IMG/VR virus record: IMGVR_UViG_3300013022_000001
Span: 1 to 46,807 of that record
From: a virus
Strand: one strand, 5' to 3'
Length of the DNA stretch: 46,807 nucleotides
Part shown: positions 1 through 46,807 of the stretch, in pieces
Layout: the number at the start of each line of letters is the position of its first letter
How positions within the stretch are numbered: the stretch's first letter is position 1
The notes under the pieces: generated by a model
The model's database searches: none
The model's input: only the letters and a program-made list of their open reading frames with translations
Told to the model about the DNA's origin: nothing
Made by a program: the position numbers and the translations under genes

Positions 1-123
1 AGAAAAAATACCGCGTGACGCACTCCGGGCTTAACATCCTGGAAAAAGGAGTGATGCGCCAGCTTGAGGTTGGCGAAGAATTCACTCATGACGATCTGCC
101 TGATTTCTGGCAATCAAAAGTCG
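1..123. repeat. Terminal overlap copy A, identical to 46685-46807 (circular closure or terminal redundancy)
   Basis: Both ends were compared base by base. agaaaaaataccgcgtgacg...ctggcaatcaaaagtcg occurs at both ends, 123/123 identical. Confidence 0.95.
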
Positions 124-203
124 CTGAAGTTAATGCTGATGGCGACAAAGAGTTCGAAGTTGCCACTCCGAAAGAAAAGACAGCACCAAAGACCAAATCT
201 TAA
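1..203 (+). CDS. 3' part of a 69-aa Lys/Glu-rich protein whose ATG is at 46678; the gene spans the circular junction
   Basis: ORF 15..203 stays open upstream to base 3. The same frame starts at ATG 46678 after GGAG. It lies directly downstream of the major capsid gene. Confidence 0.6.
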   Translation, partial: KKYRVTHSGLNILEKGVMRQLEVGEEFTHDDLPDFWQSKVAEVNADGDKEFEVATPKEKTAPKTKS

Positions 204-231
204 TGCGCTGAGTAGCATTTTGAAATATATT

Positions 232-256
232 AAACCCGCTAATGCGGGTTTTTTAT
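232..256 (+). terminator. Rho-independent terminator
   Basis: Stem aaacccgc / gcgggttt with loop taat, followed by a T-run (249-255). Confidence 0.75.
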
Positions 257-277
257 TACCCATCAACAGGGGGCTAC

Positions 278-649
278 ATGGCACAGCGATATAACGTTCT
301 CACAAACGGCACGACAGGCTCTAACCGCCTTCCGGTAACATTACCAGATGTCAGTTATACATCTCCACTTATGGGGGCTGACTCTGACCGGGTTGATGCT
401 TACATTGAATTCTTTGATACTGCGGGCAATCCGGTAACGCCAACTGCTGGCCAGATATTTGTTTACGGCCTGCCTGTTGCACTAAACTGGCTTCCGGCTG
501 TTGGCTCTCCCGTCAATGCCACGCTCGTTACTGCTGGTATCAGTAGCTACACGCCACCCATGATGGACGGGCTATGCACACAGGCGCGCGTGCGCTTTGT
601 TGGCATTCAGGGCGCAACTACTGCATCAGTCGTCGTTTATAAGAGGTAA
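278..649 (+). CDS. Hypothetical virion-module protein, 123 aa
   Basis: Inner ATG of ORF 242..649, preceded by acaggggg. The ATG at 242 lies inside the terminator. Confidence 0.6.
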   Translation: MAQRYNVLTNGTTGSNRLPVTLPDVSYTSPLMGADSDRVDAYIEFFDTAGNPVTPTAGQIFVYGLPVALNWLPAVGSPVNATLVTAGISSYTPPMMDGLCTQARVRFVGIQGATTASVVVYKR

Positions 650-654
650 TTAAC

Positions 655-2502
655 ATGCCATATCCAAACAGAAGGGGCGGCGGTCAACCAGGCGCAGACG
701 GCAGGCCAGTGGAGTTACAGCAGGGGAGCGGCTACATTCAGTGGCGGTACCAGGGGGAAATAGCATGGCGCAATCTGATTCCACTAACTGATATTTCAGG
801 TGCTGATGGCAAGCCTGTCAATCTTAGGGTTAATTCAGGATGGATTCAATGGCAACATCAGGATGATACTAGCTGGCAGAATCTGATGAGCACCGCCGAC
901 ATGAAAGGTGACCCAGGACCAGCAAACTCGCTTAGCGTCGGCACAGTGCAGCAGTTGCCATCTGGCAGCGCGCCGCAAATCACGATAACGGGTAACTCAC
1001 CGTCACAGACTATCAATTTTTCAATGCCCGCGCCAAGGGATGGTGTTAATGGCACTAATGCCTCAATGAAAGTCGGTACTGTGTCGGCTCTGCCAGCCGG
1101 AAGTCAGCCAACTGTGCAAATAACAGGCTCAGCGCCAGAGCAGACTATTAATTTTGGCATACCACTTCCATTTAATGGCACTGATGGTAACAACGCGCCA
1201 AATAACGTCATTTCAATCGGAACTGTAGTTCCATTGCCTGCTGGCTCAACCCCAACAGCAAGCATTACAGGTGAATCACCTAATCAGGTGTTAAACCTCG
1301 GGCTGCCCATTCCTATGGCTGGGGTGAATGGCGCCAATAACACTCTCTCAATCGGTAACGTCACAAGCGGCCCTGCGGCTGCGACGATCACCGGCAATTC
1401 ACCAAACCAGACATTAAATTTAACGTTGCCACCTGGTGCCAACGGCACTGGCATTACTTCACAGTCAGTGACCTATCAGGCCAGTAATTCGGGAGCAACA
1501 ATACCATCAGGCACATGGCTGACAACCATGCCAGCAGTGGCAAAAGGCGGATACCTCTGGACAAGGACTGTCACGACACTGAGTGACAATACCTCTTCGA
1601 CTGCATATACGAGCGCCTACCAGGGGCAGGACGGATTGACGGGCAGTAATGGCAATGGCGTGGCATCACAGTCTGTCACTTACCAGGCTTCATCTTCCGG
1701 GACGGCAACGCCTGCGGGGACCTGGCTGACGACAATCCCGTCTGTTGCTAAGGGTCAGTATCTGTGGACACGCGTCACTCAGACAATGAACGATGCATCC
1801 AGCCTGACCTATCACTCTGTATCATATCAGGGCCTGGACGGCGCTGCTGGTAGCAATGGTTCAAACGGCACCAATGGAACAAATGGTAACGGCATTGCCT
1901 CACAGAGCATTACTTACCAGCAGTCATCATCGGGTATAACTCCACCAACTGGTGTTTGGACAAGCACTATTCCTTCAGTTTCCAAAGGCACATATCTGTG
2001 GACGAGAATATTACTGACATTCACTGATGGGAGCACTTCAACTGCTTATGCTGTAGCTTATCAGGCTACGGATGGCTTGCCGGGTTCCAACGGAACTAAT
2101 GGCACGAATGGCACGAATGGAGCAAACTATTCGCCGCAAGCTATGGCTTCACGTACAGTTGCCGTTGCCACTGCATATCAACACAGCGACCTGACCAAGC
2201 CGTTTAAAATAATGCTCAACGCCAGGTCAACGCAGACCGTCACCGTAGCTGGAACTGTCAATGACAGGGTTGAGTTACGCGTTGGCCCAAGCGCTGCGTC
2301 AGTTGCCCCTGGTGGAAGCGGTGGATTCTCTGTTGGAGTATGGGAGTCTGGAATGGTTGGAATATCACTGATGATTGGCGCGGCAGTACAGGATGGTGGC
2401 CAGTTAACCGCTGACGTTCCGGCTGGCTGGTACTTCCAGATAAACAGGCTTTCAGGAACAAATGCCACGATTGTAAGCTGCTTCACACAATCCATGACCT
2501 AA
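655..2502 (+). CDS. Modular repeat-rich fibre/decoration-like structural protein, 615 aa
   Basis: RBS aagagg at 641-646. It has 2 N-terminal G-A-D-G...IQW repeats. Four ~40-aa repeats follow (VGTV..LP.GS.P...ITG.SP.QT.N), then three ~70-aa repeats (SQSVTYQ...G.YLWTR...YQG.DG) joined by (NGT/SNG)n linkers. The C-terminus is a unique ~140-aa domain. Confidence 0.8.
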   Translation: MPYPNRRGGGQPGADGRPVELQQGSGYIQWRYQGEIAWRNLIPLTDISGADGKPVNLRVNSGWIQWQHQDDTSWQNLMSTADMKGDPGPANSLSVGTVQQLPSGSAPQITITGNSPSQTINFSMPAPRDGVNGTNASMKVGTVSALPAGSQPTVQITGSAPEQTINFGIPLPFNGTDGNNAPNNVISIGTVVPLPAGSTPTASITGESPNQVLNLGLPIPMAGVNGANNTLSIGNVTSGPAAATITGNSPNQTLNLTLPPGANGTGITSQSVTYQASNSGATIPSGTWLTTMPAVAKGGYLWTRTVTTLSDNTSSTAYTSAYQGQDGLTGSNGNGVASQSVTYQASSSGTATPAGTWLTTIPSVAKGQYLWTRVTQTMNDASSLTYHSVSYQGLDGAAGSNGSNGTNGTNGNGIASQSITYQQSSSGITPPTGVWTSTIPSVSKGTYLWTRILLTFTDGSTSTAYAVAYQATDGLPGSNGTNGTNGTNGANYSPQAMASRTVAVATAYQHSDLTKPFKIMLNARSTQTVTVAGTVNDRVELRVGPSAASVAPGGSGGFSVGVWESGMVGISLMIGAAVQDGGQLTADVPAGWYFQINRLSGTNATIVSCFTQSMT

Positions 2503-2507
2503 TAAAA

Positions 2508-2532
2508 AGCCCCGATTAAGGGGCTTTGTTTT
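2508..2532. terminator. Bidirectional terminator between convergent genes
   Basis: Stem agcccc / ggggct with loop gattaa. A T-run lies downstream and an A-run upstream. Confidence 0.7.
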
Positions 2533-3097
2533 AATTTTCTAATTTGATTCCTGGTATTTTGTTTATCTCAATTGCTTCAATAATTCGCTCGGCCAACAGT
2601 TTATATGACTCAGCGCCTTTTGGGTTTCCATAGAAGTAAATTATGGTTTCTGTAATATCATCAATAGTAGATTGACGCTTGCGCTCTGCTTCGGTGCGGA
2701 TTGGGCGGAAATATTTAGCTGAGCATACGCTAACTGTTTTATCTGTTTGGAAAACCGCACAATCAATACCTCTGAAAATTGTGTGATTAAGTATCTTGCA
2801 TTTATAAAAATTATCATCCCTTATCTCACCCTTCACCATGCACTCACATCCAACCGGTGGCAACCCTTCACCATCCCATTCAGGCTGCTTTGATGCTGCC
2901 AGGGCGGATTCATATTCCTCGCGAGTTACAACTCCATCCTTCCAATCGCATGTCTTAGGGAATATCTTGCCATCAAAAAGGTACTCAAATCGCGAACCGA
3001 ATAATTTACCCATCCCAGACATTTCAATTTTCTCGCAGTCACTTGGCCAGCCACCAAGCTTCGGCAATTCCTGCGCTAACAGCTCAAGCAATTTCAT
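2531..3097 (-). CDS. Hypothetical protein, 188 aa (antisense island 1)
   Basis: ORF 2531..3109. The inner ATG at 3097 follows tggaga; the outer start is GTG. Confidence 0.7.
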   Translation of the reverse strand: MKLLELLAQELPKLGGWPSDCEKIEMSGMGKLFGSRFEYLFDGKIFPKTCDWKDGVVTREEYESALAASKQPEWDGEGLPPVGCECMVKGEIRDDNFYKCKILNHTIFRGIDCAVFQTDKTVSVCSAKYFRPIRTEAERKRQSTIDDITETIIYFYGNPKGAESYKLLAERIIEAIEINKIPGIKLEN

Positions 3098-3135
3098 TTT
3101 GTTCTCCACATTTATAATTAATATCTACGACACTA

Positions 3136-3164
3136 AATCTACTGCATCACCAGCATGCTGTCAA
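3136..3164 (-). promoter_or_regulatory. Sigma70-like promoter TTGACA-17-TAGATT for the 2531-3097 gene
   Basis: The reverse complement reads ttgaca gcatgctggtgatgcag tagatt. A TGTCGTAGAT box (3123-3132) lies just downstream. Confidence 0.6.
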
Positions 3165-3168
3165 CATG

Positions 3169-3177
3169 TGATACAAT
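3169..3177 (+). promoter_or_regulatory. Extended -10 promoter TGaTACAAT
   Basis: tgatacaatc at 3169-3178. The same 10-mer recurs at 35319, 43653 and 41255-41264 (minus strand). Confidence 0.5.
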
Positions 3178-3197
3178 CTCAGCACCAATATAAAGAG

Positions 3198-3210
3198 GAT
3201 TTAATTAAAT
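3198..3210. repeat. GATTTAATTAAAT element, copy 1 (exact)
   Basis: Forms the spacer between RBS aagagg and ATG 3209. Confidence 0.9.
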
Positions 3211-3307
3211 GGCACAGTCAAAACCGGCAGCACCAAAACCAAAACAGGGCGGCTCCGCAGTCAAACCAAATGGCAGCTCACGTTCTCCTGGTCGCGGTAA
3301 GCGCTGA
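3209..3307 (+). CDS. Small basic peptide, 32 aa (MAQSKPAAPKPKQGG...GRGKR)
   Basis: Good RBS aagagga 9 nt upstream. The stop TGA is 1 nt before the next ATG. Not in the ORF track because it is under 60 aa. Confidence 0.4.
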   Translation: MAQSKPAAPKPKQGGSAVKPNGSSRSPGRGKR

Positions 3308-3308
3308 T

Positions 3309-3803
3309 ATGGCAGCCAGCCTCGACATCATTGTGGCACTGATGTATTTAGGTGCTGTCATTTACACGCGGCGACTGGCGTTTGCCATGTTCCTTCCCGC
3401 GCTGTTTATGTCCGATGTCCTGGCTGGCGCAATCATTGATTACCTGACCAATACACCATCAAGCCCGGAGTTTATTTATTTCCTGGCGCAAAGCATGATT
3501 TGGCTTATTCCGCCTTTGCTTTTGCGTAAGTCGCCACAACTGGCGCTGTGTTCACTATCAATGTGTATTTATGAATGGCTCGTTGCGGTGGAGTCTTTTA
3601 CCTGGCAGTACATCACGCCTGTTGAAACTCCACTACACTCTGAGTATGCATTCTTAGTGGTCGCCATCCATCTCTTCAACCTTTCGTGCGCGACTAAATG
3701 GGGTGGCGAAATTGGACATATTAATTGGGGTCGCAGCACTGGCCTACGGGCTCTGGCAGATTTACAAGTGCTGGCGATACATCATCAGCGAGGTGAGAAA
3801 TGA
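3309..3803 (+). CDS. Multi-pass membrane protein, 164 aa
   Basis: In-frame ATG (M158) of ORF 2838..3803. The upstream part of that ORF is the antisense shadow of 2531-3097. Several hydrophobic helices. Confidence 0.65.
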   Translation: MAASLDIIVALMYLGAVIYTRRLAFAMFLPALFMSDVLAGAIIDYLTNTPSSPEFIYFLAQSMIWLIPPLLLRKSPQLALCSLSMCIYEWLVAVESFTWQYITPVETPLHSEYAFLVVAIHLFNLSCATKWGGEIGHINWGRSTGLRALADLQVLAIHHQRGEK

Positions 3804-4084
3804 ACGAAGGATTTCGACAGGCCGCAGAGCAGGTGATCAACGGAACGGCGGGCCAGATAATCGATAAGGCTGGCTACGCTTCTATTGGGACCGGTTTAGG
3901 ACTTAAGGCAGCCGAACAGGAAAAGATTATCACACAGGTGGCAGGCTTTATGGACCTTACTATAACTGAATGGGCAGCAGTAGCATCAATCGCTGGTGCC
4001 ATTTCACTTGTGGTGAAGAACATTTTCGAAATGTGGTGGAAAGCCCGTATGGAGAAGAAATATGGCCGCCCCAACGACCGATGA
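3800..4084 (+). CDS. Hypothetical protein with one TM segment, 94 aa
   Basis: ATGA start/stop overlap with the previous gene. RBS gaggtgag. Confidence 0.65.
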   Translation: MNEGFRQAAEQVINGTAGQIIDKAGYASIGTGLGLKAAEQEKIITQVAGFMDLTITEWAAVASIAGAISLVVKNIFEMWWKARMEKKYGRPNDR

Positions 4085-4460
4085 GTTAATTGCTGCGCTG
4101 GCATCGCGTGGCGTGTCATTCAGCCTGATTGAGGCCACTGGCATTCTGTGTCTACTGGATTCAATCACTGAATGCCTGGAGCTGAATTACCCTGGTGATG
4201 AGTGCCGACAGAGTGCAATCCTACTTTATGCAGCTTTGCTTCTTTCCACATCGACCTCAGGCCGCTATGTCACAAGTCAGTCAGCACCATCGGGTGCAAG
4301 CCAGTCATTCGCTTATGGCACCAAGCCATGGTCAACTCTCTACAACCAGATGCGCCTGCTTGACCCTGCGGGATGCGCGGGTGATTTGGTTGCTGACCCT
4401 AACGAGAGCGCCAAGCCATTCTTCAAGGTGGTTACTGGCTCACGGAGGTGCTTCAATTGA
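4062..4460 (+). CDS. Putative head-tail connector/adaptor protein, 132 aa
   Basis: Position in the head-tail joining block; overlaps its neighbours. The function is assigned from position only. Confidence 0.45.
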   Translation: MAAPTTDELIAALASRGVSFSLIEATGILCLLDSITECLELNYPGDECRQSAILLYAALLLSTSTSGRYVTSQSAPSGASQSFAYGTKPWSTLYNQMRLLDPAGCAGDLVADPNESAKPFFKVVTGSRRCFN

Positions 4461-4813
4461 CCTCGCTAGCTAATTGGAGTTATACACAGTCAGCTACCGT
4501 ATGGCATCGACAGGAGCCAGATGAGGATGACCCGATGGCGGTTGATGGTGGATTCTCTGCACCAGTAGCAATCATGTGCGACTATGGATTTAACGGCAAG
4601 GTCATTACCGACCAGTCAGGCAATGAAATCGTCGCCAAAGACACCTACTGGACTGAATACATCGGCATTAAAGAGCACGACTACATCGTCCTTGGTGTGT
4701 CTTCCGAGACTAACCCGCTGGATGCTGGCGCGCAGGAAGTGCTGAACGTGATTAACTATGGCAACGTGTTCGACCGCACCGAGCCGCCTGACTTTGCAAT
4801 TCTGACGGGGTAG
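4448..4813 (+). CDS. Putative head-tail joining protein, about 118-121 aa
   Basis: ORF track. The start is uncertain: GTG 4448 abuts GGAGG, while TTG 4457 has 8-nt spacing and a TTGA overlap with the upstream stop. Confidence 0.55.
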   Translation: MLQLTSLANWSYTQSATVWHRQEPDEDDPMAVDGGFSAPVAIMCDYGFNGKVITDQSGNEIVAKDTYWTEYIGIKEHDYIVLGVSSETNPLDAGAQEVLNVINYGNVFDRTEPPDFAILTG

Positions 4814-4815
4814 TG

Positions 4816-5214
4816 ATGGCTGGTAAACTGATGGGCCTGAAGCAGGCGCAGCAAAACCTGAATAAGATTGTCGATGAGATTTCTTCTCAGAAGATTGTGG
4901 CCGCGCTGACCAGTGCAAGCATCATCATTGCTACTGAAGCAGCCAGCATGACGCCTATTGACACCAGTACCCTGATTAACAGTCAGTACCGAGCCATTGA
5001 CGTGAATGGCACTCGTGTTACCGGTCGTATTGGCTACTCTGCCAATTACGCGCTGTACGTGCATAGCGCCAGCGGCAAGCTGAAAGGCCAGCCGCGTGCA
5101 AATGGTAATGGAGCGTATTGGGGTCCAAATGGTGAGAGCAAGTTCCTAGACAAGGCTGTCGAAAACACCAGGCAATCAGTTTACAGCGCAATAATGCGAG
5201 AGATGAAAATTTAA
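4816..5214 (+). CDS. HK97 gp10-like head-tail joining / tail completion protein
   Basis: ATG one codon inside ORF 4813..5214. Size, position and the motif GRIGYSANYALYVH resemble the gp10 family, from memory. Confidence 0.5.
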   Translation: MAGKLMGLKQAQQNLNKIVDEISSQKIVAALTSASIIIATEAASMTPIDTSTLINSQYRAIDVNGTRVTGRIGYSANYALYVHSASGKLKGQPRANGNGAYWGPNGESKFLDKAVENTRQSVYSAIMREMKI

Positions 5215-5702
5215 CCAGGATTCCAGAACTCTCCAAAAAGCTCCTTAGCCTTTTCGCAGTAAGCTTTGTGCGCCTCCTCTTTTGATGTGAACCTTCCGAT
5301 TTTCATTTTGATTCCATTTAATTTAATTTCTGCACGCCAGCGACCTGACCATGAGTCAAAGTGAACGCCTTTTACTCCAGATGTGTTTGACAGCCCCTTC
5401 TTTTTATTCATTTGGTTCTGGCTGATTGTTGCAGCGCGTAAATTGCAAATTCTGTTGTCACATCTATCTCCATTGATGTGATCTATAAATTCAGGTGGGT
5501 TTTCTTTGTAAAAAATGAACCACGCAACCCTGTGGGCAGGGACCCTGCGCTTGCCAAGAGTTATGTATCCAGAGTCTTTAATGTAGCTAGCTTTATCACC
5601 AGGCTTTACCTTTCCACAACCAATAAGCCAGAAAAAGTTACCTGTATCTGGCTCATATCTCAATCTTGATGATAGTCTTTTGTATTCGCATGCATTATTC
5701 AT
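5211..5702 (-). CDS. HNH homing endonuclease with C-terminal AP2 DNA-binding domain
   Basis: HNH_3-type motif DHINGDRCDNRICNLRAATISQN. AP2-like segment GVKGVHFDSWSGRWRAEIKLNGIKMKIGRFTSKEEAHKAY. Confidence 0.85.
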   Translation of the reverse strand: MNNACEYKRLSSRLRYEPDTGNFFWLIGCGKVKPGDKASYIKDSGYITLGKRRVPAHRVAWFIFYKENPPEFIDHINGDRCDNRICNLRAATISQNQMNKKKGLSNTSGVKGVHFDSWSGRWRAEIKLNGIKMKIGRFTSKEEAHKAYCEKAKELFGEFWNPG

Positions 5703-6007
5703 TTAATATTGATCCGCATTGATACTGGCGTTGAATCACAAACCTCCAGGATTGCATTGAGAGAAAAACCCAATGAAAATAGGTGTTTTAATATTTTCTC
5801 TATTGAAACACCTGATATCTGTCCGTTTTTTACTCTGCTTATTTCTGATTCTGAGCAGCCAAGTTTTGATGACCACTCCTTTTGGGTTAAGCCTGATCTT
5901 CTTAACCTATCAGTCAGCAGAATCACCAACTTGCTTTTAATGGCTGCAACTTCAGCATCTGGACCTTTGCCATAGATAACTTCGAATGGGTTTTTGACAG
6001 TATTCAT
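5699..6007 (-). CDS. XRE-family helix-turn-helix protein (HigA-antitoxin-like), 102 aa
   Basis: Motif GLTQKEWSSKLGCSESEISRVKNGQ. It overlaps the HNH gene by 4 nt. Confidence 0.7.
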   Translation of the reverse strand: MNTVKNPFEVIYGKGPDAEVAAIKSKLVILLTDRLRRSGLTQKEWSSKLGCSESEISRVKNGQISGVSIEKILKHLFSLGFSLNAILEVCDSTPVSMRINIK

Positions 6008-6034
6008 ATCACATCCTCATTTTTCAATTTGCAA

Positions 6035-6063
6035 ATTATGCAATAATGTTTTAACCAAGTCAA
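6035..6063 (-). promoter_or_regulatory. Promoter TTGACT-17-CATAAT for the HTH-HNH cassette
   Basis: The reverse complement reads ttgact tggttaaaacattattg cataat, followed by RBS gagga and ATG 6007. Confidence 0.6.
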
Positions 6064-6068
6064 ACATG

Positions 6069-6074
6069 TATAAT
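6069..6074 (+). promoter_or_regulatory. Perfect -10 TATAAT that restarts plus-strand transcription after the cassette
   Basis: catgTATAATcaacg lies 23 nt before ATG 6097. The -35 region is weak. Confidence 0.45.
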
Positions 6075-6096
6075 CAACGAAACACGAGGAGTTGCT

Positions 6097-6480
6097 ATGA
6101 TTGACATGACAGAGCGCGTGACTGCGTACCTTAAAGATGCAGGCATGACTGATGGCTATAAGGTTCAGGAGATGTTCTGGCGCGACACCGGGAAGGCTAC
6201 AGATAAGTTCATTGTTATTCAGCCAGCTGGCGGCACATCTGTAACCGATGACTTGTCCAACGATTATTTCGCTACAGTGTGGGTTGTTGGCGTCCAGGGC
6301 GGAACCGACCTGAAGGATATTGTGACGCGCGGACGCGAAATCATGCAGTACGTGAAAGACCATGCGGTTGATTCATGCCTGGGGTATGTACGCCTGCTTA
6401 ATCCACTCCAGACGCCGATGCAGACCGAAGAGAAGCGGGTTGCAATCCAGATTTCACTGCTCATCCGGTACGGAGAATAA
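6097..6480 (+). CDS. Putative tail completion/terminator-like protein, 127 aa
   Basis: RBS cgaggag. It is the last gene before the major tail gene. The function is assigned from position. Confidence 0.5.
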   Translation: MIDMTERVTAYLKDAGMTDGYKVQEMFWRDTGKATDKFIVIQPAGGTSVTDDLSNDYFATVWVVGVQGGTDLKDIVTRGREIMQYVKDHAVDSCLGYVRLLNPLQTPMQTEEKRVAIQISLLIRYGE

Positions 6481-6501
6481 AAAAATGCCGCACTGGGCGG
6501 C
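6479..6501 (-). terminator. Intrinsic terminator that works only in the minus direction
   Basis: The minus strand reads gccgc ccagt gcggc then a-TTTTTTT. The plus-strand orientation has no T-run after the hairpin. Confidence 0.55.
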
Positions 6502-6808
6502 TAAAGGGTGGTGGTGCAGGGATGATTTGGTTGTGGTGGCCGGTACTGAAATCCGGCATTAGGTGCCAATCTATATTTTTAGGCTATTATGTACACGTTT
6601 AGCGGCGATCAACCCGGGCGCTTATCTCATATATATCGCATCAGCCTGCGCATTCATCACAACGGAAATAACACTGTTCACCTGATTTAACTATGCTCAT
6701 CATTAAATCAGCAATGCTATTGCCTGTTGTATCCTCGTCTTTCCGAGGCGTCAAACCGAATAGCCATGATGGTTAATCACCCTCACAGTCGGTCACTTAA
6801 CTGCGGCT
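6484..6808 (-). ncRNA. Candidate ~320-nt structured non-coding or leader transcript
   Basis: Bounded by promoter 6815-6843 (minus) and terminator 6479-6501 (minus). It contains a 9-bp stem hairpin (ctgatttaa/ttaaatcag, ~6682-6711). Other hairpins are cctcg/cgagg (~6733-6748) and gccgg/ccggc (~6539-6557). Only micro-ORFs of 33 aa or fewer are present, none with a good RBS. Confidence 0.35.
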
Positions 6809-6814
6809 GAAATC

Positions 6815-6843
6815 AATATACTGCGTTTATCTACTTCCGTCAA
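6815..6843 (-). promoter_or_regulatory. Near-consensus promoter TTGACG-17-TATATT that points into a non-coding region
   Basis: The reverse complement reads ttgacg gaagtagataaacgcag tatatt. A GTAGAT box sits in the spacer. Confidence 0.6.
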
Positions 6844-6858
6844 GTCTGTGCATTGCTG

Positions 6859-6867
6859 TGATATAAT
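6859..6867 (+). promoter_or_regulatory. Extended -10 promoter TGaTATAAT for the major tail operon
   Basis: ctgTGaTATAATctc lies 43 nt before ATG 6910. Confidence 0.6.
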
Positions 6868-6909
6868 CTCAGCGCTATAGCACTCACTTTAACGTTAGAG
6901 GATTTGAAT

Positions 6910-7392
6910 ATGGCAATTTGCCCGAATGACACTATTAAGCTGGTTGGCCGAAATGCCACACTTGAGCTTGCAGATGGCTGCCCTGATGTTCTGCCTACCG
7001 AGGCTGAATGGAAGTATGCAGGCGCATTGACCACTAAGGGATTTGATTTTAGCCCAAACACCGTGACGTCTGAAGCTGATGACACCGGAGGCTTCCAGGA
7101 ATCTCTGGTAACCAACTCAGACTTTACCATTAGTGCCGAAGGTGAAGTTCGCACTAATGATAAATCTGATGAGTACGGCTTTGGCCGGATGGTTCTTTAC
7201 TATGCCACTGAGCTGAAAGCACGCCGCCAACCTACTGTGTGGGTTCGCCTGGGTTTTGGCCCGGTCACAATGGTTATGTACGCAACCATTACTGCGCTGA
7301 GCGGCGATGCTGGTACAAACGATATTGTGACCTTCTCTATGGAGCTTCACCCTGCCGCTTCTGAGACTGTAACTATTGAGGAGGCTGCATAA
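6910..7392 (+). CDS. Major tail protein, 160 aa
   Basis: The ATG follows RBS agagga. Size, beta-rich composition and position upstream of the chaperone and tape measure genes support the call. Confidence 0.6.
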   Translation: MAICPNDTIKLVGRNATLELADGCPDVLPTEAEWKYAGALTTKGFDFSPNTVTSEADDTGGFQESLVTNSDFTISAEGEVRTNDKSDEYGFGRMVLYYATELKARRQPTVWVRLGFGPVTMVMYATITALSGDAGTNDIVTFSMELHPAASETVTIEEAA

Positions 7393-7742
7393 TGGCCACA
7401 ATCACACCCACCTCAGTTCGTGGCGCTGGTGCGCCTGGCACAATCGCCGTTACCGTGCTGACTGCATCTGACACGCTGGTATATAAACCAACTCAGTCTC
7501 AAGTTCTGATTCTGCGTAACGAAACTGGCGCATCAAAAACGGTAAATATTGATGGCGACAGCGCAACCACAATCTCACCATCGGGTTACGGTGGCACCAT
7601 TAGCGTTGCTGGCGGTAAGGACATCGTGATTGCAGATGGCGCGACATCGTTTGTCCGCCTGAGCGACATCAAGGCATTTCTGGCTGGTGTTATCGCTATT
7701 ACTGGCGGCACTGGCGTTGAAGCGATGCTGATTGAGCAGTAA
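7392..7742 (+). CDS. Hypothetical tail-module protein, 116 aa
   Basis: TAATG overlap with the major tail gene. Beta-rich and Gly/Thr-rich. Confidence 0.6.
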   Translation: MATITPTSVRGAGAPGTIAVTVLTASDTLVYKPTQSQVLILRNETGASKTVNIDGDSATTISPSGYGGTISVAGGKDIVIADGATSFVRLSDIKAFLAGVIAITGGTGVEAMLIEQ

Positions 7743-7747
7743 TAAAA

Positions 7748-7765
7748 AGGCCCCGAAAGGGGCCT
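7748..7765. terminator. Hairpin terminator between convergent genes
   Basis: Stem aggcccc / ggggcct with loop gaaa. The A-run upstream makes it stronger in the minus direction. Confidence 0.6.
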
Positions 7766-8411
7766 ACTTATTTGCCTCATAAACCGCCCTGGCAAATCCG
7801 CGAGGAGTAAGTGAGCGAAGCTGCTTTGTTTTGGTAGATGCTCCACCTAATGATTTCCACCCCCAGAAACAACCGATGTGCTCAACTGGTTTTTTCTCTG
7901 GCATCACGAATCCATTTCCCGCCCAGATGCATGTTTTCTTAGTGTACCCATCACGCGCAGGCATTTTGTGGTGAATCACTGGCTCAAAACCAGACATATA
8001 GCCGCCGTACTCAAACGGGTTAAAGTAATGCTGCGGCTTTTCCCACTCTGTCGATAACTTGCCAACAGGGTTTTCAACCATCCAAGGGCATGAATATTTA
8101 TCTCCAAGCCTTTTTGCTTCTTTTGCAAGAACAATAGCATGCTGAATATCACTAATTTCACGATCATGTTGCTCTCCCGACCCTGCAAGAAAAGTGCAGT
8201 CCGGGAAAGAGAAGATTATGTCTGGCTTAAGCGCGAAATCAAAATACTCTGTAATCCACGTATTCACATAATGGATATTGTCATGCTTCATCTTGACAAC
8301 ATACTCACCATGGTTAGCATCATCGGCGTTGAAACAGTAAACCTGATGACCCGCCATAGCCCACGGCAATCCCATAATTCCTGAACCATCGAACATGCTC
8401 CAGATAATCAC
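7764..8411 (-). CDS. Compact C5-cytosine-methyltransferase-like protein, 215 aa
   Basis: Motif I-like FDGSG, motif IV-like FPDC, motif VI-like ENPVG. The GTG start overlaps the upstream stop (GTGA). It is much shorter than typical Dcm enzymes. Confidence 0.5.
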   Translation of the reverse strand: MIIWSMFDGSGIMGLPWAMAGHQVYCFNADDANHGEYVVKMKHDNIHYVNTWITEYFDFALKPDIIFSFPDCTFLAGSGEQHDREISDIQHAIVLAKEAKRLGDKYSCPWMVENPVGKLSTEWEKPQHYFNPFEYGGYMSGFEPVIHHKMPARDGYTKKTCIWAGNGFVMPEKKPVEHIGCFWGWKSLGGASTKTKQLRSLTPRGFARAVYEANK

Positions 8412-8539
8412 AGAGATTCCCCGCTCATCATCTCAACCAGCGCCCTTGCCTTTTCTTGAGCCTCTTCTTTGCTGAATCCCTGGTCTACATAGAGTGCGCT
8501 GTAGTACTCAAAGTCAGCCTGCATTTCTCTGTCGTCCAT
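8408..8539 (-). CDS. Acidic small protein, 43 aa (MDDREMQADFEYYSALYVDQGFSKEEAQEKARALVEMMSGESL)
   Basis: RBS gagga 6 nt upstream. Translationally coupled on both sides. Not in the ORF track. Confidence 0.5.
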   Translation of the reverse strand: MDDREMQADFEYYSALYVDQGFSKEEAQEKARALVEMMSGESL

Positions 8540-8541
8540 GA

Positions 8542-8736
8542 TTATTCCTCATAGTTGTTATTGCTGGCCCAAACCATAGCCAGTAACCATCCGGCACCTG
8601 TGCAGCCAAGGAAGAAATTTAAAATAAATATTGAGCTACGCTGCTTGTGCTTAACCTTGTAAGCCTGAATGGTAGGCACAAAGTAAAGCAGCAAAGCCGC
8701 AACCACAAACAGGCCAAGAACGAAATAATTTTCCAT
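8542..8736 (-). CDS. Superinfection-immunity (T4 Imm-like) small membrane protein, 64 aa
   Basis: Two TM helices and the family-like motif NFFLGCTGAGWLLAMVWAS. Confidence 0.6.
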   Translation of the reverse strand: MENYFVLGLFVVAALLLYFVPTIQAYKVKHKQRSSIFILNFFLGCTGAGWLLAMVWASNNNYEE

Positions 8737-8767
8737 CTTCCAATCCTCTAAGTTATCTACTGCATTA

Positions 8768-8796
8768 AATCTACGTCACCATTAAACTGGAGTCAA
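8768..8796 (-). promoter_or_regulatory. Promoter TTGACT-17-TAGATT for the Imm / 43-aa / MTase operon
   Basis: The reverse complement reads ttgact ccagtttaatggtgacg tagatt. It contains the TGACGTAGAT box (8769-8778). Confidence 0.6.
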
Positions 8797-8799
8797 GCA

Positions 8800-8808
8800 T
8801 GTTATAAT
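8800..8808 (+). promoter_or_regulatory. Extended -10 promoter TGtTATAAT for the tail operon
   Basis: caTGtTATAATctcc lies 27 nt before ATG 8835. Confidence 0.55.
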
Positions 8809-8834
8809 CTCCGACAATAAAAAGAGGATAAAGC

Positions 8835-9536
8835 ATGCGCAACGCACTGACCGAAATTGGCGAGATGATCATTGGTTGCAATGATAAGCAATGGTTCCTC
8901 AAGCCGTCACTCCGCGCCATGATTAACATCGGCTCGCCACAGGATATCGTACATACTTACGCCGTGCTCAATGGCCTTGATGTGCGCAACGCCATTGAGC
9001 AGTGCATGAATGTTTTTGGTGGCGTTGTCCCTGTTTATGTTGCCAAGGCCATTAACACAAAACACTACCAGCGTAGCATTCTGAGTGCCGCTCAGGTCGT
9101 CATGCAGTCATGCTGCGATGAAGATTTAACTTTAATGGTAGGTGGCTGGAAGAACGGCAAGCGCGGCATGGTATATGTGCCGGGCCGAATGCCTGTTGGT
9201 GATATTGTTCGCCTGGCTAGCCACCTTATGGACCATGGCATTATAGGCAAATCCCCGCTTAAGCAACCGCAGCGGCATGCTGAAGCTGGGAAAACTACTC
9301 AGGAATTCCATGCCGTAGAATATATCTCATCTGCGCGTGCGCACTTTGGTATGACACGCGAACAAGCCGAAGACTTGTCCATGACTGAGTTACAGATGAT
9401 GATTAAGGCCAAATACCCTGAGCCTAAAGGCTACACCCGAGAAGAGTACGATTCACTGTACGAACAACGCAACAAGCTGCGCGCCGAGCGCCTGAAGAAA
9501 GAAGCTGAAAAGAAAGGAGCGCAGTTGAATGGCTAA
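8835..9536 (+). CDS. Putative tail assembly chaperone, 233 aa
   Basis: It immediately precedes and overlaps the tape measure gene. The C-terminal tail is charged. No G/GT-type slippery site or shifted ORF was seen. Confidence 0.4.
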   Translation: MRNALTEIGEMIIGCNDKQWFLKPSLRAMINIGSPQDIVHTYAVLNGLDVRNAIEQCMNVFGGVVPVYVAKAINTKHYQRSILSAAQVVMQSCCDEDLTLMVGGWKNGKRGMVYVPGRMPVGDIVRLASHLMDHGIIGKSPLKQPQRHAEAGKTTQEFHAVEYISSARAHFGMTREQAEDLSMTELQMMIKAKYPEPKGYTREEYDSLYEQRNKLRAERLKKEAEKKGAQLNG

Positions 9537-12303
9537 TGAAAATGCAGGCGGAATTTACTATGAGGTTGGTGCTGATGTAGCTGACTTGCTGACTGGTGCT
9601 CAGCAGGCTAATCGCGCACTTGATGATATTGGGCGCTCAGCAGACAGGACGAGCGCCAGATTAAAAAACCTTGATTCAAGCTCAAAGAGTACTGGTAAGG
9701 CAGTTGTGCGCGCTGCAAATGACAGTTCGCAGGCCGCTAAAACAATGGAAGCTCTTGGCAATGAAATTGCAATTCTTGAAGAGCGAAACAAGAATGGAGC
9801 AAGGAGTGCAGCAATTCTTTCTGCTGAATTGCGGGCTGGTGCGGGTGCTACAGCGGCGCAGAGGAAAGAAATTGGGCAACTGACTGGTCAGCTTTATGAT
9901 ATGAAGAATGCCCAGGACCAGGGCGCTCGGTCATCATCGGGACTAAAAACAGGCATCAGTGCTATTGCCGCAGCAATCTCCATTGGCCAGATAATCTCCT
10001 ACGCTAAAGCATTTCTTGATACAGCAGATGCGATGACGCAATTGCAGGCGCGTATTGACCGCCTTGTGCCGAGTGCTGAGCAGGGACGTGCGACATTCCA
10101 GGCGCTGTCAATGATTGCTTCGCAGACTGGTGCAAGCCTTCAGGATACCGCAAAGCTATGGGAACAGTTAACAACATCGCTAAAAACTGCTGGCGCTACA
10201 AACGGGCAGATTCTTGCGCTTACCGATACGCTACAAAAAATTGGCCGTATTGGCGGCTCATCCTCTGAAGAAATGGCAAACGCGCTCCGCCAGTTTGGGC
10301 AGTCTATTGCCAGTGGCACGATTCGCGCAGAAGAGTTCAACTCCATCCTGGAGCAGATGCCAGAGCTTGCACGCCAGATAGCTTCAGGTCTTGGTGTTTC
10401 AGTTGGTGAATTACGCAAGCGTATGCTTGAAGGTAAGTTGAGCGCCGAGGATGCGCTTAATGCCATTATGAAGCAAACCGGTAGTGTTAATGCTGAGTTT
10501 GAAAAGCTACCTCGCACAGTTGGCCAGGCCACAAACAGCATGAATATTGCTTTTGCTGATTTGGTTAAGTCAATCAACGATGCAACTGGTGCAAGTGGGC
10601 TAATGGTTCGCGTGATTGATGACCTGGCATCTGCTATCGATTACATGGCAGGCAAGACACAGACGGCATCGCAGCGCATGGCTGACCTAACAAGCACCGG
10701 CGAGATGTACTCCCGCCGCGCTAAAACATGGGCGGCTATTGGTTTGGATGGATGGTCAGAGCAGGCAGAAGGCATTAGCGTAGTCAGCAATAAAGCTGCC
10801 ATGCTGATTGGCGATCTAGACAAGGTAACAAAAGCTAATGCCGAAGCAACCAAGCCAATCAAGGTTAGCGGAACAGGAGACACCAAAGAAGTACAGAAGC
10901 TTGAAAAAACAACCAAGAGAAAACTTGAGCTTTCAAAACTGGAAGGCGAAGCCAGGGCAAGATTGCAGGCGCAGTATGATGCCGAGGATGCTGGCATTAC
11001 AGATTCAGCAAGAATCAAGAAGTTACAGGACGAATCAGCAGAAACTGCACGCAACACTGAGGAGCGCAAGAAAAACAACTCAGAGACTAAGAAGGGTCAG
11101 TCTCAGGCTGAATCTGCCGCTGCTGCTTTGGATAAGTTAAAGGCTAAAGCTGCGCTCATGGGGGACACCACTAGGGAGCTTTCTCGCGAACAGGCTATTC
11201 TCACGGCACAGCAATCGCTTGGCAAGGGTGCTACTCAGGAACAAATTAAACTTGCCGGAGAATATGCCGCGCAGGCATATGATACCGCTGCGGCATTGAG
11301 AGCTTCAGCTGAGGCCGATAAAGCTCGGTTGCAGTTGGCTGGTAAGTTTGACCAGATACAGAAAACCGCCAAGCCATCAATGGCTGCTGACAATCAGTTT
11401 AAAGAGCAGATGCTTACTATCGAGCAGTATAAGATGGCATATCCACAGAAAATTGCGGAGGCCGAAGCTGCACGCGCTGCTATTGAAAAGCAATACCGTG
11501 AGCAGCGTGTTGGGCTAATGTGGGCCGAGTGGAAGCAGCAAACTGAAGCTGCGAAACTATTTGGAACTGCCTTCGATGAGTCGCTAAACACGGTATCAAG
11601 CTCAATCACCGGTGTGCTGAATGGAACCCAGAGCCTGAATGACGCTATTTATAATGTGGCAAACACTGTGCTCAGCAGCCTGGTAAATTCATTCGTGCAA
11701 ATGGGAGCTGACTGGGTTCGCTCCGCTGTGATGGGCTCAGCCGCGCAGACATCAGCAATCGCAACTACAACAGCAGCTTCGGTAGCTGGAACTGCAACCA
11801 CTACAGCAGCCAGTACAGCAGCAGCGGGAACGACGATGGCAGCATGGTTGCCAGCAGCACTTGTGGCATCTATTGGCTCGTTTGGTGCGGCGGCGGTGGT
11901 TGGTGGCGCGGCATTGCTTGCTGCTTTTGGATTGGTAGCAGGTTTGTCCGGCAAGCGCAAGAATGGTGGACCGGTAACGGCTGGCGGCATGTATCAGGTC
12001 GGTGAAGGTGGCATGCCTGAAATCTATCAGGCTTCGAATGGTCGTCAATATATGATTCCTGGCGATAATGGCTCCGTAATCAGTAACCGTGACCTGATGA
12101 GCGGAAGCGGTCAGTCATCCGGCGGTCTGGTGGTGTACAATAACGTCACAAATAATAGCTCAGCAAACGTAACCACAAGTGCACAGCAGAATGGCGATGG
12201 CTCACTAACTATCAGCACGTTTGTTTCTGACATGAACGAGGGCGGGCCAATGTCTCAATCAATCGCAGCCAACTTTGCCACTCAACGTAAGGCGACAGAA
12301 TAA
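9529..12303 (+). CDS. Tape measure protein, 924 aa
   Basis: Long Ala/Gln-rich coiled-coil. Tape-measure core motif RQFGQSIASGTIRAEEFNSILEQMPELARQIA. Ala/Thr/Gly-rich TM-like segment near the C-terminus. Confidence 0.9.
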   Translation: MANENAGGIYYEVGADVADLLTGAQQANRALDDIGRSADRTSARLKNLDSSSKSTGKAVVRAANDSSQAAKTMEALGNEIAILEERNKNGARSAAILSAELRAGAGATAAQRKEIGQLTGQLYDMKNAQDQGARSSSGLKTGISAIAAAISIGQIISYAKAFLDTADAMTQLQARIDRLVPSAEQGRATFQALSMIASQTGASLQDTAKLWEQLTTSLKTAGATNGQILALTDTLQKIGRIGGSSSEEMANALRQFGQSIASGTIRAEEFNSILEQMPELARQIASGLGVSVGELRKRMLEGKLSAEDALNAIMKQTGSVNAEFEKLPRTVGQATNSMNIAFADLVKSINDATGASGLMVRVIDDLASAIDYMAGKTQTASQRMADLTSTGEMYSRRAKTWAAIGLDGWSEQAEGISVVSNKAAMLIGDLDKVTKANAEATKPIKVSGTGDTKEVQKLEKTTKRKLELSKLEGEARARLQAQYDAEDAGITDSARIKKLQDESAETARNTEERKKNNSETKKGQSQAESAAAALDKLKAKAALMGDTTRELSREQAILTAQQSLGKGATQEQIKLAGEYAAQAYDTAAALRASAEADKARLQLAGKFDQIQKTAKPSMAADNQFKEQMLTIEQYKMAYPQKIAEAEAARAAIEKQYREQRVGLMWAEWKQQTEAAKLFGTAFDESLNTVSSSITGVLNGTQSLNDAIYNVANTVLSSLVNSFVQMGADWVRSAVMGSAAQTSAIATTTAASVAGTATTTAASTAAAGTTMAAWLPAALVASIGSFGAAAVVGGAALLAAFGLVAGLSGKRKNGGPVTAGGMYQVGEGGMPEIYQASNGRQYMIPGDNGSVISNRDLMSGSGQSSGGLVVYNNVTNNSSANVTTSAQQNGDGSLTISTFVSDMNEGGPMSQSIAANFATQRKATE

Positions 12304-12779
12304 TGGCTATTCCTTACCCATCATGGCTCCCGCTGGCTCAGCGCGCCAGTAAGCAAATGACATTTGACACAGGCTTTCGCACTGACCAGCCTGCTGTTGG
12401 TGCGCCAGTTTTTCAAAAGCTGACGGATGACCTGAAAACACAGTGGAGTCTGAGCTGGATTTTTACACTCCAGCAGGAGCGTGCATTTCAGTTATGGCTT
12501 CGCAGCCCTGATTATCTTGATAACTGCGTTGAGTGGTTCACCATGCCGCTGGACATCGGCGGGAGTGGCTTACAGGAGCAGGAGCTGCATTTCACCTCTT
12601 ACCCTGTTCAGACATCAATCAATGGTGGCACTGTCACATGGGCAGCAACTGTCGTGGCGCGCGAGCTTCAGAACAGCGATGACGAATTTGACGATATCAT
12701 TATTGAGCTTTCGCCTGACTGGTATTCGTGGCTGGATGAGATTGTTAACCGTGACCTGCCCGAATATGAGGCCGCATAA
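12303..12779 (+). CDS. Minor/distal tail protein (lambda M position)
   Basis: TAATG coupling to the tape measure gene; gene order. Confidence 0.5.
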   Translation: MAIPYPSWLPLAQRASKQMTFDTGFRTDQPAVGAPVFQKLTDDLKTQWSLSWIFTLQQERAFQLWLRSPDYLDNCVEWFTMPLDIGGSGLQEQELHFTSYPVQTSINGGTVTWAATVVARELQNSDDEFDDIIIELSPDWYSWLDEIVNRDLPEYEAA

Positions 12780-13249
12780 TGCCGACATTCCGCGAGTATA
12801 AATCGACACGCCCAACCCGGGCTATGTATGACACTATCAGCTTCAGCCACACATCATTTGGCACCATCTATCTTGTTGCCAACCAGCAGAAGGTTATGGT
12901 TTTTGAAGGTCAGGAGTATCAGCCAGTAAGGATGGATGTTGTTGCGAGCCAGCAGAGCGATACACCCGTAATCACGGCGACCGTTAAGTTTTCGCGCCTG
13001 GCTCAGGACTTCAAACAGAAGCTGAAACTGTGGCGCGGTGCTAGCCGTGTTTCGCCGATAACGTGTACATACAAGCGTTATGATGCTATCGACCCCAATG
13101 CGCCTCTTAAGCCGTGGACGCTTTACGTTTCATCCGTATCTATGGATGACACTGACGTAACTGTTAGCGTGACGATAAAAAATCCGATGAACAATAACAT
13201 TTCGGTAATTTACACTGCCGATGAATTTCCTGGGCTAGTCAATGCTTAA
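12779..13249 (+). CDS. Minor tail protein (lambda L-like)
   Basis: Gene order and the gpL-like pattern FEGQEYQPVRMDV. Confidence 0.55.
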   Translation: MPTFREYKSTRPTRAMYDTISFSHTSFGTIYLVANQQKVMVFEGQEYQPVRMDVVASQQSDTPVITATVKFSRLAQDFKQKLKLWRGASRVSPITCTYKRYDAIDPNAPLKPWTLYVSSVSMDDTDVTVSVTIKNPMNNNISVIYTADEFPGLVNA

Positions 13250-13634
13250 AGAAGAATTCATTGAGATAACCATTGGAAAGCCCTGGTCCAACAGGTCCTG
13301 TAATTTCGAGCGCGTAGATTGCTGGGGTTTAGTGTGTCTTTATTTTTTGCATGTAAAGGGCATCAACATACATCACACTGATAAATATGATGCTGATGAG
13401 GATTTCTTTACGTGCTTCACCGAAGAGGTTTCGTTCTGGAGTCTTTGCGATACACCTCACTCAGCGGACATATTCGTTGGTTATGTTGGCAACATGCCTG
13501 CGCATGTAGGGCTTGTTATAAATGGCATGGCATATCACTCCCGAGCTGAATCAAGTCACGTCAGATTTGATAAGATAAGAACCATCGAAAGGCTCTTCAC
13601 TAAAGTGGAATATTATAATTATGCCGTTAATTGA
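13242..13634 (+). CDS. NlpC/P60-type tail assembly protein (lambda K-like)
   Basis: Cys-His signature VDCWGLVCLYF ... PAHVGLV. Gene order. Confidence 0.6.
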   Translation: MLKEEFIEITIGKPWSNRSCNFERVDCWGLVCLYFLHVKGINIHHTDKYDADEDFFTCFTEEVSFWSLCDTPHSADIFVGYVGNMPAHVGLVINGMAYHSRAESSHVRFDKIRTIERLFTKVEYYNYAVN

Positions 13635-16113
13635 AATTCAGCGCGTTCCTGGCATGCCAAAAGAGCGCCACAGAATTGGTGAAGGCGAAAATCTCCATGC
13701 CTGGCTTGAGAGCCAACCTTTGCATTCAGACGTCAGAATCACCCTGAATGGCCATGAGATTGGCGATGATGATGAGATTGATATCACCCTATCTGGGCAT
13801 GACCACGTTGTTATTTATGATCAGCCAAAGGGTGGTGATTTAATCAAGACTCTCCTTAATCCCCTTGAACATCTGAATCCTATTAAGTTTACTCAGAAGG
13901 TTTTTTCTGCGCTTCGCGGCGGTGCCAATTCAGCATCTTTCCCTGGTCAGGCAAAAACCTCACCTAACACCAGCCTTAAGCAACAAACTAACATTGCCCG
14001 CAATGGCGAGGCTCGTCCAGACAGTTACGGCCAAGTTCGTGCGTTTCCTGACCTTATCCAGGAATCATCCTTCGAATACATCAATAATATCAAGAAAGTC
14101 ACAGAGTGGATGGATTTCGGTATAGGGAGCTATGACATCACATCAGTAAGGTATTCAGAATCCAATCTCGGCTCATTTGCTGGTGCTTCATATGCCATCT
14201 ATCAACCAGGGCAGACAATACCGCTAATTACAGAGGTTTTCTCATTTGATGATATCGATGGACAGGAGCTACCTGGCCCTAATGAGAGTGGCAATTTCCC
14301 AATACAGACAGCAACAACAACAAACGTCACATCAGGAGAGTTTTCTGGTGGACAAGCACGGGTAACCATCCCCAAAAATTCTGCATTTGACTACTTTTAT
14401 GATCTGGCAAAGCCACACTCTGTTTCATTTATTATAAATCTTACTTACAACACGATTTCTGGGCCAGTCACAAGAAACGTTACTGTTTACGCTGATTTGT
14501 ATAACGCAACCACAACAACATCGGGAACACCTGCTGTTCAGTATTACAACTTCTTCTTTACAAACCTTGGTGGATCAGACCTTGCTGGCGTGCCATCTGA
14601 TGCAACAGTAAACACGACTATATTCACTATTAATGACAACCAGACTCTTTCAGTTGGGCCTTCATTTGCCCCCGTGCCTGCTGAGCAAATTTGGGTTCAT
14701 TTGAATGCACAGCTTGGCACTGGCGACTATGCAAGGGCAACGGTCACTTGGTGGAAGATTGATGATAACAATACCCAGATACCTGGTACAACAGAGGCTG
14801 TGAATGTTGGTCTAAATAATGATGGTGAAAATTCTGATAATAAATATGGAACTTTCAAATTTACGCCATCTGCTGGTTATGGACGATATGCAGTCCAGTT
14901 GGTCAGGACGAACAATAGCAATGCAACATCAATTTTAAATGTTGAGGCTATTCAGATGGTCAGGCAGCGAACGAATGTCGTTTATGCTAACGATACGCTG
15001 GTGACTGTTACAGTAACAGCTACTGAGCGAGCAACCAGTCAGCGTGAGCGTAAATATAATGCACTGATAACGCGCAAGACAATCTCATATAATCAATCAA
15101 CCGGCACTATTGATTACACACTAAGGGCATCAAGAAACTTTGCTGATGCTGTCATTCACGCGTGGATTGTAATCGCCGGGCTTCCGCTATCTCAAATTGA
15201 TGCACAGACTCTATATCAGATATCTTCATCTTTGCCTGATGCAAGGCTTGGATATTTCGACTACACGTTTGATGATGAAGATGTAAGCATTGGTGAGAGG
15301 ATTCAGACTATTTGTGATGCCGCGAGAGTTGTATGTTTTTGGGATGATGGCGTTCTTTCATTTGTCAGGGATGAGGAAAGGCCGTACCCGTCTACGGTGT
15401 TCAACACGCGCAACATGACTGCTGACCAGTACGCTATTACTTATGATATGACTCTGCCAGGTGGTTTTGATGGTGTTGAGATTCAGTATCGCGACCCATC
15501 AACGAATAAACAGGCATTTGTGCGCTATCGTGTTTCAGGTGATTCTGTTGTCCCTGGCAGAGGCAATAAGCAGAAAAAGATTTCCATGATGTTTATTCGC
15601 AATCTTTATCAGGCAACTGACAGGGCAATTCTTGAATGCCGCAGACTCATTTATCAGCGCCTTAGCATGAATATTACCGCGCTTGCCGATGCTGAGTGGT
15701 TAAACATTGGAGAGATGATCCAAGTTGTTGACATGTTTGATTCAAACCAGCAATCAGGCGAAATCCGAGGTCGCGATGGGGATGTTTTTTACACTTCAGA
15801 GGCAATTAACTTCACCCCAAATATGTATGTCGTGATAACAGACAGGCAAGGCAACGTTACGCAACGATATCCGGCCATGCCAGTTGATGGAAACAGGAAG
15901 GCTTTCCAGGCATCAATGCCGCAGATAGAACTTGCATTATGGGATGGTAAGAACGTTCAAAGTCCATCAAGGTATGCAATAGCCACTGATGAGGAATTAA
16001 ATAAAACTCTTTGGGTAATTTCCAGCAAAAACCCAGGTAATGGCGGTAAAAATACACTCTCAGTAAGCGAGTATAGTAACGAGATGTATAACTACACCAA
16101 CCCGGCAAGCTAA
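13621..16113 (+). CDS. Tail tip / host-specificity protein (lambda J-like), 830 aa
   Basis: Largest tail gene after the K-like gene. Its position matches J, but it is shorter than lambda J. Confidence 0.6.
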   Translation: MPLIEIQRVPGMPKERHRIGEGENLHAWLESQPLHSDVRITLNGHEIGDDDEIDITLSGHDHVVIYDQPKGGDLIKTLLNPLEHLNPIKFTQKVFSALRGGANSASFPGQAKTSPNTSLKQQTNIARNGEARPDSYGQVRAFPDLIQESSFEYINNIKKVTEWMDFGIGSYDITSVRYSESNLGSFAGASYAIYQPGQTIPLITEVFSFDDIDGQELPGPNESGNFPIQTATTTNVTSGEFSGGQARVTIPKNSAFDYFYDLAKPHSVSFIINLTYNTISGPVTRNVTVYADLYNATTTTSGTPAVQYYNFFFTNLGGSDLAGVPSDATVNTTIFTINDNQTLSVGPSFAPVPAEQIWVHLNAQLGTGDYARATVTWWKIDDNNTQIPGTTEAVNVGLNNDGENSDNKYGTFKFTPSAGYGRYAVQLVRTNNSNATSILNVEAIQMVRQRTNVVYANDTLVTVTVTATERATSQRERKYNALITRKTISYNQSTGTIDYTLRASRNFADAVIHAWIVIAGLPLSQIDAQTLYQISSSLPDARLGYFDYTFDDEDVSIGERIQTICDAARVVCFWDDGVLSFVRDEERPYPSTVFNTRNMTADQYAITYDMTLPGGFDGVEIQYRDPSTNKQAFVRYRVSGDSVVPGRGNKQKKISMMFIRNLYQATDRAILECRRLIYQRLSMNITALADAEWLNIGEMIQVVDMFDSNQQSGEIRGRDGDVFYTSEAINFTPNMYVVITDRQGNVTQRYPAMPVDGNRKAFQASMPQIELALWDGKNVQSPSRYAIATDEELNKTLWVISSKNPGNGGKNTLSVSEYSNEMYNYTNPAS

Positions 16114-16164
16114 GCGCTCGACATGATATACTGCACATTAAATTAAACACCAGAGAGAGCAGAA

Positions 16165-18195
16165 ATGGCGACTACACCAACTACAAATCCGATTCCAAGT
16201 GAGTCACCGCGCGACCTTAAGTTTAACGCTGGGAAGATTGATGAGTTTGTGAACTCAGCAAATGAAAACTACACAGACAGGTTTGGCGCTCAGAGATTTA
16301 CCATTGAAGGATTGCGGCATCTTGCAAGAGAAGCTATCGCTGCTTTTGGCTATGTGACAGTCGATAGCTTCGAAGATGGTGCAACCATTACTCTGCCAAA
16401 CCAAGTGTTGCGTTATGAGTCTACTGGTGAATATTATCGCTGGGATGGCTCGCTGCCTAAAACAGTAGCACCTGGTTCTACACCATCATCTTCTGGCGGA
16501 ATTGGCTCGGGAGCATGGATTTCGGTTGGCGATGCATCCCTCCGCGCCTCCCTAAGGCAGTCTTCTGGTGCTGGGCTTGTGGGGTTTGGTGCAACTACAG
16601 TCTTTAATCATCTGGTAAAGGATATTCGCTATTACGGAGGTGTAGGTGATGGTGTGGCTGATGACACCGCAGCGGTACAGCTTGCAGCCAATACTGGGCA
16701 CCTTATTTTTGGACCAGGGACATATAAAGTAACAGCGCCAATTACTATAAGTGCTGGACAGGATTGTGTTGTTAAAGGTAATTCACGCTCTGACACTACC
16801 GTTCTTTATACAGGAACAGGGACCATGTTCTCCTGTACCTTTACGAACAGCATCCGATTCATTGAAGTTTCAAATATCAGGTTTCTTGCAAGCAGTCTCG
16901 CCACAGTGGAAGGGTTTTATTTCGCATGGCCAGAAGACTTTGAGCACGGCTATGTACAACGCGGTAGCTTTGAAAATGTCAGCATGCGCGGTGTTGATGA
17001 ATATGAGCAAGGATTTAACGTCTGTGTTCATATGCATCAGGGGGATAATATCAACTTCATCAACTGCGAATTTAAAGGCGCAGGTGGTGGTACAGGGGAC
17101 CAGAGCCGCACTTATAACACGCGCTGCGGTATCGGCGTGCAAGTCACTGGTCGATACAGTCCGGTTGAGTATCGGTTTATTGGTTGTTACTTTGGATCGT
17201 TCGACAGAGGCATAGATATTGGTGATACCGCCGAAGGTATTTATGTAAGTAACTGTATTTTCATTGGTACAGGAACTTGTATTAAATGGGAAACTGGATT
17301 TTGGTCTCCTAATTGGCCAGGTACAGGCGGCCAATCTGCTGCTGGGCGACCTTTGCTTTCTGTGCATAACAGCCACCTGAGTTACTTCCAGTACGGTGTG
17401 TATACTAACGGAGTTGGTAGCATCCATGAATCTAATCTCCTGACATATCACAACTCAAATTCTGATGTGAACGGCATTGCGCTTGCTCATGGAAACTCTG
17501 CCGATATATTTATTAGAGATATAGAGAGTTGGGGGTTTGCATCTAACGTATACACGGATGGTATTGTGTTCTATACGTTTGTACGCTATTCCACTGTTAA
17601 TAACTTCAAGAGCGTGGCCGCCGCCCCTAATGCATACCGTTATGCTGTAGAGGTGCGTAACAACAGTACCAACAACAGTTTCCGGCAAATAACCAGAAGA
17701 GCAAATGATGGCAGCTCTTTCACCACCAATATTCTTATCAATGATTTATCTGGTGGACTTAACGACATAGGTATGATTAAAGGCGGATTGTTTTATTCCA
17801 CTGCCAATCAATCAATCGCCTCAGGCACTGGAACCGCTGTTGGCTTTGGTGCCAGAAGCTATGACCCAGATACTATGTGGCCTGGATTTGGGGCGGTAAT
17901 TACAATTCCGCCGGGTGTTAACAGAATTAAAGTTTCAGGTCAGGTGCTATTTGACTCAACATCATCCTCAACATACAGAGAAATAAGAATAGCCAGAAAT
18001 GGTTCTCAAGGTATAGGATTGCCTGCGCAAAGCGCTATGTCTGCTCCGGGCAAAGGTACTTATATGAATCTGTCTGGTTGTTCTATGGATGTTGTTGCCG
18101 GAGATCAGATAACACTTATTGCATCACAGGACTCAGGCAGTAACTTGAACGTAATCGCAGGCCAATGCTGGCTTCAGGTTGAAATTGTGAATTAA
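16165..18195 (+). CDS. Tailspike/tail fibre with a pectate-lyase-type right-handed beta-helix (putative polysaccharide depolymerase)
   Basis: Pectate_lyase_3-like signature YYGGVGDGVADDTAAVQLAANTG. Conserved tailspike N-terminus NPIPSESPRDLKFNAGKIDEFVNS. Confidence 0.75.
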   Translation: MATTPTTNPIPSESPRDLKFNAGKIDEFVNSANENYTDRFGAQRFTIEGLRHLAREAIAAFGYVTVDSFEDGATITLPNQVLRYESTGEYYRWDGSLPKTVAPGSTPSSSGGIGSGAWISVGDASLRASLRQSSGAGLVGFGATTVFNHLVKDIRYYGGVGDGVADDTAAVQLAANTGHLIFGPGTYKVTAPITISAGQDCVVKGNSRSDTTVLYTGTGTMFSCTFTNSIRFIEVSNIRFLASSLATVEGFYFAWPEDFEHGYVQRGSFENVSMRGVDEYEQGFNVCVHMHQGDNINFINCEFKGAGGGTGDQSRTYNTRCGIGVQVTGRYSPVEYRFIGCYFGSFDRGIDIGDTAEGIYVSNCIFIGTGTCIKWETGFWSPNWPGTGGQSAAGRPLLSVHNSHLSYFQYGVYTNGVGSIHESNLLTYHNSNSDVNGIALAHGNSADIFIRDIESWGFASNVYTDGIVFYTFVRYSTVNNFKSVAAAPNAYRYAVEVRNNSTNNSFRQITRRANDGSSFTTNILINDLSGGLNDIGMIKGGLFYSTANQSIASGTGTAVGFGARSYDPDTMWPGFGAVITIPPGVNRIKVSGQVLFDSTSSSTYREIRIARNGSQGIGLPAQSAMSAPGKGTYMNLSGCSMDVVAGDQITLIASQDSGSNLNVIAGQCWLQVEIVN

Positions 18196-18199
18196 CTAA

Positions 18200-18228
18200 G
18201 TGGTGGCACAAGGTGTTTGTGCCACCAC
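18200..18228 (+). terminator. Strong hairpin at the end of the tail operon
   Basis: 11-bp stem gtggtggcaca / tgtgccaccac. The T-tract is poor. Confidence 0.5.
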
Positions 18229-18290
18229 TATGATCATTTCAAAGATAAGCTAACTAATGCTGGATGCGGGTTAATTTTTAATGCCAGTCA

Positions 18291-18318
18291 TTGACTAAAA
18301 CTAAAGCGTCACTATAAG
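18291..18318 (+). promoter_or_regulatory. Promoter TTGACT-16-TATAAG
   Basis: ttgact aaaactaaagcgtcac tataag. An ATCTAC box (18325-18330) lies at the predicted start region. Confidence 0.5.
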
Positions 18319-18345
18319 ATGCATATCTACTTCACGGAGGTTCAC

Positions 18346-18585
18346 ATGACAGATTTAGTTGCTATGCGTCAAAAATACTGGTCACAACAGAAAACGCTCT
18401 GGCCTACAAAGCGCAGTAAGGTTGCTGTGCCGTTCTGCTGGGAAGGGTTTAAGATAAACCGATGCTGCCTTGAAATGGCAAATGAAATGGCGCGCCAGGG
18501 AAAATTCAACGGGGCAAACTACCTGCTGACTGCTGCGTATGCTGTCGGGGCCAGAAATGATGATTTCTGGAATCAATTCATCTGA
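18346..18585 (+). CDS. Hypothetical protein, 79 aa
   Basis: Inner ATG of ORF 18319..18585, preceded by cacggagg. Confidence 0.6.
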   Translation: MTDLVAMRQKYWSQQKTLWPTKRSKVAVPFCWEGFKINRCCLEMANEMARQGKFNGANYLLTAAYAVGARNDDFWNQFI

Positions 18586-18600
18586 CATTTAAAATAAATG

Positions 18601-18629
18601 TTGACCTCCTGTGTCGTAGATAATAATCT
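18601..18629 (+). promoter_or_regulatory. Promoter TTGACC-17-TAATCT with an embedded inverted repeat GTAGAT-aata-ATCTAC
   Basis: ttgacc tcctgtgtcgtagataa taatct. TGTCGTAGAT box at 18612-18621; inverted repeat at 18616-18631. Confidence 0.6.
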
Positions 18630-18653
18630 ACTCCAACACAAACAGGAGGCAGC

Positions 18654-19448
18654 ATGACCACTCTTTCTCAGAAGTACGCCAACAAAGATACCCGCGATGG
18701 TATCGCAGTAAACAAATCCTATCTTGCACCTTTTCATCAGTTCTTCCTTGAGCCCGGCTACAACATCCGTGAGGCCGATGAGCAGCATGTGGAGTATTTC
18801 GCACAATGCTGGGCTGAGGGAGCTCCACTCCCACCACTGACCGTTATCGTTAAAGATAATGGCCTGCTCATCGTTGATGGTCAGCATCGCTACTTGGGCG
18901 CTCAGAGAGCGATTGAGCGAGGTCATGATATTGCACGCATCGAATGCAAAGACTTTACCGGCTCCGAGGCTGACCGAGTGGCATTTATGGTCAGCAGCAG
19001 CCAGGGTAAAGCTCTGGATGCATTTGAGCGCGCTAATGCATATCGCCGTCTTAAGGCTTTTGGATGGACTAACGAAGAAATCGCAAAGAAAGTAGGCCGC
19101 TCAGTTTCTGATGTTCAGATGCACCTTTCACTCCAGGATGTGCCGCAGGAAATCAAAGAACGCATTAAGCTTGGTCAGATGAGCTATGCATCAGGTGTCG
19201 CTGTGACACGCGAGCATGGTGATAAAGCTGTTGAGGTTGTCGAAGAGGCGCATAAGGAAGCCAGGGCGGCTGGAAAGGATAAAATCACAGCCAAACAACT
19301 CAATAAGAAGCCAAAAAAAGAAGCGGACGTTCCGCGCATCATGGAACTGCTGAAGGGCGCAACTCAGGCCGCGTTTGGCAAAAACGATTATCTATGCCTG
19401 CAACCTGGTGTTATTGATGAACTGATGGAGCTAATCAATGGACGTTGA
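18654..19448 (+). CDS. ParB-like protein (ParB/Srx N-terminal domain plus HTH)
   Basis: Motifs LLIVDGQHRYLGAQRA and GWTNEEIAKKVGRSVSDVQMHLSL. Confidence 0.75.
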   Translation: MTTLSQKYANKDTRDGIAVNKSYLAPFHQFFLEPGYNIREADEQHVEYFAQCWAEGAPLPPLTVIVKDNGLLIVDGQHRYLGAQRAIERGHDIARIECKDFTGSEADRVAFMVSSSQGKALDAFERANAYRRLKAFGWTNEEIAKKVGRSVSDVQMHLSLQDVPQEIKERIKLGQMSYASGVAVTREHGDKAVEVVEEAHKEARAAGKDKITAKQLNKKPKKEADVPRIMELLKGATQAAFGKNDYLCLQPGVIDELMELINGR

Positions 19449-19626
19449 AACTTTTATTCGTGACCAACTAAAGAAGCGACTCATTAAAGATAAATTAGAG
19501 CCAAATGCAGCAGCTATCGAAATCGGTATTGAGCATTACAGAAGAGGTCAGGCAAGCAAGAAAGGTGGGATATTCGATGATTGCTATTACTACTGCAAAG
19601 TTGCCGCTATGAAAGCCAAAAAATAA
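19438..19626 (+). CDS. Hypothetical protein, 62 aa
   Basis: ORF track; overlaps the end of the ParB-like gene. Confidence 0.55.
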   Translation: MDVETFIRDQLKKRLIKDKLEPNAAAIEIGIEHYRRGQASKKGGIFDDCYYYCKVAAMKAKK

Positions 19627-19645
19627 GCCCCGAAAGGGGCTTTTT
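19626..19645. terminator. Bidirectional terminator
   Basis: agcccc gaaa ggggct followed by TTTTT. It lies between convergent operons. Confidence 0.8.
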
Positions 19646-19689
19646 AGTGCATGCAATACCGAAAAAAGAAGGTGTCCCGAGAGGCGCTA

Positions 19690-19702
19690 GATTTAATTAA
19701 AA
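19690..19702. repeat. GATTTAATTAAAa element, copy 2 (12/13)
   Basis: Its TTAATTAA core overlaps the ssb stop codon. Confidence 0.8.
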
Positions 19703-20119
19703 AGGTATTGAATCATCGAATCCATTATTTTGCTGTACCTGTTGCTCCTTCTGTGCCTGCTGGCCGCGTTGCTGCTGGTTTGGTTGCTGACCGGCCTGTG
19801 AATGAGCGAATACAAGGCGCGGCTGCACTAATTCCAGAGTGATGTAATTTGTGCCATTATGCTCGCGCTGATTAACCTGCAATGTATCGCATGTGAAGCT
19901 GGCACATCCATCCTTAACAAGCACCTGGTCGTAATACTGAATGGCAGCAGGGGAGCTGCCAAAGACAGTGGCCCTATAGTTAGTGTACTGCCGCTGGCCA
20001 TCTTTATCTTTCCAGCTCTCTGACAGTTCCACAGCGTACATCTTCCACTCACCCTTAGCAGAACTGCCGGTCTTTGTGTAAACGTCTTTGCGAATCTGGC
20101 CGGTAATTGTATGTGGCAT
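19697..20119 (-). CDS. ssb: Single-stranded DNA-binding protein
   Basis: OB-fold-sized N-terminus, Gln-rich linker and canonical acidic tip DDSIPF. Confidence 0.9.
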   Translation of the reverse strand: MPHTITGQIRKDVYTKTGSSAKGEWKMYAVELSESWKDKDGQRQYTNYRATVFGSSPAAIQYYDQVLVKDGCASFTCDTLQVNQREHNGTNYITLELVQPRLVFAHSQAGQQPNQQQRGQQAQKEQQVQQNNGFDDSIPF

Positions 20120-20132
20120 AATTTTCTCTCTA

Positions 20133-20792
20133 TTAAAATTCGTTAATCTGCTGCGGCTCTACTTTTTGCTTATCTTCTGTGCGATCAGAAGCAAGTGATT
20201 CCGGCTTTGTTATCTTCGCAGGGTTGAATGATTCGCCAGAGGTTGAAAGTTTTGCTTTCATTTCCTGATATGCGCCAGTTACAACACGAATTGCCGCATC
20301 ATCACCCTGATAGGTTTTGTATTCTTCTGCGTAAACCTTTTTCAGCTCATCAAAGCTTTCACACAGGCGAATGGCTGCTGCTGCATCTTTTGGCGACTTG
20401 CGGGCAGCATTGCCATCATCATCTGCCTGCGCGATACCAAACATAGCTGCGATAGAGTAACGGCGCGCATAAGTCATCGCAGAGCCATATCCCTGTGCAT
20501 CTTTCTTGGCAACTGGCATTGGCATGACTGAAGACATATATTCTCCTGACTCATGCATGATAGTAGTTTCCAGCTTTAGTGTGTCGTTAGAATCACTGTC
20601 AACTGCGTTCTGGATGATTATAAGGCCATTCGACTCAAGTGCTGGCCTGATTGCATTCAGGAATGATTCCAGATTTGCATAGTTACTTTTAAGGTGTGGG
20701 TTGCTGGCGTTTTTCTTTGCCGCGCTGCTCATCACCTTTCTTGCTTCAACCAGAGATTTAATTAAATTTGCTTTCTGTTCTGAGAAAATCAT
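20133..20792 (-). CDS. erf: Erf-family single-strand annealing protein, 219 aa
   Basis: Inner ATG (MIFSEQ). Erf-like core NPHLKSNYANLESFLNAIRPALESNGL. Confidence 0.8.
   Translation of the reverse strand: MIFSEQKANLIKSLVEARKVMSSAAKKNASNPHLKSNYANLESFLNAIRPALESNGLIIIQNAVDSDSNDTLKLETTIMHESGEYMSSVMPMPVAKKDAQGYGSAMTYARRYSIAAMFGIAQADDDGNAARKSPKDAAAAIRLCESFDELKKVYAEEYKTYQGDDAAIRVVTGAYQEMKAKLSTSGESFNPAKITKPESLASDRTEDKQKVEPQQINEF
20755..20767. repeat. GATTTAATTAAAT element, copy 3 (exact), inside erf
   Basis: Read as N-L-I-K-S on the minus strand. It shares the 17-mer AGATTTAATTAAATTTG with copy 5. Confidence 0.9.
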
Positions 20793-20799
20793 AATTGCC

Positions 20800-21735
20800 T
20801 CACGCGAATTGTTTTTTGTACCACTCAGGCGTATCCATGCTGATGCGTGGACTTCCCATACCATAAGAAGGCCATGAATCAGTCTTTTTGCACGCGGCAT
20901 AAAGAGTTAGTGCGCCGCGCAACTGAATGCGACCAATGTTCAACTGCTCTTGTGTCAGTTCAAATAATTGAGGAATGTATGGTGATTTCTTCTCCTGAAC
21001 TAATAATGAAACAGCTTTTGGTGGTCGGCCATATGCTTCCATGAACATGTCATGCTGCATGGCCATTTTCATAAAATAACCAAGTCGAACGGCGTGACGA
21101 AAGAATTCATCAGGCTTTGCAGTCACTGCTGTTTTGTAATCAATAATCTCCTCATCTTTTGTAAGGCAGTCAAAGCGAACCTTGGCATTAAAACCCTCTA
21201 GCTCGCCAAGGATAGAGACCTCACTGTAAGCACCATTCAACAGATTTGCATAATATGGATTAGCATGAATAACCGCACGCATCTGCATGATGGCATCGTA
21301 ATCTGCCGCCTCCAGGATGGTGCGTCCTTTTGCATTAGCCTCAACCAGCAGGCGCTCAACATCATAGATTTTTGCTGCCGGGTCTGCTGCCTGAACAATG
21401 GCAATCACTTCATGCTTAGCTTTGCCAGACAACCCCTTGATGCCGCGCTCTTTAGCCCATGAGTTCATATCGGCCACTGTTACCAGCAGGTCAGGGCCAA
21501 ATTCTTCTTTTGAGGGCATGCGCACAAACTGCGCATCAAACTTCTCTGGTTCAAGCAGCGCCGTGTGCGAACCGGTGCCGAAGATAAGCGCCTTACTTTG
21601 CTCATCCTCTTCATCCTTGTATCGCCATGCTGCCGGGCATTTATCGTAAATGTGCCACAAGCCAGAACCATTGATGTGATCAGTGTCTGCATGGTATTGC
21701 TCATTGCTCAATTCATTATTTAAATAAACTTTCAT
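20800..21735 (-). CDS. PD-(D/E)xK exonuclease (RecE / DUF3799-like)
   Basis: N-terminal LSNEQYHADTDHINGSGL and the D...D-Y-K motif FDCLTKDEEIIDYKT. It pairs with erf. Confidence 0.75.
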   Translation of the reverse strand: MKVYLNNELSNEQYHADTDHINGSGLWHIYDKCPAAWRYKDEEDEQSKALIFGTGSHTALLEPEKFDAQFVRMPSKEEFGPDLLVTVADMNSWAKERGIKGLSGKAKHEVIAIVQAADPAAKIYDVERLLVEANAKGRTILEAADYDAIMQMRAVIHANPYYANLLNGAYSEVSILGELEGFNAKVRFDCLTKDEEIIDYKTAVTAKPDEFFRHAVRLGYFMKMAMQHDMFMEAYGRPPKAVSLLVQEKKSPYIPQLFELTQEQLNIGRIQLRGALTLYAACKKTDSWPSYGMGSPRISMDTPEWYKKQFA

Positions 21736-21761
21736 GTCACCACCTTTTGTCGTAGATAAGT

Positions 21762-21790
21762 AATCTACTCCATTAACCCGAAGTAGTAAA
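21762..21790 (-). promoter_or_regulatory. Internal promoter TTTACT-17-TAGATT for exo-erf-ssb
   Basis: The reverse complement reads tttact acttcgggttaatggag tagatt. It overlaps the VRR-NUC stop codon. A TGTCGTAGAT box at 21748-21757 lies on the opposite strand. Confidence 0.45.
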
Positions 21791-22181
21791 GCGTTGCTTT
21801 CTTCAGTTCATCAATGCCATATGCAATCCCTGCAAACCCACCAGACTTGACGACATGTTCGCCAAATTTCCATTGGTTAGCGCTTACCTTACACTTTGTT
21901 TTATCTCGCCTTTTAAGTTCTATTGTTCCATATGGCCAGGCAATACCGCGATGTAAAATGATGTTGTCATGAACGCCGCTTTTTACGCCCATCTTCTGAC
22001 GCTTAATAATCAACTGCACGCCGGATTTAGTGCTGGTTTCGTTTGGAACATGGAAGAAATTAACTTCCGGGAATCGGTACTCCATCCATAGCCCGTATGC
22101 CATCTGGTCAATTTCTTCTTTAGGACATGGCCCGCGATAACCACTATCAAAAACATAAATTCCGCTATCAAGCTGCTTCAA
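21765..22181 (-). CDS. VRR-NUC domain nuclease
   Basis: PD-(D/E)xK pattern GVHDNIIL ... GTIELKRRDKTKCKVSANQ. Confidence 0.65.
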   Translation of the reverse strand: MKQLDSGIYVFDSGYRGPCPKEEIDQMAYGLWMEYRFPEVNFFHVPNETSTKSGVQLIIKRQKMGVKSGVHDNIILHRGIAWPYGTIELKRRDKTKCKVSANQWKFGEHVVKSGGFAGIAYGIDELKKATLYYFGLME

Positions 22182-24081
22182 TTTGCTCTCCTGAAAAGTC
22201 CTTTCTGTGAATTATATCCCGACCCTTATCGTTAAATCGGTGCGTTATGCGCCTTGGGGAGCGGATTACAGCAGAAAAAGCCATGAATTGCTTTGCTGTC
22301 GGGCAGTTCATCATGGATTTAATTAAATTGCGGTCAGCCAGATGAGGAATGAGTGCCTTCATCTTGAACTGGTCTTTCAGGTATTTTTCCTTTCGGCCAA
22401 ACGGATAGAAAACCTCATGCGCCCAGCCAATTTTCCCGTTGGCTTTCTCAACCAGATAACTGTAAACAACGCCTTCCTCGTTTTTAGTTAGCTCAATTTT
22501 GAAATCGAGCACATCTGTCCATTCCCGGTCGGTGTAAACTCGCTCATCAAGATTGGCATTTGGGTCGCGAAGCACATGGTCACAATGGCGGCAGTAACGT
22601 GCGCATGGGTCATTCTTCGTTCCGCATCCATCGAATATTTTTACGCCGTGCTTATCAAACCCGCACAGCAGATAGCTGAAAAACTCTTCGCAGCGCCCAT
22701 CAGGTGACAATTTATCTTCACCAACACAGCGTCGCGCATATGCGCTATTCATGGTATTGCATTTAGGGCATGGCACCTCCTCCCCTGAACGCTTTGAACG
22801 CTGCAACTCAGCTTCTTCCAGAATAGGGTCGTCATAAAGCGCGCCTAGCTCAAACATGGTGCCAGTGAAGTCCAGAACAAGGTGATCTTCTTTAACCAGA
22901 CCTTCTTCAACCTGTTCTGACTTCAGTAGCCGCATTCCACGACCCAGCAGCTGAACCAGCAGCGTCAGTGACATTATCTTCCGAAGAATCACCGATGTAT
23001 CCCATAATGGGATGTTAACTCCTGTAGTAAGGCACCCAATCTGCAAGACGTATTTTATTTTCCCGGTGTAGGCATCCTTCAGCGCTTTGCGCCGCATCTT
23101 CGGTCCCATATCATCCGTCACGATTGCATAGCTGCCTTCAGGAAGATATTTGGCTGCCTCTTTACAGTGCTTCTTACCAGCACAGGTAATCAATACGCCA
23201 TTTCGGTTTCGCGTTAGGTCCATTACCTTGAGCATGATTTTCTGCGTCAGCGTACCCTGCTTAATGATTTCTTCCTGCATGGCTTTAAGCTGCGATTCTG
23301 TGTAATCCTGCGCGCCATCTTCACCATTGCTTTCAAAATCATGCAGGTCATATTTAAGGTCTTCGATGTCCGGCACGCCGAAAATTGTCGGCACCAGAAA
23401 TCCAAGATCAACAAGATATTTGGTATCGATATTGACGATCTCACCACCAGACCAGAACGGCCCTTTGATTGACGTTGTTCCCCTGAATGGCGAGCCAGTG
23501 TATCCAAAAATACGCAAATCATGACCGAATTTAGCTTTGCAGCGCCTCATAAGTTCATTAATGATAATTCCGTACTGTGTAGATGGCTGTTCACTGACAA
23601 CATCCTCCCAGTCAACCTGATGGCATTCATCAACAAGCAGGAATCGCGCCACGAAGTCACCAAGCGCAGCAGCCTTTTCTTCGTTGTTGAATAGCGCGTT
23701 AATCACTGTCCCTTCACTGCCAACAATGACAGGGTAAGCTGTGCTTTTTCTTCCCAGCGAGGCGCTGAAAAGGCTGTTCTTAACGTTTAGATTCCATAGT
23801 TCCTCAGCATCCTGGTCGATGATTTCACCCTGGCGTGCGATGATCATGCCTTCATATCCCATCTGACTGAAGCGCGCAGCTACCATGGCAATCATGATTG
23901 TCTTTCCAGCGCCTACAGAGGCAGTGATAAAGGCTGGCCCATTGTAGTTGCGAATAGCATTACCGGTCATGGCATAGCAAAGCCACTGATACGGCCTAGG
24001 GTCAATCTTTCCCGTATCAACAGCATTCCTGAGCGCCACCATGTCGAGCTGAGCAATCTGCTCATCAATTTTGTGTTTCAC
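22168..24081 (-). CDS. SF2 (DEAH) helicase with C-terminal zinc-ribbon region
   Basis: Walker A ASVGAGKT and DEAH box LLVDECHQ. Cys clusters CPKCN...ARRC and CARYCRHCDH. GTG start. Confidence 0.85.
   Translation of the reverse strand: MKHKIDEQIAQLDMVALRNAVDTGKIDPRPYQWLCYAMTGNAIRNYNGPAFITASVGAGKTIMIAMVAARFSQMGYEGMIIARQGEIIDQDAEELWNLNVKNSLFSASLGRKSTAYPVIVGSEGTVINALFNNEEKAAALGDFVARFLLVDECHQVDWEDVVSEQPSTQYGIIINELMRRCKAKFGHDLRIFGYTGSPFRGTTSIKGPFWSGGEIVNIDTKYLVDLGFLVPTIFGVPDIEDLKYDLHDFESNGEDGAQDYTESQLKAMQEEIIKQGTLTQKIMLKVMDLTRNRNGVLITCAGKKHCKEAAKYLPEGSYAIVTDDMGPKMRRKALKDAYTGKIKYVLQIGCLTTGVNIPLWDTSVILRKIMSLTLLVQLLGRGMRLLKSEQVEEGLVKEDHLVLDFTGTMFELGALYDDPILEEAELQRSKRSGEEVPCPKCNTMNSAYARRCVGEDKLSPDGRCEEFFSYLLCGFDKHGVKIFDGCGTKNDPCARYCRHCDHVLRDPNANLDERVYTDREWTDVLDFKIELTKNEEGVVYSYLVEKANGKIGWAHEVFYPFGRKEKYLKDQFKMKALIPHLADRNLIKSMMNCPTAKQFMAFSAVIRSPRRITHRFNDKGRDIIHRKDFSGEQIEAA
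22316..22328. repeat. GATTTAATTAAAT element, copy 4 (exact), inside the helicase gene
   Basis: Read as N-L-I-K-S on the minus strand. Confidence 0.9.
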
Positions 24082-24099
24082 ATCATTAGTCCTTTGTTG

Positions 24100-24141
24100 T
24101 TGTCGTAGATTGATGGTAATCTTAACTTATATCTACGTCAA
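24100..24141. promoter_or_regulatory. Overlapping face-to-face promoters framed by 11-bp inverted repeats TTGtCGTAGAT / ATCTACGTCAA
   Basis: Plus strand: TTGTCG-17-TAACTT, towards primase. Minus strand: TTGACG-17-TACCAT, towards helicase. Confidence 0.5.
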
Positions 24142-24156
24142 TACTGGATTTAAAAT

Positions 24157-25110
24157 ATGAACCGATACGACTGGAACGACATACAACCAAGGATGGTGGG
24201 TAACTGGCAGGGAGCACTGCTTTCGCTGGTTGACATCGACAGCAAAGCATTTAACGGCAAGCATCAGCCATGCCCGCACTGCAATGGCAAGGACCGTTAC
24301 CGCTTCACGGATGAGTGCGGTGAAAAAGGTGATGGTGGCGCGGTGTGCAATCAGTGTGGTGGTGGCGATGGCATGAGATGGCTTATGAAGCTGTCAGGCA
24401 GGTCATTCGGTGAGTGCGTGACAATGATTGCTCAATATCTCAATCTTACGCCACCAGAGCGCCTGGAAGTTATCAAAAAGGAAATGCCCAAGATTGGCTG
24501 TATAGATGCAATGACTCCTGCTCAGGTGCACTCAATGATGTCTAAAGCGCACGCTGTTGACTGTTGCTCATGGCAGAGAGTGGAAGGTATTGGCGGGCAC
24601 TTTAACATCGCCAATGGCAAAAGTGGCGATCTTGTGGCTGTTGAATGCCTTATACCTTCATCCCTTCCACAAAAGGGAGAGGGCTTTTCAGGTAATGCCT
24701 GTAACGTAGGATTCATCGACATTAATAATAAATGTCGATTCGCGTCTGGTATAACTGACATCATGATCAACGGGCGCATAACGCCGGGAATGGTTTCACC
24801 GGTAGGCGATGCCGCTGGCGCGTCAGTTTATCTCGTCGCGGATTACGCCGATGCCTGGCATGCGCACTATCTGACCGGCGCGCAAATATGGTGCTGCTGG
24901 TCAGTTGAGAATATGTGGGAAGTGGCGCGGCTCTTCCCGTCCCACGAAGGAAGAATTAAGGCTATAGTAAATCGCAATGAATATGAATTGTTTGGCGCTG
25001 ATAACGCAGACTTGCAGGTACTGGTGCCGCAGGATTCACAAACGATAAAAGGCGCGAAAGCGATTGAGCGAATATTGTGGAAAGCCGATGACTTACTGGC
25101 TGTGATGTAA
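24157..25110 (+). CDS. DNA primase (zinc-ribbon type)
   Basis: Primase Zn-ribbon signature HQPCPHCNGKDRYRF...GGAVCNQCGGGDGMRWLM. Confidence 0.75.
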   Translation: MNRYDWNDIQPRMVGNWQGALLSLVDIDSKAFNGKHQPCPHCNGKDRYRFTDECGEKGDGGAVCNQCGGGDGMRWLMKLSGRSFGECVTMIAQYLNLTPPERLEVIKKEMPKIGCIDAMTPAQVHSMMSKAHAVDCCSWQRVEGIGGHFNIANGKSGDLVAVECLIPSSLPQKGEGFSGNACNVGFIDINNKCRFASGITDIMINGRITPGMVSPVGDAAGASVYLVADYADAWHAHYLTGAQIWCCWSVENMWEVARLFPSHEGRIKAIVNRNEYELFGADNADLQVLVPQDSQTIKGAKAIERILWKADDLLAVM

Positions 25111-25115
25111 AATAA

Positions 25116-25135
25116 AACCCGCCATTTGGCGGGTT
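25116..25135. terminator. Bidirectional terminator
   Basis: Stem aacccgcc / ggcgggtt with loop attt, flanked by A- and T-rich runs. Confidence 0.7.
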
Positions 25136-25140
25136 ATTCT

Positions 25141-25644
25141 CTATAAATTTTGGAAACCATCATAGATTTCCTTTAGATGGCCACGCAATTCCATTCTCCT
25201 TAATGCTGAAAGCATATAGTCGCACTCGACCTGCTTATTACCCTTAAATGCTTTGCATTCGTCACTTGCCCACAAAATATTTCCTGTCGGCCAGCCCTGA
25301 ACCTTTCGCACCTTACCATTAACAACATGCAGCAATCCCCAGCCAGCAGGTAAATCTTCAACGTTAATTATGCCCGGCTCGCTAATGAAGAATCGCCAGT
25401 CTCCCATGCCAATATCAGGGTTTAGCCTGAATCGTTTTTTTCGGTCAGTCAGTAAATCTGAACGGGAGCATTTTGCTTCAATAAGGCAGGATGCATTATT
25501 TCTAAATCCCATTGCGTCTGGCTGCTCACCTGTGAAAGTCACAGCCTTAAAGCGATCATGAAAACAAACTTTAAAACCATTTTTCTTAAGAAAATTATAG
25601 GCAATATGGCATAAATCGTTATGTGATAATTTTACATTTTCCAT
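25141..25644 (-). CDS. PD-(D/E)xK nuclease, MmcB-like
   Basis: Motif PDAMGF ... CLIEAKCSRSDLLTDRKK. Confidence 0.55.
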   Translation of the reverse strand: MENVKLSHNDLCHIAYNFLKKNGFKVCFHDRFKAVTFTGEQPDAMGFRNNASCLIEAKCSRSDLLTDRKKRFRLNPDIGMGDWRFFISEPGIINVEDLPAGWGLLHVVNGKVRKVQGWPTGNILWASDECKAFKGNKQVECDYMLSALRRMELRGHLKEIYDGFQNL

Positions 25645-27200
25645 TATTTCAACCTCGGACTAATATAAACCTTACCTTTACTCACAACGCAATACCCTGC
25701 AACTTCCATGCCTGGCAAAACCACATCCTTTAGCCTTGCGTAAAGCTGGGGTATTCCACTAAATGGCTTGACCTTTTTGATTGAATCATAAATCCACTTA
25801 ACTGTAACCACATCTCTCTTCTGCTGAATCTGCTTGCGTAGCCGCTCAGAAATCAGTTCAGTCTCTGACTTCTCACCAGCATATCCGCGTGACTCAACAG
25901 CATCAGTGAACGTCTTGGTCAGCGCCTCATAAACAGCGATGGCGCGACTCATGCTATCGTCATTTATTGTAAATGACCTCTTGCCACCATCATTCCAGTT
26001 ATCGGCAACGTGAAATATCGCAGCCAGGCGCGTGATGTGTTTGTCAGCCTTCCCCATCGCGCCGCGCAGCAATGCATGCTCCCATTTCCCGCCGTCTCGA
26101 AAGTTTTCCTCCCACCGGTCACGGTGCATAGCCAGCATCTTTTGTGCCATTTTGCTGAGCTTGAGTTTAACCTGCCCAGCTTCGATAATGGCATGAACAA
26201 ATCTTGCATACTCCGCCTTCAGTTCTGCGGACACTGGCTCATATGCTGGCCTGTCATTGTCATAGTCCCAGTGCTTGCGCTGTCCAATCATTGGAGGCTC
26301 ACGCAGCATAAGGAATCGCTCAGTCAGACCATTTCCGCGCTCACCGGCAGAAAGAATTGATTCAATGCTCTCATCCTGAGCGATTACCGAGATGTTTCCC
26401 AGGATGTTGCCAGATGAAATGCCGCGACCGATACGGGCTGTACCAACAAACCCACCATCCCAGCCCTTCAGCACGATTTCGGCGTTGGATTTTGAACCGT
26501 CTGCACCATAAGACAACCCCAGTGCCGTGTTGAGTGCTGTGGCCTCATCGGAAATGATGCTGAAAAAACCACCTTCCGCATTCGCAATAAGCTGGATTGC
26601 CTCCGGCGTTCCATCGGTAACCGGGTAGGTTATCGGGTAAATTTTCTCAAGCTTTTCATTCTCCCTCGCCATGTCATCTGACAATGCCTGTTTCTCATTC
26701 TGGTTAGTTGCCTCTTTGTATGTTTTCTTCAGCTCTTCAAGTCGGAAGTTAATCTTGGCGATCTGCTTAATGGCCTTTTCGCTTATCCGGTCAAATTCAG
26801 CCTTGATTGGCATGACGTGCATTGAGTTAACCGCAGATTTACCCGATGATGGAGGCTGAGACGTAACAACGTACATAGAAATTGGCAGCTCCGTTCCATG
26901 GTACTCAACCGTGAAATTGCGCGCCATAGCGCTTGAAACACATCCAATCAGGTGCATGAATGATGTGTTTGGCGGGAACTGAACCGACCTTGCAACTGAC
27001 AATGCGTATCGACTTAAAAGGTCTTTTCTGCTTTCGCTGGTCAGTGAAATTGTCGAATATGTCTCTCCGCCATCGGATGGATTCTCCTGAATCTCAGGCC
27101 ACATATTGTAGTTTGGCGAGATTTCATAGCTGATTGCAACTGCCGCCGCAGTCCTTCCTGTCGAGGCTGCTTCTGTGAAAATTTCCTGCGCTGATTTCAT
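25644..27200 (-). CDS. DUF3987-like P-loop protein (putative replicative helicase/loader)
   Basis: Walker-A-like PPSSGKSA. Its size and its position next to the origin-like region support the call. The family assignment is from memory. Confidence 0.5.
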   Translation of the reverse strand: MKSAQEIFTEAASTGRTAAAVAISYEISPNYNMWPEIQENPSDGGETYSTISLTSESRKDLLSRYALSVARSVQFPPNTSFMHLIGCVSSAMARNFTVEYHGTELPISMYVVTSQPPSSGKSAVNSMHVMPIKAEFDRISEKAIKQIAKINFRLEELKKTYKEATNQNEKQALSDDMARENEKLEKIYPITYPVTDGTPEAIQLIANAEGGFFSIISDEATALNTALGLSYGADGSKSNAEIVLKGWDGGFVGTARIGRGISSGNILGNISVIAQDESIESILSAGERGNGLTERFLMLREPPMIGQRKHWDYDNDRPAYEPVSAELKAEYARFVHAIIEAGQVKLKLSKMAQKMLAMHRDRWEENFRDGGKWEHALLRGAMGKADKHITRLAAIFHVADNWNDGGKRSFTINDDSMSRAIAVYEALTKTFTDAVESRGYAGEKSETELISERLRKQIQQKRDVVTVKWIYDSIKKVKPFSGIPQLYARLKDVVLPGMEVAGYCVVSKGKVYISPRLK

Positions 27201-27460
27201 TTTTCACCCTTGTAAATGACGAGAACACCGGATTCCATTTTTTTTGTTCTGACCATGACTTTAAGTGAGTAGCAGGTGCCTCTTATCCTTGCTGAAATCT
27301 GCCTTGCCGTAAGGCCTTCGCGTAATGGGTAAATGAATGATTCTCCAGGAATCATGACGGAAAACTGGTTGCGCAATTCATTCGTCATGCCGCATGTGCT
27401 CTTTGTTTTCCGCTCAGAAACGAGATTTCTCGTCTGCGCCACGCTTAACTTTTCAAACAT
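27197..27460 (-). CDS. Hypothetical basic protein, 87 aa, first gene next to the origin-like region
   Basis: Inner ATG of ORF 27197..27565, preceded by aaggagg. ATGA overlap with the next gene. Confidence 0.6.
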   Translation of the reverse strand: MFEKLSVAQTRNLVSERKTKSTCGMTNELRNQFSVMIPGESFIYPLREGLTARQISARIRGTCYSLKVMVRTKKMESGVLVIYKGEK

Positions 27461-27519
27461 GTATTCCTCCTTATCTTTACCCATACTAACCCATCCTTTA
27501 TCTCTCTGAAAACAGTTTT

Positions 27520-27830
27520 TTCGCATTGGGGTGCGGGGTGAGGCAGGGGTTTTGGCTAACCCCACGTTATGTATATGATTTTAATATTAAAAATGATATT
27601 GGGGTAAATGGGGTGGGTTTCTTAATAATATTATCATTTTTCTTTCGTAAAAATTTGGCACCCGTAATTTTGTTTTTCTTTTTTATATTAATAGTAAAAT
27701 TACAATATAACCCCCCCCATTACCCCATATATATACTATGTTATTGTAATTATTATACTTATTAGCAAAAAAATTGGGGTGGATAGACTATACCCAGCAC
27801 CCACCCCACACACCCAAAGTTACCCCGCCC
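27520..27830. other. Putative origin of replication: inverted GGGGT/ACCCC iterons flanking an AT-rich core
   Basis: GGGGT at 27528, 27535, 27546, 27601, 27610 and 27776. ACCCC at 27559, 27722, 27803 and 27822. C8 run at 27711-27718. AT-rich core at about 27615-27775. No credible ORF. Confidence 0.5.
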
Positions 27831-27873
27831 ACCATCCGGCCGTCATCGGCTAATTTATTTTTAATCACGCCTA

Positions 27874-27902
27874 TTGACGTAGATATCCATGAGTAGTAGA
27901 TT
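27874..27902 (+). promoter_or_regulatory. Promoter TTGACG-17-TAGATT for the early rightward operon
   Basis: ttgacg tagatatccatgagtag tagatt. TGACGTAGAT box at 27875-27884. Confidence 0.65.
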
Positions 27903-27940
27903 TAACTCATCGAAAGCAGGCAACCTGATGAGGTATCAAA

Positions 27941-28282
27941 ATGAAAGCAGCAATTCTTATCATGGCAATGACAGCAACGCCAGCTATCGCAGCAAAGACT
28001 TACATCTGCGATGGGTCAACAGCAAAAACCCTGGCCGACGGCAGCATGGTTGAATCAACATTCGTCACAGCGCCAAACACCCTGACCGTTATCGACATGG
28101 GTGATTCATTCATCGTTAGCGACCTTGCAGCTACCGCAGTAATCGCAAGCCCCAAGTTGAATTCTCGTGGCATGGCATTCCGTGGCAATAACGGTTTCGC
28201 AAAAGACAAATTCGGCTACTACGTCACTTCGCCAGGCATCATCAATGCGGCACTGAACTGCAAACCGGTGGTTAAATCATGA
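27941..28282 (+). CDS. Secreted/periplasmic protein, 113 aa
   Basis: Sec-type signal peptide MKAAILIMAMTATPAIA-AK. Confidence 0.65.
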   Translation: MKAAILIMAMTATPAIAAKTYICDGSTAKTLADGSMVESTFVTAPNTLTVIDMGDSFIVSDLAATAVIASPKLNSRGMAFRGNNGFAKDKFGYYVTSPGIINAALNCKPVVKS

Positions 28283-28368
28283 TGGTAAGCAATGAAATGG
28301 TTTGGTTGATCTTCGCAGCTTTCTGTACCGCTGTGTGGTGGATTGTTTCGTTAATTATGCTGGGGTGA
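28279..28368 (+). CDS. Hydrophobic micro-protein, 29 aa
   Basis: ATGA overlap with the previous stop. Single TM segment (VWLIFAAFCTAVWWIVSLIML). Not in the ORF track. Confidence 0.4.
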   Translation: MMVSNEMVWLIFAAFCTAVWWIVSLIMLG

Positions 28369-28371
28369 GAT

Positions 28372-28542
28372 ATGTCAGTTTATAAAAATTCAGACCTGGA
28401 AGCAGAGCGTGGATTCGTTGGTTCACAAAACGAATTGCAGAGACTGACTGACCGACATTTGCAACATGGCGGAAAGGTGGTGCGTGACATCAAATTTAAC
28501 GCATCTGGAAAGCGCTACATTGAACGCATAAAATTATCCTAG
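28372..28542 (+). CDS. Hypothetical protein, 56 aa
   Basis: It fills the gap between neighbouring genes. Weak RBS ggggtgag. Not in the ORF track. Confidence 0.45.
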   Translation: MSVYKNSDLEAERGFVGSQNELQRLTDRHLQHGGKVVRDIKFNASGKRYIERIKLS

Positions 28543-28555
28543 CAAGAGGTGGGTT

Positions 28556-28756
28556 ATGGTCATAAAACGCCGCACAATCGCTGCCAGCTCGTTACGTGAG
28601 GGCATGCTGGTTGATTTCGAAGATGGAGAACCAGCAATCGCATCAAATGTAAGGCATCTGCTCCACAAGGTTTCATTCGATGCTCGTGGTGACAGCTTCT
28701 CGGTTGATAAAGATGAGCAGCTTGTCACAGTACTTATGATGCGCGTGGTGGGGTGA
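28556..28756 (+). CDS. Hypothetical protein, 66 aa
   Basis: RBS agaggtggg; ORF track. Confidence 0.6.
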   Translation: MVIKRRTIAASSLREGMLVDFEDGEPAIASNVRHLLHKVSFDARGDSFSVDKDEQLVTVLMMRVVG

Positions 28757-28759
28757 ATC

Positions 28760-29134
28760 ATGTTAGGTACAGATGCAGTACGCAGAATTGAGCGCATGAA
28801 CGCCATGATGGAGCGCGAGCGCAAAGAACACGAAGGTAAATTGCCTTCATGCCCTCGCAAATCTGGACAGTGGGGAAGTCATCCAAACAATACCGGCCTT
28901 GCCGGTATAACTGAGGTGAATAAAAGATTCAGGGCTGTAATTTACAGCCCTGAATTCCCCAGAAGCGGTAAGTATCTTGGACTGTTCGAAAACATTCACA
29001 GCGCAGTAGATATTATTTGCAGAACTGCTAAAATAAAACCTCTCGACATTGCAGGCATGACTGCTGATGGATGGGAGAAGATTAAGCAGCAGCCAATCAT
29101 TAAAAATAAACGTTATGGGGTGAGAAATGGTTAA
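28760..29134 (+). CDS. Hypothetical protein with a possible AP2-like DNA-binding segment, 124 aa
   Basis: GITEVNKRFRAVIYSPEFPRSGKYLGLFENIHSAVD resembles the AP2 fold pattern. Weak, from memory. Confidence 0.55.
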   Translation: MLGTDAVRRIERMNAMMERERKEHEGKLPSCPRKSGQWGSHPNNTGLAGITEVNKRFRAVIYSPEFPRSGKYLGLFENIHSAVDIICRTAKIKPLDIAGMTADGWEKIKQQPIIKNKRYGVRNG

Positions 29135-29173
29135 TTTAATCGTGGTGTCTGTAGCGGATTCAGGAGAAGGGAA

Positions 29174-29596
29174 ATGATTAAGCGATATGACCACGGTGTT
29201 GCACACGGGGATTCTCAGATTCCTGAATCTTTCATGTGCTTAAGTGAGAAAGGTGCATATGTGGATTACGAAGACTACGCCGAATTGCAGCAGAAGCTGG
29301 ATGCGATGGCGGCAGTAGCAATCCCTGAAGGCTACGTGCTGGTTCCTCAGAGCATGAATATTTCAGCCGATGCAATGGAATCCATTTGCTTCCACGGCGG
29401 TGACGGCGGCGGCCAATTCGGTGAATTCACTGACGTAATTTTATGGGTTGGCGATATTGAAAATGATGACGGCACAAAAACATACGGGCTTAAAATCACC
29501 ACCGCTGAATATCCAGAAGAAGGCAGCGCCAATATCAGCGAATTTGCAGAACCTGTTCGCTCCGGCACCCATGACACTGCGGATAAGGCGGGTTGA
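29174..29596 (+). CDS. Hypothetical acidic protein, 140 aa
   Basis: RBS aggagaaggg; ORF track. Confidence 0.65.
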   Translation: MIKRYDHGVAHGDSQIPESFMCLSEKGAYVDYEDYAELQQKLDAMAAVAIPEGYVLVPQSMNISADAMESICFHGGDGGGQFGEFTDVILWVGDIENDDGTKTYGLKITTAEYPEEGSANISEFAEPVRSGTHDTADKAG

Positions 29597-29597
29597 T

Positions 29598-29807
29598 ATG
29601 CAAGATTTAAGAATTGGAACAGTAATAATCACCAAAAGCAACGGCACCTATTTTACAGATGGTGATGCATTCCCTTGCTACGTGGACAGGGATGCAGAGG
29701 CTTATATCGTTGAATCATACGATTCAGATGAACCCTGCGAGCACGCTATATGCGACCTTATAGCAGATGGAATTGAATATAAATTCGAGGCCAGCCATGA
29801 CAACTAA
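29598..29807 (+). CDS. Hypothetical protein, 69 aa
   Basis: Inner ATG (M51) of ORF 29448..29807, 1 nt after the previous stop. Confidence 0.55.
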   Translation: MQDLRIGTVIITKSNGTYFTDGDAFPCYVDRDAEAYIVESYDSDEPCEHAICDLIADGIEYKFEASHDN

Positions 29808-30246
29808 TTCCCCCAATCCAGTTGATGGTGATGTGCAGGCGCTGATTCGCAATATTCAGCGCAGAATAAAAAACACTAAGCGCTGGCTTTCAGCAAACAA
29901 GTCTATTGGCAATCCTGAAAGCGAAGCAGTTGAGCTGATTTTGATTTATGAAACAGCACTCGCAGCGCTGACGGCTGAGCCTGTTTATCAAATGCGATTG
30001 TTAGATGGTGGCGACAATGAATCGGAGTGGATTGAGGTTAGTCTGGACGAGTTTAATACCCAAACAACAGAAAAATACGGTAAGTGGGAGCGTCGCACCC
30101 TCTACACCACCCCACCCGCTCATCTTTTGCGCCCGGTGGAGTTGCCGGATTGTGTTGATGACTTGCACGGAATTGGCCCGGTTATGTCAGCAGATGCAGT
30201 GGTAGAAGCATTGCACCAGCAGGGCTACGAGGTTAAAAATGATTAA
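29797..30246 (+). CDS. Hypothetical protein, 149 aa
   Basis: Inner ATG (M11) of ORF 29767..30246. Confidence 0.6.
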   Translation: MTTNSPNPVDGDVQALIRNIQRRIKNTKRWLSANKSIGNPESEAVELILIYETALAALTAEPVYQMRLLDGGDNESEWIEVSLDEFNTQTTEKYGKWERRTLYTTPPAHLLRPVELPDCVDDLHGIGPVMSADAVVEALHQQGYEVKND

Positions 30247-30589
30247 GTTGCCGAGTGAAGTTGACTATTCTGATTTGGACATCACCAGTCAAGACCGCGA
30301 AATTATTGAGTCTATTGCAGAATGCAGGGGTTGGAACTCTTGCCTTGCCGAAGTCCAGCGCCTTAACTCCACCGCACAGCCTGTAAGCGATGGGTGGGTG
30401 AAGTGTAGTGACAGAATGCCGGCACAGCACCAGTCAAACCGATATGTTCCTCTTAATTTACTTCTGAAAGAAAGAACTGTCGTTCAGGGTGGCTTCGATG
30501 ACGGTGAATTCTGGATGGAGGGTGTGGTTATAAAGAACGTCACGCGCTGGATGCCACTACCAGCAGCGCCGGGAGGTCAGGATGATTAG
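30239..30589 (+). CDS. DUF551-like protein (paralogue 1)
   Basis: GWVKCSDRMP ... VTRWMPLPAAP. Confidence 0.6.
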   Translation: MIKLPSEVDYSDLDITSQDREIIESIAECRGWNSCLAEVQRLNSTAQPVSDGWVKCSDRMPAQHQSNRYVPLNLLLKERTVVQGGFDDGEFWMEGVVIKNVTRWMPLPAAPGGQDD

Positions 30590-30827
30590 TGATGAGCGGC
30601 TGGAAGAGGTGATCAATGGCGACATTCTATTCACTGATGAGCAGCGAGAAATGGCAAAAGAGCTTATGGCTTATCGGCAGGCGCTTAGTGAGCCGGTAGC
30701 ATTCACTGCTATGAGCAATGTAAATGAACTCAGCCGCGGGGTTAGCTACATGTGGCGACCGGGAAACGAAAAGCCAACTGACGTTGCCCTTTACCGAAAA
30801 CCAACCATACCCGAGCAGGAGATTTAA
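30582..30827 (+). CDS. Hypothetical protein, 81 aa
   Basis: ORF track; overlaps the previous gene. Confidence 0.6.
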   Translation: MISDERLEEVINGDILFTDEQREMAKELMAYRQALSEPVAFTAMSNVNELSRGVSYMWRPGNEKPTDVALYRKPTIPEQEI

Positions 30828-30990
30828 AATAAACAATAAGCATGAGGTCTGGCAGGCCGCAAAGGGATGCGGTCTTGACCAGTTCATAGCTAAGGTTGCC
30901 AAAGCATTTCCTGATGCTATTGATGGAGTCAGAATCGACACGCCAGGGAAGACATTCTGGCATATTCAGTCAAAAGGAAAGCCTCGCTAA
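30784..30990 (+). CDS. Possible 68-aa protein without a canonical start
   Basis: The open frame runs to the terminator, but no ATG or GTG lies after 30827. TTG 30784 is the only in-frame candidate and its RBS is poor. Confidence 0.25.
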   Translation: MPFTENQPYPSRRFKINNKHEVWQAAKGCGLDQFIAKVAKAFPDAIDGVRIDTPGKTFWHIQSKGKPR

Positions 30991-31002
30991 GCGGGGTTTT
31001 TT
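30982..31002 (+). terminator. Rho-independent terminator ending the early operon
   Basis: cctcgc taa gcgggg followed by TTTTTT. Confidence 0.7.
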
Positions 31003-31008
31003 GTTATG

Positions 31009-31017
31009 TGGTAAACT
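31009..31017 (+). promoter_or_regulatory. Extended -10 promoter TGgTAAACT for terS-terL
   Basis: It lies immediately after the terminator. It overlaps an AAACTACGTCAA box (31012-31023), which also occurs at 33693-33704. Confidence 0.4.
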
Positions 31018-31059
31018 ACGTCAATACAGATAAATTACTGACTTTGATAGGTTTAATCT

Positions 31060-31482
31060 ATGGCTAAACATCAGTTCGGACAGGACAATCAACCAACAAA
31101 ACGTCGCGGGAAAGCGAAAAACACTCTTTTCATTGAGGCATTGCAGCGCAAGGGGCTGACTGAGCAGGATTTGTACGACGCAATTGTTGACCTTGCAATC
31201 AATCATCGCGATGCATCGATGATGAAGGAGCTTATCGTTCGCTTCAGCCCACTACCAAAACCAGTGGCACCAACGTTTGAAGTCGATTTCCCTGATGAGG
31301 GAACTGCGGTAGAGAAAATTGACGCGGTGATTCGTGGTATTGCTACTGGCATCATTCCGGCTGACCTTGGCAAGACCTTTGCTGAGGTTGTGCGTGTTGG
31401 GCTTGATGTTCGTGAAGTAACTGAGCTTGCCGCGCGCCTTGAGCGTCTGGAGAAATTACTGGAGGAGCAGGGTAATGTCTAA
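31060..31482 (+). CDS. terS: Terminase small subunit (putative)
   Basis: Located directly upstream of terL. Basic N-terminus (KRRGKAKN) and C-terminal coiled coil. Confidence 0.5.
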   Translation: MAKHQFGQDNQPTKRRGKAKNTLFIEALQRKGLTEQDLYDAIVDLAINHRDASMMKELIVRFSPLPKPVAPTFEVDFPDEGTAVEKIDAVIRGIATGIIPADLGKTFAEVVRVGLDVREVTELAARLERLEKLLEEQGNV

Positions 31483-31687
31483 ATCATTCAAATGGTGCAT
31501 CATGTTAATGCAAGCCATTTCAATCGCATTCTCCATTTCATCCGGCACCATAATCGGCAGTGACAATCATCCTGACATGGGCGCATTGGCCTGGGCAGGC
31601 ATGTTTATTATTATTTCATATCAGGTTATGTGGCTATCAGCCAAAGAATCACGCCGCTCAATGATGCGTGGTGCAAATGCCCCGTAA
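31475..31687 (+). CDS. Two-TM membrane protein, 70 aa, between terS and terL
   Basis: Inner ATG with RBS ggaggagcaggg. It overlaps both terminase genes. Confidence 0.5.
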   Translation: MSKSFKWCIMLMQAISIAFSISSGTIIGSDNHPDMGALAWAGMFIIISYQVMWLSAKESRRSMMRGANAP

Positions 31688-33098
31688 GCGTCTGTCCGCC
31701 ATCGCCATCGAAAAGCTTGAGCAGGCCATTGGCGATGCTGCCAATGATGGCGCTACGAGCGCTGTGTTCGGCATTTGCAACATGCAGAAGGAGGTTGTGC
31801 GCAAGTTGCGCATGACGGCGGACGGTGTGACTGATGTGAGCAATGAGGATTGCGATGCTGACCACCTGATTCCTGAGCGGCTTGAAAAGCTGCTTTACCC
31901 CAAGAGATTTAAATTTATTTTCGGCGGGCGCGGTTCGGGCAAGACGCGCACAATCACCACCATCATTACCGAGCGCGCAAGGTTTCGTCCTGACCGTATC
32001 GCATGCTTTCGTGAAATACAACAGTCCATTGAGGACAGCTCTTACCAGGAACTGGTAGACGAGATAAACCGCAAGGGTGAACTAAAAGAGTTCCGCGTTA
32101 TCAACAACGAAATTACGCACAAGAACACAAAGGCCAAGTTCCGTTTTAAGGGTCTGTACCGTAATCAGACAACCGTGAAGGGATTTGCCGGTATCACGCT
32201 AGGGTGGGTCGAGGAAGCAGAGAACGTCAGCCAGGTGAGTTGGGACATTCTTGAGCCAACGATTCGCGCGGCCAACTCCGAGCTGTGGTGCTCTTTCAAC
32301 CCCAATAAAGAAACTGACCCGACCTGGTCCAACTGGATTGAGCCTTATCGCAGCCGGATGGTCAATGGCATCTACGAAGATGGTGAGATGCTCATCATTG
32401 AGTGTAACTACAGCGATAATCCGTGGTTCAGTGACACTCCGCTTCCGGCGTCAATGGAGCGCATGAAGTCCACTGACTACGACCGCTACCTCTGGATATG
32501 GGAGGGCAAATTCAATAAGCGCAGTGATGAGCAGGTGTTCGGCGGGAAGTGGCGCACGGACACATTCGAGCCACAGTCGCACTGGCACGGGCCATACTAT
32601 GGCATGGATTTCGGTTTCAGCCAGGACCCTACAGCTATGGTCGAAACATGGATTGAGGAGCTGCCATGCGAACGCCGGAAGGTTTACGTGCGACGCGAGT
32701 ATGGAAAGGTTGGCCTGGAGATTACAGACACGCCAACAGCGATGGTACAGTCATTCCCGGAGGCCAAGAAGCACAGATGGCATGGCGACTCATCTCGTCC
32801 CGAAATGATTAGCCACATCCGAAGGCAGGGCTTTGATATTCATCCGTGTAACAAATGGCCCGGCAGCGTCGAAGAGGGAGTAATGTGGCTGCGCGGTTGC
32901 GATGAGATTGTGATTCATGATGATTGCAAGCAGGTGAAGGAAGAGATGATGAATTACAGCTACAAGGTAGATAAGCTTACTGGCAATGTGCTAACTGATA
33001 TCGTTGATAAGTGGAACCACTTTATGGATGCACTTCGATATAGCCTCAATCAACACATCGTCCAACGTGGTGCGGGATGGATTCGCCGCAAGCGCTAG
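31677..33098 (+). CDS. terL: Terminase large subunit
   Basis: Walker A FGGRGSGKTR. Length and overall pattern fit PBSX-type large terminases. Confidence 0.9.
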   Translation: MPRKRLSAIAIEKLEQAIGDAANDGATSAVFGICNMQKEVVRKLRMTADGVTDVSNEDCDADHLIPERLEKLLYPKRFKFIFGGRGSGKTRTITTIITERARFRPDRIACFREIQQSIEDSSYQELVDEINRKGELKEFRVINNEITHKNTKAKFRFKGLYRNQTTVKGFAGITLGWVEEAENVSQVSWDILEPTIRAANSELWCSFNPNKETDPTWSNWIEPYRSRMVNGIYEDGEMLIIECNYSDNPWFSDTPLPASMERMKSTDYDRYLWIWEGKFNKRSDEQVFGGKWRTDTFEPQSHWHGPYYGMDFGFSQDPTAMVETWIEELPCERRKVYVRREYGKVGLEITDTPTAMVQSFPEAKKHRWHGDSSRPEMISHIRRQGFDIHPCNKWPGSVEEGVMWLRGCDEIVIHDDCKQVKEEMMNYSYKVDKLTGNVLTDIVDKWNHFMDALRYSLNQHIVQRGAGWIRRKR

Positions 33099-33598
33099 CA
33101 CTTATGGCCCATGGAGCGAAGTTTAGCGCACTGCTTTCTCACTGACTCAGTTGCGCGGCCAAGCTCTAAACCAATTTGCTTTTGGGTTGCGCCCTTGCTA
33201 CGCATATCAATAAGCCTGTCGTTATCACCATCGGTCCATTTATGATTAAGCACTGACAGGCTGATGCCATGACGCCTGGCGCGCTCCCTGACCGATGACT
33301 CAGCCATGCCCAGTATATCGCTCAATTCCCATAGCGGCTTAATACCCGCGTTTTTTATCAGGATGCGACGAATTGATTTGGTCTTGCTGATTGACTTCTT
33401 CTTAGCGGGCCAACGTTTCAGGTGATGGTCATGGTTGCGCTGCTTTATTGCATCTTTATTCTGCTCGCGATATGCATCCTTTGATGATTTTTCGCATGCC
33501 TTGCAGTAGCTGCGCAGGCCATCTTTGCGGCGACTGTCTTTGGTGAACTGCTCAGCGGGTTTTGATGATTCGCACCTGCTGCACTTCTTATCGCACAT
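33095..33598 (-). CDS. Zinc-ribbon plus double HTH DNA-binding protein (candidate regulator or nuclease-less homing-endonuclease relic), 167 aa
   Basis: CSRC...CKAC N-terminus typical of phage endonuclease DNA-binding modules. HTH-like LGMAESSVRERARRHG and ATQKQIGLELGRATESVRKQ. Confidence 0.6.
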   Translation of the reverse strand: MCDKKCSRCESSKPAEQFTKDSRRKDGLRSYCKACEKSSKDAYREQNKDAIKQRNHDHHLKRWPAKKKSISKTKSIRRILIKNAGIKPLWELSDILGMAESSVRERARRHGISLSVLNHKWTDGDNDRLIDMRSKGATQKQIGLELGRATESVRKQCAKLRSMGHKC

Positions 33599-33624
33599 AA
33601 CCACCTCACATTTAATTTAATCTA

Positions 33625-33653
33625 AATCTAATCCATGCAAATATCTACGTCAA
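33625..33653 (-). promoter_or_regulatory. Promoter TTGACG-17-TAGATT, with TAGATT tandemly duplicated
   Basis: The reverse complement reads ttgacg tagatatttgcatggat tagatt tagatt. TGACGTAGAT box at 33643-33652. Confidence 0.6.
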
Positions 33654-33670
33654 TATCTTGAAGTAGATTA

Positions 33671-33699
33671 TTGCTATCTACTCCAACCTGTCATAAACT
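33671..33699 (+). promoter_or_regulatory. Promoter TTGCTA-17-TAAACT
   Basis: ttgcta tctactccaacctgtca taaact, followed by RBS aggagg and ATG 33722. Confidence 0.4.
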
Positions 33700-33721
33700 A
33701 CGTCAAACCACAGGAGGATTT

Positions 33722-33934
33722 ATGAAGCCAGTAGCCTATTCGAAAATCAGCGAAGATGAAAAAATGCAGATGTTCTCAATGTCGCGCATGGGCCTGGCTG
33801 ATGAAGTCATAATGTCCAAGTTCAATGTGGATGAAGATACTCTCCTGCGCTGCCTTGAGGACACGTTCGTCAATGTCCAGGTTGCGCGGGGGTACAATAA
33901 AATCGATAAGAAAGGCGGAAGCTTGAGGGTGTGA
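33722..33934 (+). CDS. Hypothetical protein, 70 aa
   Basis: Inner ATG with RBS caggagg. Confidence 0.6.
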   Translation: MKPVAYSKISEDEKMQMFSMSRMGLADEVIMSKFNVDEDTLLRCLEDTFVNVQVARGYNKIDKKGGSLRV

Positions 33935-34116
33935 TGATGACAAAGTTAAAGTGTATAAATAATCTTGATAGTGAATACCTTACGCAGGGTAAAGTTTACG
34001 AGGCAAGACATCCCTTCGATGATGAATCCATAGAAATAATAGATGATGAGGGAGGTAAATTATTTCAGTGCTATCTCAGTGGTTTGCATGGCGTGTTTGA
34101 GGTGGTTAATGAATGA
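33931..34116 (+). CDS. Hypothetical protein, 61 aa
   Basis: ORF track; GTGATG overlap with the previous gene. Confidence 0.55.
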   Translation: MMMTKLKCINNLDSEYLTQGKVYEARHPFDDESIEIIDDEGGKLFQCYLSGLHGVFEVVNE

Positions 34117-34255
34117 ATGCACCGGCATCATGGGTTGGGTTTTTGGGCATAAGTGCCACCTAAGGCAGCAGATTGTTCATTGCTATCATGGTGTGGTAAG
34201 GACCAATACATTTAAGTGCAATCGCTGCGGCGCGGTGACGGGAGGGAAGAAATGA
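34109..34255 (+). CDS. Cys-rich small protein, 48 aa
   Basis: Inner ATG of ORF 34043..34255. Contains a CNRC motif. Confidence 0.4.
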   Translation: MNECTGIMGWVFGHKCHLRQQIVHCYHGVVRTNTFKCNRCGAVTGGKK

Positions 34256-34440
34256 GTGACTACATCAAACACATTCACAACGCAGATGGAAAATCATGGT
34301 GTGGAAAGGATGTTCGGGGAGATTGGTATTTCCTTGATCATAAACATGCCATTGATTCTGTCGAGTATGGCAGCATAATTATTCCTTGCAAGAAATGCAT
34401 GAAAGCTATCCGAGCGGTTGGTGTTGGAGTTGATAAATGA
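34252..34440 (+). CDS. Hypothetical Cys-containing protein, 62 aa
   Basis: Inner ATG with RBS gggaggg. Confidence 0.55.
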   Translation: MSDYIKHIHNADGKSWCGKDVRGDWYFLDHKHAIDSVEYGSIIIPCKKCMKAIRAVGVGVDK

Positions 34441-34646
34441 TTGCACTAATCGTGGTTGGTTATTTCGCAATTGGCATTGCGCTTTTCTTTGGCTTCTGGC
34501 GGTGGATTGCACTAGAAGGTGATGAAGCAGGAAATAACTTCACGTCGCTTGCGCTGCTTTTCATCTGGCCTGCCGCTATTGCCACTATCGGCATTTGCCT
34601 GCTAATTTGCTTCTTGCTGGATTGTGGGGAAAAGGTGATGAAATGA
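34437..34646 (+). CDS. Membrane protein, 69 aa (2 TM)
   Basis: ORF track; ATGA overlap. Confidence 0.6.
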   Translation: MIALIVVGYFAIGIALFFGFWRWIALEGDEAGNNFTSLALLFIWPAAIATIGICLLICFLLDCGEKVMK

Positions 34647-34692
34647 AGTGCCGCATGTATGACATTTATTGTAAATGCAAGGGGTGGATTTA

Positions 34693-35097
34693 GTGCTGAA
34701 AGCTCACATAAAAAAGAAAGTGCGACATGCTGCTGATAAGGCTTTTCCGCAAAAGATTGAAATGTCATGGATTGATGGTGCTGGCATGTACAATCATGCA
34801 TGTCATCTGAATGCAGTAAACGCTGTGCGTGATGGTCGGGCGTGCGCTGTTGTTGAGTGCGTGTTGTTGAATGATTCATCTGCCACTGCTCACTACATCA
34901 ACCTCGACAGTCGCGGCAAGTATATCGACCTGACCTTGGGTTACTTCTGGGCTGGTGCCGATTATCGCTTTGTGAGACTTGTTCCCATGACGGAGTGGGA
35001 TTCAATCAGCAATAAGCTTGATGAGCTTAAGGCCACACTATGCAAGCCAGTAAAATCGGCAATGTGGTCATGGTATGCAATCAACGATTTATGCTAA
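34693..35097 (+). CDS. Hypothetical protein, about 134 aa
   Basis: GTG preceded by aaggggtggattta. The same RBS context recurs at 35094-35109. The start is uncertain. Confidence 0.55.
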   Translation: MLKAHIKKKVRHAADKAFPQKIEMSWIDGAGMYNHACHLNAVNAVRDGRACAVVECVLLNDSSATAHYINLDSRGKYIDLTLGYFWAGADYRFVRLVPMTEWDSISNKLDELKATLCKPVKSAMWSWYAINDLC

Positions 35098-35109
35098 GGG
35101 GTGGATTTG

Positions 35110-35315
35110 ATGGAATGGATTAAGTGCAGTGAGAGAATGCCGGATATTGGACAGTCAGTTATCGGATGGAATGGCTTTGCAATGGTTCAAGTTAAATACC
35201 GGATTAACGCTTACGCCAGAACAGTAAAGGGCAGGCACCCCGATTCGAGAGCGGCGTAGGCATCTGGCATGGATGCACGCACTGGCTACCACTCCCACCA
35301 CCCCCAGTTGGCTAA
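35110..35315 (+). pseudogene. DUF551-like gene (paralogue 2) split by a -1 frameshift
   Basis: The N-terminal MEWIKCSERMPD... frame stops at 35257-35259. The DUF551 C-terminal signature GCTHWLPLPPPP is in the -1 frame and ends at 35315. The frames overlap across 35208-35259, and an A-AAG site lies at 35226-35229. Confidence 0.6.
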
Positions 35316-35318
35316 TCA

Positions 35319-35327
35319 TGATACAAT
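35319..35327 (+). promoter_or_regulatory. Extended -10 promoter TGaTACAAT for the portal operon
   Basis: caTGaTACAATccc. It overlaps the left arm of the hairpin at 35326-35349. Confidence 0.5.
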
Positions 35328-35354
35328 CCCTCTCATAACCCAGAGGGATTTTTT
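35326..35354 (+). terminator. Terminator-like hairpin whose 3' arm contains the portal RBS
   Basis: atccctct cataaccc agagggat followed by TTTTT, ending 1 nt before ATG 35355. Confidence 0.6.
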
Positions 35355-36800
35355 ATGTCCAAAATCGATGCAGTTAATGCCTACATCCAGAGCCGCGTTG
35401 CGAATAATAACCGTCTGATTGAGCGCGAGAGAGTTAATTTCAGTAAAGGACCAGACCAGAAGCATGACCGCCTTTGGTCTGAGTGTGGCTATCCTGAAGA
35501 AATCACACCAGAGATGTACCGCCAGACCTATGAGCGCCACCCAGCAGCTACTGCTGGTGTGCATCGCGTTCTGGACAAGTGCTGGTCTAAATTTCCTGAG
35601 ATTCTCGAGAAAGGTAAGGATGACAAGGCCGAAACGCCGTGGGAAACCGAAGTCAATGGTGTGATGAAAAAGTTGTGGCCATTTATCAAGGATGCAGACC
35701 GCCGCAATCTGGTTAACCGTTACTCCTGCCTCATCATGCAGATTAATGACGGGCTAGCATGGGACCAGCCCGTCGCAGCAAGTAAAACACGCATCACCAA
35801 AGGGCGCGCCATCACGCGCTTTATTCCTGCGTGGGAGGAGCAAATCAGGCCGTCCGAGTGGGATAATGATGAGCGCTCAGAGAATTACGGCCAGCCGAAA
35901 ATGTGGGAGTATCAGGAATCCTTTGCGGATAACTTTGATACGGACGGCAAGCCAGAGCGCAGTGTGAGGATTCACCCTGACCGGATTATTGTCCTGGCAG
36001 AGGGCGCACTGGATGGCTCAATCTATTCCGGCATTCCATTACTGCGCGCGGGCTTCAATAGCCTTATCGACATGGCGAAGATTTCCGGCTCAAGCGCTGA
36101 AGGTTTCCTGAAGAACGCCAGTCGCCAGCTTAATGTGAACTACAACAAGGAAAACGTCTCCGCACAGTCATTGGCCCAGCAAATGGGCGTCACGATGGAT
36201 GAGCTTGGGGATGTACTTAACGAAGATGTAGCGCGCCTGAACGAGGCCATTGATGCTGCCATGTTCACCATGGGCGCAGACGTCAAAGTCCTAAGCGTGA
36301 CGCCAGCCGACCCTCAGCCATCATGGACCGTTGCGGCAAACCAGTTTGCAGCGTCAATTCAGCGCCCATTTACAATCATATTCGGGCAACAGACGGGTCG
36401 TCTTGCATCTGACCAGGATAAAATTGATGACGCCAATGGTGCCACCCAGCGCCGCCACGGATTCCTCAATTGGTTGATTGTCAGTATTGTTGAACGACTC
36501 ATGAAGTTTGGCATTGTGAGTCCGGCCCCATCTGAAATCGAAATCGAGTGGGATGACCTGCTGGCACCGACCGATGACGAGAAAGTAACGCTCGCATCCA
36601 AGCTGGCTGACATTAATTATAAATGCACCCAGGCTGGTGAGATTACAGCATTCAGTATCGATGAGTTGCGTCGCGCCGCTGGATATGAGGCCCTTACACC
36701 GGGGGAAGCTCAGGCAATGCTAGCCATGCGCATGCAGATGGTGGCAGAGGCTCAGGCGTCAGCACAGCAACAGCAGAGCACCCCAGATGCAACTGCTTAA
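35355..36800 (+). CDS. Portal protein, 481 aa
   Basis: Its size and its position between terL and the MuF-like gene support the call. The C-terminus is acidic and Gln-rich. Confidence 0.75.
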
Positions 36801-37719
36801 AATCAATGCGCGGATTCCTTCGCCACGCCTGCCAACATCAACTACTGACCCTGTGGGCGCAAATCGCCGGGTTAGTGCTGTGTGGAAATTGCTGGATGAG
36901 AAATATAAGGAGCTGCAGCGCCGGATAGTTGAGCTATTTGATGGCATCCAGGCGGCACAGGTCAATGCCGAAGGTTATGGCTACCAGTATGACTTCAGCG
37001 CGCAACGAGCAGCGTCAATCAGCGATGAAATCCAGCGGATATTAGATGAGGTATTGCTGGATGGTGCAGATTACAATCGGTTGTGGATTGGCATCGATGT
37101 TGGTGGCGCGTATGAGTCAGGTATGAGACTGGCGCATGGCAACCTTGCTAGTATGAGCGCCGATTATGCAGCCCAGCGCACAATCAGCGATATCCTCTAC
37201 TCTGAGCCGTACATGCGCCGCCTGGGTATTGCATACTCGTCTACCTACAGCGACTGGCGCGGGTTGAGTGACCAGGGGCGCGCGCAGCTGGCGAGCGTTA
37301 TTACTGAAGGCATTGCAACCGGTAAATCACCATCAGGCGTCAAAGATGACATCGTTAAGCGGCTTGATGTCAGCCACAGCTACGCAAAGCAGCTGGCGCA
37401 GACGGAAATCACGGGCGCGCTACGCAAGGCAAGGCAGGACGAAGCGACAGAGGCTAATGTGTTGCTGGGGCTTAATGTAGCTATCCTCTGGTCATCGGCA
37501 TTAATCCCGACAACGCGCGTCACTCACGCACAGAGGCATGGTGGCGTTTATTCACCACAGGAAGTGGCTGAGTTTTATTCCCGCGATGGCAACCGCTACA
37601 ACTGCAGGTGCGGCAACACAGAGGTGCTGATTGTTGATGGTGAGCCGCAGATGACTGAGCGCGCAAAAGAGCGCTACGCAGAGTCTAAATCCGCATGGTT
37701 CGGTAGCAGGAAAAAATAA
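36787..37719 (+). CDS. Head morphogenesis protein (Mu F / SPP1 gp7 family)
   Basis: Family signature [14 protein letters not shown] ... RYNCRCG. Confidence 0.8.
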
Positions 37720-37740
37720 ACCCGCACATGGCGGGTTTTT
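37720..37740. terminator. Bidirectional terminator
   Basis: acccgc acatg gcgggt followed by TTTTT, with an A-run upstream. Confidence 0.75.
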
Positions 37741-37762
37741 CTAAGCAGACAGCTTTACGGTG

Positions 37763-38062
37763 TCACTCAAACCACTGCGAAGCGAGGTAAGCCGCGCCGG
37801 CAATTTTGTGCTCATGCTTTGGTTCGTAGCTCGCAAGACAGGCCTGAATGTTCATCATTGCCTGGCTGAGGTTTACGCCATCTCTTGCGGTTGGATAATT
37901 GTTCTCGTGCAAACCTTCATAAAACCATTTGCTGACGAATTTTTCCCACTTGCTACCCGATCGCTTAAATTCCTCAGGAATATCCTTGTAAGCGGGAAGA
38001 ATCTGCATCGCTTTGCCACCGAAAGCTATATCAACCGGCGTTACTTCAATTGGTAGTTGCAT
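37763..38062 (-). CDS. Hypothetical protein, 99 aa
   Basis: ORF track. The plus-strand ORF 37760..38056 is its shadow. Confidence 0.6.
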   Translation of the reverse strand: MQLPIEVTPVDIAFGGKAMQILPAYKDIPEEFKRSGSKWEKFVSKWFYEGLHENNYPTARDGVNLSQAMMNIQACLASYEPKHEHKIAGAAYLASQWFE

Positions 38063-38081
38063 CCTCTCTCTCCTGTAGTGG

Positions 38082-38390
38082 CTACTGGCCCAATGCCCGT
38101 TCGATTGCCTTATTGCACATGATTAGCGCCTTTTCAGACTTTTCGTTTTCGTGCGCCGCATTCCACCCCTGAACCCAAACCCTCGCCTCAATTAAGGCCT
38201 CAAGAAGCTCAGGTGCTGCGGCGATGAGGTTGGCGTTCGCTTGGTGATGGCCCGGCTTTTCGTCAAACTCAACCCATGCAACCGGCATAATCATCCCGTT
38301 TGACTGGTCATCATCTTTAATTATTGGCCCTATGCTTCTGTCAAATTTTGATGCAACCCAAGGGCCTGACGTTCCTTTGAAATCACTCAT
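38082..38390 (-). CDS. Hypothetical protein with the common phage motif NLIAAAPELLEAL, 102 aa
   Basis: RBS tagggggg; ORF track. Confidence 0.65.
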   Translation of the reverse strand: MSDFKGTSGPWVASKFDRSIGPIIKDDDQSNGMIMPVAWVEFDEKPGHHQANANLIAAAPELLEALIEARVWVQGWNAAHENEKSEKALIMCNKAIERALGQ

Positions 38391-38399
38391 ACAACCCCC

Positions 38400-38474
38400 C
38401 TAAACAAACGCATAAACACACACTCCCATAACCGCAAAGACTGCCCAGCCTAGCCAGTAATCTTTGCGACCCAT
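38400..38474 (-). CDS. Hydrophobic micro-protein, 24 aa (or 33 aa from ATG 38501)
   Basis: MGRKDYWLGWAVFAVMGVCVYAFV. Poor RBS. Not in the ORF track. Confidence 0.3.
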   Translation of the reverse strand: MGRKDYWLGWAVFAVMGVCVYAFV

Positions 38475-38490
38475 AATTTCTGCACTGCGG

Positions 38491-38643
38491 TTATTTACCA
38501 TGCTGAATCTGAATCAGTTGCTCGCGGTTAACCGTTACAGAATTCATCGGACTTCCGACCTGCGACAAGCGCCAGAGGTATCCGCAAGCTAGTGGAATAA
38601 TAAGCCAGGTTTTTCCTGACCAGGTTAATGTTTTATCTTTCAT
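38491..38643 (-). CDS. Small membrane protein, about 50 aa
   Basis: MKDKTLTWSGKTWLIIPLACGYLW... with gggag 6 nt upstream. Not in the ORF track. Confidence 0.4.
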   Translation of the reverse strand: MKDKTLTWSGKTWLIIPLACGYLWRLSQVGSPMNSVTVNREQLIQIQHGK

Positions 38644-38682
38644 CTTCATCTCCCGCAGCACCATTGCCGCTCTATGTGTAGT

Positions 38683-38711
38683 AGATTAGCTACCGCTGCA
38701 GTAGATGTCAA
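38683..38711 (-). promoter_or_regulatory. Promoter TTGACA-17-TAATCT for the 38643-37763 operon
   Basis: The reverse complement reads ttgaca tctactgcagcggtagc taatct. Confidence 0.6.
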
Positions 38712-38728
38712 CAGGGTGAAGTAGAATA

Positions 38729-38737
38729 TGGTAGAAT
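38729..38737 (+). promoter_or_regulatory. Extended -10 promoter TGgTAGAAT for the lysis cassette
   Basis: taTGgTAGAATtat lies 28 nt before ATG 38765. Confidence 0.5.
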
Positions 38738-38764
38738 TATTTTAAATTGAGCGAGGAGTGAGCG

Positions 38765-39199
38765 ATGAAGATTTCACAGAATGGCATCGACCTTATTAAG
38801 CAGTTTGAGGGCGTGAGCCTTAAGGCATACCCAGACCCAGGCACGGGCGGTGAGCCGTGGACCATTGGCTACGGCCACACTGGTGGCGTGAAGAAAGGCG
38901 AAGTAATCACGCAGTCCCAAGCCGAAGATTTGCTGCGCAAAGATTTAATTAAATTTGAAGCTGGAGTGAGCAATGCTCTGACCGTGGAGACCACCCAAAA
39001 CCAGTTCGATGCGATGGTGTCACTGGCTTTCAATATCGGCCTCGGCAATTTCACCAAATCAACACTGCTGCGCAAGCATAATGCCAAATGCTGGCAGTGC
39101 GCTGCAGCTCAGTTTGGCGTGTGGCGCAATGCAGGCGGCAAGGTGATGAATGGCCTTATTCGCCGTCGCGCAGCCGAACGTTATCTGTATATGTCATGA
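38765..39199 (+). CDS. Endolysin, GH24 (T4-lysozyme-like) family
   Basis: IKQFEGVSLKAYPDPGTGGEPWTIGYGHT catalytic-region signature. Confidence 0.9.
   Translation: MKISQNGIDLIKQFEGVSLKAYPDPGTGGEPWTIGYGHTGGVKKGEVITQSQAEDLLRKDLIKFEAGVSNALTVETTQNQFDAMVSLAFNIGLGNFTKSTLLRKHNAKCWQCAAAQFGVWRNAGGKVMNGLIRRRAAERYLYMS
38942..38954. repeat. GATTTAATTAAAT element, copy 5 (exact), inside the endolysin gene
   Basis: Read as D-L-I-K-F on the plus strand. Confidence 0.9.
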
Positions 39200-39456
39200 A
39201 GCGCCTAAATACCTGGCTAATGTCAATCTGGGGCATGATTGTGGGTTGGTTCGTCACATTCCCGCAAGACCTGAATAATCTCTGGTCTGTCATGCCCGAT
39301 GAAATCAAGAGCGCCATTCCGCCCAGCTACGCCAAGGGAATTGCGTTTGCTCTCTTCTGCTCCATGGTCATTGGCCGGAACGTGGCGAACAGAAAAGAGA
39401 AGAAGCAGCTTGAGCAAAAGGTTGAAGAGGTCACAAAAGATGACGGCGCAAATTAA
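39196..39456 (+). CDS. Putative holin, 86 aa (2 TM, charged C-terminus)
   Basis: Inner ATG with an ATGA overlap on the endolysin stop. Located between the endolysin and the spanins. Confidence 0.45.
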   Translation: MKRLNTWLMSIWGMIVGWFVTFPQDLNNLWSVMPDEIKSAIPPSYAKGIAFALFCSMVIGRNVANRKEKKQLEQKVEEVTKDDGAN

Positions 39457-39799
39457 GTTAATTATTGCTGGCGTTATTCTTGCACTGCTGACCGGTTCTC
39501 ACTTATGGGCCTATCGCGCCGGATGGTCCGCGCATGCCGATAAGGTAAATAAGGAATACGCAGAACGCAAGGCTCGTGCAGATGCAGCGCAGGAAAAGAG
39601 CAACGCTAAAGCTGAAGAGGTTCGGGTTGTCACCGAAACCAAATACCGTACCGTCTACCGTGATGTGGTGAAATATGTACAAGACCAGAATCGTACTGTG
39701 TGCAAGTTTGACGATGCTGCTGTGCAGCTGCGCCAGCAAGCCATCGACGCTGCCAACGCCGTCAGCCTTCATGAAAAAGGAGCCGTGCAAGCTCGTTAA
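39440..39799 (+). CDS. i-spanin (Rz-like)
   Basis: N-terminal TM segment IKLIIAGVILALLTG followed by a charged coiled coil. Confidence 0.7.
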   Translation: MTAQIKLIIAGVILALLTGSHLWAYRAGWSAHADKVNKEYAERKARADAAQEKSNAKAEEVRVVTETKYRTVYRDVVKYVQDQNRTVCKFDDAAVQLRQQAIDAANAVSLHEKGAVQAR

Positions 39800-39914
39800 T
39801 GCTGGCTCTGATAGCGATGCTGACTTGCAGGCTGATGTTGATAACGCAAATTGTGCTGCGTCATTAAGATTGCAGGTTTATCTATGGCAGGATTACGGGA
39901 ATAACGCGCAATAA
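39675..39914 (+). CDS. o-spanin (Rz1-like lipoprotein), overlapping the i-spanin out of frame
   Basis: Lipobox-like LLCSC followed by Pro-rich PSTLPTPS. It starts inside the i-spanin gene and extends past it. Confidence 0.65.
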   Translation: MYKTRIVLCASLTMLLCSCASKPSTLPTPSAFMKKEPCKLVNAGSDSDADLQADVDNANCAASLRLQVYLWQDYGNNAQ

Positions 39915-39915
39915 A

Positions 39916-39938
39916 AAGCCCCGCGAGGGGCTTTATTT
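39916..39938. terminator. Bidirectional terminator
   Basis: aagcccc gcga ggggctt followed by a T-rich tract, with an A-run upstream. Confidence 0.75.
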
Positions 39939-40010
39939 CAGTTTTCTTCTGCTTGCTTATCCCACTCTTCGCGAAAATCTACCGGGCGATCAAAGCCTTG
40001 AGTTGATATG

Positions 40011-40292
40011 CTATTTATCATCACTTGTTGATGATTCCACAATCCGCACCAGTTCCGCATTAACCTTTCCATCGGCATAGTCGCCCAGCTTGTAGTAATT
40101 GCTGGCATTGCTGAGAAGGACAGGTTTTGCGCCTGATTGAGAAAGGTTGGTGACCAGATAGCTGATGGTTTCCGTACCGACTTTCAGCACCGCATCGCCG
40201 GTCATTGAGATGGATTGTAGTTGCGCAGAGTTGTCGGTGATATTGCTGTAATCGCTGGTCAGTTGTGCTTTGGTGATATCTACGAATGGCAT
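40011..40292 (-). CDS. Hypothetical protein, 93 aa
   Basis: ORF track; last gene of antisense island 6. Confidence 0.6.
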   Translation of the reverse strand: MPFVDITKAQLTSDYSNITDNSAQLQSISMTGDAVLKVGTETISYLVTNLSQSGAKPVLLSNASNYYKLGDYADGKVNAELVRIVESSTSDDK

Positions 40293-40294
40293 AA

Positions 40295-40654
40295 TTAATC
40301 TTCCTCAATTTTTGAATATGCAGCAAGCAATGTGAGTGATGAGATTAGCATGAAAGTGCCAAGCACGAAGTGGCCTAGTGCATAAACGGCCGCTAGCTCA
40401 GCAATTACTGTCAGCACATGGTATTTGCGATGAATCCAGATCCTCGACTTAATTGGATTTCCGTCTTTTTTTATCCTGAACTTGTCGCTGCTAATGATGG
40501 CGCAGGCCGCCATAAATGTGAGTGCTGAGTTAACCCAGAAGAAAGCCAGCGCCAGGTTGTAGACATAATCCATCTGGAGATAAAGGCCGAAATAAATCAG
40601 CGGCCATACAATAACTACGTCCTGCACCACGTTACGGATAAATCTCCACATCAT
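40295..40654 (-). CDS. Multi-pass membrane protein, 119 aa
   Basis: 3-4 hydrophobic helices; ATGA overlap with the upstream gene. Confidence 0.65.
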   Translation of the reverse strand: MMWRFIRNVVQDVVIVWPLIYFGLYLQMDYVYNLALAFFWVNSALTFMAACAIISSDKFRIKKDGNPIKSRIWIHRKYHVLTVIAELAAVYALGHFVLGTFMLISSLTLLAAYSKIEED

Positions 40655-40986
40655 TTTCTCTCCAGTTCAATTGCGCGCTTGGCGCTTTCTAGGATTTCAT
40701 TCAAGTCCTGCTCGCGGTCTTTGTGTCCACGGAGTCCAGCACACAACGCCTTTTTAATTAAATGTTGCAGTGCGGGGTTCGTGACTTCAAAAGCCTGCAA
40801 AACATCGTAGACGTCGATTGTGACACCTTTGCATGGGCGGTTGTATTTGCCTGAGCGTAAATTAATCACAGAATCACTGGATATAATATCTGACTTTGAC
40901 TCATAGCGATTCACGACACCACAAACATCGCATTTAAATACTACGGGTCCTGGCTCAGGTCCGTAAACTGGCGTGTCACATGCCAT
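40651..40986 (-). CDS. Zn-ribbon / DUF3310-like protein, 111 aa
   Basis: FKCDVCG near the N-terminus. IDVYDVLQAFEV...LIKKALCAGLRGHKDREQDL resembles DUF3310, from memory. Confidence 0.55.
   Translation of the reverse strand: MACDTPVYGPEPGPVVFKCDVCGVVNRYESKSDIISSDSVINLRSGKYNRPCKGVTIDVYDVLQAFEVTNPALQHLIKKALCAGLRGHKDREQDLNEILESAKRAIELERK
40751..40763. repeat. ttTTTAATTAAAT element, copy 6 (11/13), inside 40651-40986
   Basis: Read as H-L-I-K-K on the minus strand. Confidence 0.75.
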
Positions 40987-41186
40987 CACTCACCTCTCAA
41001 AGTAACTTTATTCTCACCATCCACATCAAAATTCTGGCGGATGAAGTCATACATCTCTTCTCGCGTCCATTCCTTCATTCCAACGTAGCAGGCCGCATAC
41101 TGGCGCACGCCACGCAGCGTAATAGGTTGGCGTTCCGTCACAATTTTTGTCAGCGCATCAATCGGCTCACTTCTTTTCTTTCCCAT
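40986..41186 (-). CDS. Hypothetical protein, 66 aa
   Basis: RBS gagaggga; ORF track. Confidence 0.6.
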   Translation of the reverse strand: MGKKRSEPIDALTKIVTERQPITLRGVRQYAACYVGMKEWTREEMYDFIRQNFDVDGENKVTLRGE

Positions 41187-41255
41187 TCTTCCCTCTCAAA
41201 ATTAACTTGCGCTTATGGTGACGTAGATATAGTATCAAGTCAAGCGATGGAGTAG

Positions 41256-41264
41256 ATTGTATCA
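41256..41264 (-). promoter_or_regulatory. Extended -10 promoter TGaTACAAT on the minus strand, for island 6
   Basis: The reverse complement of 41255-41264 is tgatacaatc, followed by ATCTACTCCA. Confidence 0.5.
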
Positions 41265-41280
41265 CAAAGAGGAGTAGAAT

Positions 41281-41523
41281 GTGGAGAAGGGCATTAGCAA
41301 GATAAAGAACGATGCGCCAGTTCATGCGTCATTCATGCTGCGCAAGGCTGGGGTAGATGAATCTGTCATCCGCTCCGTTGAGGAAGGCATCATCAAATGG
41401 GTGGAGATTGCATACAATGAAGGCCAGCACAGCATGCTCAAATCATTCGACGAGAAAATTAACCAGTGTTACGAAGGTTTTGACAAGATTCTTCGTGGTG
41501 AAGGAAGTTCAGTTTTGCGATGA
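41281..41523 (+). CDS. Hypothetical protein, 80 aa (GTG start)
   Basis: RBS agaggag 6 nt before GTG 41281. Confidence 0.55.
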   Translation: MEKGISKIKNDAPVHASFMLRKAGVDESVIRSVEEGIIKWVEIAYNEGQHSMLKSFDEKINQCYEGFDKILRGEGSSVLR

Positions 41524-41580
41524 GGAAAACTACCTCATCAGCGAAAAGATTGCCATCAAATATTACGGGAGAATGAGTGT

Positions 41581-41793
41581 ATGCCAGTACAGACAGAACG
41601 AAGCAATGATGAAATCGAAGAGCAGGCGCTGATTGAGAGGCTAGACCTGCTTGACCGTGAGCGCAATATTGTACAGCAGAGACTGCGCGAGGTGCGCAAC
41701 CGCATTGGTCGCAACAAGCAAAGCATGGTTGGCTGGCCTGGAATCTATCCGCGCCTTGATAATGTTTATTATAAATACGGTGAGCAGAAATGA
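41581..41793 (+). CDS. Hypothetical coiled-coil protein, 70 aa
   Basis: RBS gggagaatgag; ORF track. Confidence 0.6.
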   Translation: MPVQTERSNDEIEEQALIERLDLLDRERNIVQQRLREVRNRIGRNKQSMVGWPGIYPRLDNVYYKYGEQK

Positions 41794-42137
41794 ATTACAC
41801 ACAAATGACTGAAAAGCAAATTAATGAATCGGTAGCGAAAGCACTAGGAGCAACAATTTGCAAATCATCTTTTGGCACTCCTTACCTTAAGCCCGACTTC
41901 AATGTTTCCAAGCTAAGCCCGGGTGGGCCAGTAGATAAATTCGACCCCTGCAACTCATGGGCTGATTCCGGGCCGATTATCGCAACTAATAAGATAACAA
42001 TTAGTGCGCCGATGAAATATGACGACCCAAGCGACTGGCTTGCGTACCCATCAAGCGATAGCGATATCTTCGTATCGCATCCTAATCCTTTGCGAGCTTC
42101 CATGATTGTCTTCCTGATGATGAAGGAGAAAAAATAA
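41790..42137 (+). CDS. NinX / DUF2591-like protein
   Basis: FDPCNSWADSGPII ... PLRASMIVFL pattern. Confidence 0.55.
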   Translation: MNYTQMTEKQINESVAKALGATICKSSFGTPYLKPDFNVSKLSPGGPVDKFDPCNSWADSGPIIATNKITISAPMKYDDPSDWLAYPSSDSDIFVSHPNPLRASMIVFLMMKEKK

Positions 42138-42373
42138 TGGCACAGTTAACACTCGAAAAAGCAAAAGAGCTATTGAAGAAGCTCCAGTATGCCAAAGCGC
42201 AAATGGGCCAGTTATCACTTAATGATGAGATGTATAAGCAGGCGCTGGAAATTGCCATTCCGCATCTTGAGATGAAGGCCAGGATTACTGAGGCTGCTAA
42301 TTTTGCTGCATCAAGACAGCAGCCGGTTAAACCAAAGAGAGGGGGAGGGTTTTATGATGGAAAAGAAGAATGA
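42137..42373 (+). CDS. Hypothetical protein, 78 aa
   Basis: ORF track; TAATG coupling. Confidence 0.6.
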   Translation: MAQLTLEKAKELLKKLQYAKAQMGQLSLNDEMYKQALEIAIPHLEMKARITEAANFAASRQQPVKPKRGGGFYDGKEE

Positions 42374-42605
42374 TTTTCAAAAAGATGGTGATATCAAAAA
42401 TCTAATTGAGCGAATCAACGTGGCCATCAGGCAGTTCACTTCAGGTCGTGCAGCAATGCATGTCCCTCCGCTTGATACTGATGTTGATATTGTACTGGCA
42501 GATTGCGAAATAGCTCTTCGGGGTATGCTCTTTTCTTCAATTGAAGGAAAAAAAACACCGCATCCACCAGAACCACCTGCGCCACCTAAGCCAAGATTTT
42601 ATTGA
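42354..42605 (+). CDS. Hypothetical protein with a Pro-rich tail, 83 aa
   Basis: Inner ATG with RBS gggggaggg. Confidence 0.55.
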   Translation: MMEKKNDFQKDGDIKNLIERINVAIRQFTSGRAAMHVPPLDTDVDIVLADCEIALRGMLFSSIEGKKTPHPPEPPAPPKPRFY

Positions 42606-42634
42606 TGAAATTAAGATATTGGAGCTTATTTAAC

Positions 42635-43009
42635 ATGAGTAATTGGATTAAATGCAGTGAAAAATACCCAAGCCCGCAACAATGGGTTCTGGTGTATGCA
42701 AAATGGGCAAATCAGCAAGTCATTTGCTGGGACAATATCTCAGAAAAATGGACTGATTTTGACGAACATACTTATCACAAGGAGATGTTCAGCCACTGGC
42801 AACCACTACCATCACCACCGGAGGACTCATGCGCCAACCTAACCGCCAGTGAAGTAAGCAACGATGAGATGGAGCGGCAGCGAGTGTGGAGAGAGTTTCA
42901 GTCCTGGTGGCTTTCACCTGAACAGCATGAAGTGAGAAAGTCATGCTCAACAGGCTGGGCTTTATACATCTGGCAGGCAGCACTGAAATGCAAGCAGGGG
43001 GAAGTGTGA
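42635..43009 (+). CDS. DUF551-like protein (paralogue 3) with a C-terminal extension
   Basis: MSNWIKCSEKYP ... FSHWQPLPSPP. Confidence 0.6.
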   Translation: MSNWIKCSEKYPSPQQWVLVYAKWANQQVICWDNISEKWTDFDEHTYHKEMFSHWQPLPSPPEDSCANLTASEVSNDEMERQRVWREFQSWWLSPEQHEVRKSCSTGWALYIWQAALKCKQGEV

Positions 43010-43269
43010 AAGAGAACCTTTATCACGAAATCATCCTTAGCATTATGCGCCGAGAGCGACAGGCATACTGGCAAAGAAGTCTTGGAATATACCAGCACCG
43101 AATGCCAACCTTCAGAATTCGAAAATTTTTCAATGATGAGAGCGTCATTGAGCTTAATGGCAACGAAATGCGTAGGGCAATGATTGAGCTTTGCAAGCAG
43201 GGTTATGTCATCAAGCACGAAGACAGCAGAATCGGACAGGCTTACTGGCAGTTAACTGAAAAGGAGTAG
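42988..43269 (+). CDS. Hypothetical protein, about 88-93 aa
   Basis: ORF 42943..43269. The start is uncertain: ATG 42988 or GTG 43006. Confidence 0.5.
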   Translation: MQAGGSVKENLYHEIILSIMRRERQAYWQRSLGIYQHRMPTFRIRKFFNDESVIELNGNEMRRAMIELCKQGYVIKHEDSRIGQAYWQLTEKE

Positions 43270-43311
43270 CCATGAACAACGTCATCCCACTCCGACCTGA
43301 AGGTGAAATTT

Positions 43312-43464
43312 ATGATTAATCTCTTCATCGCAACCGCAGCATACAGTGCAGTGCGCGCCGCAATAGCAACAGATCTTCATCATCTGCTGGTTTACGTGGC
43401 GATAGCTGTCATGTGCATGCTAATAATAGTGTTCGGTCATGAAGTTCGCGGCCTGGACGATTAA
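43312..43464 (+). CDS. Membrane micro-protein, 50 aa
   Basis: MINLFIATAAYSAV...IAVMCMLIIVFG with RBS aaggtga. Not in the ORF track. Confidence 0.4.
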   Translation: MINLFIATAAYSAVRAAIATDLHHLLVYVAIAVMCMLIIVFGHEVRGLDD

Positions 43465-43529
43465 GATAAATCCCCTTTCCATAACTCAAGTAATAGTCCA
43501 GGCTTTCATTAGAAACGGAGGAATCCATT

Positions 43530-43655
43530 ATGAAAGCCTTGTCTATCGCAATGTGCTCATTCTTCATATCATGCTTCCTGGTTAATCCGGTTGGCATATT
43601 TCTGCTCGCCGCTGCATCATGGGTGCTGATGCCATTTATCATTAATAAAACGTGA
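43530..43655 (+). CDS. Membrane micro-protein, 41 aa
   Basis: Strong RBS acggagga 7 nt upstream. [41 protein letters not shown]. Confidence 0.5.
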
Positions 43656-43661
43656 TACAAT
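43653..43661 (+). promoter_or_regulatory. Extended -10 promoter TGaTACAAT for the head operon
   Basis: cgTGaTACAATcgtg lies 33 nt before ATG 43694. Confidence 0.5.
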
Positions 43662-43693
43662 CGTGCGCATTAAATGCACATGAGGCTATTACC

Positions 43694-45097
43694 ATGATTG
43701 TGAAGATTGGCGAGAAATGGGTGGTTAAATCCGCCGATGGTTCGCAGCAGCTAGGCTCTTACGACACAGAGCAGGAAGCAAAAGACCGCCTCTCGCAGGT
43801 GGAAAAATTCAAGCATACCAGCAATAAACTTCAGGTCAATGTCCTGACCACTATCAACTCTGCCAGCAACATCAGCCGCCAGATTATCGATGGCGACTCG
43901 CACATTGTCGTGCGCGGCGTTGTGCCGGTAGTTGACGACATTGTGATGAACGGCATTCTTTATCCCGGCGATGAGATTCGAAAATCCTATCAAGGGCTGA
44001 ATGGTAAGCCCGCGCCCTATGACCATCCGCAGGTCGATGGCAAATATGTCTCCGCCAATGAGGTGCGAGCAGTCAATCAGTATCACGTTGGTGCCTGGAT
44101 TGAAAACGCATCGCACGACGGCAGCAAGGTAATCACCGATCTGAAAATCAATGAGCGCATCGCTGGTGCTACCGATAAAGGAAAGGAAATCATTTCGCGC
44201 ATTGACGGGCTGATGACCAATGCCGAATCAGAACCTGTCGAGGTATCAACTGGCCTCCTGCTCAACAAGCTTGAGCGTAAAGGCACATCAAAGGGGAAAG
44301 ATTACAGCTATGTTGCCAGTAATATGGAGTGGGACCATCTGGCCATTCTCCCACCTGGCACTCCCGGCGCTGGCCGCCCTGCGGATGGTGTTGGCCTCTT
44401 CGCTGCCAACGGCCAGGAAATCGAACGCATCACCGTTAATTTAAATGAGTCGCAAGACCCTGATCGGAGCGCCAACAAAATGACATGGCTGAAGAAGGCT
44501 ACAAACTTTCTTACCAATAAGCTGAGTTTTGACGACATCACCACGCAGATTCGCGGCATACTCAAATCTGAAACTCCCGGCCAGGATTCCTGGCCCTATA
44601 TCGTTGCCGTATATGATGATCGCTTCGGTTTTGAGCGTGACGGACAAACCTATATGCAACCCTACATCGTCATGGAAGATATGGTACAATTCGTCGGTGA
44701 ACGGGTTAAGGCCGTTTATAAGACCGAGCTTGAGCCGGTTGAGACTAACAGCGAGGAAACAGGAATGAATGCAGAAGAAATGAAGGCGCTTTTAGCTGAC
44801 GCGCTCAAGCCGGTGCAGGAGCAGCTTACCGCTACCAACACTGAGCTGGCGGCAGTTAAAGCACAGAATGCTGAATTGCAGTCGCAGCTGACCGCAAACA
44901 GCAAAAAAGAAGAGCAGACAATGCGTGACGCCATCAAAAGCGAACTCAAATGGCCCGACTCAGTGGTTAACTCGCTCCAGGGCGATGCACTGCGCGACGC
45001 CTTTGCGCAGACCACTAAAGCGGCCCCACTGAAAGCTGGCGACCCGCAAACTAACAGCGCCAAGGGTTCACTGGCAGATATGGAGGCACCTGAATAA
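43694..45097 (+). CDS. Prohead protease/scaffold-like protein, 467 aa
   Basis: Inner ATG (M15) of ORF 43652..45097. C-terminal coiled coil ([16 protein letters not shown]). Located two genes upstream of the major capsid gene. The function is inferred. Confidence 0.5.
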
Positions 45098-45558
45098 TGG
45101 CTATTCGTTACGGCTCCATCAAAGGCGGTCCAGCCCGCAAGAATGACCCACAGGTGCAGGAAGCCATCATGGCTGTTGCTGTTCAACCTGGCACACTGGT
45201 TCACTTAAACGGTTCAGGTCAGTTTGTCGCAGCGACTACCGCTGGCGCATATGACTGGCCACTGCTGTTGCAGGAAAACTACATCGGCGGCATGGAAGTG
45301 TCAGAAGCAGTTCCTGCTGGCGCAACCGGTGTTGCTCTGATGTGCGAATTCGGCGTGACTTACCATGCCCTGGTAGCGGCATCATCTGCACTGGTGAAAA
45401 ACACCCCGCTGTCAAAGAATGCTGCTGGCATTCTGAAAGTAGCAGCAGCAGGTGAGCAGGTTCTGTTCTTTGCTCACGAAGCCTATACCGTTTCATCCAC
45501 TGGTCCAGAGCTGGTAGCTGTACGCCGCGCTGGTAACGCAGAATTAGCGAGCGCATAA
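45097..45558 (+). CDS. Head decoration/cement-like protein, 153 aa
   Basis: Ala/Gly/Val-rich beta protein directly before the major capsid gene. DUF2190-like, from memory. Confidence 0.45.
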
Positions 45559-45560
45559 AT

Positions 45561-46634
45561 ATGACAATCATGAAAGCAGTGTTTAGCAAGCCGCTGATTG
45601 CCAACTCTAAAGTAGTTGCAGGTCAGTGGAAGGCGCTTGGTATTGACCGCCAGGTATTCGCAAACAAAGAGCAGGCGCTGAGCGCCGAGTATCAGACCAA
45701 CGCAACCGCGCTGATTACTCGCGACTTCTGGCGTGAAGTTGATAACGTCACTACCCGTGTATTCCGCAACGAAGCGGGCATGGACATGATGAATGACCTG
45801 ATGGGTCTGGCTGCAAACATCGACATCGGTAAGACTGTGGCTATCAGCCGCATTGCTTCTGATGCCGGTCGCGTAGTTCGCACCATCTCCGGTCAGGTGC
45901 CAGAGGATTTGGATAAAACTCGCTACGATTACAGCGGCGATGTGATTCCAATCTTCAAGTCAGGCTATGGCCGTAACTGGCGTGAAGTTGAAGGCATGCG
46001 CTCAGAAGGTTTCGACCCGTTCCTGGATGACCAGGCAAACATTTCGTTTGCGCTGCGGCAGGACATGGCTCAGTACCTGCTGACTGGCGATACTTCACTG
46101 AACGTGAATGGCGTGTATACCGGTTACGGTATCACCAACCATCCAAACACAGTGCAGATTGACCTGTCTGGCATTGACCTGCAAGTTGCGACACCTGATG
46201 AGATTGTAGCGTTCTTCAACTCGACGATTGCAGCATTATTTGATGCGCAGAACGTGTTTGAACCTGTTGATGTTTGGGTTTCTCCTTCAATTCGTCGCTC
46301 ACTGAGCCGCCCATATTCTGACTCTCAGGGCTTCAAGGCGGGCACTATTGAAGATTACGTGCTGAGCTTTGGTCGCACTGGCAACGTTGGCCGCATCGGT
46401 AAGATTGGCACCAACTACCTGCTGACCGGTAACCAGTTCGTTGCTTATGTTCGCAATGACCTGTACATTCGTCCGCGTGTTGGTCAGCCAGTGTCTACCT
46501 ATGCTGAGCCGCGCACTACTCCTCATGCCGATTTCAACTTCCTGGTATGGGGCGCTATGGGCTTGCAAATCCGTAAGGATTACAATGGCCGTAGTAAAGT
46601 CTTCCACGGTTATGGAAACCAGGCACCACTGTGA
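45561..46634 (+). CDS. Major capsid protein, 357 aa
   Basis: Size, position after the scaffold and decoration genes, and the attenuator hairpin that follows it. Confidence 0.75.
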   Translation: MTIMKAVFSKPLIANSKVVAGQWKALGIDRQVFANKEQALSAEYQTNATALITRDFWREVDNVTTRVFRNEAGMDMMNDLMGLAANIDIGKTVAISRIASDAGRVVRTISGQVPEDLDKTRYDYSGDVIPIFKSGYGRNWREVEGMRSEGFDPFLDDQANISFALRQDMAQYLLTGDTSLNVNGVYTGYGITNHPNTVQIDLSGIDLQVATPDEIVAFFNSTIAALFDAQNVFEPVDVWVSPSIRRSLSRPYSDSQGFKAGTIEDYVLSFGRTGNVGRIGKIGTNYLLTGNQFVAYVRNDLYIRPRVGQPVSTYAEPRTTPHADFNFLVWGAMGLQIRKDYNGRSKVFHGYGNQAPL

Positions 46635-46639
46635 TGATT

Positions 46640-46659
46640 GGGGCTACGGCCCCTTTCTT
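46640..46659 (+). terminator. Weak terminator/attenuator after the capsid gene
   Basis: ggggc tacg gcccc followed by tttctt. Confidence 0.4.
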
Positions 46660-46666
46660 AACTGGA

Positions 46667-46679
46667 GATTTAATTAAAT
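46667..46679. repeat. GATTTAATTAAAT element, copy 7 (exact)
   Basis: Forms the spacer between GGAG and ATG 46678. Confidence 0.9.
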
Positions 46680-46807
46680 GTCTAAGAAAAAATACCGCGT
46701 GACGCACTCCGGGCTTAACATCCTGGAAAAAGGAGTGATGCGCCAGCTTGAGGTTGGCGAAGAATTCACTCATGACGATCTGCCTGATTTCTGGCAATCA
46801 AAAGTCG
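46678..46807 (+). CDS. 5' part of the 69-aa junction-spanning gene (continues at base 124 of the window)
   Basis: ATG 46678 after ggag. The sequence from 46685 onward duplicates bases 1-123. Confidence 0.6.
   Translation, partial: MSKKKYRVTHSGLNILEKGVMRQLEVGEEFTHDDLPDFWQSKV
46685..46807. repeat. Terminal overlap copy B, identical to 1-123
   Basis: Same comparison as copy A. Confidence 0.95.

Follow-up and report, generated by a model that had tools for sequence, protein, structure and literature searches.

In plasmid RK2, KorA and KorB govern global repressor regulons whose operators overlap promoters; the operators of KorB are dispersed, and through them it represses many promoters. The boxes bound by P1 ParB are asymmetric and vary in orientation. 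The middle promoters of phage T4 combine a MotA box at −30 with a sigma-70 −10 element and are used together with AsiA, and the −35-independent extended −10 promoters of the same phage are insensitive to AsiA. Forkhead- and Rok-type winged-helix domains read asymmetric sites of 7 to 10 bp without fixed spacing. The window analyzed here, a stretch of 46,807 nucleotides of viral DNA, is the near-complete genome of a distant Skatevirus/Roufvirus-like siphophage, and it carries a recurrent box with the core GTAGAT, on which we found no literature.

The box is asymmetric and 10 to 11 bp long. TG[AT]CGTAGAT is its best-conserved form, and it reads TGNNGTAGAT[AT] in this genome and TGAYGTAGATT group-wide. 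All nine exact copies of TGWCGTAGAT listed in the preliminary description were found again at the same positions and on the same strands (Table 1), and they are rarer by chance than had been estimated (expectation of 0.07, not about 0.2; none of 100 dinucleotide-preserving shuffles gave nine). This 10-mer is a subset of the wider box TGNNGTAGAT, which has 20 copies in the window versus 1.1 expected. The hexamer GTAGAT occurs 32 times versus 13.8 expected and is the top intergenic-enriched hexamer of the genome: intergenic DNA makes up 8.4% of the sequence but holds 21 of the 32 copies (binomial P = 4e-16). The statement that no copy lies inside a long open reading frame (ORF) holds for the gene map, in which all nine are intergenic, but the copies at 3123, 18612, and 41219 do fall within mechanical ORFs of 60 aa or more (2838-3803 plus, 18573-18926 minus, and 40980-41255 plus, respectively); these ORFs are judged spurious because they overlap better genes or have a start farther upstream than the probable true one. 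Each of the eight divergent intergenic regions has two or more boxes; of the five convergent regions, four have none and the fifth has one GTAGAT (39977) without the TG flank. The GTAGAT/ATCTAC inverted repeats (18616-18631, 21752-21768, and 33663-33681), the relaxed copies (31012, 33693, and 6829), and the copies of ATCTACTCCA / TGGAGTAGAT (18626, 21763, 33676, and 41248) were likewise reproduced. Spacing within box pairs is irregular, from 10 to 33 bp, with no sign of a fixed cooperative geometry.

Table 1. Boxes, promoters, and candidate reader genes in the window
Feature	Position	Strand	Comment
Box TGTCGTAGAT, direct	3123..3132	-	About +1 to +8, downstream of the −10 of the leftward g04 promoter
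Promoter TTGACA-17-TAGATT	3136..3164	-	−10 within box TGCAGTAGAT (3137-3146)
Extended −10 promoter TGATACAAT, no −35	3169..3177	+	Back-to-back with box promoter; serves head-tail genes
Promoter TTGACG-17-TATATT	6815..6843	-	Relaxed box GGAAGTAGAT (6829-6838) in spacer
Box TGCAGTAGAT, direct	8755..8764	-	Downstream of −10, 14 bp from 8769 box
Promoter TTGACT-17-TAGATT for g18-g16	8768..8796	-	−10 within box TGACGTAGAT (8769-8778)
Promoter TTGACT-18-TAAGAT for g26, with inverted box	18291..18334	+	TGAAGTAGAT (18325-18334, minus strand) across predicted start site
ParB-like gene promoter, TTGACC	18601..18635	+	Box TGTCGTAGAT (18612-18621) in spacer
Inverted box TGGAGTAGAT	18626-18635	-	Over −10 (TAATCT or AATAAT) of ParB-like gene promoter
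g27, ParB-like with ParB/KorB-type HTH	18654..19448	+	Candidate reader, weakened by P400
Internal promoter TTTACT-17-TAGATT, exonuclease/recombinase operon	21748..21790	-	−10 in box TGGAGTAGAT (21763-21772, minus)
Box TGTCGTAGAT	21748-21757	+	Inverted, across start site of exonuclease/recombinase promoter
Helicase promoter TTGACG-17-TACCAT	24101..24141	-	Box TGACGTAGAT (24131-24140, minus) fused with −35
Box TGTCGTAGAT	24101-24110	+	Inverted, across helicase start site
Promoter TTGACG-17-TAGATT for g38-g45	27874..27902	+	Box TGACGTAGAT (27875-27884) fused with −35
g49/g50 divergent region; leftward promoter TTGACG-17-TAGATT	33625..33685	-	Box TGACGTAGAT (33643-33652, minus)
Boxes TGAAGTAGAT and TGGAGTAGAT	33659-33668; 33676-33685	plus; minus	Inverted repeat upstream of g50
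g50, 70 aa, group-specific	33722..33934	+	Predicted three-helix HTH-like bundle; candidate reader
Leftward promoter TTGACA-17-TAATCT for g61	38677..38711	-	Both hexamers adjoin inverted boxes
g61-promoter boxes TGTAGTAGAT and TGCAGTAGAT	38677-38686; 38697-38706		Plus-strand reading
g68, 66 aa, group-specific	40986..41186	-	Predicted small winged helix; candidate reader
g68/g69 divergent region	41219..41264	+	Boxes TGACGTAGAT (41219-41228) and TGGAGTAGAT (41248-41257)
Other extended −10 promoters	6859, 8800, 16124, 31009, 35319, 43653	+	
Other extended −10 promoter	41256	-	

In Skatevirus/Roufvirus-like siphophages, the box is built into −35-dependent sigma-70-type promoters of non-structural (early or middle) operons. 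Its 5′ half overlaps the −35 hexamer (TTGACGTAGAT; TTGAC-G), its 3′ half is a usable −10 hexamer (gTAGATT), and further copies span the predicted start site in either orientation, as at five promoters of the window (3123, 8755, 18325, 21748, and 24101); similar registers hold boxes in both orientations. The preliminary description had confined the box to operon starts, had tied it to TTGACN-17-TAGATT promoters of mainly non-structural operons, and had noted that its position differs among promoters. We find the same, with boxes that cover the −35 or the −10, lie between the two hexamers, or extend across the start site. Most of the individual pairs it named (3136, 8768, 27874, and 33625) were found by the promoter tool, but the pair at 21790..21762 has TTTACT (4/6) as its upstream hexamer rather than TTGAC. 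From the letters, TAATCT plausibly serves as a reverse-reading −10 at 18601-18629 and 38711-38683, and AATAAT (18622-18627) is an alternative −10 hexamer at the former. The total of generic sigma-70 consensus matches in the window is not above that in shuffles, and it is thus position and conservation, rather than the scan itself, that support the promoter calls.

The box geometry at 8755/8769 is the same as that at 3123/3137, and region 24101..24141 also faces the primase gene. The promoter at 6815..6843 (minus) reads into about 320 nt without an ORF or tRNA. A second GTAGAT (27896-27901) gives the −10 of the g38-g45 promoter, and 27874..27902 as a whole is a conserved island amid diverged intergenic DNA. 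At 38677-38711 the boxes are conserved and the spacers variable in four relatives; the 29 sequence variants compared for the ParB-operon promoter likewise keep both boxes and differ in their spacers, and the GTAGAT-N4-ATCTAC repeat of this promoter is retained in the relatives L084, L085, L087, and L088. The box at 41248-41257 overlaps the leftward extended −10 TGATACAAT (41264..41256, minus), which drives g68. As a counterpoint, the conserved downstream boxes could instead be 5′-untranslated-region RNA elements.

The preliminary description had proposed checking related phages for conservation of the box between genes. Such conservation was found, and the box is shared across the Skatevirus/Roufvirus-like group, a point missed there. 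TGAYGTAGATT tops intergenic enrichment in Klebsiella phage DP01, Salmonella phage VSt472, Vibrio phage pYD38-A, and the relatives L002 and L079, and of 77 IMG/VR relatives most also have the motif at a high rank. The lambdoid phage EhrS_59 lacks it, as do true T1-like phages; the latter have other motifs, and many of them share enterobacterial host genera with the box-bearing group. The box is thus lineage-specific, not host-specific. Group-wide, about 60% of the boxes lie in one orientation at exactly two registers from TTGAC (offsets 5 and 22/23). Among 219 distinct intergenic contexts, 74 fit a −10 with a −35 spaced by 16 to 18 bp, 55 fit a −35, and 90 (41%) fit neither, 63 to 68% of these keeping TG at −4/−3. 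The −35-class boxes read TTGACGTAGATTGA and the −10-class boxes read GTGRTGTAGATTnAA; these are near-identical 11-mers, and, with the bases read by sigma-70 being established, their conserved positions include ones that it is not known to read.

We put at about one-half the probability that the box would be both promoter and operator, the operator serving a global regulator encoded by the phage. In favor of this are the lineage specificity of the box, the conserved bases beyond those that sigma-70 is known to read, and the copies that are neither a −35 nor a −10. A sequence-specific DNA-binding protein of the phage would read the box, with TGACGTAGATA/T as its predicted target, in addition to host RNA polymerase. 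Since all box copies lie within the polymerase footprint, such binding would occlude the polymerase, and it may repress or shut off the box promoters as a set, including that of the regulator itself. Transcription would then shift to −35-independent extended −10 promoters (TGnTAYAAT) before the structural and packaging operons. Extended −10 promoters without a −35 do precede structural operons, a second promoter class that had previously been missed and that we found in the window, DP01, and VSt472; judged from gene content only, the two classes would be early and late.

The candidate readers, all conserved in the group, are the winged-helix protein g68, the HTH-like protein g50, and the ParB/KorB-like protein g27. 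A monomeric winged-helix or HTH reader would best suit a box that is asymmetric and varies in spacing and orientation. The genes for g68 and g50 occur in 207 and 206 phage records, respectively, with the same genus distribution, and both are retained in all motif-positive genomes tested; their fold matches are weak (Foldseek E from 0.2 upwards), and the models were built on shallow alignments. Other proteins suggested earlier are less likely readers. For the Zn-ribbon/HTH protein g49, tblastn gave no match (E <= 1e-3) in DP01, VSt472, pYD38-A, or EhrS_59, which makes it a poor candidate for a group-wide motif, and the AP2-like g40 has no match in the same four genomes. The AP2-like HNH endonuclease g10 has homologues in the four genomes, but their positions are non-syntenic, as expected for a mobile homing endonuclease, and therefore do not suggest a regulator.

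The earlier proposal of an operator for a phage regulator is reasonable but not established. The roughly 60% of group boxes at the two fixed registers are the −35 and −10 hexamers themselves, as would be expected of a promoter consensus alone. A serious rival, although the less probable reading, is therefore that the box is the lineage's own sigma-70 promoter (−35 TTGACG, −10 gTAGATT) with host RNA polymerase as the sole reader. Likeness within the genome would then reflect shared ancestry of the promoter modules or their duplication or conversion, and extra copies would be tandem or overlapping promoters or leftovers. The sharp preference for those registers, nearly always in direct orientation, and the 74 and 55 contexts that fit promoter roles agree with this, as do the several boxes called by the tool as 9-10/12 consensus promoters and the retention of TAGATT with its leader TCATCGAAA even in the distant Yersinia phage P400. 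TTGACG and TAGATT are acceptable sigma-70 hexamers, and the non-consensus G and T of TAGATT could be inherited, not selected. However, T1-like phages without the motif use the same host polymerase, spacer bases are conserved too (TAGATTGA following the −35 and GTGRTG preceding the −10), and the −35 and −10 versions are one and the same 11-mer. Furthermore, neither role fits 41% of the boxes, the last −10 position is not a T in TAGATA boxes, and inverted boxes at 18325, 21748, and 24101 span start sites.

It is unlikely that the boxes are operators of g27 in particular, with this protein repressing a dispersed regulon globally in the manner of KorB and autoregulating its own promoter. The protein has an HTH_ParB match (E = 2e-10) and a KorB-domain match, its promoter has two boxes in every clade, and the ParB-like gene is retained despite a replication-module swap (L166, L168, and L169 on the contigs of L085, L088, and L087). 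Neither a ParB-like gene (best tblastn E = 1.5) nor the TGAYGTAGAT extension is present in P400, a joint absence observed in this single genome. However, GGTAGAT is the top intergenic 7-mer of P400 (8/12 copies; P = 2e-7), including non-promoter inverted copies, and this retention of GTAGAT boxes weakens the case for the ParB-like protein, which the preliminary description had named as a possible reader. EhrS_59 has a ParB-like gene (42% identity) but no motif, the box is asymmetric, unlike palindromic KorB or parS sites, and direct reading of the g27 sequence gives GQHRY at box II rather than GERRxRA. Very unlikely, in our view, is a role of the direct boxes past the −10 (3123 and 8755) as −10-like elements for sigma-70-dependent promoter-proximal pausing, as at lambdoid late promoters, instead of as protein operators. 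A second TAGATA does lie exactly 8 nt past the TAGATT −10 (about +3 to +8) at both promoters with an identical 14-bp spacing, but TAGATA lacks the T at its last position, the arrangement fits only 2 of about 21 boxes, inverted boxes take the same place at other promoters, and no Q-like antiterminator was noticed. Binding by a host transcription factor, with the phage borrowing a host regulon signal, is scarcely credible: nothing direct favors it, the hosts of the related phages being all Gammaproteobacteria, whereas the motif follows the phage lineage, since T1-like and lambdoid phages that infect the same hosts do not have it, and we know of no enterobacterial factor site that it resembles.

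The combined promoter and operator that we favor shares features with several known systems. The predicted g68 model (three helices and a beta-hairpin) resembles forkhead domains and Bacillus Rok (TM of 0.6 to 0.7), but the matches are weak (E from 0.2 upwards) and come with no sequence similarity, and DNA binding is putative. As in E. coli-type sigma-70 promoters, TTGACN, a 17-bp spacer, and TAGATT (A at position 2, T at position 6) lie upstream of operons in the correct orientation, but here the class shares one non-consensus −10 and the same extra flanking bases, which are conserved across phages with helicases about 70% identical. As in T4 middle promoters, a lineage-specific element has a fixed register and orientation beside the −35 position, and a second, −35-independent extended −10 class coexists; unlike in T4, a good −35 (TTGACG) is kept rather than replaced, and the same box is also found at the −10 and downstream. 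No MotA or AsiA homologues were identified among the few proteins scanned. In contrast to the 12- to 13-bp RK2 KorA/KorB palindrome, the box is asymmetric, variable in orientation and spacing, and unrelated in sequence; it doubles as −35 and −10, and a relative without ParB (P400) retains its core. Nevertheless, as in RK2, some ten scattered promoters on a small replicon share one short site, which lies over or next to the −35 or −10, and the same genome encodes a ParB-family HTH protein with sites at its own promoter.

The box, a short asymmetric motif with the core GTAGAT and a strongest form of TG[AT]CGTAGAT (examples are TGACGTAGATA and TGGAGTAGATT), is a real, conserved regulatory motif embedded in promoters. 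The nine exact TG[AT]CGTAGAT copies reported in the preliminary description were all found at the same positions and on the same strands, as were the inverted repeats, the copies of TGGAGTAGAT, and the relaxed copies; shuffled sequences contained a mean of 0.07 exact copies and never more than one. The wider form TGNNGTAGAT occurs 20 times (1.1 expected), and GTAGAT occurs 32 times (13.8 expected). An unbiased k-mer scan of intergenic versus coding DNA, a comparison that the earlier description had called for, places GTAGAT as by far the top intergenic-enriched hexamer: intergenic DNA makes up 8.4% of the genome but holds 21 of the 32 copies (P = 4e-16). The shuffles and the intergenic enrichment together rule out chance or low complexity as the source of the box. 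The claim that no exact copy lies in a long ORF holds for a gene map based on codon usage, in which all nine are intergenic, although three are within mechanical ORFs that overlap better genes. Two or more boxes are present in each of the eight divergent intergenic regions. Of the five convergent regions, four are free of boxes, and the other has a single GTAGAT that lacks the TG flank.

The window covers nearly all of a phage genome. The 70-amino-acid protein encoded by g50 is identical to one on a 46,825-bp public contig, and the nearest deposited phages have only ~72% nucleotide identity to the window, which is syntenic with Klebsiella phage DP01, Salmonella virus VSt472 (genus Skatevirus), and Vibrio phage pYD38-A (genus Roufvirus). 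Its plus-strand structural operons are broken up by short leftward accessory operons, which creates many compact divergent promoter regions. Two close relatives (L163 and L165) carry a DnaB, NinB, NinG, and RecT module where the window has genes for a ResIII helicase, a primase, and a DUF3987 protein (19697-27484), and they keep the box promoters despite this swap of the replication/recombination module. On matching IMG/VR contigs, the ParB-like gene is retained in phages that have the RecT/DnaB alternative.

Box promoters are all intergenic, oriented toward an operon, and 18 to 60 nt from a start codon on the same strand. A sigma-70 match was defined as a -35-like and a -10-like hexamer, the latter with A at position 2 and T at position 6; the genome-wide total of such matches is not above that of shuffles. 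The preliminary description had placed TTGAC at 21790..21762 as well, but the upstream hexamer there is TTTACT, and the sigma-70 match is weaker than at the other box promoters. Positions of the promoter elements are collected in the table.

Box promoters and extended -10 elements in the window
Feature	Position	Strand	Remark
-35/-10 pair, 16- to 18-bp spacing	3164..3136, 8796..8768, 6843..6815, 24141..24113, 33653..33625	-	Sigma-70 match
-35/-10 pair, 16- to 18-bp spacing	27874..27902	+	Sigma-70 match
Box fused with -35 hexamer	24131, 27875, 33643		TTGACGTAGAT (TTGACGTCTCT is its form altered in the box with the hexamers spared)
Box as -10 (gTAGATT)	3137, 8769, 21763, 27896		TTGACN-like hexamer 17 bp upstream of each
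Direct box across predicted start site	3123, 8755		Exactly 14 bp past the -10 box at both
Inverted box across predicted start site	18325, 21748, 24101
Extended -10	3169-3177, 6859-6867, 8800-8808, 16124-16132, 31009-31017, 35319-35327, 43653-43661	+
Extended -10	41256-41264	-

Conservation of the box reaches past the -35 and -10 hexamers. Across the group, GTAGAT follows TTGAC in direct orientation with a sharp preference for offsets of 5 and 22/23, and the boxes of the -35 class (TTGACGTAGATTGA) and of the -10 class (GTGRTGTAGATTnAA) are nearly one 11-mer. The logo over 219 distinct intergenic contexts is TGAYGTAGATT; 90 of these contexts fit neither a -35 nor a -10 role, and the TG flank is kept in 63 to 68% of those 90. 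In the promoter of the ParB operon, 29 Skatevirus/Roufvirus sequence variants retain TTGACGTAGATT and a downstream TGAYGTAGAAAC, while the spacers vary. Similarly, inverted boxes abut both hexamers of the leftward promoter at 38677-38711, and four relatives preserve these boxes unchanged but vary in the intervening spacers. Five promoters in the window have a box over the predicted start site. Conservation outside the bases needed by polymerase, as would be expected of an operator, is thus found in the flanks, in the copies that are inverted or near the start site, and in fixed boxes separated by variable spacers.

TAGATT promoters are followed by a conserved leader, TAGATTnnnnTCATCGAAAS and then GATGAGG (window 27897-27935). 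The ribosome-binding site could be part of a hairpin formed by this leader. L083 (near 24426 and 44497) shares the leader, as does Yersinia phage P400 (L246; near 4708 and 23926), distant though it is. The 13-mer TAAACTACGTCAA is identical at 33693-33705, upstream of g50, and at 31011-31023, upstream of the terminase genes. Since a perfect TATAAT in L165 aligns to its TAAACT, the latter is probably a -10 with a degenerate inverted box after it. The minus-strand stretch 6487-6843 contains a box promoter (TTGACG-17-TATATT), and the ~320 nt that it would transcribe hold no ORF of >40 amino acids and are closed by a terminator at 6501-6487. At the syntenic location, DP01 encodes three tRNAs. A tRNA search of the window found none, an Rfam search of the entire window matched no family, and the fold of the candidate transcript from 6487-6808 is not more stable than those of shuffled sequences (z = -1.3).

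The structural and packaging operons are preceded by a second promoter class, an extended -10 without a -35, with the sequence TG(T)GATAYAAT or close variants, the general form being TG(T)GnTAYAAT. TGATAYAAT occurs five times, compared with 1.0 expected. These elements, which also occur in L082 and L083, are 25 to 40 nt upstream of genes for head-tail, major tail, tape-measure, tail-fiber, terminase, portal, and scaffold/capsid proteins; their positions are conserved in DP01 and VSt472, in which they are 25 to 36 nt upstream of portal, scaffold, head-tail, major tail, tape-measure, and tail-spike genes. Within divergent regions, a box promoter and an extended -10 stand back to back. The gene content of the operons suggests an early or middle role for the box promoters, and the extended -10 promoters are probably the late ones.

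Conservation of the box in related phages, which the preliminary description had suggested checking, is evident in DP01, VSt472, pYD38-A, L002, and L079, in which TAGATT, GTAGAT, and CGTAGA are the most intergenic-enriched hexamers. Among 77 IMG/VR relatives, with the ParB-like gene as anchor, most rank GTAGAT within the top few. Most promoter regions of L002 (~86% nucleotide identity) are too close to those of the window to be informative for footprinting, for which more distant relatives served instead. The box is absent from true T1-like phages, which carry other intergenic motifs and whose helicases are 44 to 48% identical to that of the window, and from the lambdoid phage EhrS_59. This indicates that the signal follows the phage lineage and not the host polymerase. 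Among the T1-like phages, TTAGCAA-N3-GTGCTAT recurs at scattered places in L017, immediately before ribosome-binding sites (e.g., 9845, 19009, and 21141), and L044 has ~11 GTAAGAT repeats clustered within 360 bp (8077-8436). The box motif was undescribed in the literature searched, where matches to the sequence string were unrelated primers.

Replication iterons, which form a tandem cluster at one locus beside replication genes, do not explain boxes dispersed over ten regions. Another repeat, TGGGGTG, does cluster, at 27525-27835. A candidate replication origin, a 456-bp intergenic region (27485-27870) adjoining the DUF3987 primase/helicase-like gene g36, has an AT-rich core between (A/T)TGGGGT(G/A) repeats in both orientations, and CACCCC/GGGGTG is also intergenic enriched in relatives. 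Nor does the box resemble a KorB/ParB operator or parS, which is a palindrome of 13 to 16 bp: it is asymmetric, its inverted pairs have spacers of 4, 5, 7, and 20 bp, and a ParB-family protein does not accompany it everywhere.

The most informative genome on this last point is that of P400, which has g68-like and g50-like genes and in which a ParB-like gene was not found (best tblastn E = 1.5). Its top intergenic 7-mer is GGTAGAT (8 of 12 copies; P = 2e-7), and some of these copies are TAGATT -10 elements, while an inverted pair lies ahead of the g50-like gene; TGAYGTAGAT has no copy in this genome. ParB is thus not needed for the core box. The TGACG-extended box does co-occur with ParB in every genome tested, and ParB could still accompany the extended form, a possibility based on one genome. 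EhrS_59 carries a ParB-like gene (42% identity) in its replication region and lacks the motif, so that it says little about regulation. The g68-like frame of P400 (13579..13388, minus strand) overlaps an annotated plus-strand coding sequence within 13334-13561, probably a misannotation in the record.

Few nonstructural, nonreplication proteins are common to all motif-positive genomes: g27, g50, g68, g28, and g17, the last two being tiny proteins of unknown function. The ParB-like g27 matches HTH_ParB and KorB domains. A confident three-helix bundle (pLDDT 89) is predicted for g50, with weak fold matches to many HTH domains; g68 (66 amino acids) is predicted to be a small winged helix (pLDDT 84), with weak best matches (E from 0.2 upward) to forkhead, Rok, and Rpc5 winged helices. 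Genes g68 and g50 are found in 207 and 206 phage records, respectively, with identical genus distributions, and the ParB-like family is broader (317 records). Genes g68 and g50 both co-occur with the motif in all genomes tested, P400 included, and g27 does not. The Zn-ribbon/HTH protein g49 and the AP2-like g40, two readers suggested earlier, and the XRE-type HTH protein g11 were dropped as readers of a motif shared by the group because they have no match in DP01, VSt472, pYD38-A, or EhrS_59.

We give a probability of about 0.5 to a dedicated phage protein that reads the box. Lineage specificity, conserved bases beyond those polymerase is known to read, copies over start sites, and the occurrence of both orientations argue for it, but most copies are in strict register and in one orientation, and no fixed pair spacing, the sign of a cooperative dimer site, is preferred (10 to 33 bp, apart from the 17 to 18 bp imposed by the promoter). 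Strict register and single orientation are also explained by a promoter consensus with no dedicated reader, which we consider less likely but a serious rival. If a dedicated protein does bind, every site is within the polymerase footprint, so that repression or timed shutoff of the early set would be the simplest mechanism, with late expression carried by the extended -10 promoters. A long shot is that the box, g68, g50, and the two promoter classes constitute an undescribed temporal switch of virulent siphophages without their own polymerase, in which one small phage protein would recognize an 11-mer mimicking both the -35 and the -10 and would either hand host polymerase to the box promoters or evict it, the late genes meanwhile relying on -35-independent extended -10 promoters.

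Skatevirus/Roufvirus-like phages are common phages of Salmonella, Klebsiella, and E. coli that are often proposed for therapy and biocontrol. To our knowledge, their gene regulation is essentially undescribed. The two promoter classes yield a map of early and late transcription units that can be tested in >200 sequenced phages, a shortlist of three candidate regulators (g27, g50, and g68), and defined DNA parts with which these phages could be engineered. Promoter and operator motifs specific to phages are already familiar, and the finding poses no challenge to current ideas. In logic, the box arrangement is like the global-repressor regulons of RK2 plasmid KorA/KorB and the phage-specific middle promoters of T4. 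However, the defining features of KorB/parS sites are missing: the box is no palindrome, and P400 does without ParB. The boxes also differ from iterons in that they are not clustered. The T4 MotA box replaces a missing -35, whereas here the -35 (TTGACG) is intact, and a temporal switch of the kind outlined would resemble the AsiA/MotA scheme in logic but would use unrelated proteins.

Follow-up and report, generated by a model that had tools for sequence, protein, structure and literature searches.

What has placed the same AT-only palindrome in several unrelated genes and ribosome-binding regions of one phage genome, and what has kept it there? The window, that is the whole stretch of 46,807 nucleotides that was analysed, is a circular assembly of a 46.7-kb phage genome in which the last 123 nt repeat the first 123 nt, and its source is one clade of T1-like phages. 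The 13-bp word GATTTAATTAAAT is present in five exact copies, all on the + strand, starting at 3198, 20755, 22316, 38942 and 46667.

Sequence and over-representation of the word

The exact word is expected 0.01 times in the window and none of 100 shuffles reached five copies; among the 10-13-mers of the genome it is the most over-represented. The five positions had been listed in the first-pass annotation and were recovered by an exact scan, as were, with mismatches allowed, its two near copies at 19690 (12/13) and 40751 (11/13) and the 17-mer AGATTTAATTAAATTTG common to 20754-20770 and 38941-38957. Both near copies keep the 10-bp core and, when one is read on the strand opposite to the other, have the 15-mer ATTTAATTAAAAAGG in common. 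The invariant core is a 12-bp palindrome, ATTTAATTAAAT, and the fullest form is a 14-bp palindrome, GATTTAATTAAATC. A single open frame runs through the palindrome on either strand, x-L-I-K-x, and all coding copies use it.

The PacI site TTAATTAA occurs seven times in the window against 0.82 expected, and all seven sites fall within the word family. Restriction-site avoidance at PacI does not fit, the site being enriched about 9-fold rather than depleted. A literature search for the word in bacteria or phages found it only in engineered PacI/stop cassettes, and a scan of the whole collection with GATTTAATTAAATG gave, among the matches listed, single chance matches in AT-rich contigs.

Location of the copies

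The copies and the leader ORF that follows the first of them are as follows:

3198 to 3210, + strand: copy 1, exact and ancestral, in the spacer between the Shine-Dalgarno (SD) and the ATG of the leader ORF
3209 to 3307, + strand: leader ORF, 32 aa, basic (MAQSKPAAPKPKQGG...GRGKR)
19690 to 19702, + strand: near copy (12/13), overlapping the stop codon of ssb, a - strand gene
20755 to 20767, + strand: exact copy in erf, a - strand gene, codons 9-13, N-L-I-K-S
22316 to 22328, + strand: exact copy in the SF2 helicase gene, a - strand gene, about 50 codons before the stop, N-L-I-K-S
38942 to 38954, + strand: exact copy in the endolysin gene, codons 60-63, D-L-I-K
40751 to 40763, + strand: near copy (11/12 of the palindrome) in gene 40651-40989, a - strand gene, H-L-I-K-K
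46667 to 46679, + strand: exact copy as the SD-to-ATG spacer of the small gene that follows the major capsid gene

Copy 1 lies downstream of a conserved extended -10 promoter (TGaTACAAT), and its last two bases followed by a G form the leader ATG at 3209. The leader ORF, which is conserved in all clade members and was independently called by the ENA gene caller, ends 1 nt upstream of the ATG (3309) of a gene encoding a multi-TM protein. This copy does not lie within a gene, ORF 2838-3803 being spurious in its upstream part. Its description, together with the 46667 copy, as a spacer between a Shine-Dalgarno and an ATG (3209 and 46678) proved correct. A terminator-like hairpin precedes the 46667 copy, and the ORF downstream of it was likewise called by the ENA gene caller.

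Copies had been assigned to four genes, three of which are supported by Pfam: erf (Erf, with its true start at 20792), the SF2 helicase gene (ResIII and Helicase_C) and the endolysin gene (Phage_lysozyme). The fourth, gene 40651-40989, has no Pfam match and its label "DUF3310-like" is not confirmed; the name ssb also lacks a Pfam match and was derived solely from a C-terminal ...DDSIPF tail. Promoter and terminator scans of the window gave no consistent association with the site positions: only copy 1 is adjacent to a promoter, the others being within ORFs or after a terminator, and the promoter-associated word of the genome is ATCTACGTCA, which is distinct from the palindrome.

Evidence for selection at the nucleotide level

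Codons were compared over about 200 related loci, and four of the related genomes are called here A, B, C and D. In erf about 30 relatives spell N-L-I-K-A as AAT CTG ATT AAG GCT, and AAT TTA ATT AAA TCT is found only in the window and A. The helicase gene of the relatives has N-L-I-D-N (AAT CTA ATT GAT AAC), and the change of two residues in the window and A gives the word. In the endolysin gene the relatives have D-V-A/E-K (GAC GTA GCG AAA), and the window and B, but not A, have GAT TTA ATT AAA. Gene 40651-40989 reads CAC CTG ATT AAG AAA in all relatives and CAT TTA ATT AAA AAG in the window alone, four synonymous changes that produce the best match the peptide allows. At the ssb stop, where A has CCT TTC TGA TTAAAC and the window CCT TTT TAA TTAAATC, a synonymous Phe change, a stop-codon switch and a 1-nt insertion all go toward the motif. 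Moreover, the spacer after the capsid gene carries the motif in the window, A and B, and GAGGATTGGATAATG at the same place in C and D.

Codon shuffling pointed in the same direction. Three exact coding copies were observed against 0.027 expected (no more than one copy in any of 3000 shuffles) and four core 10-mers against 0.15 expected, while L-I-K tripeptides are written TTA ATT AAA in four of eight cases against 3% expected. The dinucleotide and codon shuffles that the first-pass annotation had recommended thus both fell far below the observed counts. In total the word was gained independently at least seven times by directed substitutions, and in relative B the erf/exo/helicase/primase module has been replaced, yet a new copy is present elsewhere.

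This lineage approached the word through synonymous codon changes, amino-acid replacements, a different stop codon and altered spacer bases. The relatives write the same or a similar peptide in other codons, and the comparison shows that selection acts on the nucleotides. The suggestion that it acts on DNA rather than on protein is strongly supported by the codons of the orthologs, the L-I-K usage and the codon shuffle; the alignment of orthologs, which had been proposed as a check, gave word-ward changes in erf, the helicase gene, the endolysin gene, gene 40651-40989 and the ssb stop. From these comparisons we consider it very probable that the word is a cis-element selected at the DNA level. 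Chance, base composition or common descent with no function can practically be dismissed: partial matches are indeed favoured by AT-rich spacers and by the endolysin peptide G-x-(D/N)-L-I-K, which is common, but both kinds of shuffle and the independent directed gains exclude this.

Distribution among relatives

Exact copies number five in the window, four in A, four in B, one each in C and D, and none in Skatevirus and BUCT541. A multi-copy sub-clade thus has 4-5 exact copies per genome, and the other relatives have 0-1, rarely 2. Copy 1 is kept in A, B, C and D and in the loci L033, L039 and L040, although the flanking SD bases vary. The leader spacer in the motif-free Skatevirus ortholog is GGAGATTTAAACATG, from which the bases at this place have likewise moved toward the motif, and the complete Skatevirus genome contains neither a copy within one mismatch nor TTAATTAA. 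The copy ahead of the 3209 ATG is the ancestral one, and further copies were added in one sub-clade only.

A candidate DNA-binding protein

This clade has altered its own genes and ribosome-binding regions again and again to make a 12-14 bp AT-only palindrome. The word arose independently in unrelated genes and ribosome-binding spacers and was kept there by nucleotide-level selection, each gain reaching the best match that the local protein or start codon permits. The perfect two-fold symmetry of the core makes a symmetric (dimeric) sequence-specific protein acting on double-stranded DNA the most likely reader, and the palindrome is most likely a protein-binding site. Four proteins encoded in the window had been put forward as candidates, and only one of them matches the expansion of the motif:

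28760 to 29134, + strand: AP2-like protein, 124 aa, AP2-like core at residues 43-90

Its gene is the last of a conserved cassette (DUF7540 at 28372-28542, a 66-aa ORF at 28556-28756) and is found only in multi-copy lineages, namely window-like contigs, A, B, L348 and L351. The gene appeared together with the rise of the motif from a single ancestral copy to 4-5 exact ones. In the B, L348 and L351 orthologs (55-71% identical) the site lies within the coding sequence of the gene itself and is kept at synonymous positions, and its presence in three diverged orthologs suggests self-regulation. The window-type gene has no internal site. The AP2-like gene was not detected in L111, which has two exact copies, nor in Klebsiella-type relatives, which have one conserved copy at the endolysin N-terminus; C and D also lack it but retain copy 1.

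The assignment of the protein to the AP2 family was not given by a direct Pfam search, which returned no AP2 (PF00847) match. An hhalign comparison with AP2 domains of phage HNH-AP2 enzymes aligned the hallmark positions (E 1.7e-4, probability 50%), and the AP2-like family profile match in P0012 overlaps a true Pfam AP2 domain. The AlphaFold model was too poor for a fold search (pLDDT 54). The window-type and B-type proteins have considerably different residues in the predicted DNA-contacting beta-strand, though the motif is identical. The AP2-like protein is the best candidate reader, through a circumstantial link that amounts essentially to one evolutionary co-occurrence.

The other proposals could be set aside. 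The HNH-AP2 protein (5211-5702) is mobile and not confined to this clade, being one of 114 paralog matches at scattered positions; it has no ortholog in A or B, its nearest relatives are in motif-free phages, and a sequence comparison with the AP2-like protein found no similarity. The Zn-ribbon/HTH protein (33095-33604) has no convincing ortholog in the multi-copy genome B, where the best match was 32% and none exceeded half-length coverage. An HTH_37 protein (5699-6007), also considered, was found in the window only. The fourth, a ParB-like protein, is discussed below.

Taken as a set of operators for a dimeric factor, the sites have the required symmetry, and the co-occurrence with the AP2-like gene is one evolutionary event with L111 as an exception. 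Against this reading, the sites follow no consistent pattern with respect to promoters, and the flanking G, found on one genomic strand in all nine independent exact sites whichever way the gene runs, would not be expected from a simple symmetric dimer, although local constraints account for part of it. It is tempting to speculate that the protein, once bound, serves as an operator or roadblock at the two translation-initiation regions, and likewise within the lysis gene and the early helicase-exo-erf-ssb operon, where it would tune expression during infection. The whole proposal, of a cis-acting site accumulated by the clade and read by a symmetric protein which is the AP2-like protein, is plausible and we put it forward tentatively. 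Its stronger version, where an AP2-family protein was acquired and essential genes were then recoded to plant its 14-bp site in a strand-coherent manner, seems doubtful although possible.

Alternative explanations

The sites may instead be strand-specific nick sites, where a phage nickase would read the asymmetric 13-mer G+ATTTAATTAAAT and interrupt a single virion strand, which we regard as unlikely. In all nine independent exact sites, intergenic or within genes running either way, this G is on one and the same genomic strand (+), and an HNH_3-AP2 enzyme is encoded in the genome. The HNH_3 Pfam family includes the nickase I-HmuI. However, coding and ATG constraints (the ATG, a conserved Asn or Phe) partly account for the same-strand G, the gene for the HNH-AP2 enzyme is the mobile one described above, and the bias is confined to the flank: the core is symmetric, so that 12/13 of the site is also present on the other strand, or 14/14 in L348 and L351, and nicking would risk a double-strand break. 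Nick-associated motifs are known from T5 and from the Pseudomonas phages tf (TACTRTGMC) and Rembedalsseter (WACTRTGAC), with about 9 copies in one lytic-phage clade against 0.7 outside it (PMC11780129, PMC3517423). Our word resembles them, WACTRTGAC included (PMC11780129), in being short, dispersed, enriched in one clade, present in and out of genes and, as far as the flanking G is concerned, oriented on one strand. They are nevertheless asymmetric motifs with physically demonstrated nicks, and the present case is a perfect AT-only palindrome with fewer copies (4-7). A homing-endonuclease target was also considered and rejected, HNH genes not being consistently beside the sites and a motif-rich genome carrying both. 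The same applies to a Chi-like site, as E. coli Chi is absent from the window and the motif is unlike any Chi sequence known to us.

The recruitment of a host protein at the sites, either nucleoid-associated or another DNA-binding factor, is again improbable. It would agree with the single conserved copies in relatives where the AP2-like gene is lacking, such as C and D. Moreover, the lineage-specific expansion could equally reflect a host switch, and the receptor-binding domains of the tail fibres differ from those of Salmonella, E. coli and Klebsiella relatives. However, it leaves unexplained the site within the AP2-like gene of three diverged orthologs, the literature search did not find the word in bacteria or phages, and we know of no host factor with this site.

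A role at the RNA level, either as an AU-rich initiation spacer or enhancer or as an endoribonuclease site (RNase E-type RAUUW), is quite unlikely. Both of the most conserved copies serve as SD-to-ATG spacers of the same length (10-nt spacing), the ancestral state was already an AT-rich spacer, and a purine precedes every copy in the mRNA sense. Nevertheless such a role does not need a perfect 12-nt palindrome, a stable hairpin is impossible, and three exact copies that are clearly selected lie deep in ORFs, far from start codons.

It is, by our estimate, very improbable that these are parS-like sites on which the phage ParB/KorB-like protein (18654-19448) loads, spreads or bridges DNA. The sites of parS/ParB, Noc-NBS and KorB-OB are palindromes of 12-16 bp with several dispersed copies that are tolerated in coding regions. 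Likewise, the palindrome here has 12 bp, is dispersed and is accommodated by codon choice in ORFs. The phage protein, which had been a proposed reader, is a genuine ParB of the Spo0J/Noc/KorB type that has both an N-terminal domain and an HTH. One of the near copies is found 240 bp downstream of parB, and the ATTT...AAAT arms of the site resemble Noc NBS and P1 boxA. Unlike in parS systems, though, the recognition helix here shows no co-variation with the motif: GRSVSDVQMHLSL is identical in 61 of the 61 distinct orthologs recovered, and because these include the complete Skatevirus genome without sites, ParB is unlikely to be the reader. The conserved word ATCTACGTCA co-varies better with the invariant ParB. 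No other palindrome recurs in the roughly 200 related loci, where one would have pointed to co-varying ParB sites; widely shared single-copy palindromes represent conserved sequence.

Relation to other dispersed phage sites

Cluster O mycobacteriophages have more than 30 copies of a 17-bp palindromic repeat, TGTTCGGNNNCCGAACA, for which a dimeric binder was predicted, and a ParB-like gene that is present was judged unrelated (PMC4351075). The two systems have in common dispersed, dyad-symmetric sites, mostly off promoters, in phages that seem not to be temperate; sequence, length and copy number are different, and codon-level creation of sites is reported only here. The same work mentions the stoperators of Cluster A mycobacteriophages (PMC4351075). 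As in that cluster, the sites here are scattered in transcribed regions, some of them near starts and stops, and the roadblock mode proposed above is similar. Stoperators are 13-bp asymmetric sites in transcribed regions where a phage protein blocks transcription, as part of a temperate repressor system, and they are oriented with transcription. Our sites cannot be placed in this class of roadblock since they have a palindrome as core and a flank that keeps its orientation in + and - strand genes, following the genome and not the gene. Start-associated sequences of Cluster K are a conserved 13-bp word over the SD-to-start region of a subset of genes, as are copy 1 and the 46667 copy, but more than half of the copies here are within ORFs, far from starts.

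Implications

For decades short dispersed words have been described in lytic phages, the nick motifs and the palindromes of Cluster O among them, and to most of these no reader or function has been assigned. The present case is unusually tractable. The word is rare and does not vary, it has considerable length, and one can follow in the sequenced relatives how it was gained, step by step in one gene after another, with amino-acid sacrifices in conserved proteins among the gains. As every copy is a PacI site, its presence, modification or nicking can be checked by a simple digest, and there is a single clade-specific candidate reader which can be expressed and tested. If the stronger version of the proposal is true, these phages would have a genome-wide cis-element system for temporal control, chromosome organisation or strand-specific processing, and the AP2-like protein would be the first AP2 regulator of a phage that is functional, is not an endonuclease and has a defined regulon. 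Confirmation of this reader would show how the gain of one DNA-binding protein can alter the choice of codons throughout a viral genome.

Genome and relatives

The terminal 123 nt of the window (46685-46807) are a direct repeat of nt 1-123, which shows that the contig is a complete phage genome of 46,684 bp in a circular or permuted assembly; the window corresponds to ENA metagenome contig ERZ27245344 k141_102916. It is related to T1-like or Skatevirus-like siphoviruses of Salmonella, E. coli and Klebsiella, at a nucleotide identity of only about 72%, over short stretches. The comparison set consisted of about 200 related loci and two complete GenBank genomes, and four relatives were assembled from the loci, A completely and B, C and D to 96%, 75% and 84%. 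More members of the clade are present in ERZ27245344, SRR6956846, SRR22560134 and the JACCDR/JACCDQ assemblies. With 37 GATC sites where 182 would be expected, the window is about 5-fold depleted in this tetramer, and neither of its strands has an E. coli Chi site (GCTGGTGG).

A dispersed palindrome

The dispersed element described in the first-pass annotation is real. The 13-mer GATTTAATTAAAT, a 12-bp AT-only palindrome with a flanking G, occurs exactly at 3198, 20755, 22316, 38942 and 46667, where 0.01 copies are expected, with the G on the + strand in all five. With up to one mismatch the 12-bp palindrome has 9 matches in the window (0.27 expected), there are 7 copies of the 10-bp core TTTAATTAAA, and all seven TTAATTAA sites are members of the palindrome family. 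No other word of 10-13 nt is as over-represented in this genome. The two near copies share the 15-mer ATTTAATTAAAAAGG, that at 40751 on the other strand. The sites and the genes next to copy 1 are:

3198, copy 1: Shine-Dalgarno-ATG spacer of a conserved leader ORF
3209-3307: leader ORF, 32 aa, very basic (MAQSKPAAPKPKQGGSAVKPNGSSRSPGRGKR)
3309-3803: multi-TM membrane-protein gene
46667, copy 5: Shine-Dalgarno-ATG spacer of a small gene after the capsid gene, preceded by a terminator-like hairpin
erf copy: codons 9-13 of erf
helicase copy: in the SF2 helicase gene, towards its 3' end
endolysin copy: codons 60-63 of the endolysin gene
19690, near copy (12/13): on the ssb stop codon
40751, near copy (11/13): within gene 40651-40989

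The re-derived contexts bear out the earlier proposal that two copies form spacers between a Shine-Dalgarno and an ATG. Copy 1 is outside any gene, with a conserved extended -10 promoter shortly before it; the mechanical ORF 2838-3803 would enclose it, but the upstream two-fifths of this ORF are spurious. The leader ORF is conserved as far as Skatevirus and stops 1 nt before the ATG of the multi-TM protein gene, which suggests that the two may be translationally coupled. All coding copies are read as x-L-I-K-x, the sole open frame through the palindrome on either strand.

A related 13-mer, CATTTAATTTAAT (ATTAAATTAAATG on the other strand), has two copies in the window, at 5315-5327, encoding E-I-K-L-N-G within the AP2 domain of the HNH gene, and at 33609-33621, just upstream of the Shine-Dalgarno of the Zn-ribbon/HTH gene. 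This pair is probably a coincidence between AT-rich sequences.

Selection on the nucleotide sequence

Sequences at the palindrome sites in relatives and in the genomes that carry the word
erf: N-L-I-K-A, AAT CTG ATT AAG GCT (about 30 relatives); AAT TTA ATT AAA TCT (window and A)
SF2 helicase: N-L-I-D-N, AAT CTA ATT GAT AAC (relatives); N-L-I-K-S (window and A)
endolysin codon 60: D-V-A/E-K, GAC GTA GCG AAA (relatives); D-L-I-K, GAT TTA ATT AAA (window and B)
gene 40651: H-L-I-K-K, CAC CTG ATT AAG AAA (relatives); CAT TTA ATT AAA AAG (window only)
ssb stop: CCT TTC TGA TTAAAC (A); CCT TTT TAA TTAAATC (window)
post-capsid spacer: GAGGATTGGATAATG (C and D); GGAGATTTAATTAAATG (window, A and B)
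leader spacer (copy 1): GGAGATTTAAACATG (motif-free Skatevirus); G(G)AGATTTAATTAAATG (clade)

It had been claimed that the palindrome is selected as DNA rather than as protein, and three lines of evidence back this. In the ortholog alignments the changes run toward the word and some are synonymous; the spelling in gene 40651 is the closest match that its peptide permits. The tripeptide L-I-K is spelled TTA ATT AAA in 4 of its 8 occurrences in the window genome, against 3% expected. Finally, in 3000 codon shuffles, the control proposed earlier, with proteins and per-gene codon usage fixed, the 3 exact coding copies observed compare with 0.027 (maximum 1) and the 4 core 10-mers with 0.15. Selection acting on the nucleotide sequence of the palindrome is thus strongly supported by these comparisons.

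Distribution and history

Exact copies number five in the window, four each in A and B, one each in C and D, and none in Skatevirus PQ465216 or BUCT541; PQ465216 has no copy even when one mismatch is allowed. Since copy 1 is the only exact copy of C and D, it is ancestral, the others having been gained in the lineage of the window, A and B. In B the whole erf/exo/helicase/primase module has been replaced, yet a new copy is found in another gene, and L348, a B-like genome, has a further new, intergenic copy. No other recurrent palindrome was found in any relative among the roughly 200 loci.

The module swap in B (IMGVR_UViG_3300031372_000009; locus L043, 10800-13900) is wholesale with respect to window 19697-27565: the Erf, PDDEXK exonuclease, SF2 helicase, primase and second helicase of the window are missing and other genes stand in their place, while the flanking ParB and a same-type SSB are retained. 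From their translations we take the replacement genes to be dUTPase-, HNH-, Gam- and RecT-like. The new L348 copy (2929, Ga0209464_10000032) lies at a mosaic junction, exactly where homology to B starts; it is the only copy at a junction. B also has three one-mismatch palindromes within 1.2 kb (L043 11251, 11826 and 12408), conserved at the same relative positions in D (L046). The three lie downstream of parB, around the dUTPase/HNH/ssb genes, and one of them overlaps the L-L-I-K-stop that ends the gene preceding ssb.

Some Klebsiella-type relatives have a single exact copy at the endolysin N-terminus (K-N-L-I-K-S-H-E-G), and locus L111 has two copies. The Klebsiella-type copy is invariant in about 10 haplotypes while downstream synonymous sites vary, which is only suggestive because the entire 5' end of the endolysin gene is conserved.

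Candidate readers and a second motif

Among the DNA-binding proteins proposed earlier as readers of the palindrome, the clade-specific AP2-like protein (28760-29134, 124 aa) is the leading, unproven candidate, by its restricted distribution, AP2-like profile, conserved cassette and the site kept inside diverged orthologs. A search of 5.8 billion proteins and of the contig collections of IMG/VR and JGI found it in window-like contigs, A, B, L348 and L351 and nowhere else. The profile of its family can be aligned to genuine AP2 domains with the hallmark positions in register (hhalign E 1.7e-4, probability 50%) and also matches one protein exactly at its Pfam AP2 domain. The gene is the last of a conserved three-gene cassette, after DUF7540 and a 66-aa ORF. 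The orthologs of B, L348 and L351 are 55-71% identical and all contain TGG GAT TTA ATT AAA T, the site in L348 and L351 being the full 14-bp palindrome GATTTAATTAAATC. Against this candidate, L111, C, D and Klebsiella-type phages have copies without the gene, and the co-occurrence of gene and motif amounts to a single evolutionary event. Window-type and B-type proteins differ in their putative DNA-contacting strands, and the AlphaFold model is poor. In the close relative L351, NinB and NinG adjoin the cassette.

The ParB-like protein is a genuine Spo0J/Noc/KorB-type ParB, and is an unlikely reader because its recognition helix is identical in 61 of 61 distinct orthologs, the motif-free genome included. 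The Zn-ribbon/HTH protein is without a convincing ortholog in B. The HNH_3-AP2 enzyme is disfavoured, being one of many mobile paralogs; neither A nor B has an ortholog, and its nearest relatives are in motif-free phages. An HTH_37 protein was rejected, having no convincing ortholog in either A or B. The HNH_3-AP2 homing-endonuclease and HTH_37 genes (5211-6007, - strand) are insertions in the structural operon, antisense to it. HNH-AP2 paralogs are many in these phages, at varying positions; in A a different one (L034 13294-13758) lies 114 bp immediately upstream of the copy-1 site.

A second motif, ATCTACGTCA, was found 13 times in the window with up to one mismatch (1.4 expected), at 3123, 8769, 18325, 18612, 21748, 24101, 24131, 27875, 31014, 33643, 33659, 33696 and 41219. 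All copies are in intergenic promoter regions, where they follow -10-like hexamers by a few nt and precede the Shine-Dalgarno, and 12 of the 13 are oriented with the downstream gene. The word is conserved throughout these phages, and in the motif-free Skatevirus its place is between the leader-ORF and anti-restriction/KorB operons. It is probably the promoter-proximal operator or initial-transcribed element of the group, and a better candidate target than the palindrome for the invariant ParB/KorB-like protein.

Strand orientation and possible roles

The flanking G of all 9 independent exact sites lies on one genomic strand, that of parB, in + genes, - genes and intergenic DNA alike. Such coherence is also a feature of nick-associated motifs in other phages and would fit strand-specific nick sites, a rival reading of low probability. 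However, several flanks are forced by an ATG or by conserved Asn/Phe residues, and full symmetry is seen at two sites, so the coherence is suggestive rather than established. The closest parallels known are the nick motifs found in T5 and tf-type phages and, among mycobacteriophages, the Cluster O palindromes; the literature search turned up no mention of the present word in phages.

The description that suits the element best is that of a putative binding site, a dispersed and actively accumulating palindrome of 12-14 bp. When bound, it may serve as a roadblock or operator, as a nick site or in chromosome organisation.

Follow-up and report, generated by a model that had tools for sequence, protein, structure and literature searches.

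The window, a 46,807-nt stretch of viral DNA (IMG/VR record IMGVR_UViG_3300013022_000001), carries a gap of about 420 bases (6481-6903) between the tail-terminator gene (6097-6480) and the major tail gene. No conserved ORF is present in this gap. Its micro-ORFs had been described as 33 aa or shorter, which holds for ORFs started with ATG, but the longest reach 40 aa (GTG, plus strand) and 37 aa (TTG, minus strand). A conserved coding ORF in the homologous regions, which would have spoken against an RNA gene, was looked for and not found; the longest ORFs vary in strand, frame and length among the window, its close relative L017, Bas80, 24-32N, KpS_GP1, Stx2 and BUCT554. A 121-aa ORF of Bas80 is broken in close homologues (36/52 and 37/74 aa).

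Every sequence feature named for this gap in the first-pass annotation was found in its place, including the 9-bp hairpin ctgatttaa/ttaaatcag (6682-6690/6703-6711), the GC hairpins (6539-6557, 6637-6651 and 6733-6748) and the C/A-rich tract (6502-6538). The minus-strand promoter (6843-6815, TTGACG-17-TATATT, with the -35 hexamer at 6838-6843 and the -10 hexamer at 6815-6820) matches the consensus at 10 of 12 positions, and is the joint best in 5000-8500 in a consensus scan. The minus-strand terminator (6501-6479) reads GCCGCCCAGTGCGGC followed by A and U7, with a 5-bp all-GC stem (GCCGC/GCGGC). Its U-tract overlaps the TAA stop codon (6478-6480) of the convergent tail-terminator gene, and it should work in the minus orientation only, as the hairpin read on the plus strand has no T-run. 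The numbers of promoter-like matches (8 vs 5.5±2.5 expected) and terminator-like matches (4 vs 3.4±1.7) are within chance, and the two matches here are credible because they are conserved: L017 retains both hexamers and the terminator stem intact, with four substitutions in the spacer, one in the terminator loop and a tract of U8. At the equivalent place, Bas80 and KpS_GP1 carry TTGACA-17-TAGATT. Judged from these motifs, 6843-6479 is a putative same-strand transcription unit with a σ70 promoter and an intrinsic terminator. Its RNA would start near 6808, in an AUUUCAG region with a similar counterpart in Bas80, giving a predicted primary transcript of ~325 nt (6481-6808, minus strand, bounded by promoter and intrinsic terminator). 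All segments of this transcript have homologues in other phages.

The extended -10 element of the major tail gene (TGaTATAAT, 6859-6867, plus strand, read from the sequence) lies back-to-back with the minus-strand promoter and outside the RNA; TGTGATATAAT is also found upstream of the major tail gene in Bas80. It had been proposed that the minus-strand RNA regulates tail gene dosage as an antisense RNA or by transcriptional interference, or else acts in trans. Regulation in cis of the major-tail or tail-terminator gene would fit the close divergent promoters, which are conserved in the syntenic L017, Bas80 and KpS_GP1, and no plus-strand terminator follows gene 6097-6480, so that read-through would be fully complementary to the gap RNA. 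However, the major tail gene is served by an extended -10 of its own, located downstream of where the RNA starts, and its normal leader therefore lies clear of the RNA. Judged by major tail protein, the closest annotated relatives are Erwinia phage vB_EhrS_49 and Cronobacter phage ENT47670; their junction is 23-28 nt long and lacks the cassette, which argues that the RNA is an inserted moron and not a tail-gene regulator. Additionally, the RNA core is common in contexts that have nothing to do with tail genes, and it is RNA structure and insert that are conserved, not complementarity to the tail leader. Regulation in cis is thus very unlikely, and of the functions first proposed it is the trans-acting RNA that fits. 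Bas80 and KpS_GP1 carry tRNA-bearing islands at the same junction. A split major tail gene was considered and rejected, since the major tail protein of ENT47670 is likewise 164 aa.

The transcript would consist of a 5' domain, a long connector hairpin and a 134-nt module, here termed the S module. The 5' domain (6732-6808, minus strand) has homologous blocks in lambdoid, P22-like and P1-like loci. Within it are a 3' fragment of what we call the R module (UGGCUAUUCGGUUUGACGCC, 6747-6766) and the hairpin CCUCGGAAAGACGAGG (6733-6748), which shows compensatory changes among homologues (e.g. CCUGGG..CCAGG). Blastn against E. coli RNAs did not bear out a likeness between the R module and the 3' end of RNase P RNA. 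The connector hairpin (6664-6731, minus strand) is conserved across the family and is the dominant helix in both the MFE and the centroid fold. It is formed by a 5' strand (UACAACAGGCAAUAGCAUUG, 6712-6731), a cap hairpin that includes the 9-bp stem (6677-6711) and a 3' strand (CAGUGUUAUUUCC, 6664-6676). Between the window and L017 the cap is wholly replaced, and the stem shows a U-A to G-C compensation together with G·U pairs in the minus sense. The C/A-rich 3' tail (CAAAUCAUCCCUGCACCACCACCCUUUA, 6502-6529, minus strand, read from the sequence) is mostly kept in L017, except for a 10-nt indel. A tRNA-like 3' CCA end was rejected: the window reads CACCACA-A-CCA, yet this is not conserved across the family.

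The S module (6530-6663, minus strand, supported by nhmmer and covariation) comprises a scaffold and an insert. Its closing helix P1 pairs a 5' strand (GUUGUGAUG, 6655-6663) with a 3' strand (CACCACAAC, 6530-6538), and encloses two hairpins, the nearly invariant P2 (GCGCA-GGCUGA-UGCG, 6637-6651) and P3 (GCCGG-AUUUCAGUA-CCGGC, 6539-6557). The P3 loop UCAGU is complementary to the GCUGA of the P2 loop. The window carries the core that defines the family, GUGGUG-AAU-GCGCAGGCUGAUGCGC followed further 3' by GCCGG-(loop with UCAGC)-CCGGC-CACCAC. With nhmmer profiles built from the 5' and 3' core halves of family sequences, the window's own included, the 5' half matches at 6663-6635 (37.1 bits, E 3e-9) and the 3' half at 6560-6530 (33.5 bits, E 3.6e-8), on the minus strand only and at a single place in the window. 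P1, P2, P3 and the loop-loop helix can all four be formed in the window, although its core is weakened relative to the consensus or L017 by an A·C mismatch in P1 (A-U in L017), a G·U pair in the loop-loop helix and a G·A at the closing position of P2. In the MFE fold, an extended connector hairpin is preferred over P1. Folding energy of the single sequence is unexceptional (z = -1.5 for the minus and -1.9 for the plus strand), and as the two values are similar, the strands are not distinguishable by energy. A hammerhead-like CUGAUGA core was rejected, as the actual letters are CUGAUGC and ribozyme models gave no match.

Covariation was searched for across the family, and the S-module helices covary. 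In the viral set, 92.9% of cells are paired, with 10 double-change pairs vs 2.5±1.2 in shuffles (0/500). In a set mostly from bacterial genomes, 95.8% are paired (25-51% in slid controls) and double changes occur in 15 of 24 pairs, vs 3.6±1.1 when shuffled (0/500). Covariation is widespread in the outer P1 pairs, and a standalone copy of the S module has a P1 longer by 10 bp. The P2 stem covaries in three sequences (L027b, L138b and P7). P3 loops are 8-13 nt long in the family, and CAGC is present in all of them. Of the sequences, 96-98% keep the loop-loop pairing, and P7 shows a double change in it from G-C to A-U. In the minus sense there are 43 G·U cells vs 16 A·C cells. The same strand is indicated by the neighbouring genes, as all 49 tRNA genes located within 600 nt of a module are on the module's strand and none on the opposite one; on a Massilia chromosome, for example, the order is tRNA-Gly, S module, tRNA-Pro.

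These results bear on the idea that the element acts as DNA, as recombination 'linker' blocks for cassette exchange, or that it encodes a micro-protein. Conserved flanks around hypervariable inserts, as well as the replacement of the connector cap, do resemble recombinational cassette exchange, and some GenBank records have hypothetical proteins annotated over the element. However, the helices covary and their G·U pairs favour one strand, strict co-orientation with tRNAs is not expected of a pure DNA site, and the annotated ORFs are unconserved, as with that of Bas80. Recombination in the flanks may well co-occur, but it leaves the structure unexplained, and we regard explanations at the DNA or coding level as extremely improbable. 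Homology, covariation, co-orientation with tRNAs, the promoter and terminator kept in L017 and the lack of a conserved ORF all support the central claim of the first-pass annotation, a ~320-nt minus-strand ncRNA gene at 6843-6479.

The family is widespread and modular. Short blocks of the gap recur at 85-92% identity in 179 GenBank phage records. These phages belong to unrelated types (Jersey-like, P1/P7/D6, Stx2 and other lambdoid, N4-like, and Klebsiella siphophages), and the blocks are also found in at least 120 IMG/VR contigs, 241 plasmids and 58 bacterial species, among them Enterobacterales, Aeromonas and Oxalobacteraceae. Of 5426 E. coli genomes, 2663 (about half of complete genomes) have a match to part of the Stx-phage version, and no ncRNA is annotated at these matches. 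The core is nearly invariant across Beta- and Gammaproteobacteria and flanks dozens of unrelated inserts. It lies beside cI in lambdoid prophages, in tRNA operons of P1-like phages and of the Massilia chromosome, and in N4-like phages. S modules are also found grouped in arrays with tRNAs and tmRNA-like modules, the latter encoding ANDxxxLxxA-type tags of 10 codons. Clustering of the proteins encoded within ±4 kb of 183 module contexts revealed no universal partner; the commonest neighbour is an upstream cI-like repressor (55/183 contexts). Several GenBank records annotate hypothetical proteins across the element.

No close relative was found by megablast against GenBank phages and E. coli genomes. 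A search of the window against Rfam 15 at E <= 10 gave nothing real in the gap, the sole match being a snoRNA at 15 bits, and Rfam 15 holds no family for the gap RNA. ARAGORN called no tRNA or tmRNA gene in the window, and it did not call the tag modules of the relatives either. RF00005 gave no match at E <= 10. A full-text literature search with core sequences and tag peptides gave no matches, and a keyword search returned only papers on STnc100 and Pas. The S-module RNAs thus apparently form a large family that is undescribed and has no Rfam 15 model. Phage ncRNAs are poorly catalogued, and gaps of this kind are usually left blank or filled with spurious 'hypothetical protein' calls. With a covariance model of the core, hundreds of intergenic regions in phages and prophages would be annotated.

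Between P2 and P3 lies the variable insert (6558-6636, minus strand, 79 nt), designated type W; inserts of the family span roughly 25-160 nt. Insert W is common to L017, L050 and two Pantoea prophage copies. Across five homologues it has a covarying hairpin and two conserved unpaired segments, UAUAUGAG and CUAAAAAU, and from this pattern of conservation it appears to be under selection. It has no match in Rfam, E. coli genomes, rRNA, tmRNA or RNase P RNA. Against the rest of the phage genome, the RNA has perfect antisense stretches of at most 12 nt, inside the range found with shuffles (11-15 nt).

The conservation of the insert also bears on whether the cassette is a decaying remnant of a stable-RNA or tRNA island, nonfunctional in the window's phage. 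The window does lack the tRNAs and tmRNA-like module found at this place in relatives, its R module is reduced to a 3' fragment, its connector cap is a plain hairpin, and its core has three weakening substitutions. Against this, the promoter hexamers, the terminator and 130 of the 134 nt of the S module are kept relative to L017 despite the replaced cap, and distant Pantoea prophages have kept insert W, with covariation. Moreover, 400 nt of dead sequence is rarely retained in phage genomes. Decay is therefore a highly doubtful explanation.

We consider it probable that 6481-6843 (minus strand) is an autonomous ncRNA gene, an RNA moron whose tRNA-like core carries an insert acting in trans. The core would confer tRNA-like processing and stability, and in relatives the module appears to be co-transcribed with tRNAs. 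Within it, P1 would correspond to an acceptor stem, the P2 and P3 loops (GCUGA and UCAG(C/U)) would kiss like the D-loop/T-loop elbow, and the 79-nt insert would occupy the position of the anticodon arm. The gap RNA most likely acts in trans through this insert, which would be the effector directed at an RNA or protein of the host or a competitor. The leading possibility for its mode of action is base-pairing through the unpaired UAUAUGAG and CUAAAAAU, perhaps with Hfq, as for STnc100 and PasD. In relatives, tRNAs and not a terminator follow the module; an Hfq-type 3' end is therefore no family trait.

A different mode of action is suggested by another subtype, the insert of which aligns with positions 237-283 of the bacterial SSU rRNA model (31.5 bits, E 2e-5). 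This insert resembles helix 11 of 16S rRNA (29 nt at 90% identity with blastn) with compensatory changes in its stem, and was the only match when all elements were compared by blastn with E. coli 16S, 23S, 5S, tmRNA and RNase P RNA. Such a mimic points to decoy action or protein binding rather than base-pairing. The core may then be a mere carrier, with the insert imitating a surface of a host RNA and titrating or diverting a host protein (such as a ribosomal protein, an enzyme that modifies or processes RNA, or a defence nuclease that targets RNA). The arrays of S modules with tRNAs and tmRNA-like tag modules agree with this, and the near-invariance of the core in both Beta- and Gammaproteobacteria is compatible with a conserved host machine recognising it. 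However, of the dozens of insert types a single one is recognised as a mimic, searches of Rfam, E. coli rRNA, tmRNA and RNase P RNA, and E. coli genomes gave no match for insert W, and no neighbouring gene is conserved within ±4 kb of the 183 contexts. Decoy action thus seems unlikely for the gap RNA, although less so than regulation in cis or decay.

The comparison of the S module with tRNA rests on a three-helix layout in which one hairpin stacks on the 3' strand of a terminal stem, another follows the 5' strand after 2-3 nt, and contact between the loops replaces the D/T elbow, as well as on consistent co-orientation with neighbouring tRNA genes, between which the module often lies. However, P1 is 9 bp long, the module lacks an anticodon arm, a conserved 3' CCA and any consensus of a T-loop or D-loop, and nothing suggests aminoacylation. 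tmRNA is likewise a tRNA-like body with a foreign domain at the place of the anticodon arm, and the transcript of relatives also holds tmRNA-like tag modules. However, the window has no tag ORF, the S core lacks the G3·U70 pair and the T-loop, and the tag module of relatives is upstream of the S module, not within it. The C4 RNA of P1/P7 and the CI RNA of P4 are small structured phage RNAs with a terminal stem that are processed by RNase P. Their variable loops determine specificity, they are matured by tRNA-processing enzymes, and they are encoded in immunity regions and have a defined antisense target. They differ from the S module in fold and genomic role, and the Rfam C4 model has no match in the window, so the likeness may serve as a lead only.

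The design logic of the S module is common to the tRNA scaffold of Ponchon and Dardel, in which the anticodon arm is reportedly swapped for an RNA cargo to obtain folding, processing and nuclease resistance. Unlike that scaffold, the S module occurs in nature, is no true tRNA, and has a Watson-Crick loop-loop helix as its elbow. Its combination of a near-invariant tRNA-like core, a loop-loop 'elbow' and a hypervariable yet individually conserved insert is unusual. Tentatively, the core might be a natural display scaffold for interchangeable RNA cargoes, some of them mimics of host RNAs, and the islands might be collections of decoys or spare parts, a broader proposal that we regard as possible but short of probable. 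If this is true, phages and prophages of Gamma- and Betaproteobacteria express swappable cargoes, of which W is one uncharacterised effector, and RNA islands co-transcribed with phage tRNAs counter RNA-targeting defences or seize translation. The family gives a testable handle on the packaging or stabilising of regulatory or decoy RNAs by phages, and on the abundant 'spacer' within phage tRNA islands.

The closest described architecture among the RNAs compared here is that of STnc100 (RF02076), which like PasD1 and PasD2 is among the prophage-encoded, Hfq-associated sRNAs of Salmonella and pathogenic E. coli. The consensus structure line of its Rfam model has the same architecture as the S module: a closing helix (..UGGUG/CACCA..), AAU and a hairpin, with short core strings in common, and further 3' a variable middle and a CCGG..CCGG hairpin immediately next to the closing helix's 3' strand. 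PasD has been reported as structurally homologous to STnc100 (bioRxiv 10.64898/2026.05.13.724894). PasD was verified by Northern blot and is Hfq-dependent, and its association with Hfq and base-pairing with mRNAs were found with RIL-seq and Northern blots (PMC8550237). Like the S module, STnc100 and PasD are borne by phages or prophages in moron-like positions, near tRNAs or TerB. However, the sequences and loop lengths of P2 and P3 are unlike those of STnc100, and the S core is far wider in distribution (Betaproteobacteria and beyond), with dozens of insert types. The STnc100 model has no match in 5500-8000 of the window even at E <= 10. The S-module family nevertheless places these Hfq-bound prophage sRNAs in a wider structural context. 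The third module of the P7 array scores 43 bits with the STnc100 model, below the Rfam gathering threshold of 47 bits.

At about 47 kb, the window represents a siphophage genome, in which 423 nt separate the genes for the tail terminator (PF23842, 6097-6480, plus strand) and the major tail protein (phrog_853, 6910-7392, plus strand). The hairpins, C/A-rich tract, minus promoter, minus-only terminator and plus-strand extended -10 that the first-pass annotation had described in this gap are all present. By consensus scan, the promoter (TTGACG-17-TATATT) lies at 6843..6815 and the terminator (GCCGCCCAGUGCGGC + A + U7) at 6501..6479, both on the minus strand, the U-tract sharing bases with the stop codon of the convergent tail-terminator gene; the extended -10 (TGaTATAAT, 6859-6867, plus strand) is back-to-back with the minus promoter. 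A single match of either kind is not significant alone (8 promoter-like matches against 5.5±2.5 expected, 4 terminator-like against 3.4±1.7). The gap has no match in Rfam at E ≤ 10, a check that had been proposed for it, or with ARAGORN. The claim that it holds no credible ORF stands: ORFs there reach 40 aa at most, and the suggested search of homologous gaps found no conserved protein-coding ORF, frame, strand and length all varying, and the annotated 121-aa ORF of phage Bas80 is broken in near-identical homologues.

A common pattern is found in every copy of the element: the S module, 134 nt in the window (6663-6530, minus strand) and given here in the sense of that strand. It begins with GUUGUGGUG, then AAU, followed by hairpin P2 (family form GCGCA-GGCUGA-UGCGC), a hypervariable insert of about 25-160 nt with dozens of unrelated types, and hairpin P3 (family form GCCGG-AGAUCAGCA-CCGGC), and it ends with CACCACAAC. 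The first 9 nt pair with the last 9 nt as P1, P3 directly abuts the 3' strand of P1, and the P2 loop GCUGA is complementary to UCAGC within the P3 loop, which is 8-13 nt long with CAGC at its 3' side in all copies. The predicted layout is tRNA-like, with an acceptor-like stem, a 'D' hairpin, a 'T' hairpin and a Watson-Crick 'elbow', and the insert occupies the anticodon-arm position.

This structure is supported by covariation. In the alignment of 55 viral copies, 92.9% of cells are paired (slid controls 27-53%), and 10 pairs are changed on both sides (2.5±1.2 in shuffles, 0/500 reaching 10). A set of 36 copies, mostly from bacterial genomes, has 95.8% of cells paired (slid controls 25-51%) and both-side changes in 15 of 24 pairs (3.6±1.1 in shuffles, 0/500). 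Variants include a P1 of GGAGUGGUG/CACCACUCC, a P2 of GGCGG/CCGUC, a P3 of GCAGG/CCUGC and, in phage P7, a loop-loop pair changed from G-C to A-U; in the standalone copy in L008, P1 is fully compensated (GAUUGGAUG/CAUCCAAUC) and lengthened by about 10 base pairs. In the minus sense there are 43 G·U cells versus 16 A·C cells. tRNA genes lie within 600 nt in 28 of 176 distinct module contexts, and all 49 of these tRNAs share the strand of the module; on a Massilia chromosome the order is tRNA-Gly, S module, tRNA-Pro. The G·U excess and tRNA co-orientation thus place the RNA on the window's minus strand, and the minus-strand ncRNA gene proposed from the sequence is supported by comparison.

In the window, P1 is formed by 6655-6663 and 6530-6538, with P2 at 6637-6651, the insert at 6558-6636 and P3 at 6539-6557 (all minus strand). 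The core halves score 37.1 bits (E 3e-9) and 33.5 bits (E 3.6e-8) at a single site on a single strand. Upstream are a connector hairpin (6664-6731, minus strand) and a 5' domain (6732-6808, minus strand) containing the 3' part of a second module, R; downstream are the C/A-rich tail and then the terminator. In a close relative, IMG/VR contig L017, the genes on either side are about 95% identical to those of the window. Both promoter hexamers are unchanged there despite 4 spacer substitutions, the terminator stem is kept, and 130 of 134 S-module nucleotides are the same. The L017 connector stem has compensatory U-A to G-C changes and minus-sense G·U pairs, with a wholly different cap. The window copy is slightly weaker: P1 has an A·C (A-U in L017), the loop-loop helix includes a G·U, and the MFE fold prefers an extended connector over P1. 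Its insert type, W, is common to the window, L017, L050 and two Pantoea prophage copies, and has a covarying hairpin with invariant unpaired UAUAUGAG and CUAAAAAU. On sequence comparison, the module is conserved, structured, strand-specific and non-coding, with its own predicted promoter and terminator; the insert is under selection, and parts are exchanged modularly. Connector caps are exchanged wholesale among close relatives and often hold tRNA T-arm-like hairpins (GGGUUCGAAUCCC, CUGGUUCAAUUCCAG, AAGGUUUGAGUCCUU; e.g. L006 ~1555-1590 minus, L004 ~1560-1630 minus, L017); the 30-nt window cap is a plain AU-rich hairpin.

The family is widely distributed. Sensitive blastn finds short blocks of the gap, 85-92% identical, in 179 records from unrelated types of phage, including Jersey-like coliphages Bas77-80, Klebsiella siphophages, the P1-like P7 and D6, Stx2-converting and other lambdoid phages, N4-like phages of about 72 kb and a P22-like Enterobacter phage, in unannotated gaps or isolated 'hypothetical protein' calls. 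An exact-pattern scan of IMG/VR gives at least 120 loci, and 241 plasmid records, mostly P1-like, carry the element. Of 5426 complete E. coli genomes, 2663 match the Stx-phage version, and these sites carry no RNA annotation. A 24-nt core pattern is present in 58 bacterial species, covering many Enterobacterales, Aeromonas, Janthinobacterium, Massilia, Undibacterium, Xenophilus, Marinobacterium, Moraxellaceae, Lysobacterales, Martelella and several MAGs. A co-oriented cI-like repressor is just upstream in 55 of 183 S-module contexts, and other contexts are inside tRNA operons.

These contexts bear on whether the minus RNA regulates tail-gene dosage in cis, as the first-pass annotation had suggested. 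Bas80 and KpS_GP1 carry the element at the same junction, upstream of the major tail gene and adjoining minus-strand tRNA genes, and convergent read-through from gene 6097-6480 is possible. However, the core occupies unrelated contexts elsewhere (downstream of cI-like genes, in tRNA operons), and the major tail gene is served by a promoter of its own that lies downstream of where the RNA starts. Moreover, only 23-28 nt separate the two tail genes in Erwinia phage vB_EhrS_49 and Cronobacter phage ENT47670, which among annotated phages are closest to the window by major tail protein; the gap is thus an inserted cassette. A dedicated tail-dosage role is therefore unlikely, and cis-antisense control is unsupported.

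STnc100 (RF02076) is the only Rfam family touching the S-module system: the third module of the P7 array matches it at 43 bits, under the gathering score of 47. Its consensus has the same plan (..UGGUG-AAU-hairpin ... CCGGGAGGCACCCGG-CACCA..). The window RNA does not match the STnc100 model and so is not a member by the Rfam criterion; its family looks like a sister of STnc100. Zhu, Shabalina and Storz (bioRxiv 10.64898/2026.05.13.724894) report structural homology between the prophage sRNAs STnc100 and PasD, and PasD is Hfq-dependent and verified by Northern blot (PMC8550237). Literature searches with the core sequences gave no match. The family is large, absent from Rfam and without a description that we could find; its architecture relates it to STnc100 and PasD.

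The promoter would give a transcript of about 325 nt, and the tRNA-shaped core, which in relatives is predicted to be co-transcribed with tRNAs, would confer tRNA-like processing and stability; RNase III-type processing could take place at the long connector helix. The insert would work in trans, and base pairing through its conserved unpaired motifs is favoured from the analogy to PasD and STnc100; a search of the phage's own genome for a target found none. The main rival is that the insert is a decoy or binds protein, for which two observations in relatives speak. One insert class (L046 4600-4646 plus, L061 1953-1999 minus, also L053, L063, L092 and L127) matches positions 237-283 (helix 11) of the bacterial SSU rRNA covariance model (31.5 bits, E 2e-5), with a compensatory stem change from UAGGUG/CACCUA to AUGGUG/CACCAU; at the covariance-model level it is a 16S rRNA-helix mimic, predicted to be displayed on the tRNA-like scaffold. 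Additionally, the RNA islands of L001 (Bas80, ~1788-1911 minus), L005, L007, L015, L023, L034, L037, L049, L093 and L098 include a tmRNA-like module upstream of their S module. The tmRNA-like module has a 10-codon tag ORF after 'GAUAAAU' (ANDDVVLMAA, ANDEQFLAVA, ANEEMYLAVA, ANDDLMLMAA, ANEDRFLMAA, ANEEVYLAVA, ANDDQFLAVA), conserved in peptide pattern and variable in nucleotides. Rfam tmRNA_permuted and beta_tmRNA matches are sub-threshold, ARAGORN makes no call, and a canonical alanine-type acceptor stem is not seen; it may be a phage mini-tmRNA or a tmRNA mimic.

The R module is a second recurrent structured module of about 150 nt (ACGGCRUAUGGCACAUG...GCGGUCCGG...GGGUAGCCGGAAUGUGCAAG...UGGCGAUNCGGUGUGACACC + hairpin), without a match in Rfam. 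It lies upstream of S modules (L006 ~1620-1800 minus, L004 ~1650-1820 minus) and, in P1-like phages (L003, L011, L027, L075, L118), immediately after a tRNA; window 6747-6766 is its 3' end only. Blastn did not bear out an impression that it resembles the RNase P RNA 3' end.

In lambdoid prophages (the 55 of 183 contexts, e.g. L004 1197-1974, L002), the RNA island is located about 0.7 kb downstream of the co-oriented cI-like repressor gene. In phage lambda the post-cI position is occupied by rexAB, and this analogy suggests expression in lysogens. In L037, an int-alpA RNA (RF02996, 264-330 minus, 43.7 bits against a gathering score of 35.8) is directly downstream of the S module and its terminator. 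The L008 copy (6448-6565, plus strand) has no connector and adjoins an IS1222 frameshift element (5972-6089); thus, the module is also found outside RNA islands.

Elsewhere in the window, a minus-strand cassette (5211-6007) sits between the tail-completion and tail-terminator genes and encodes an HNH endonuclease that has an AP2 domain (5211-5702) together with an HTH_37 protein (5699-6007). As these two tail genes are contiguous in vB_EhrS_49, the cassette too is inserted into the structural module. A 116-aa ORF (7392-7742, plus strand) shares bases with the major tail stop codon (TAATG); neither Pfam nor PHROG gives it a match, and it shows no similarity to the C-terminal (Ig-like) part of the longer Bas80 major tail protein. 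Truncation of the 160-aa major tail protein was rejected, as the ENT47670 counterpart has 164 aa. The Rhizobiales sRNA Atu_C8 model matches weakly at 7732-7829 (minus strand, 23 bits) and at the equivalent site in L017 (2794-2891, minus strand, 31 bits, E 0.028). This region spans a strong hairpin (7748-7765) between the 116-aa ORF and a minus-strand DNA methyltransferase gene, and is probably just a terminator region.
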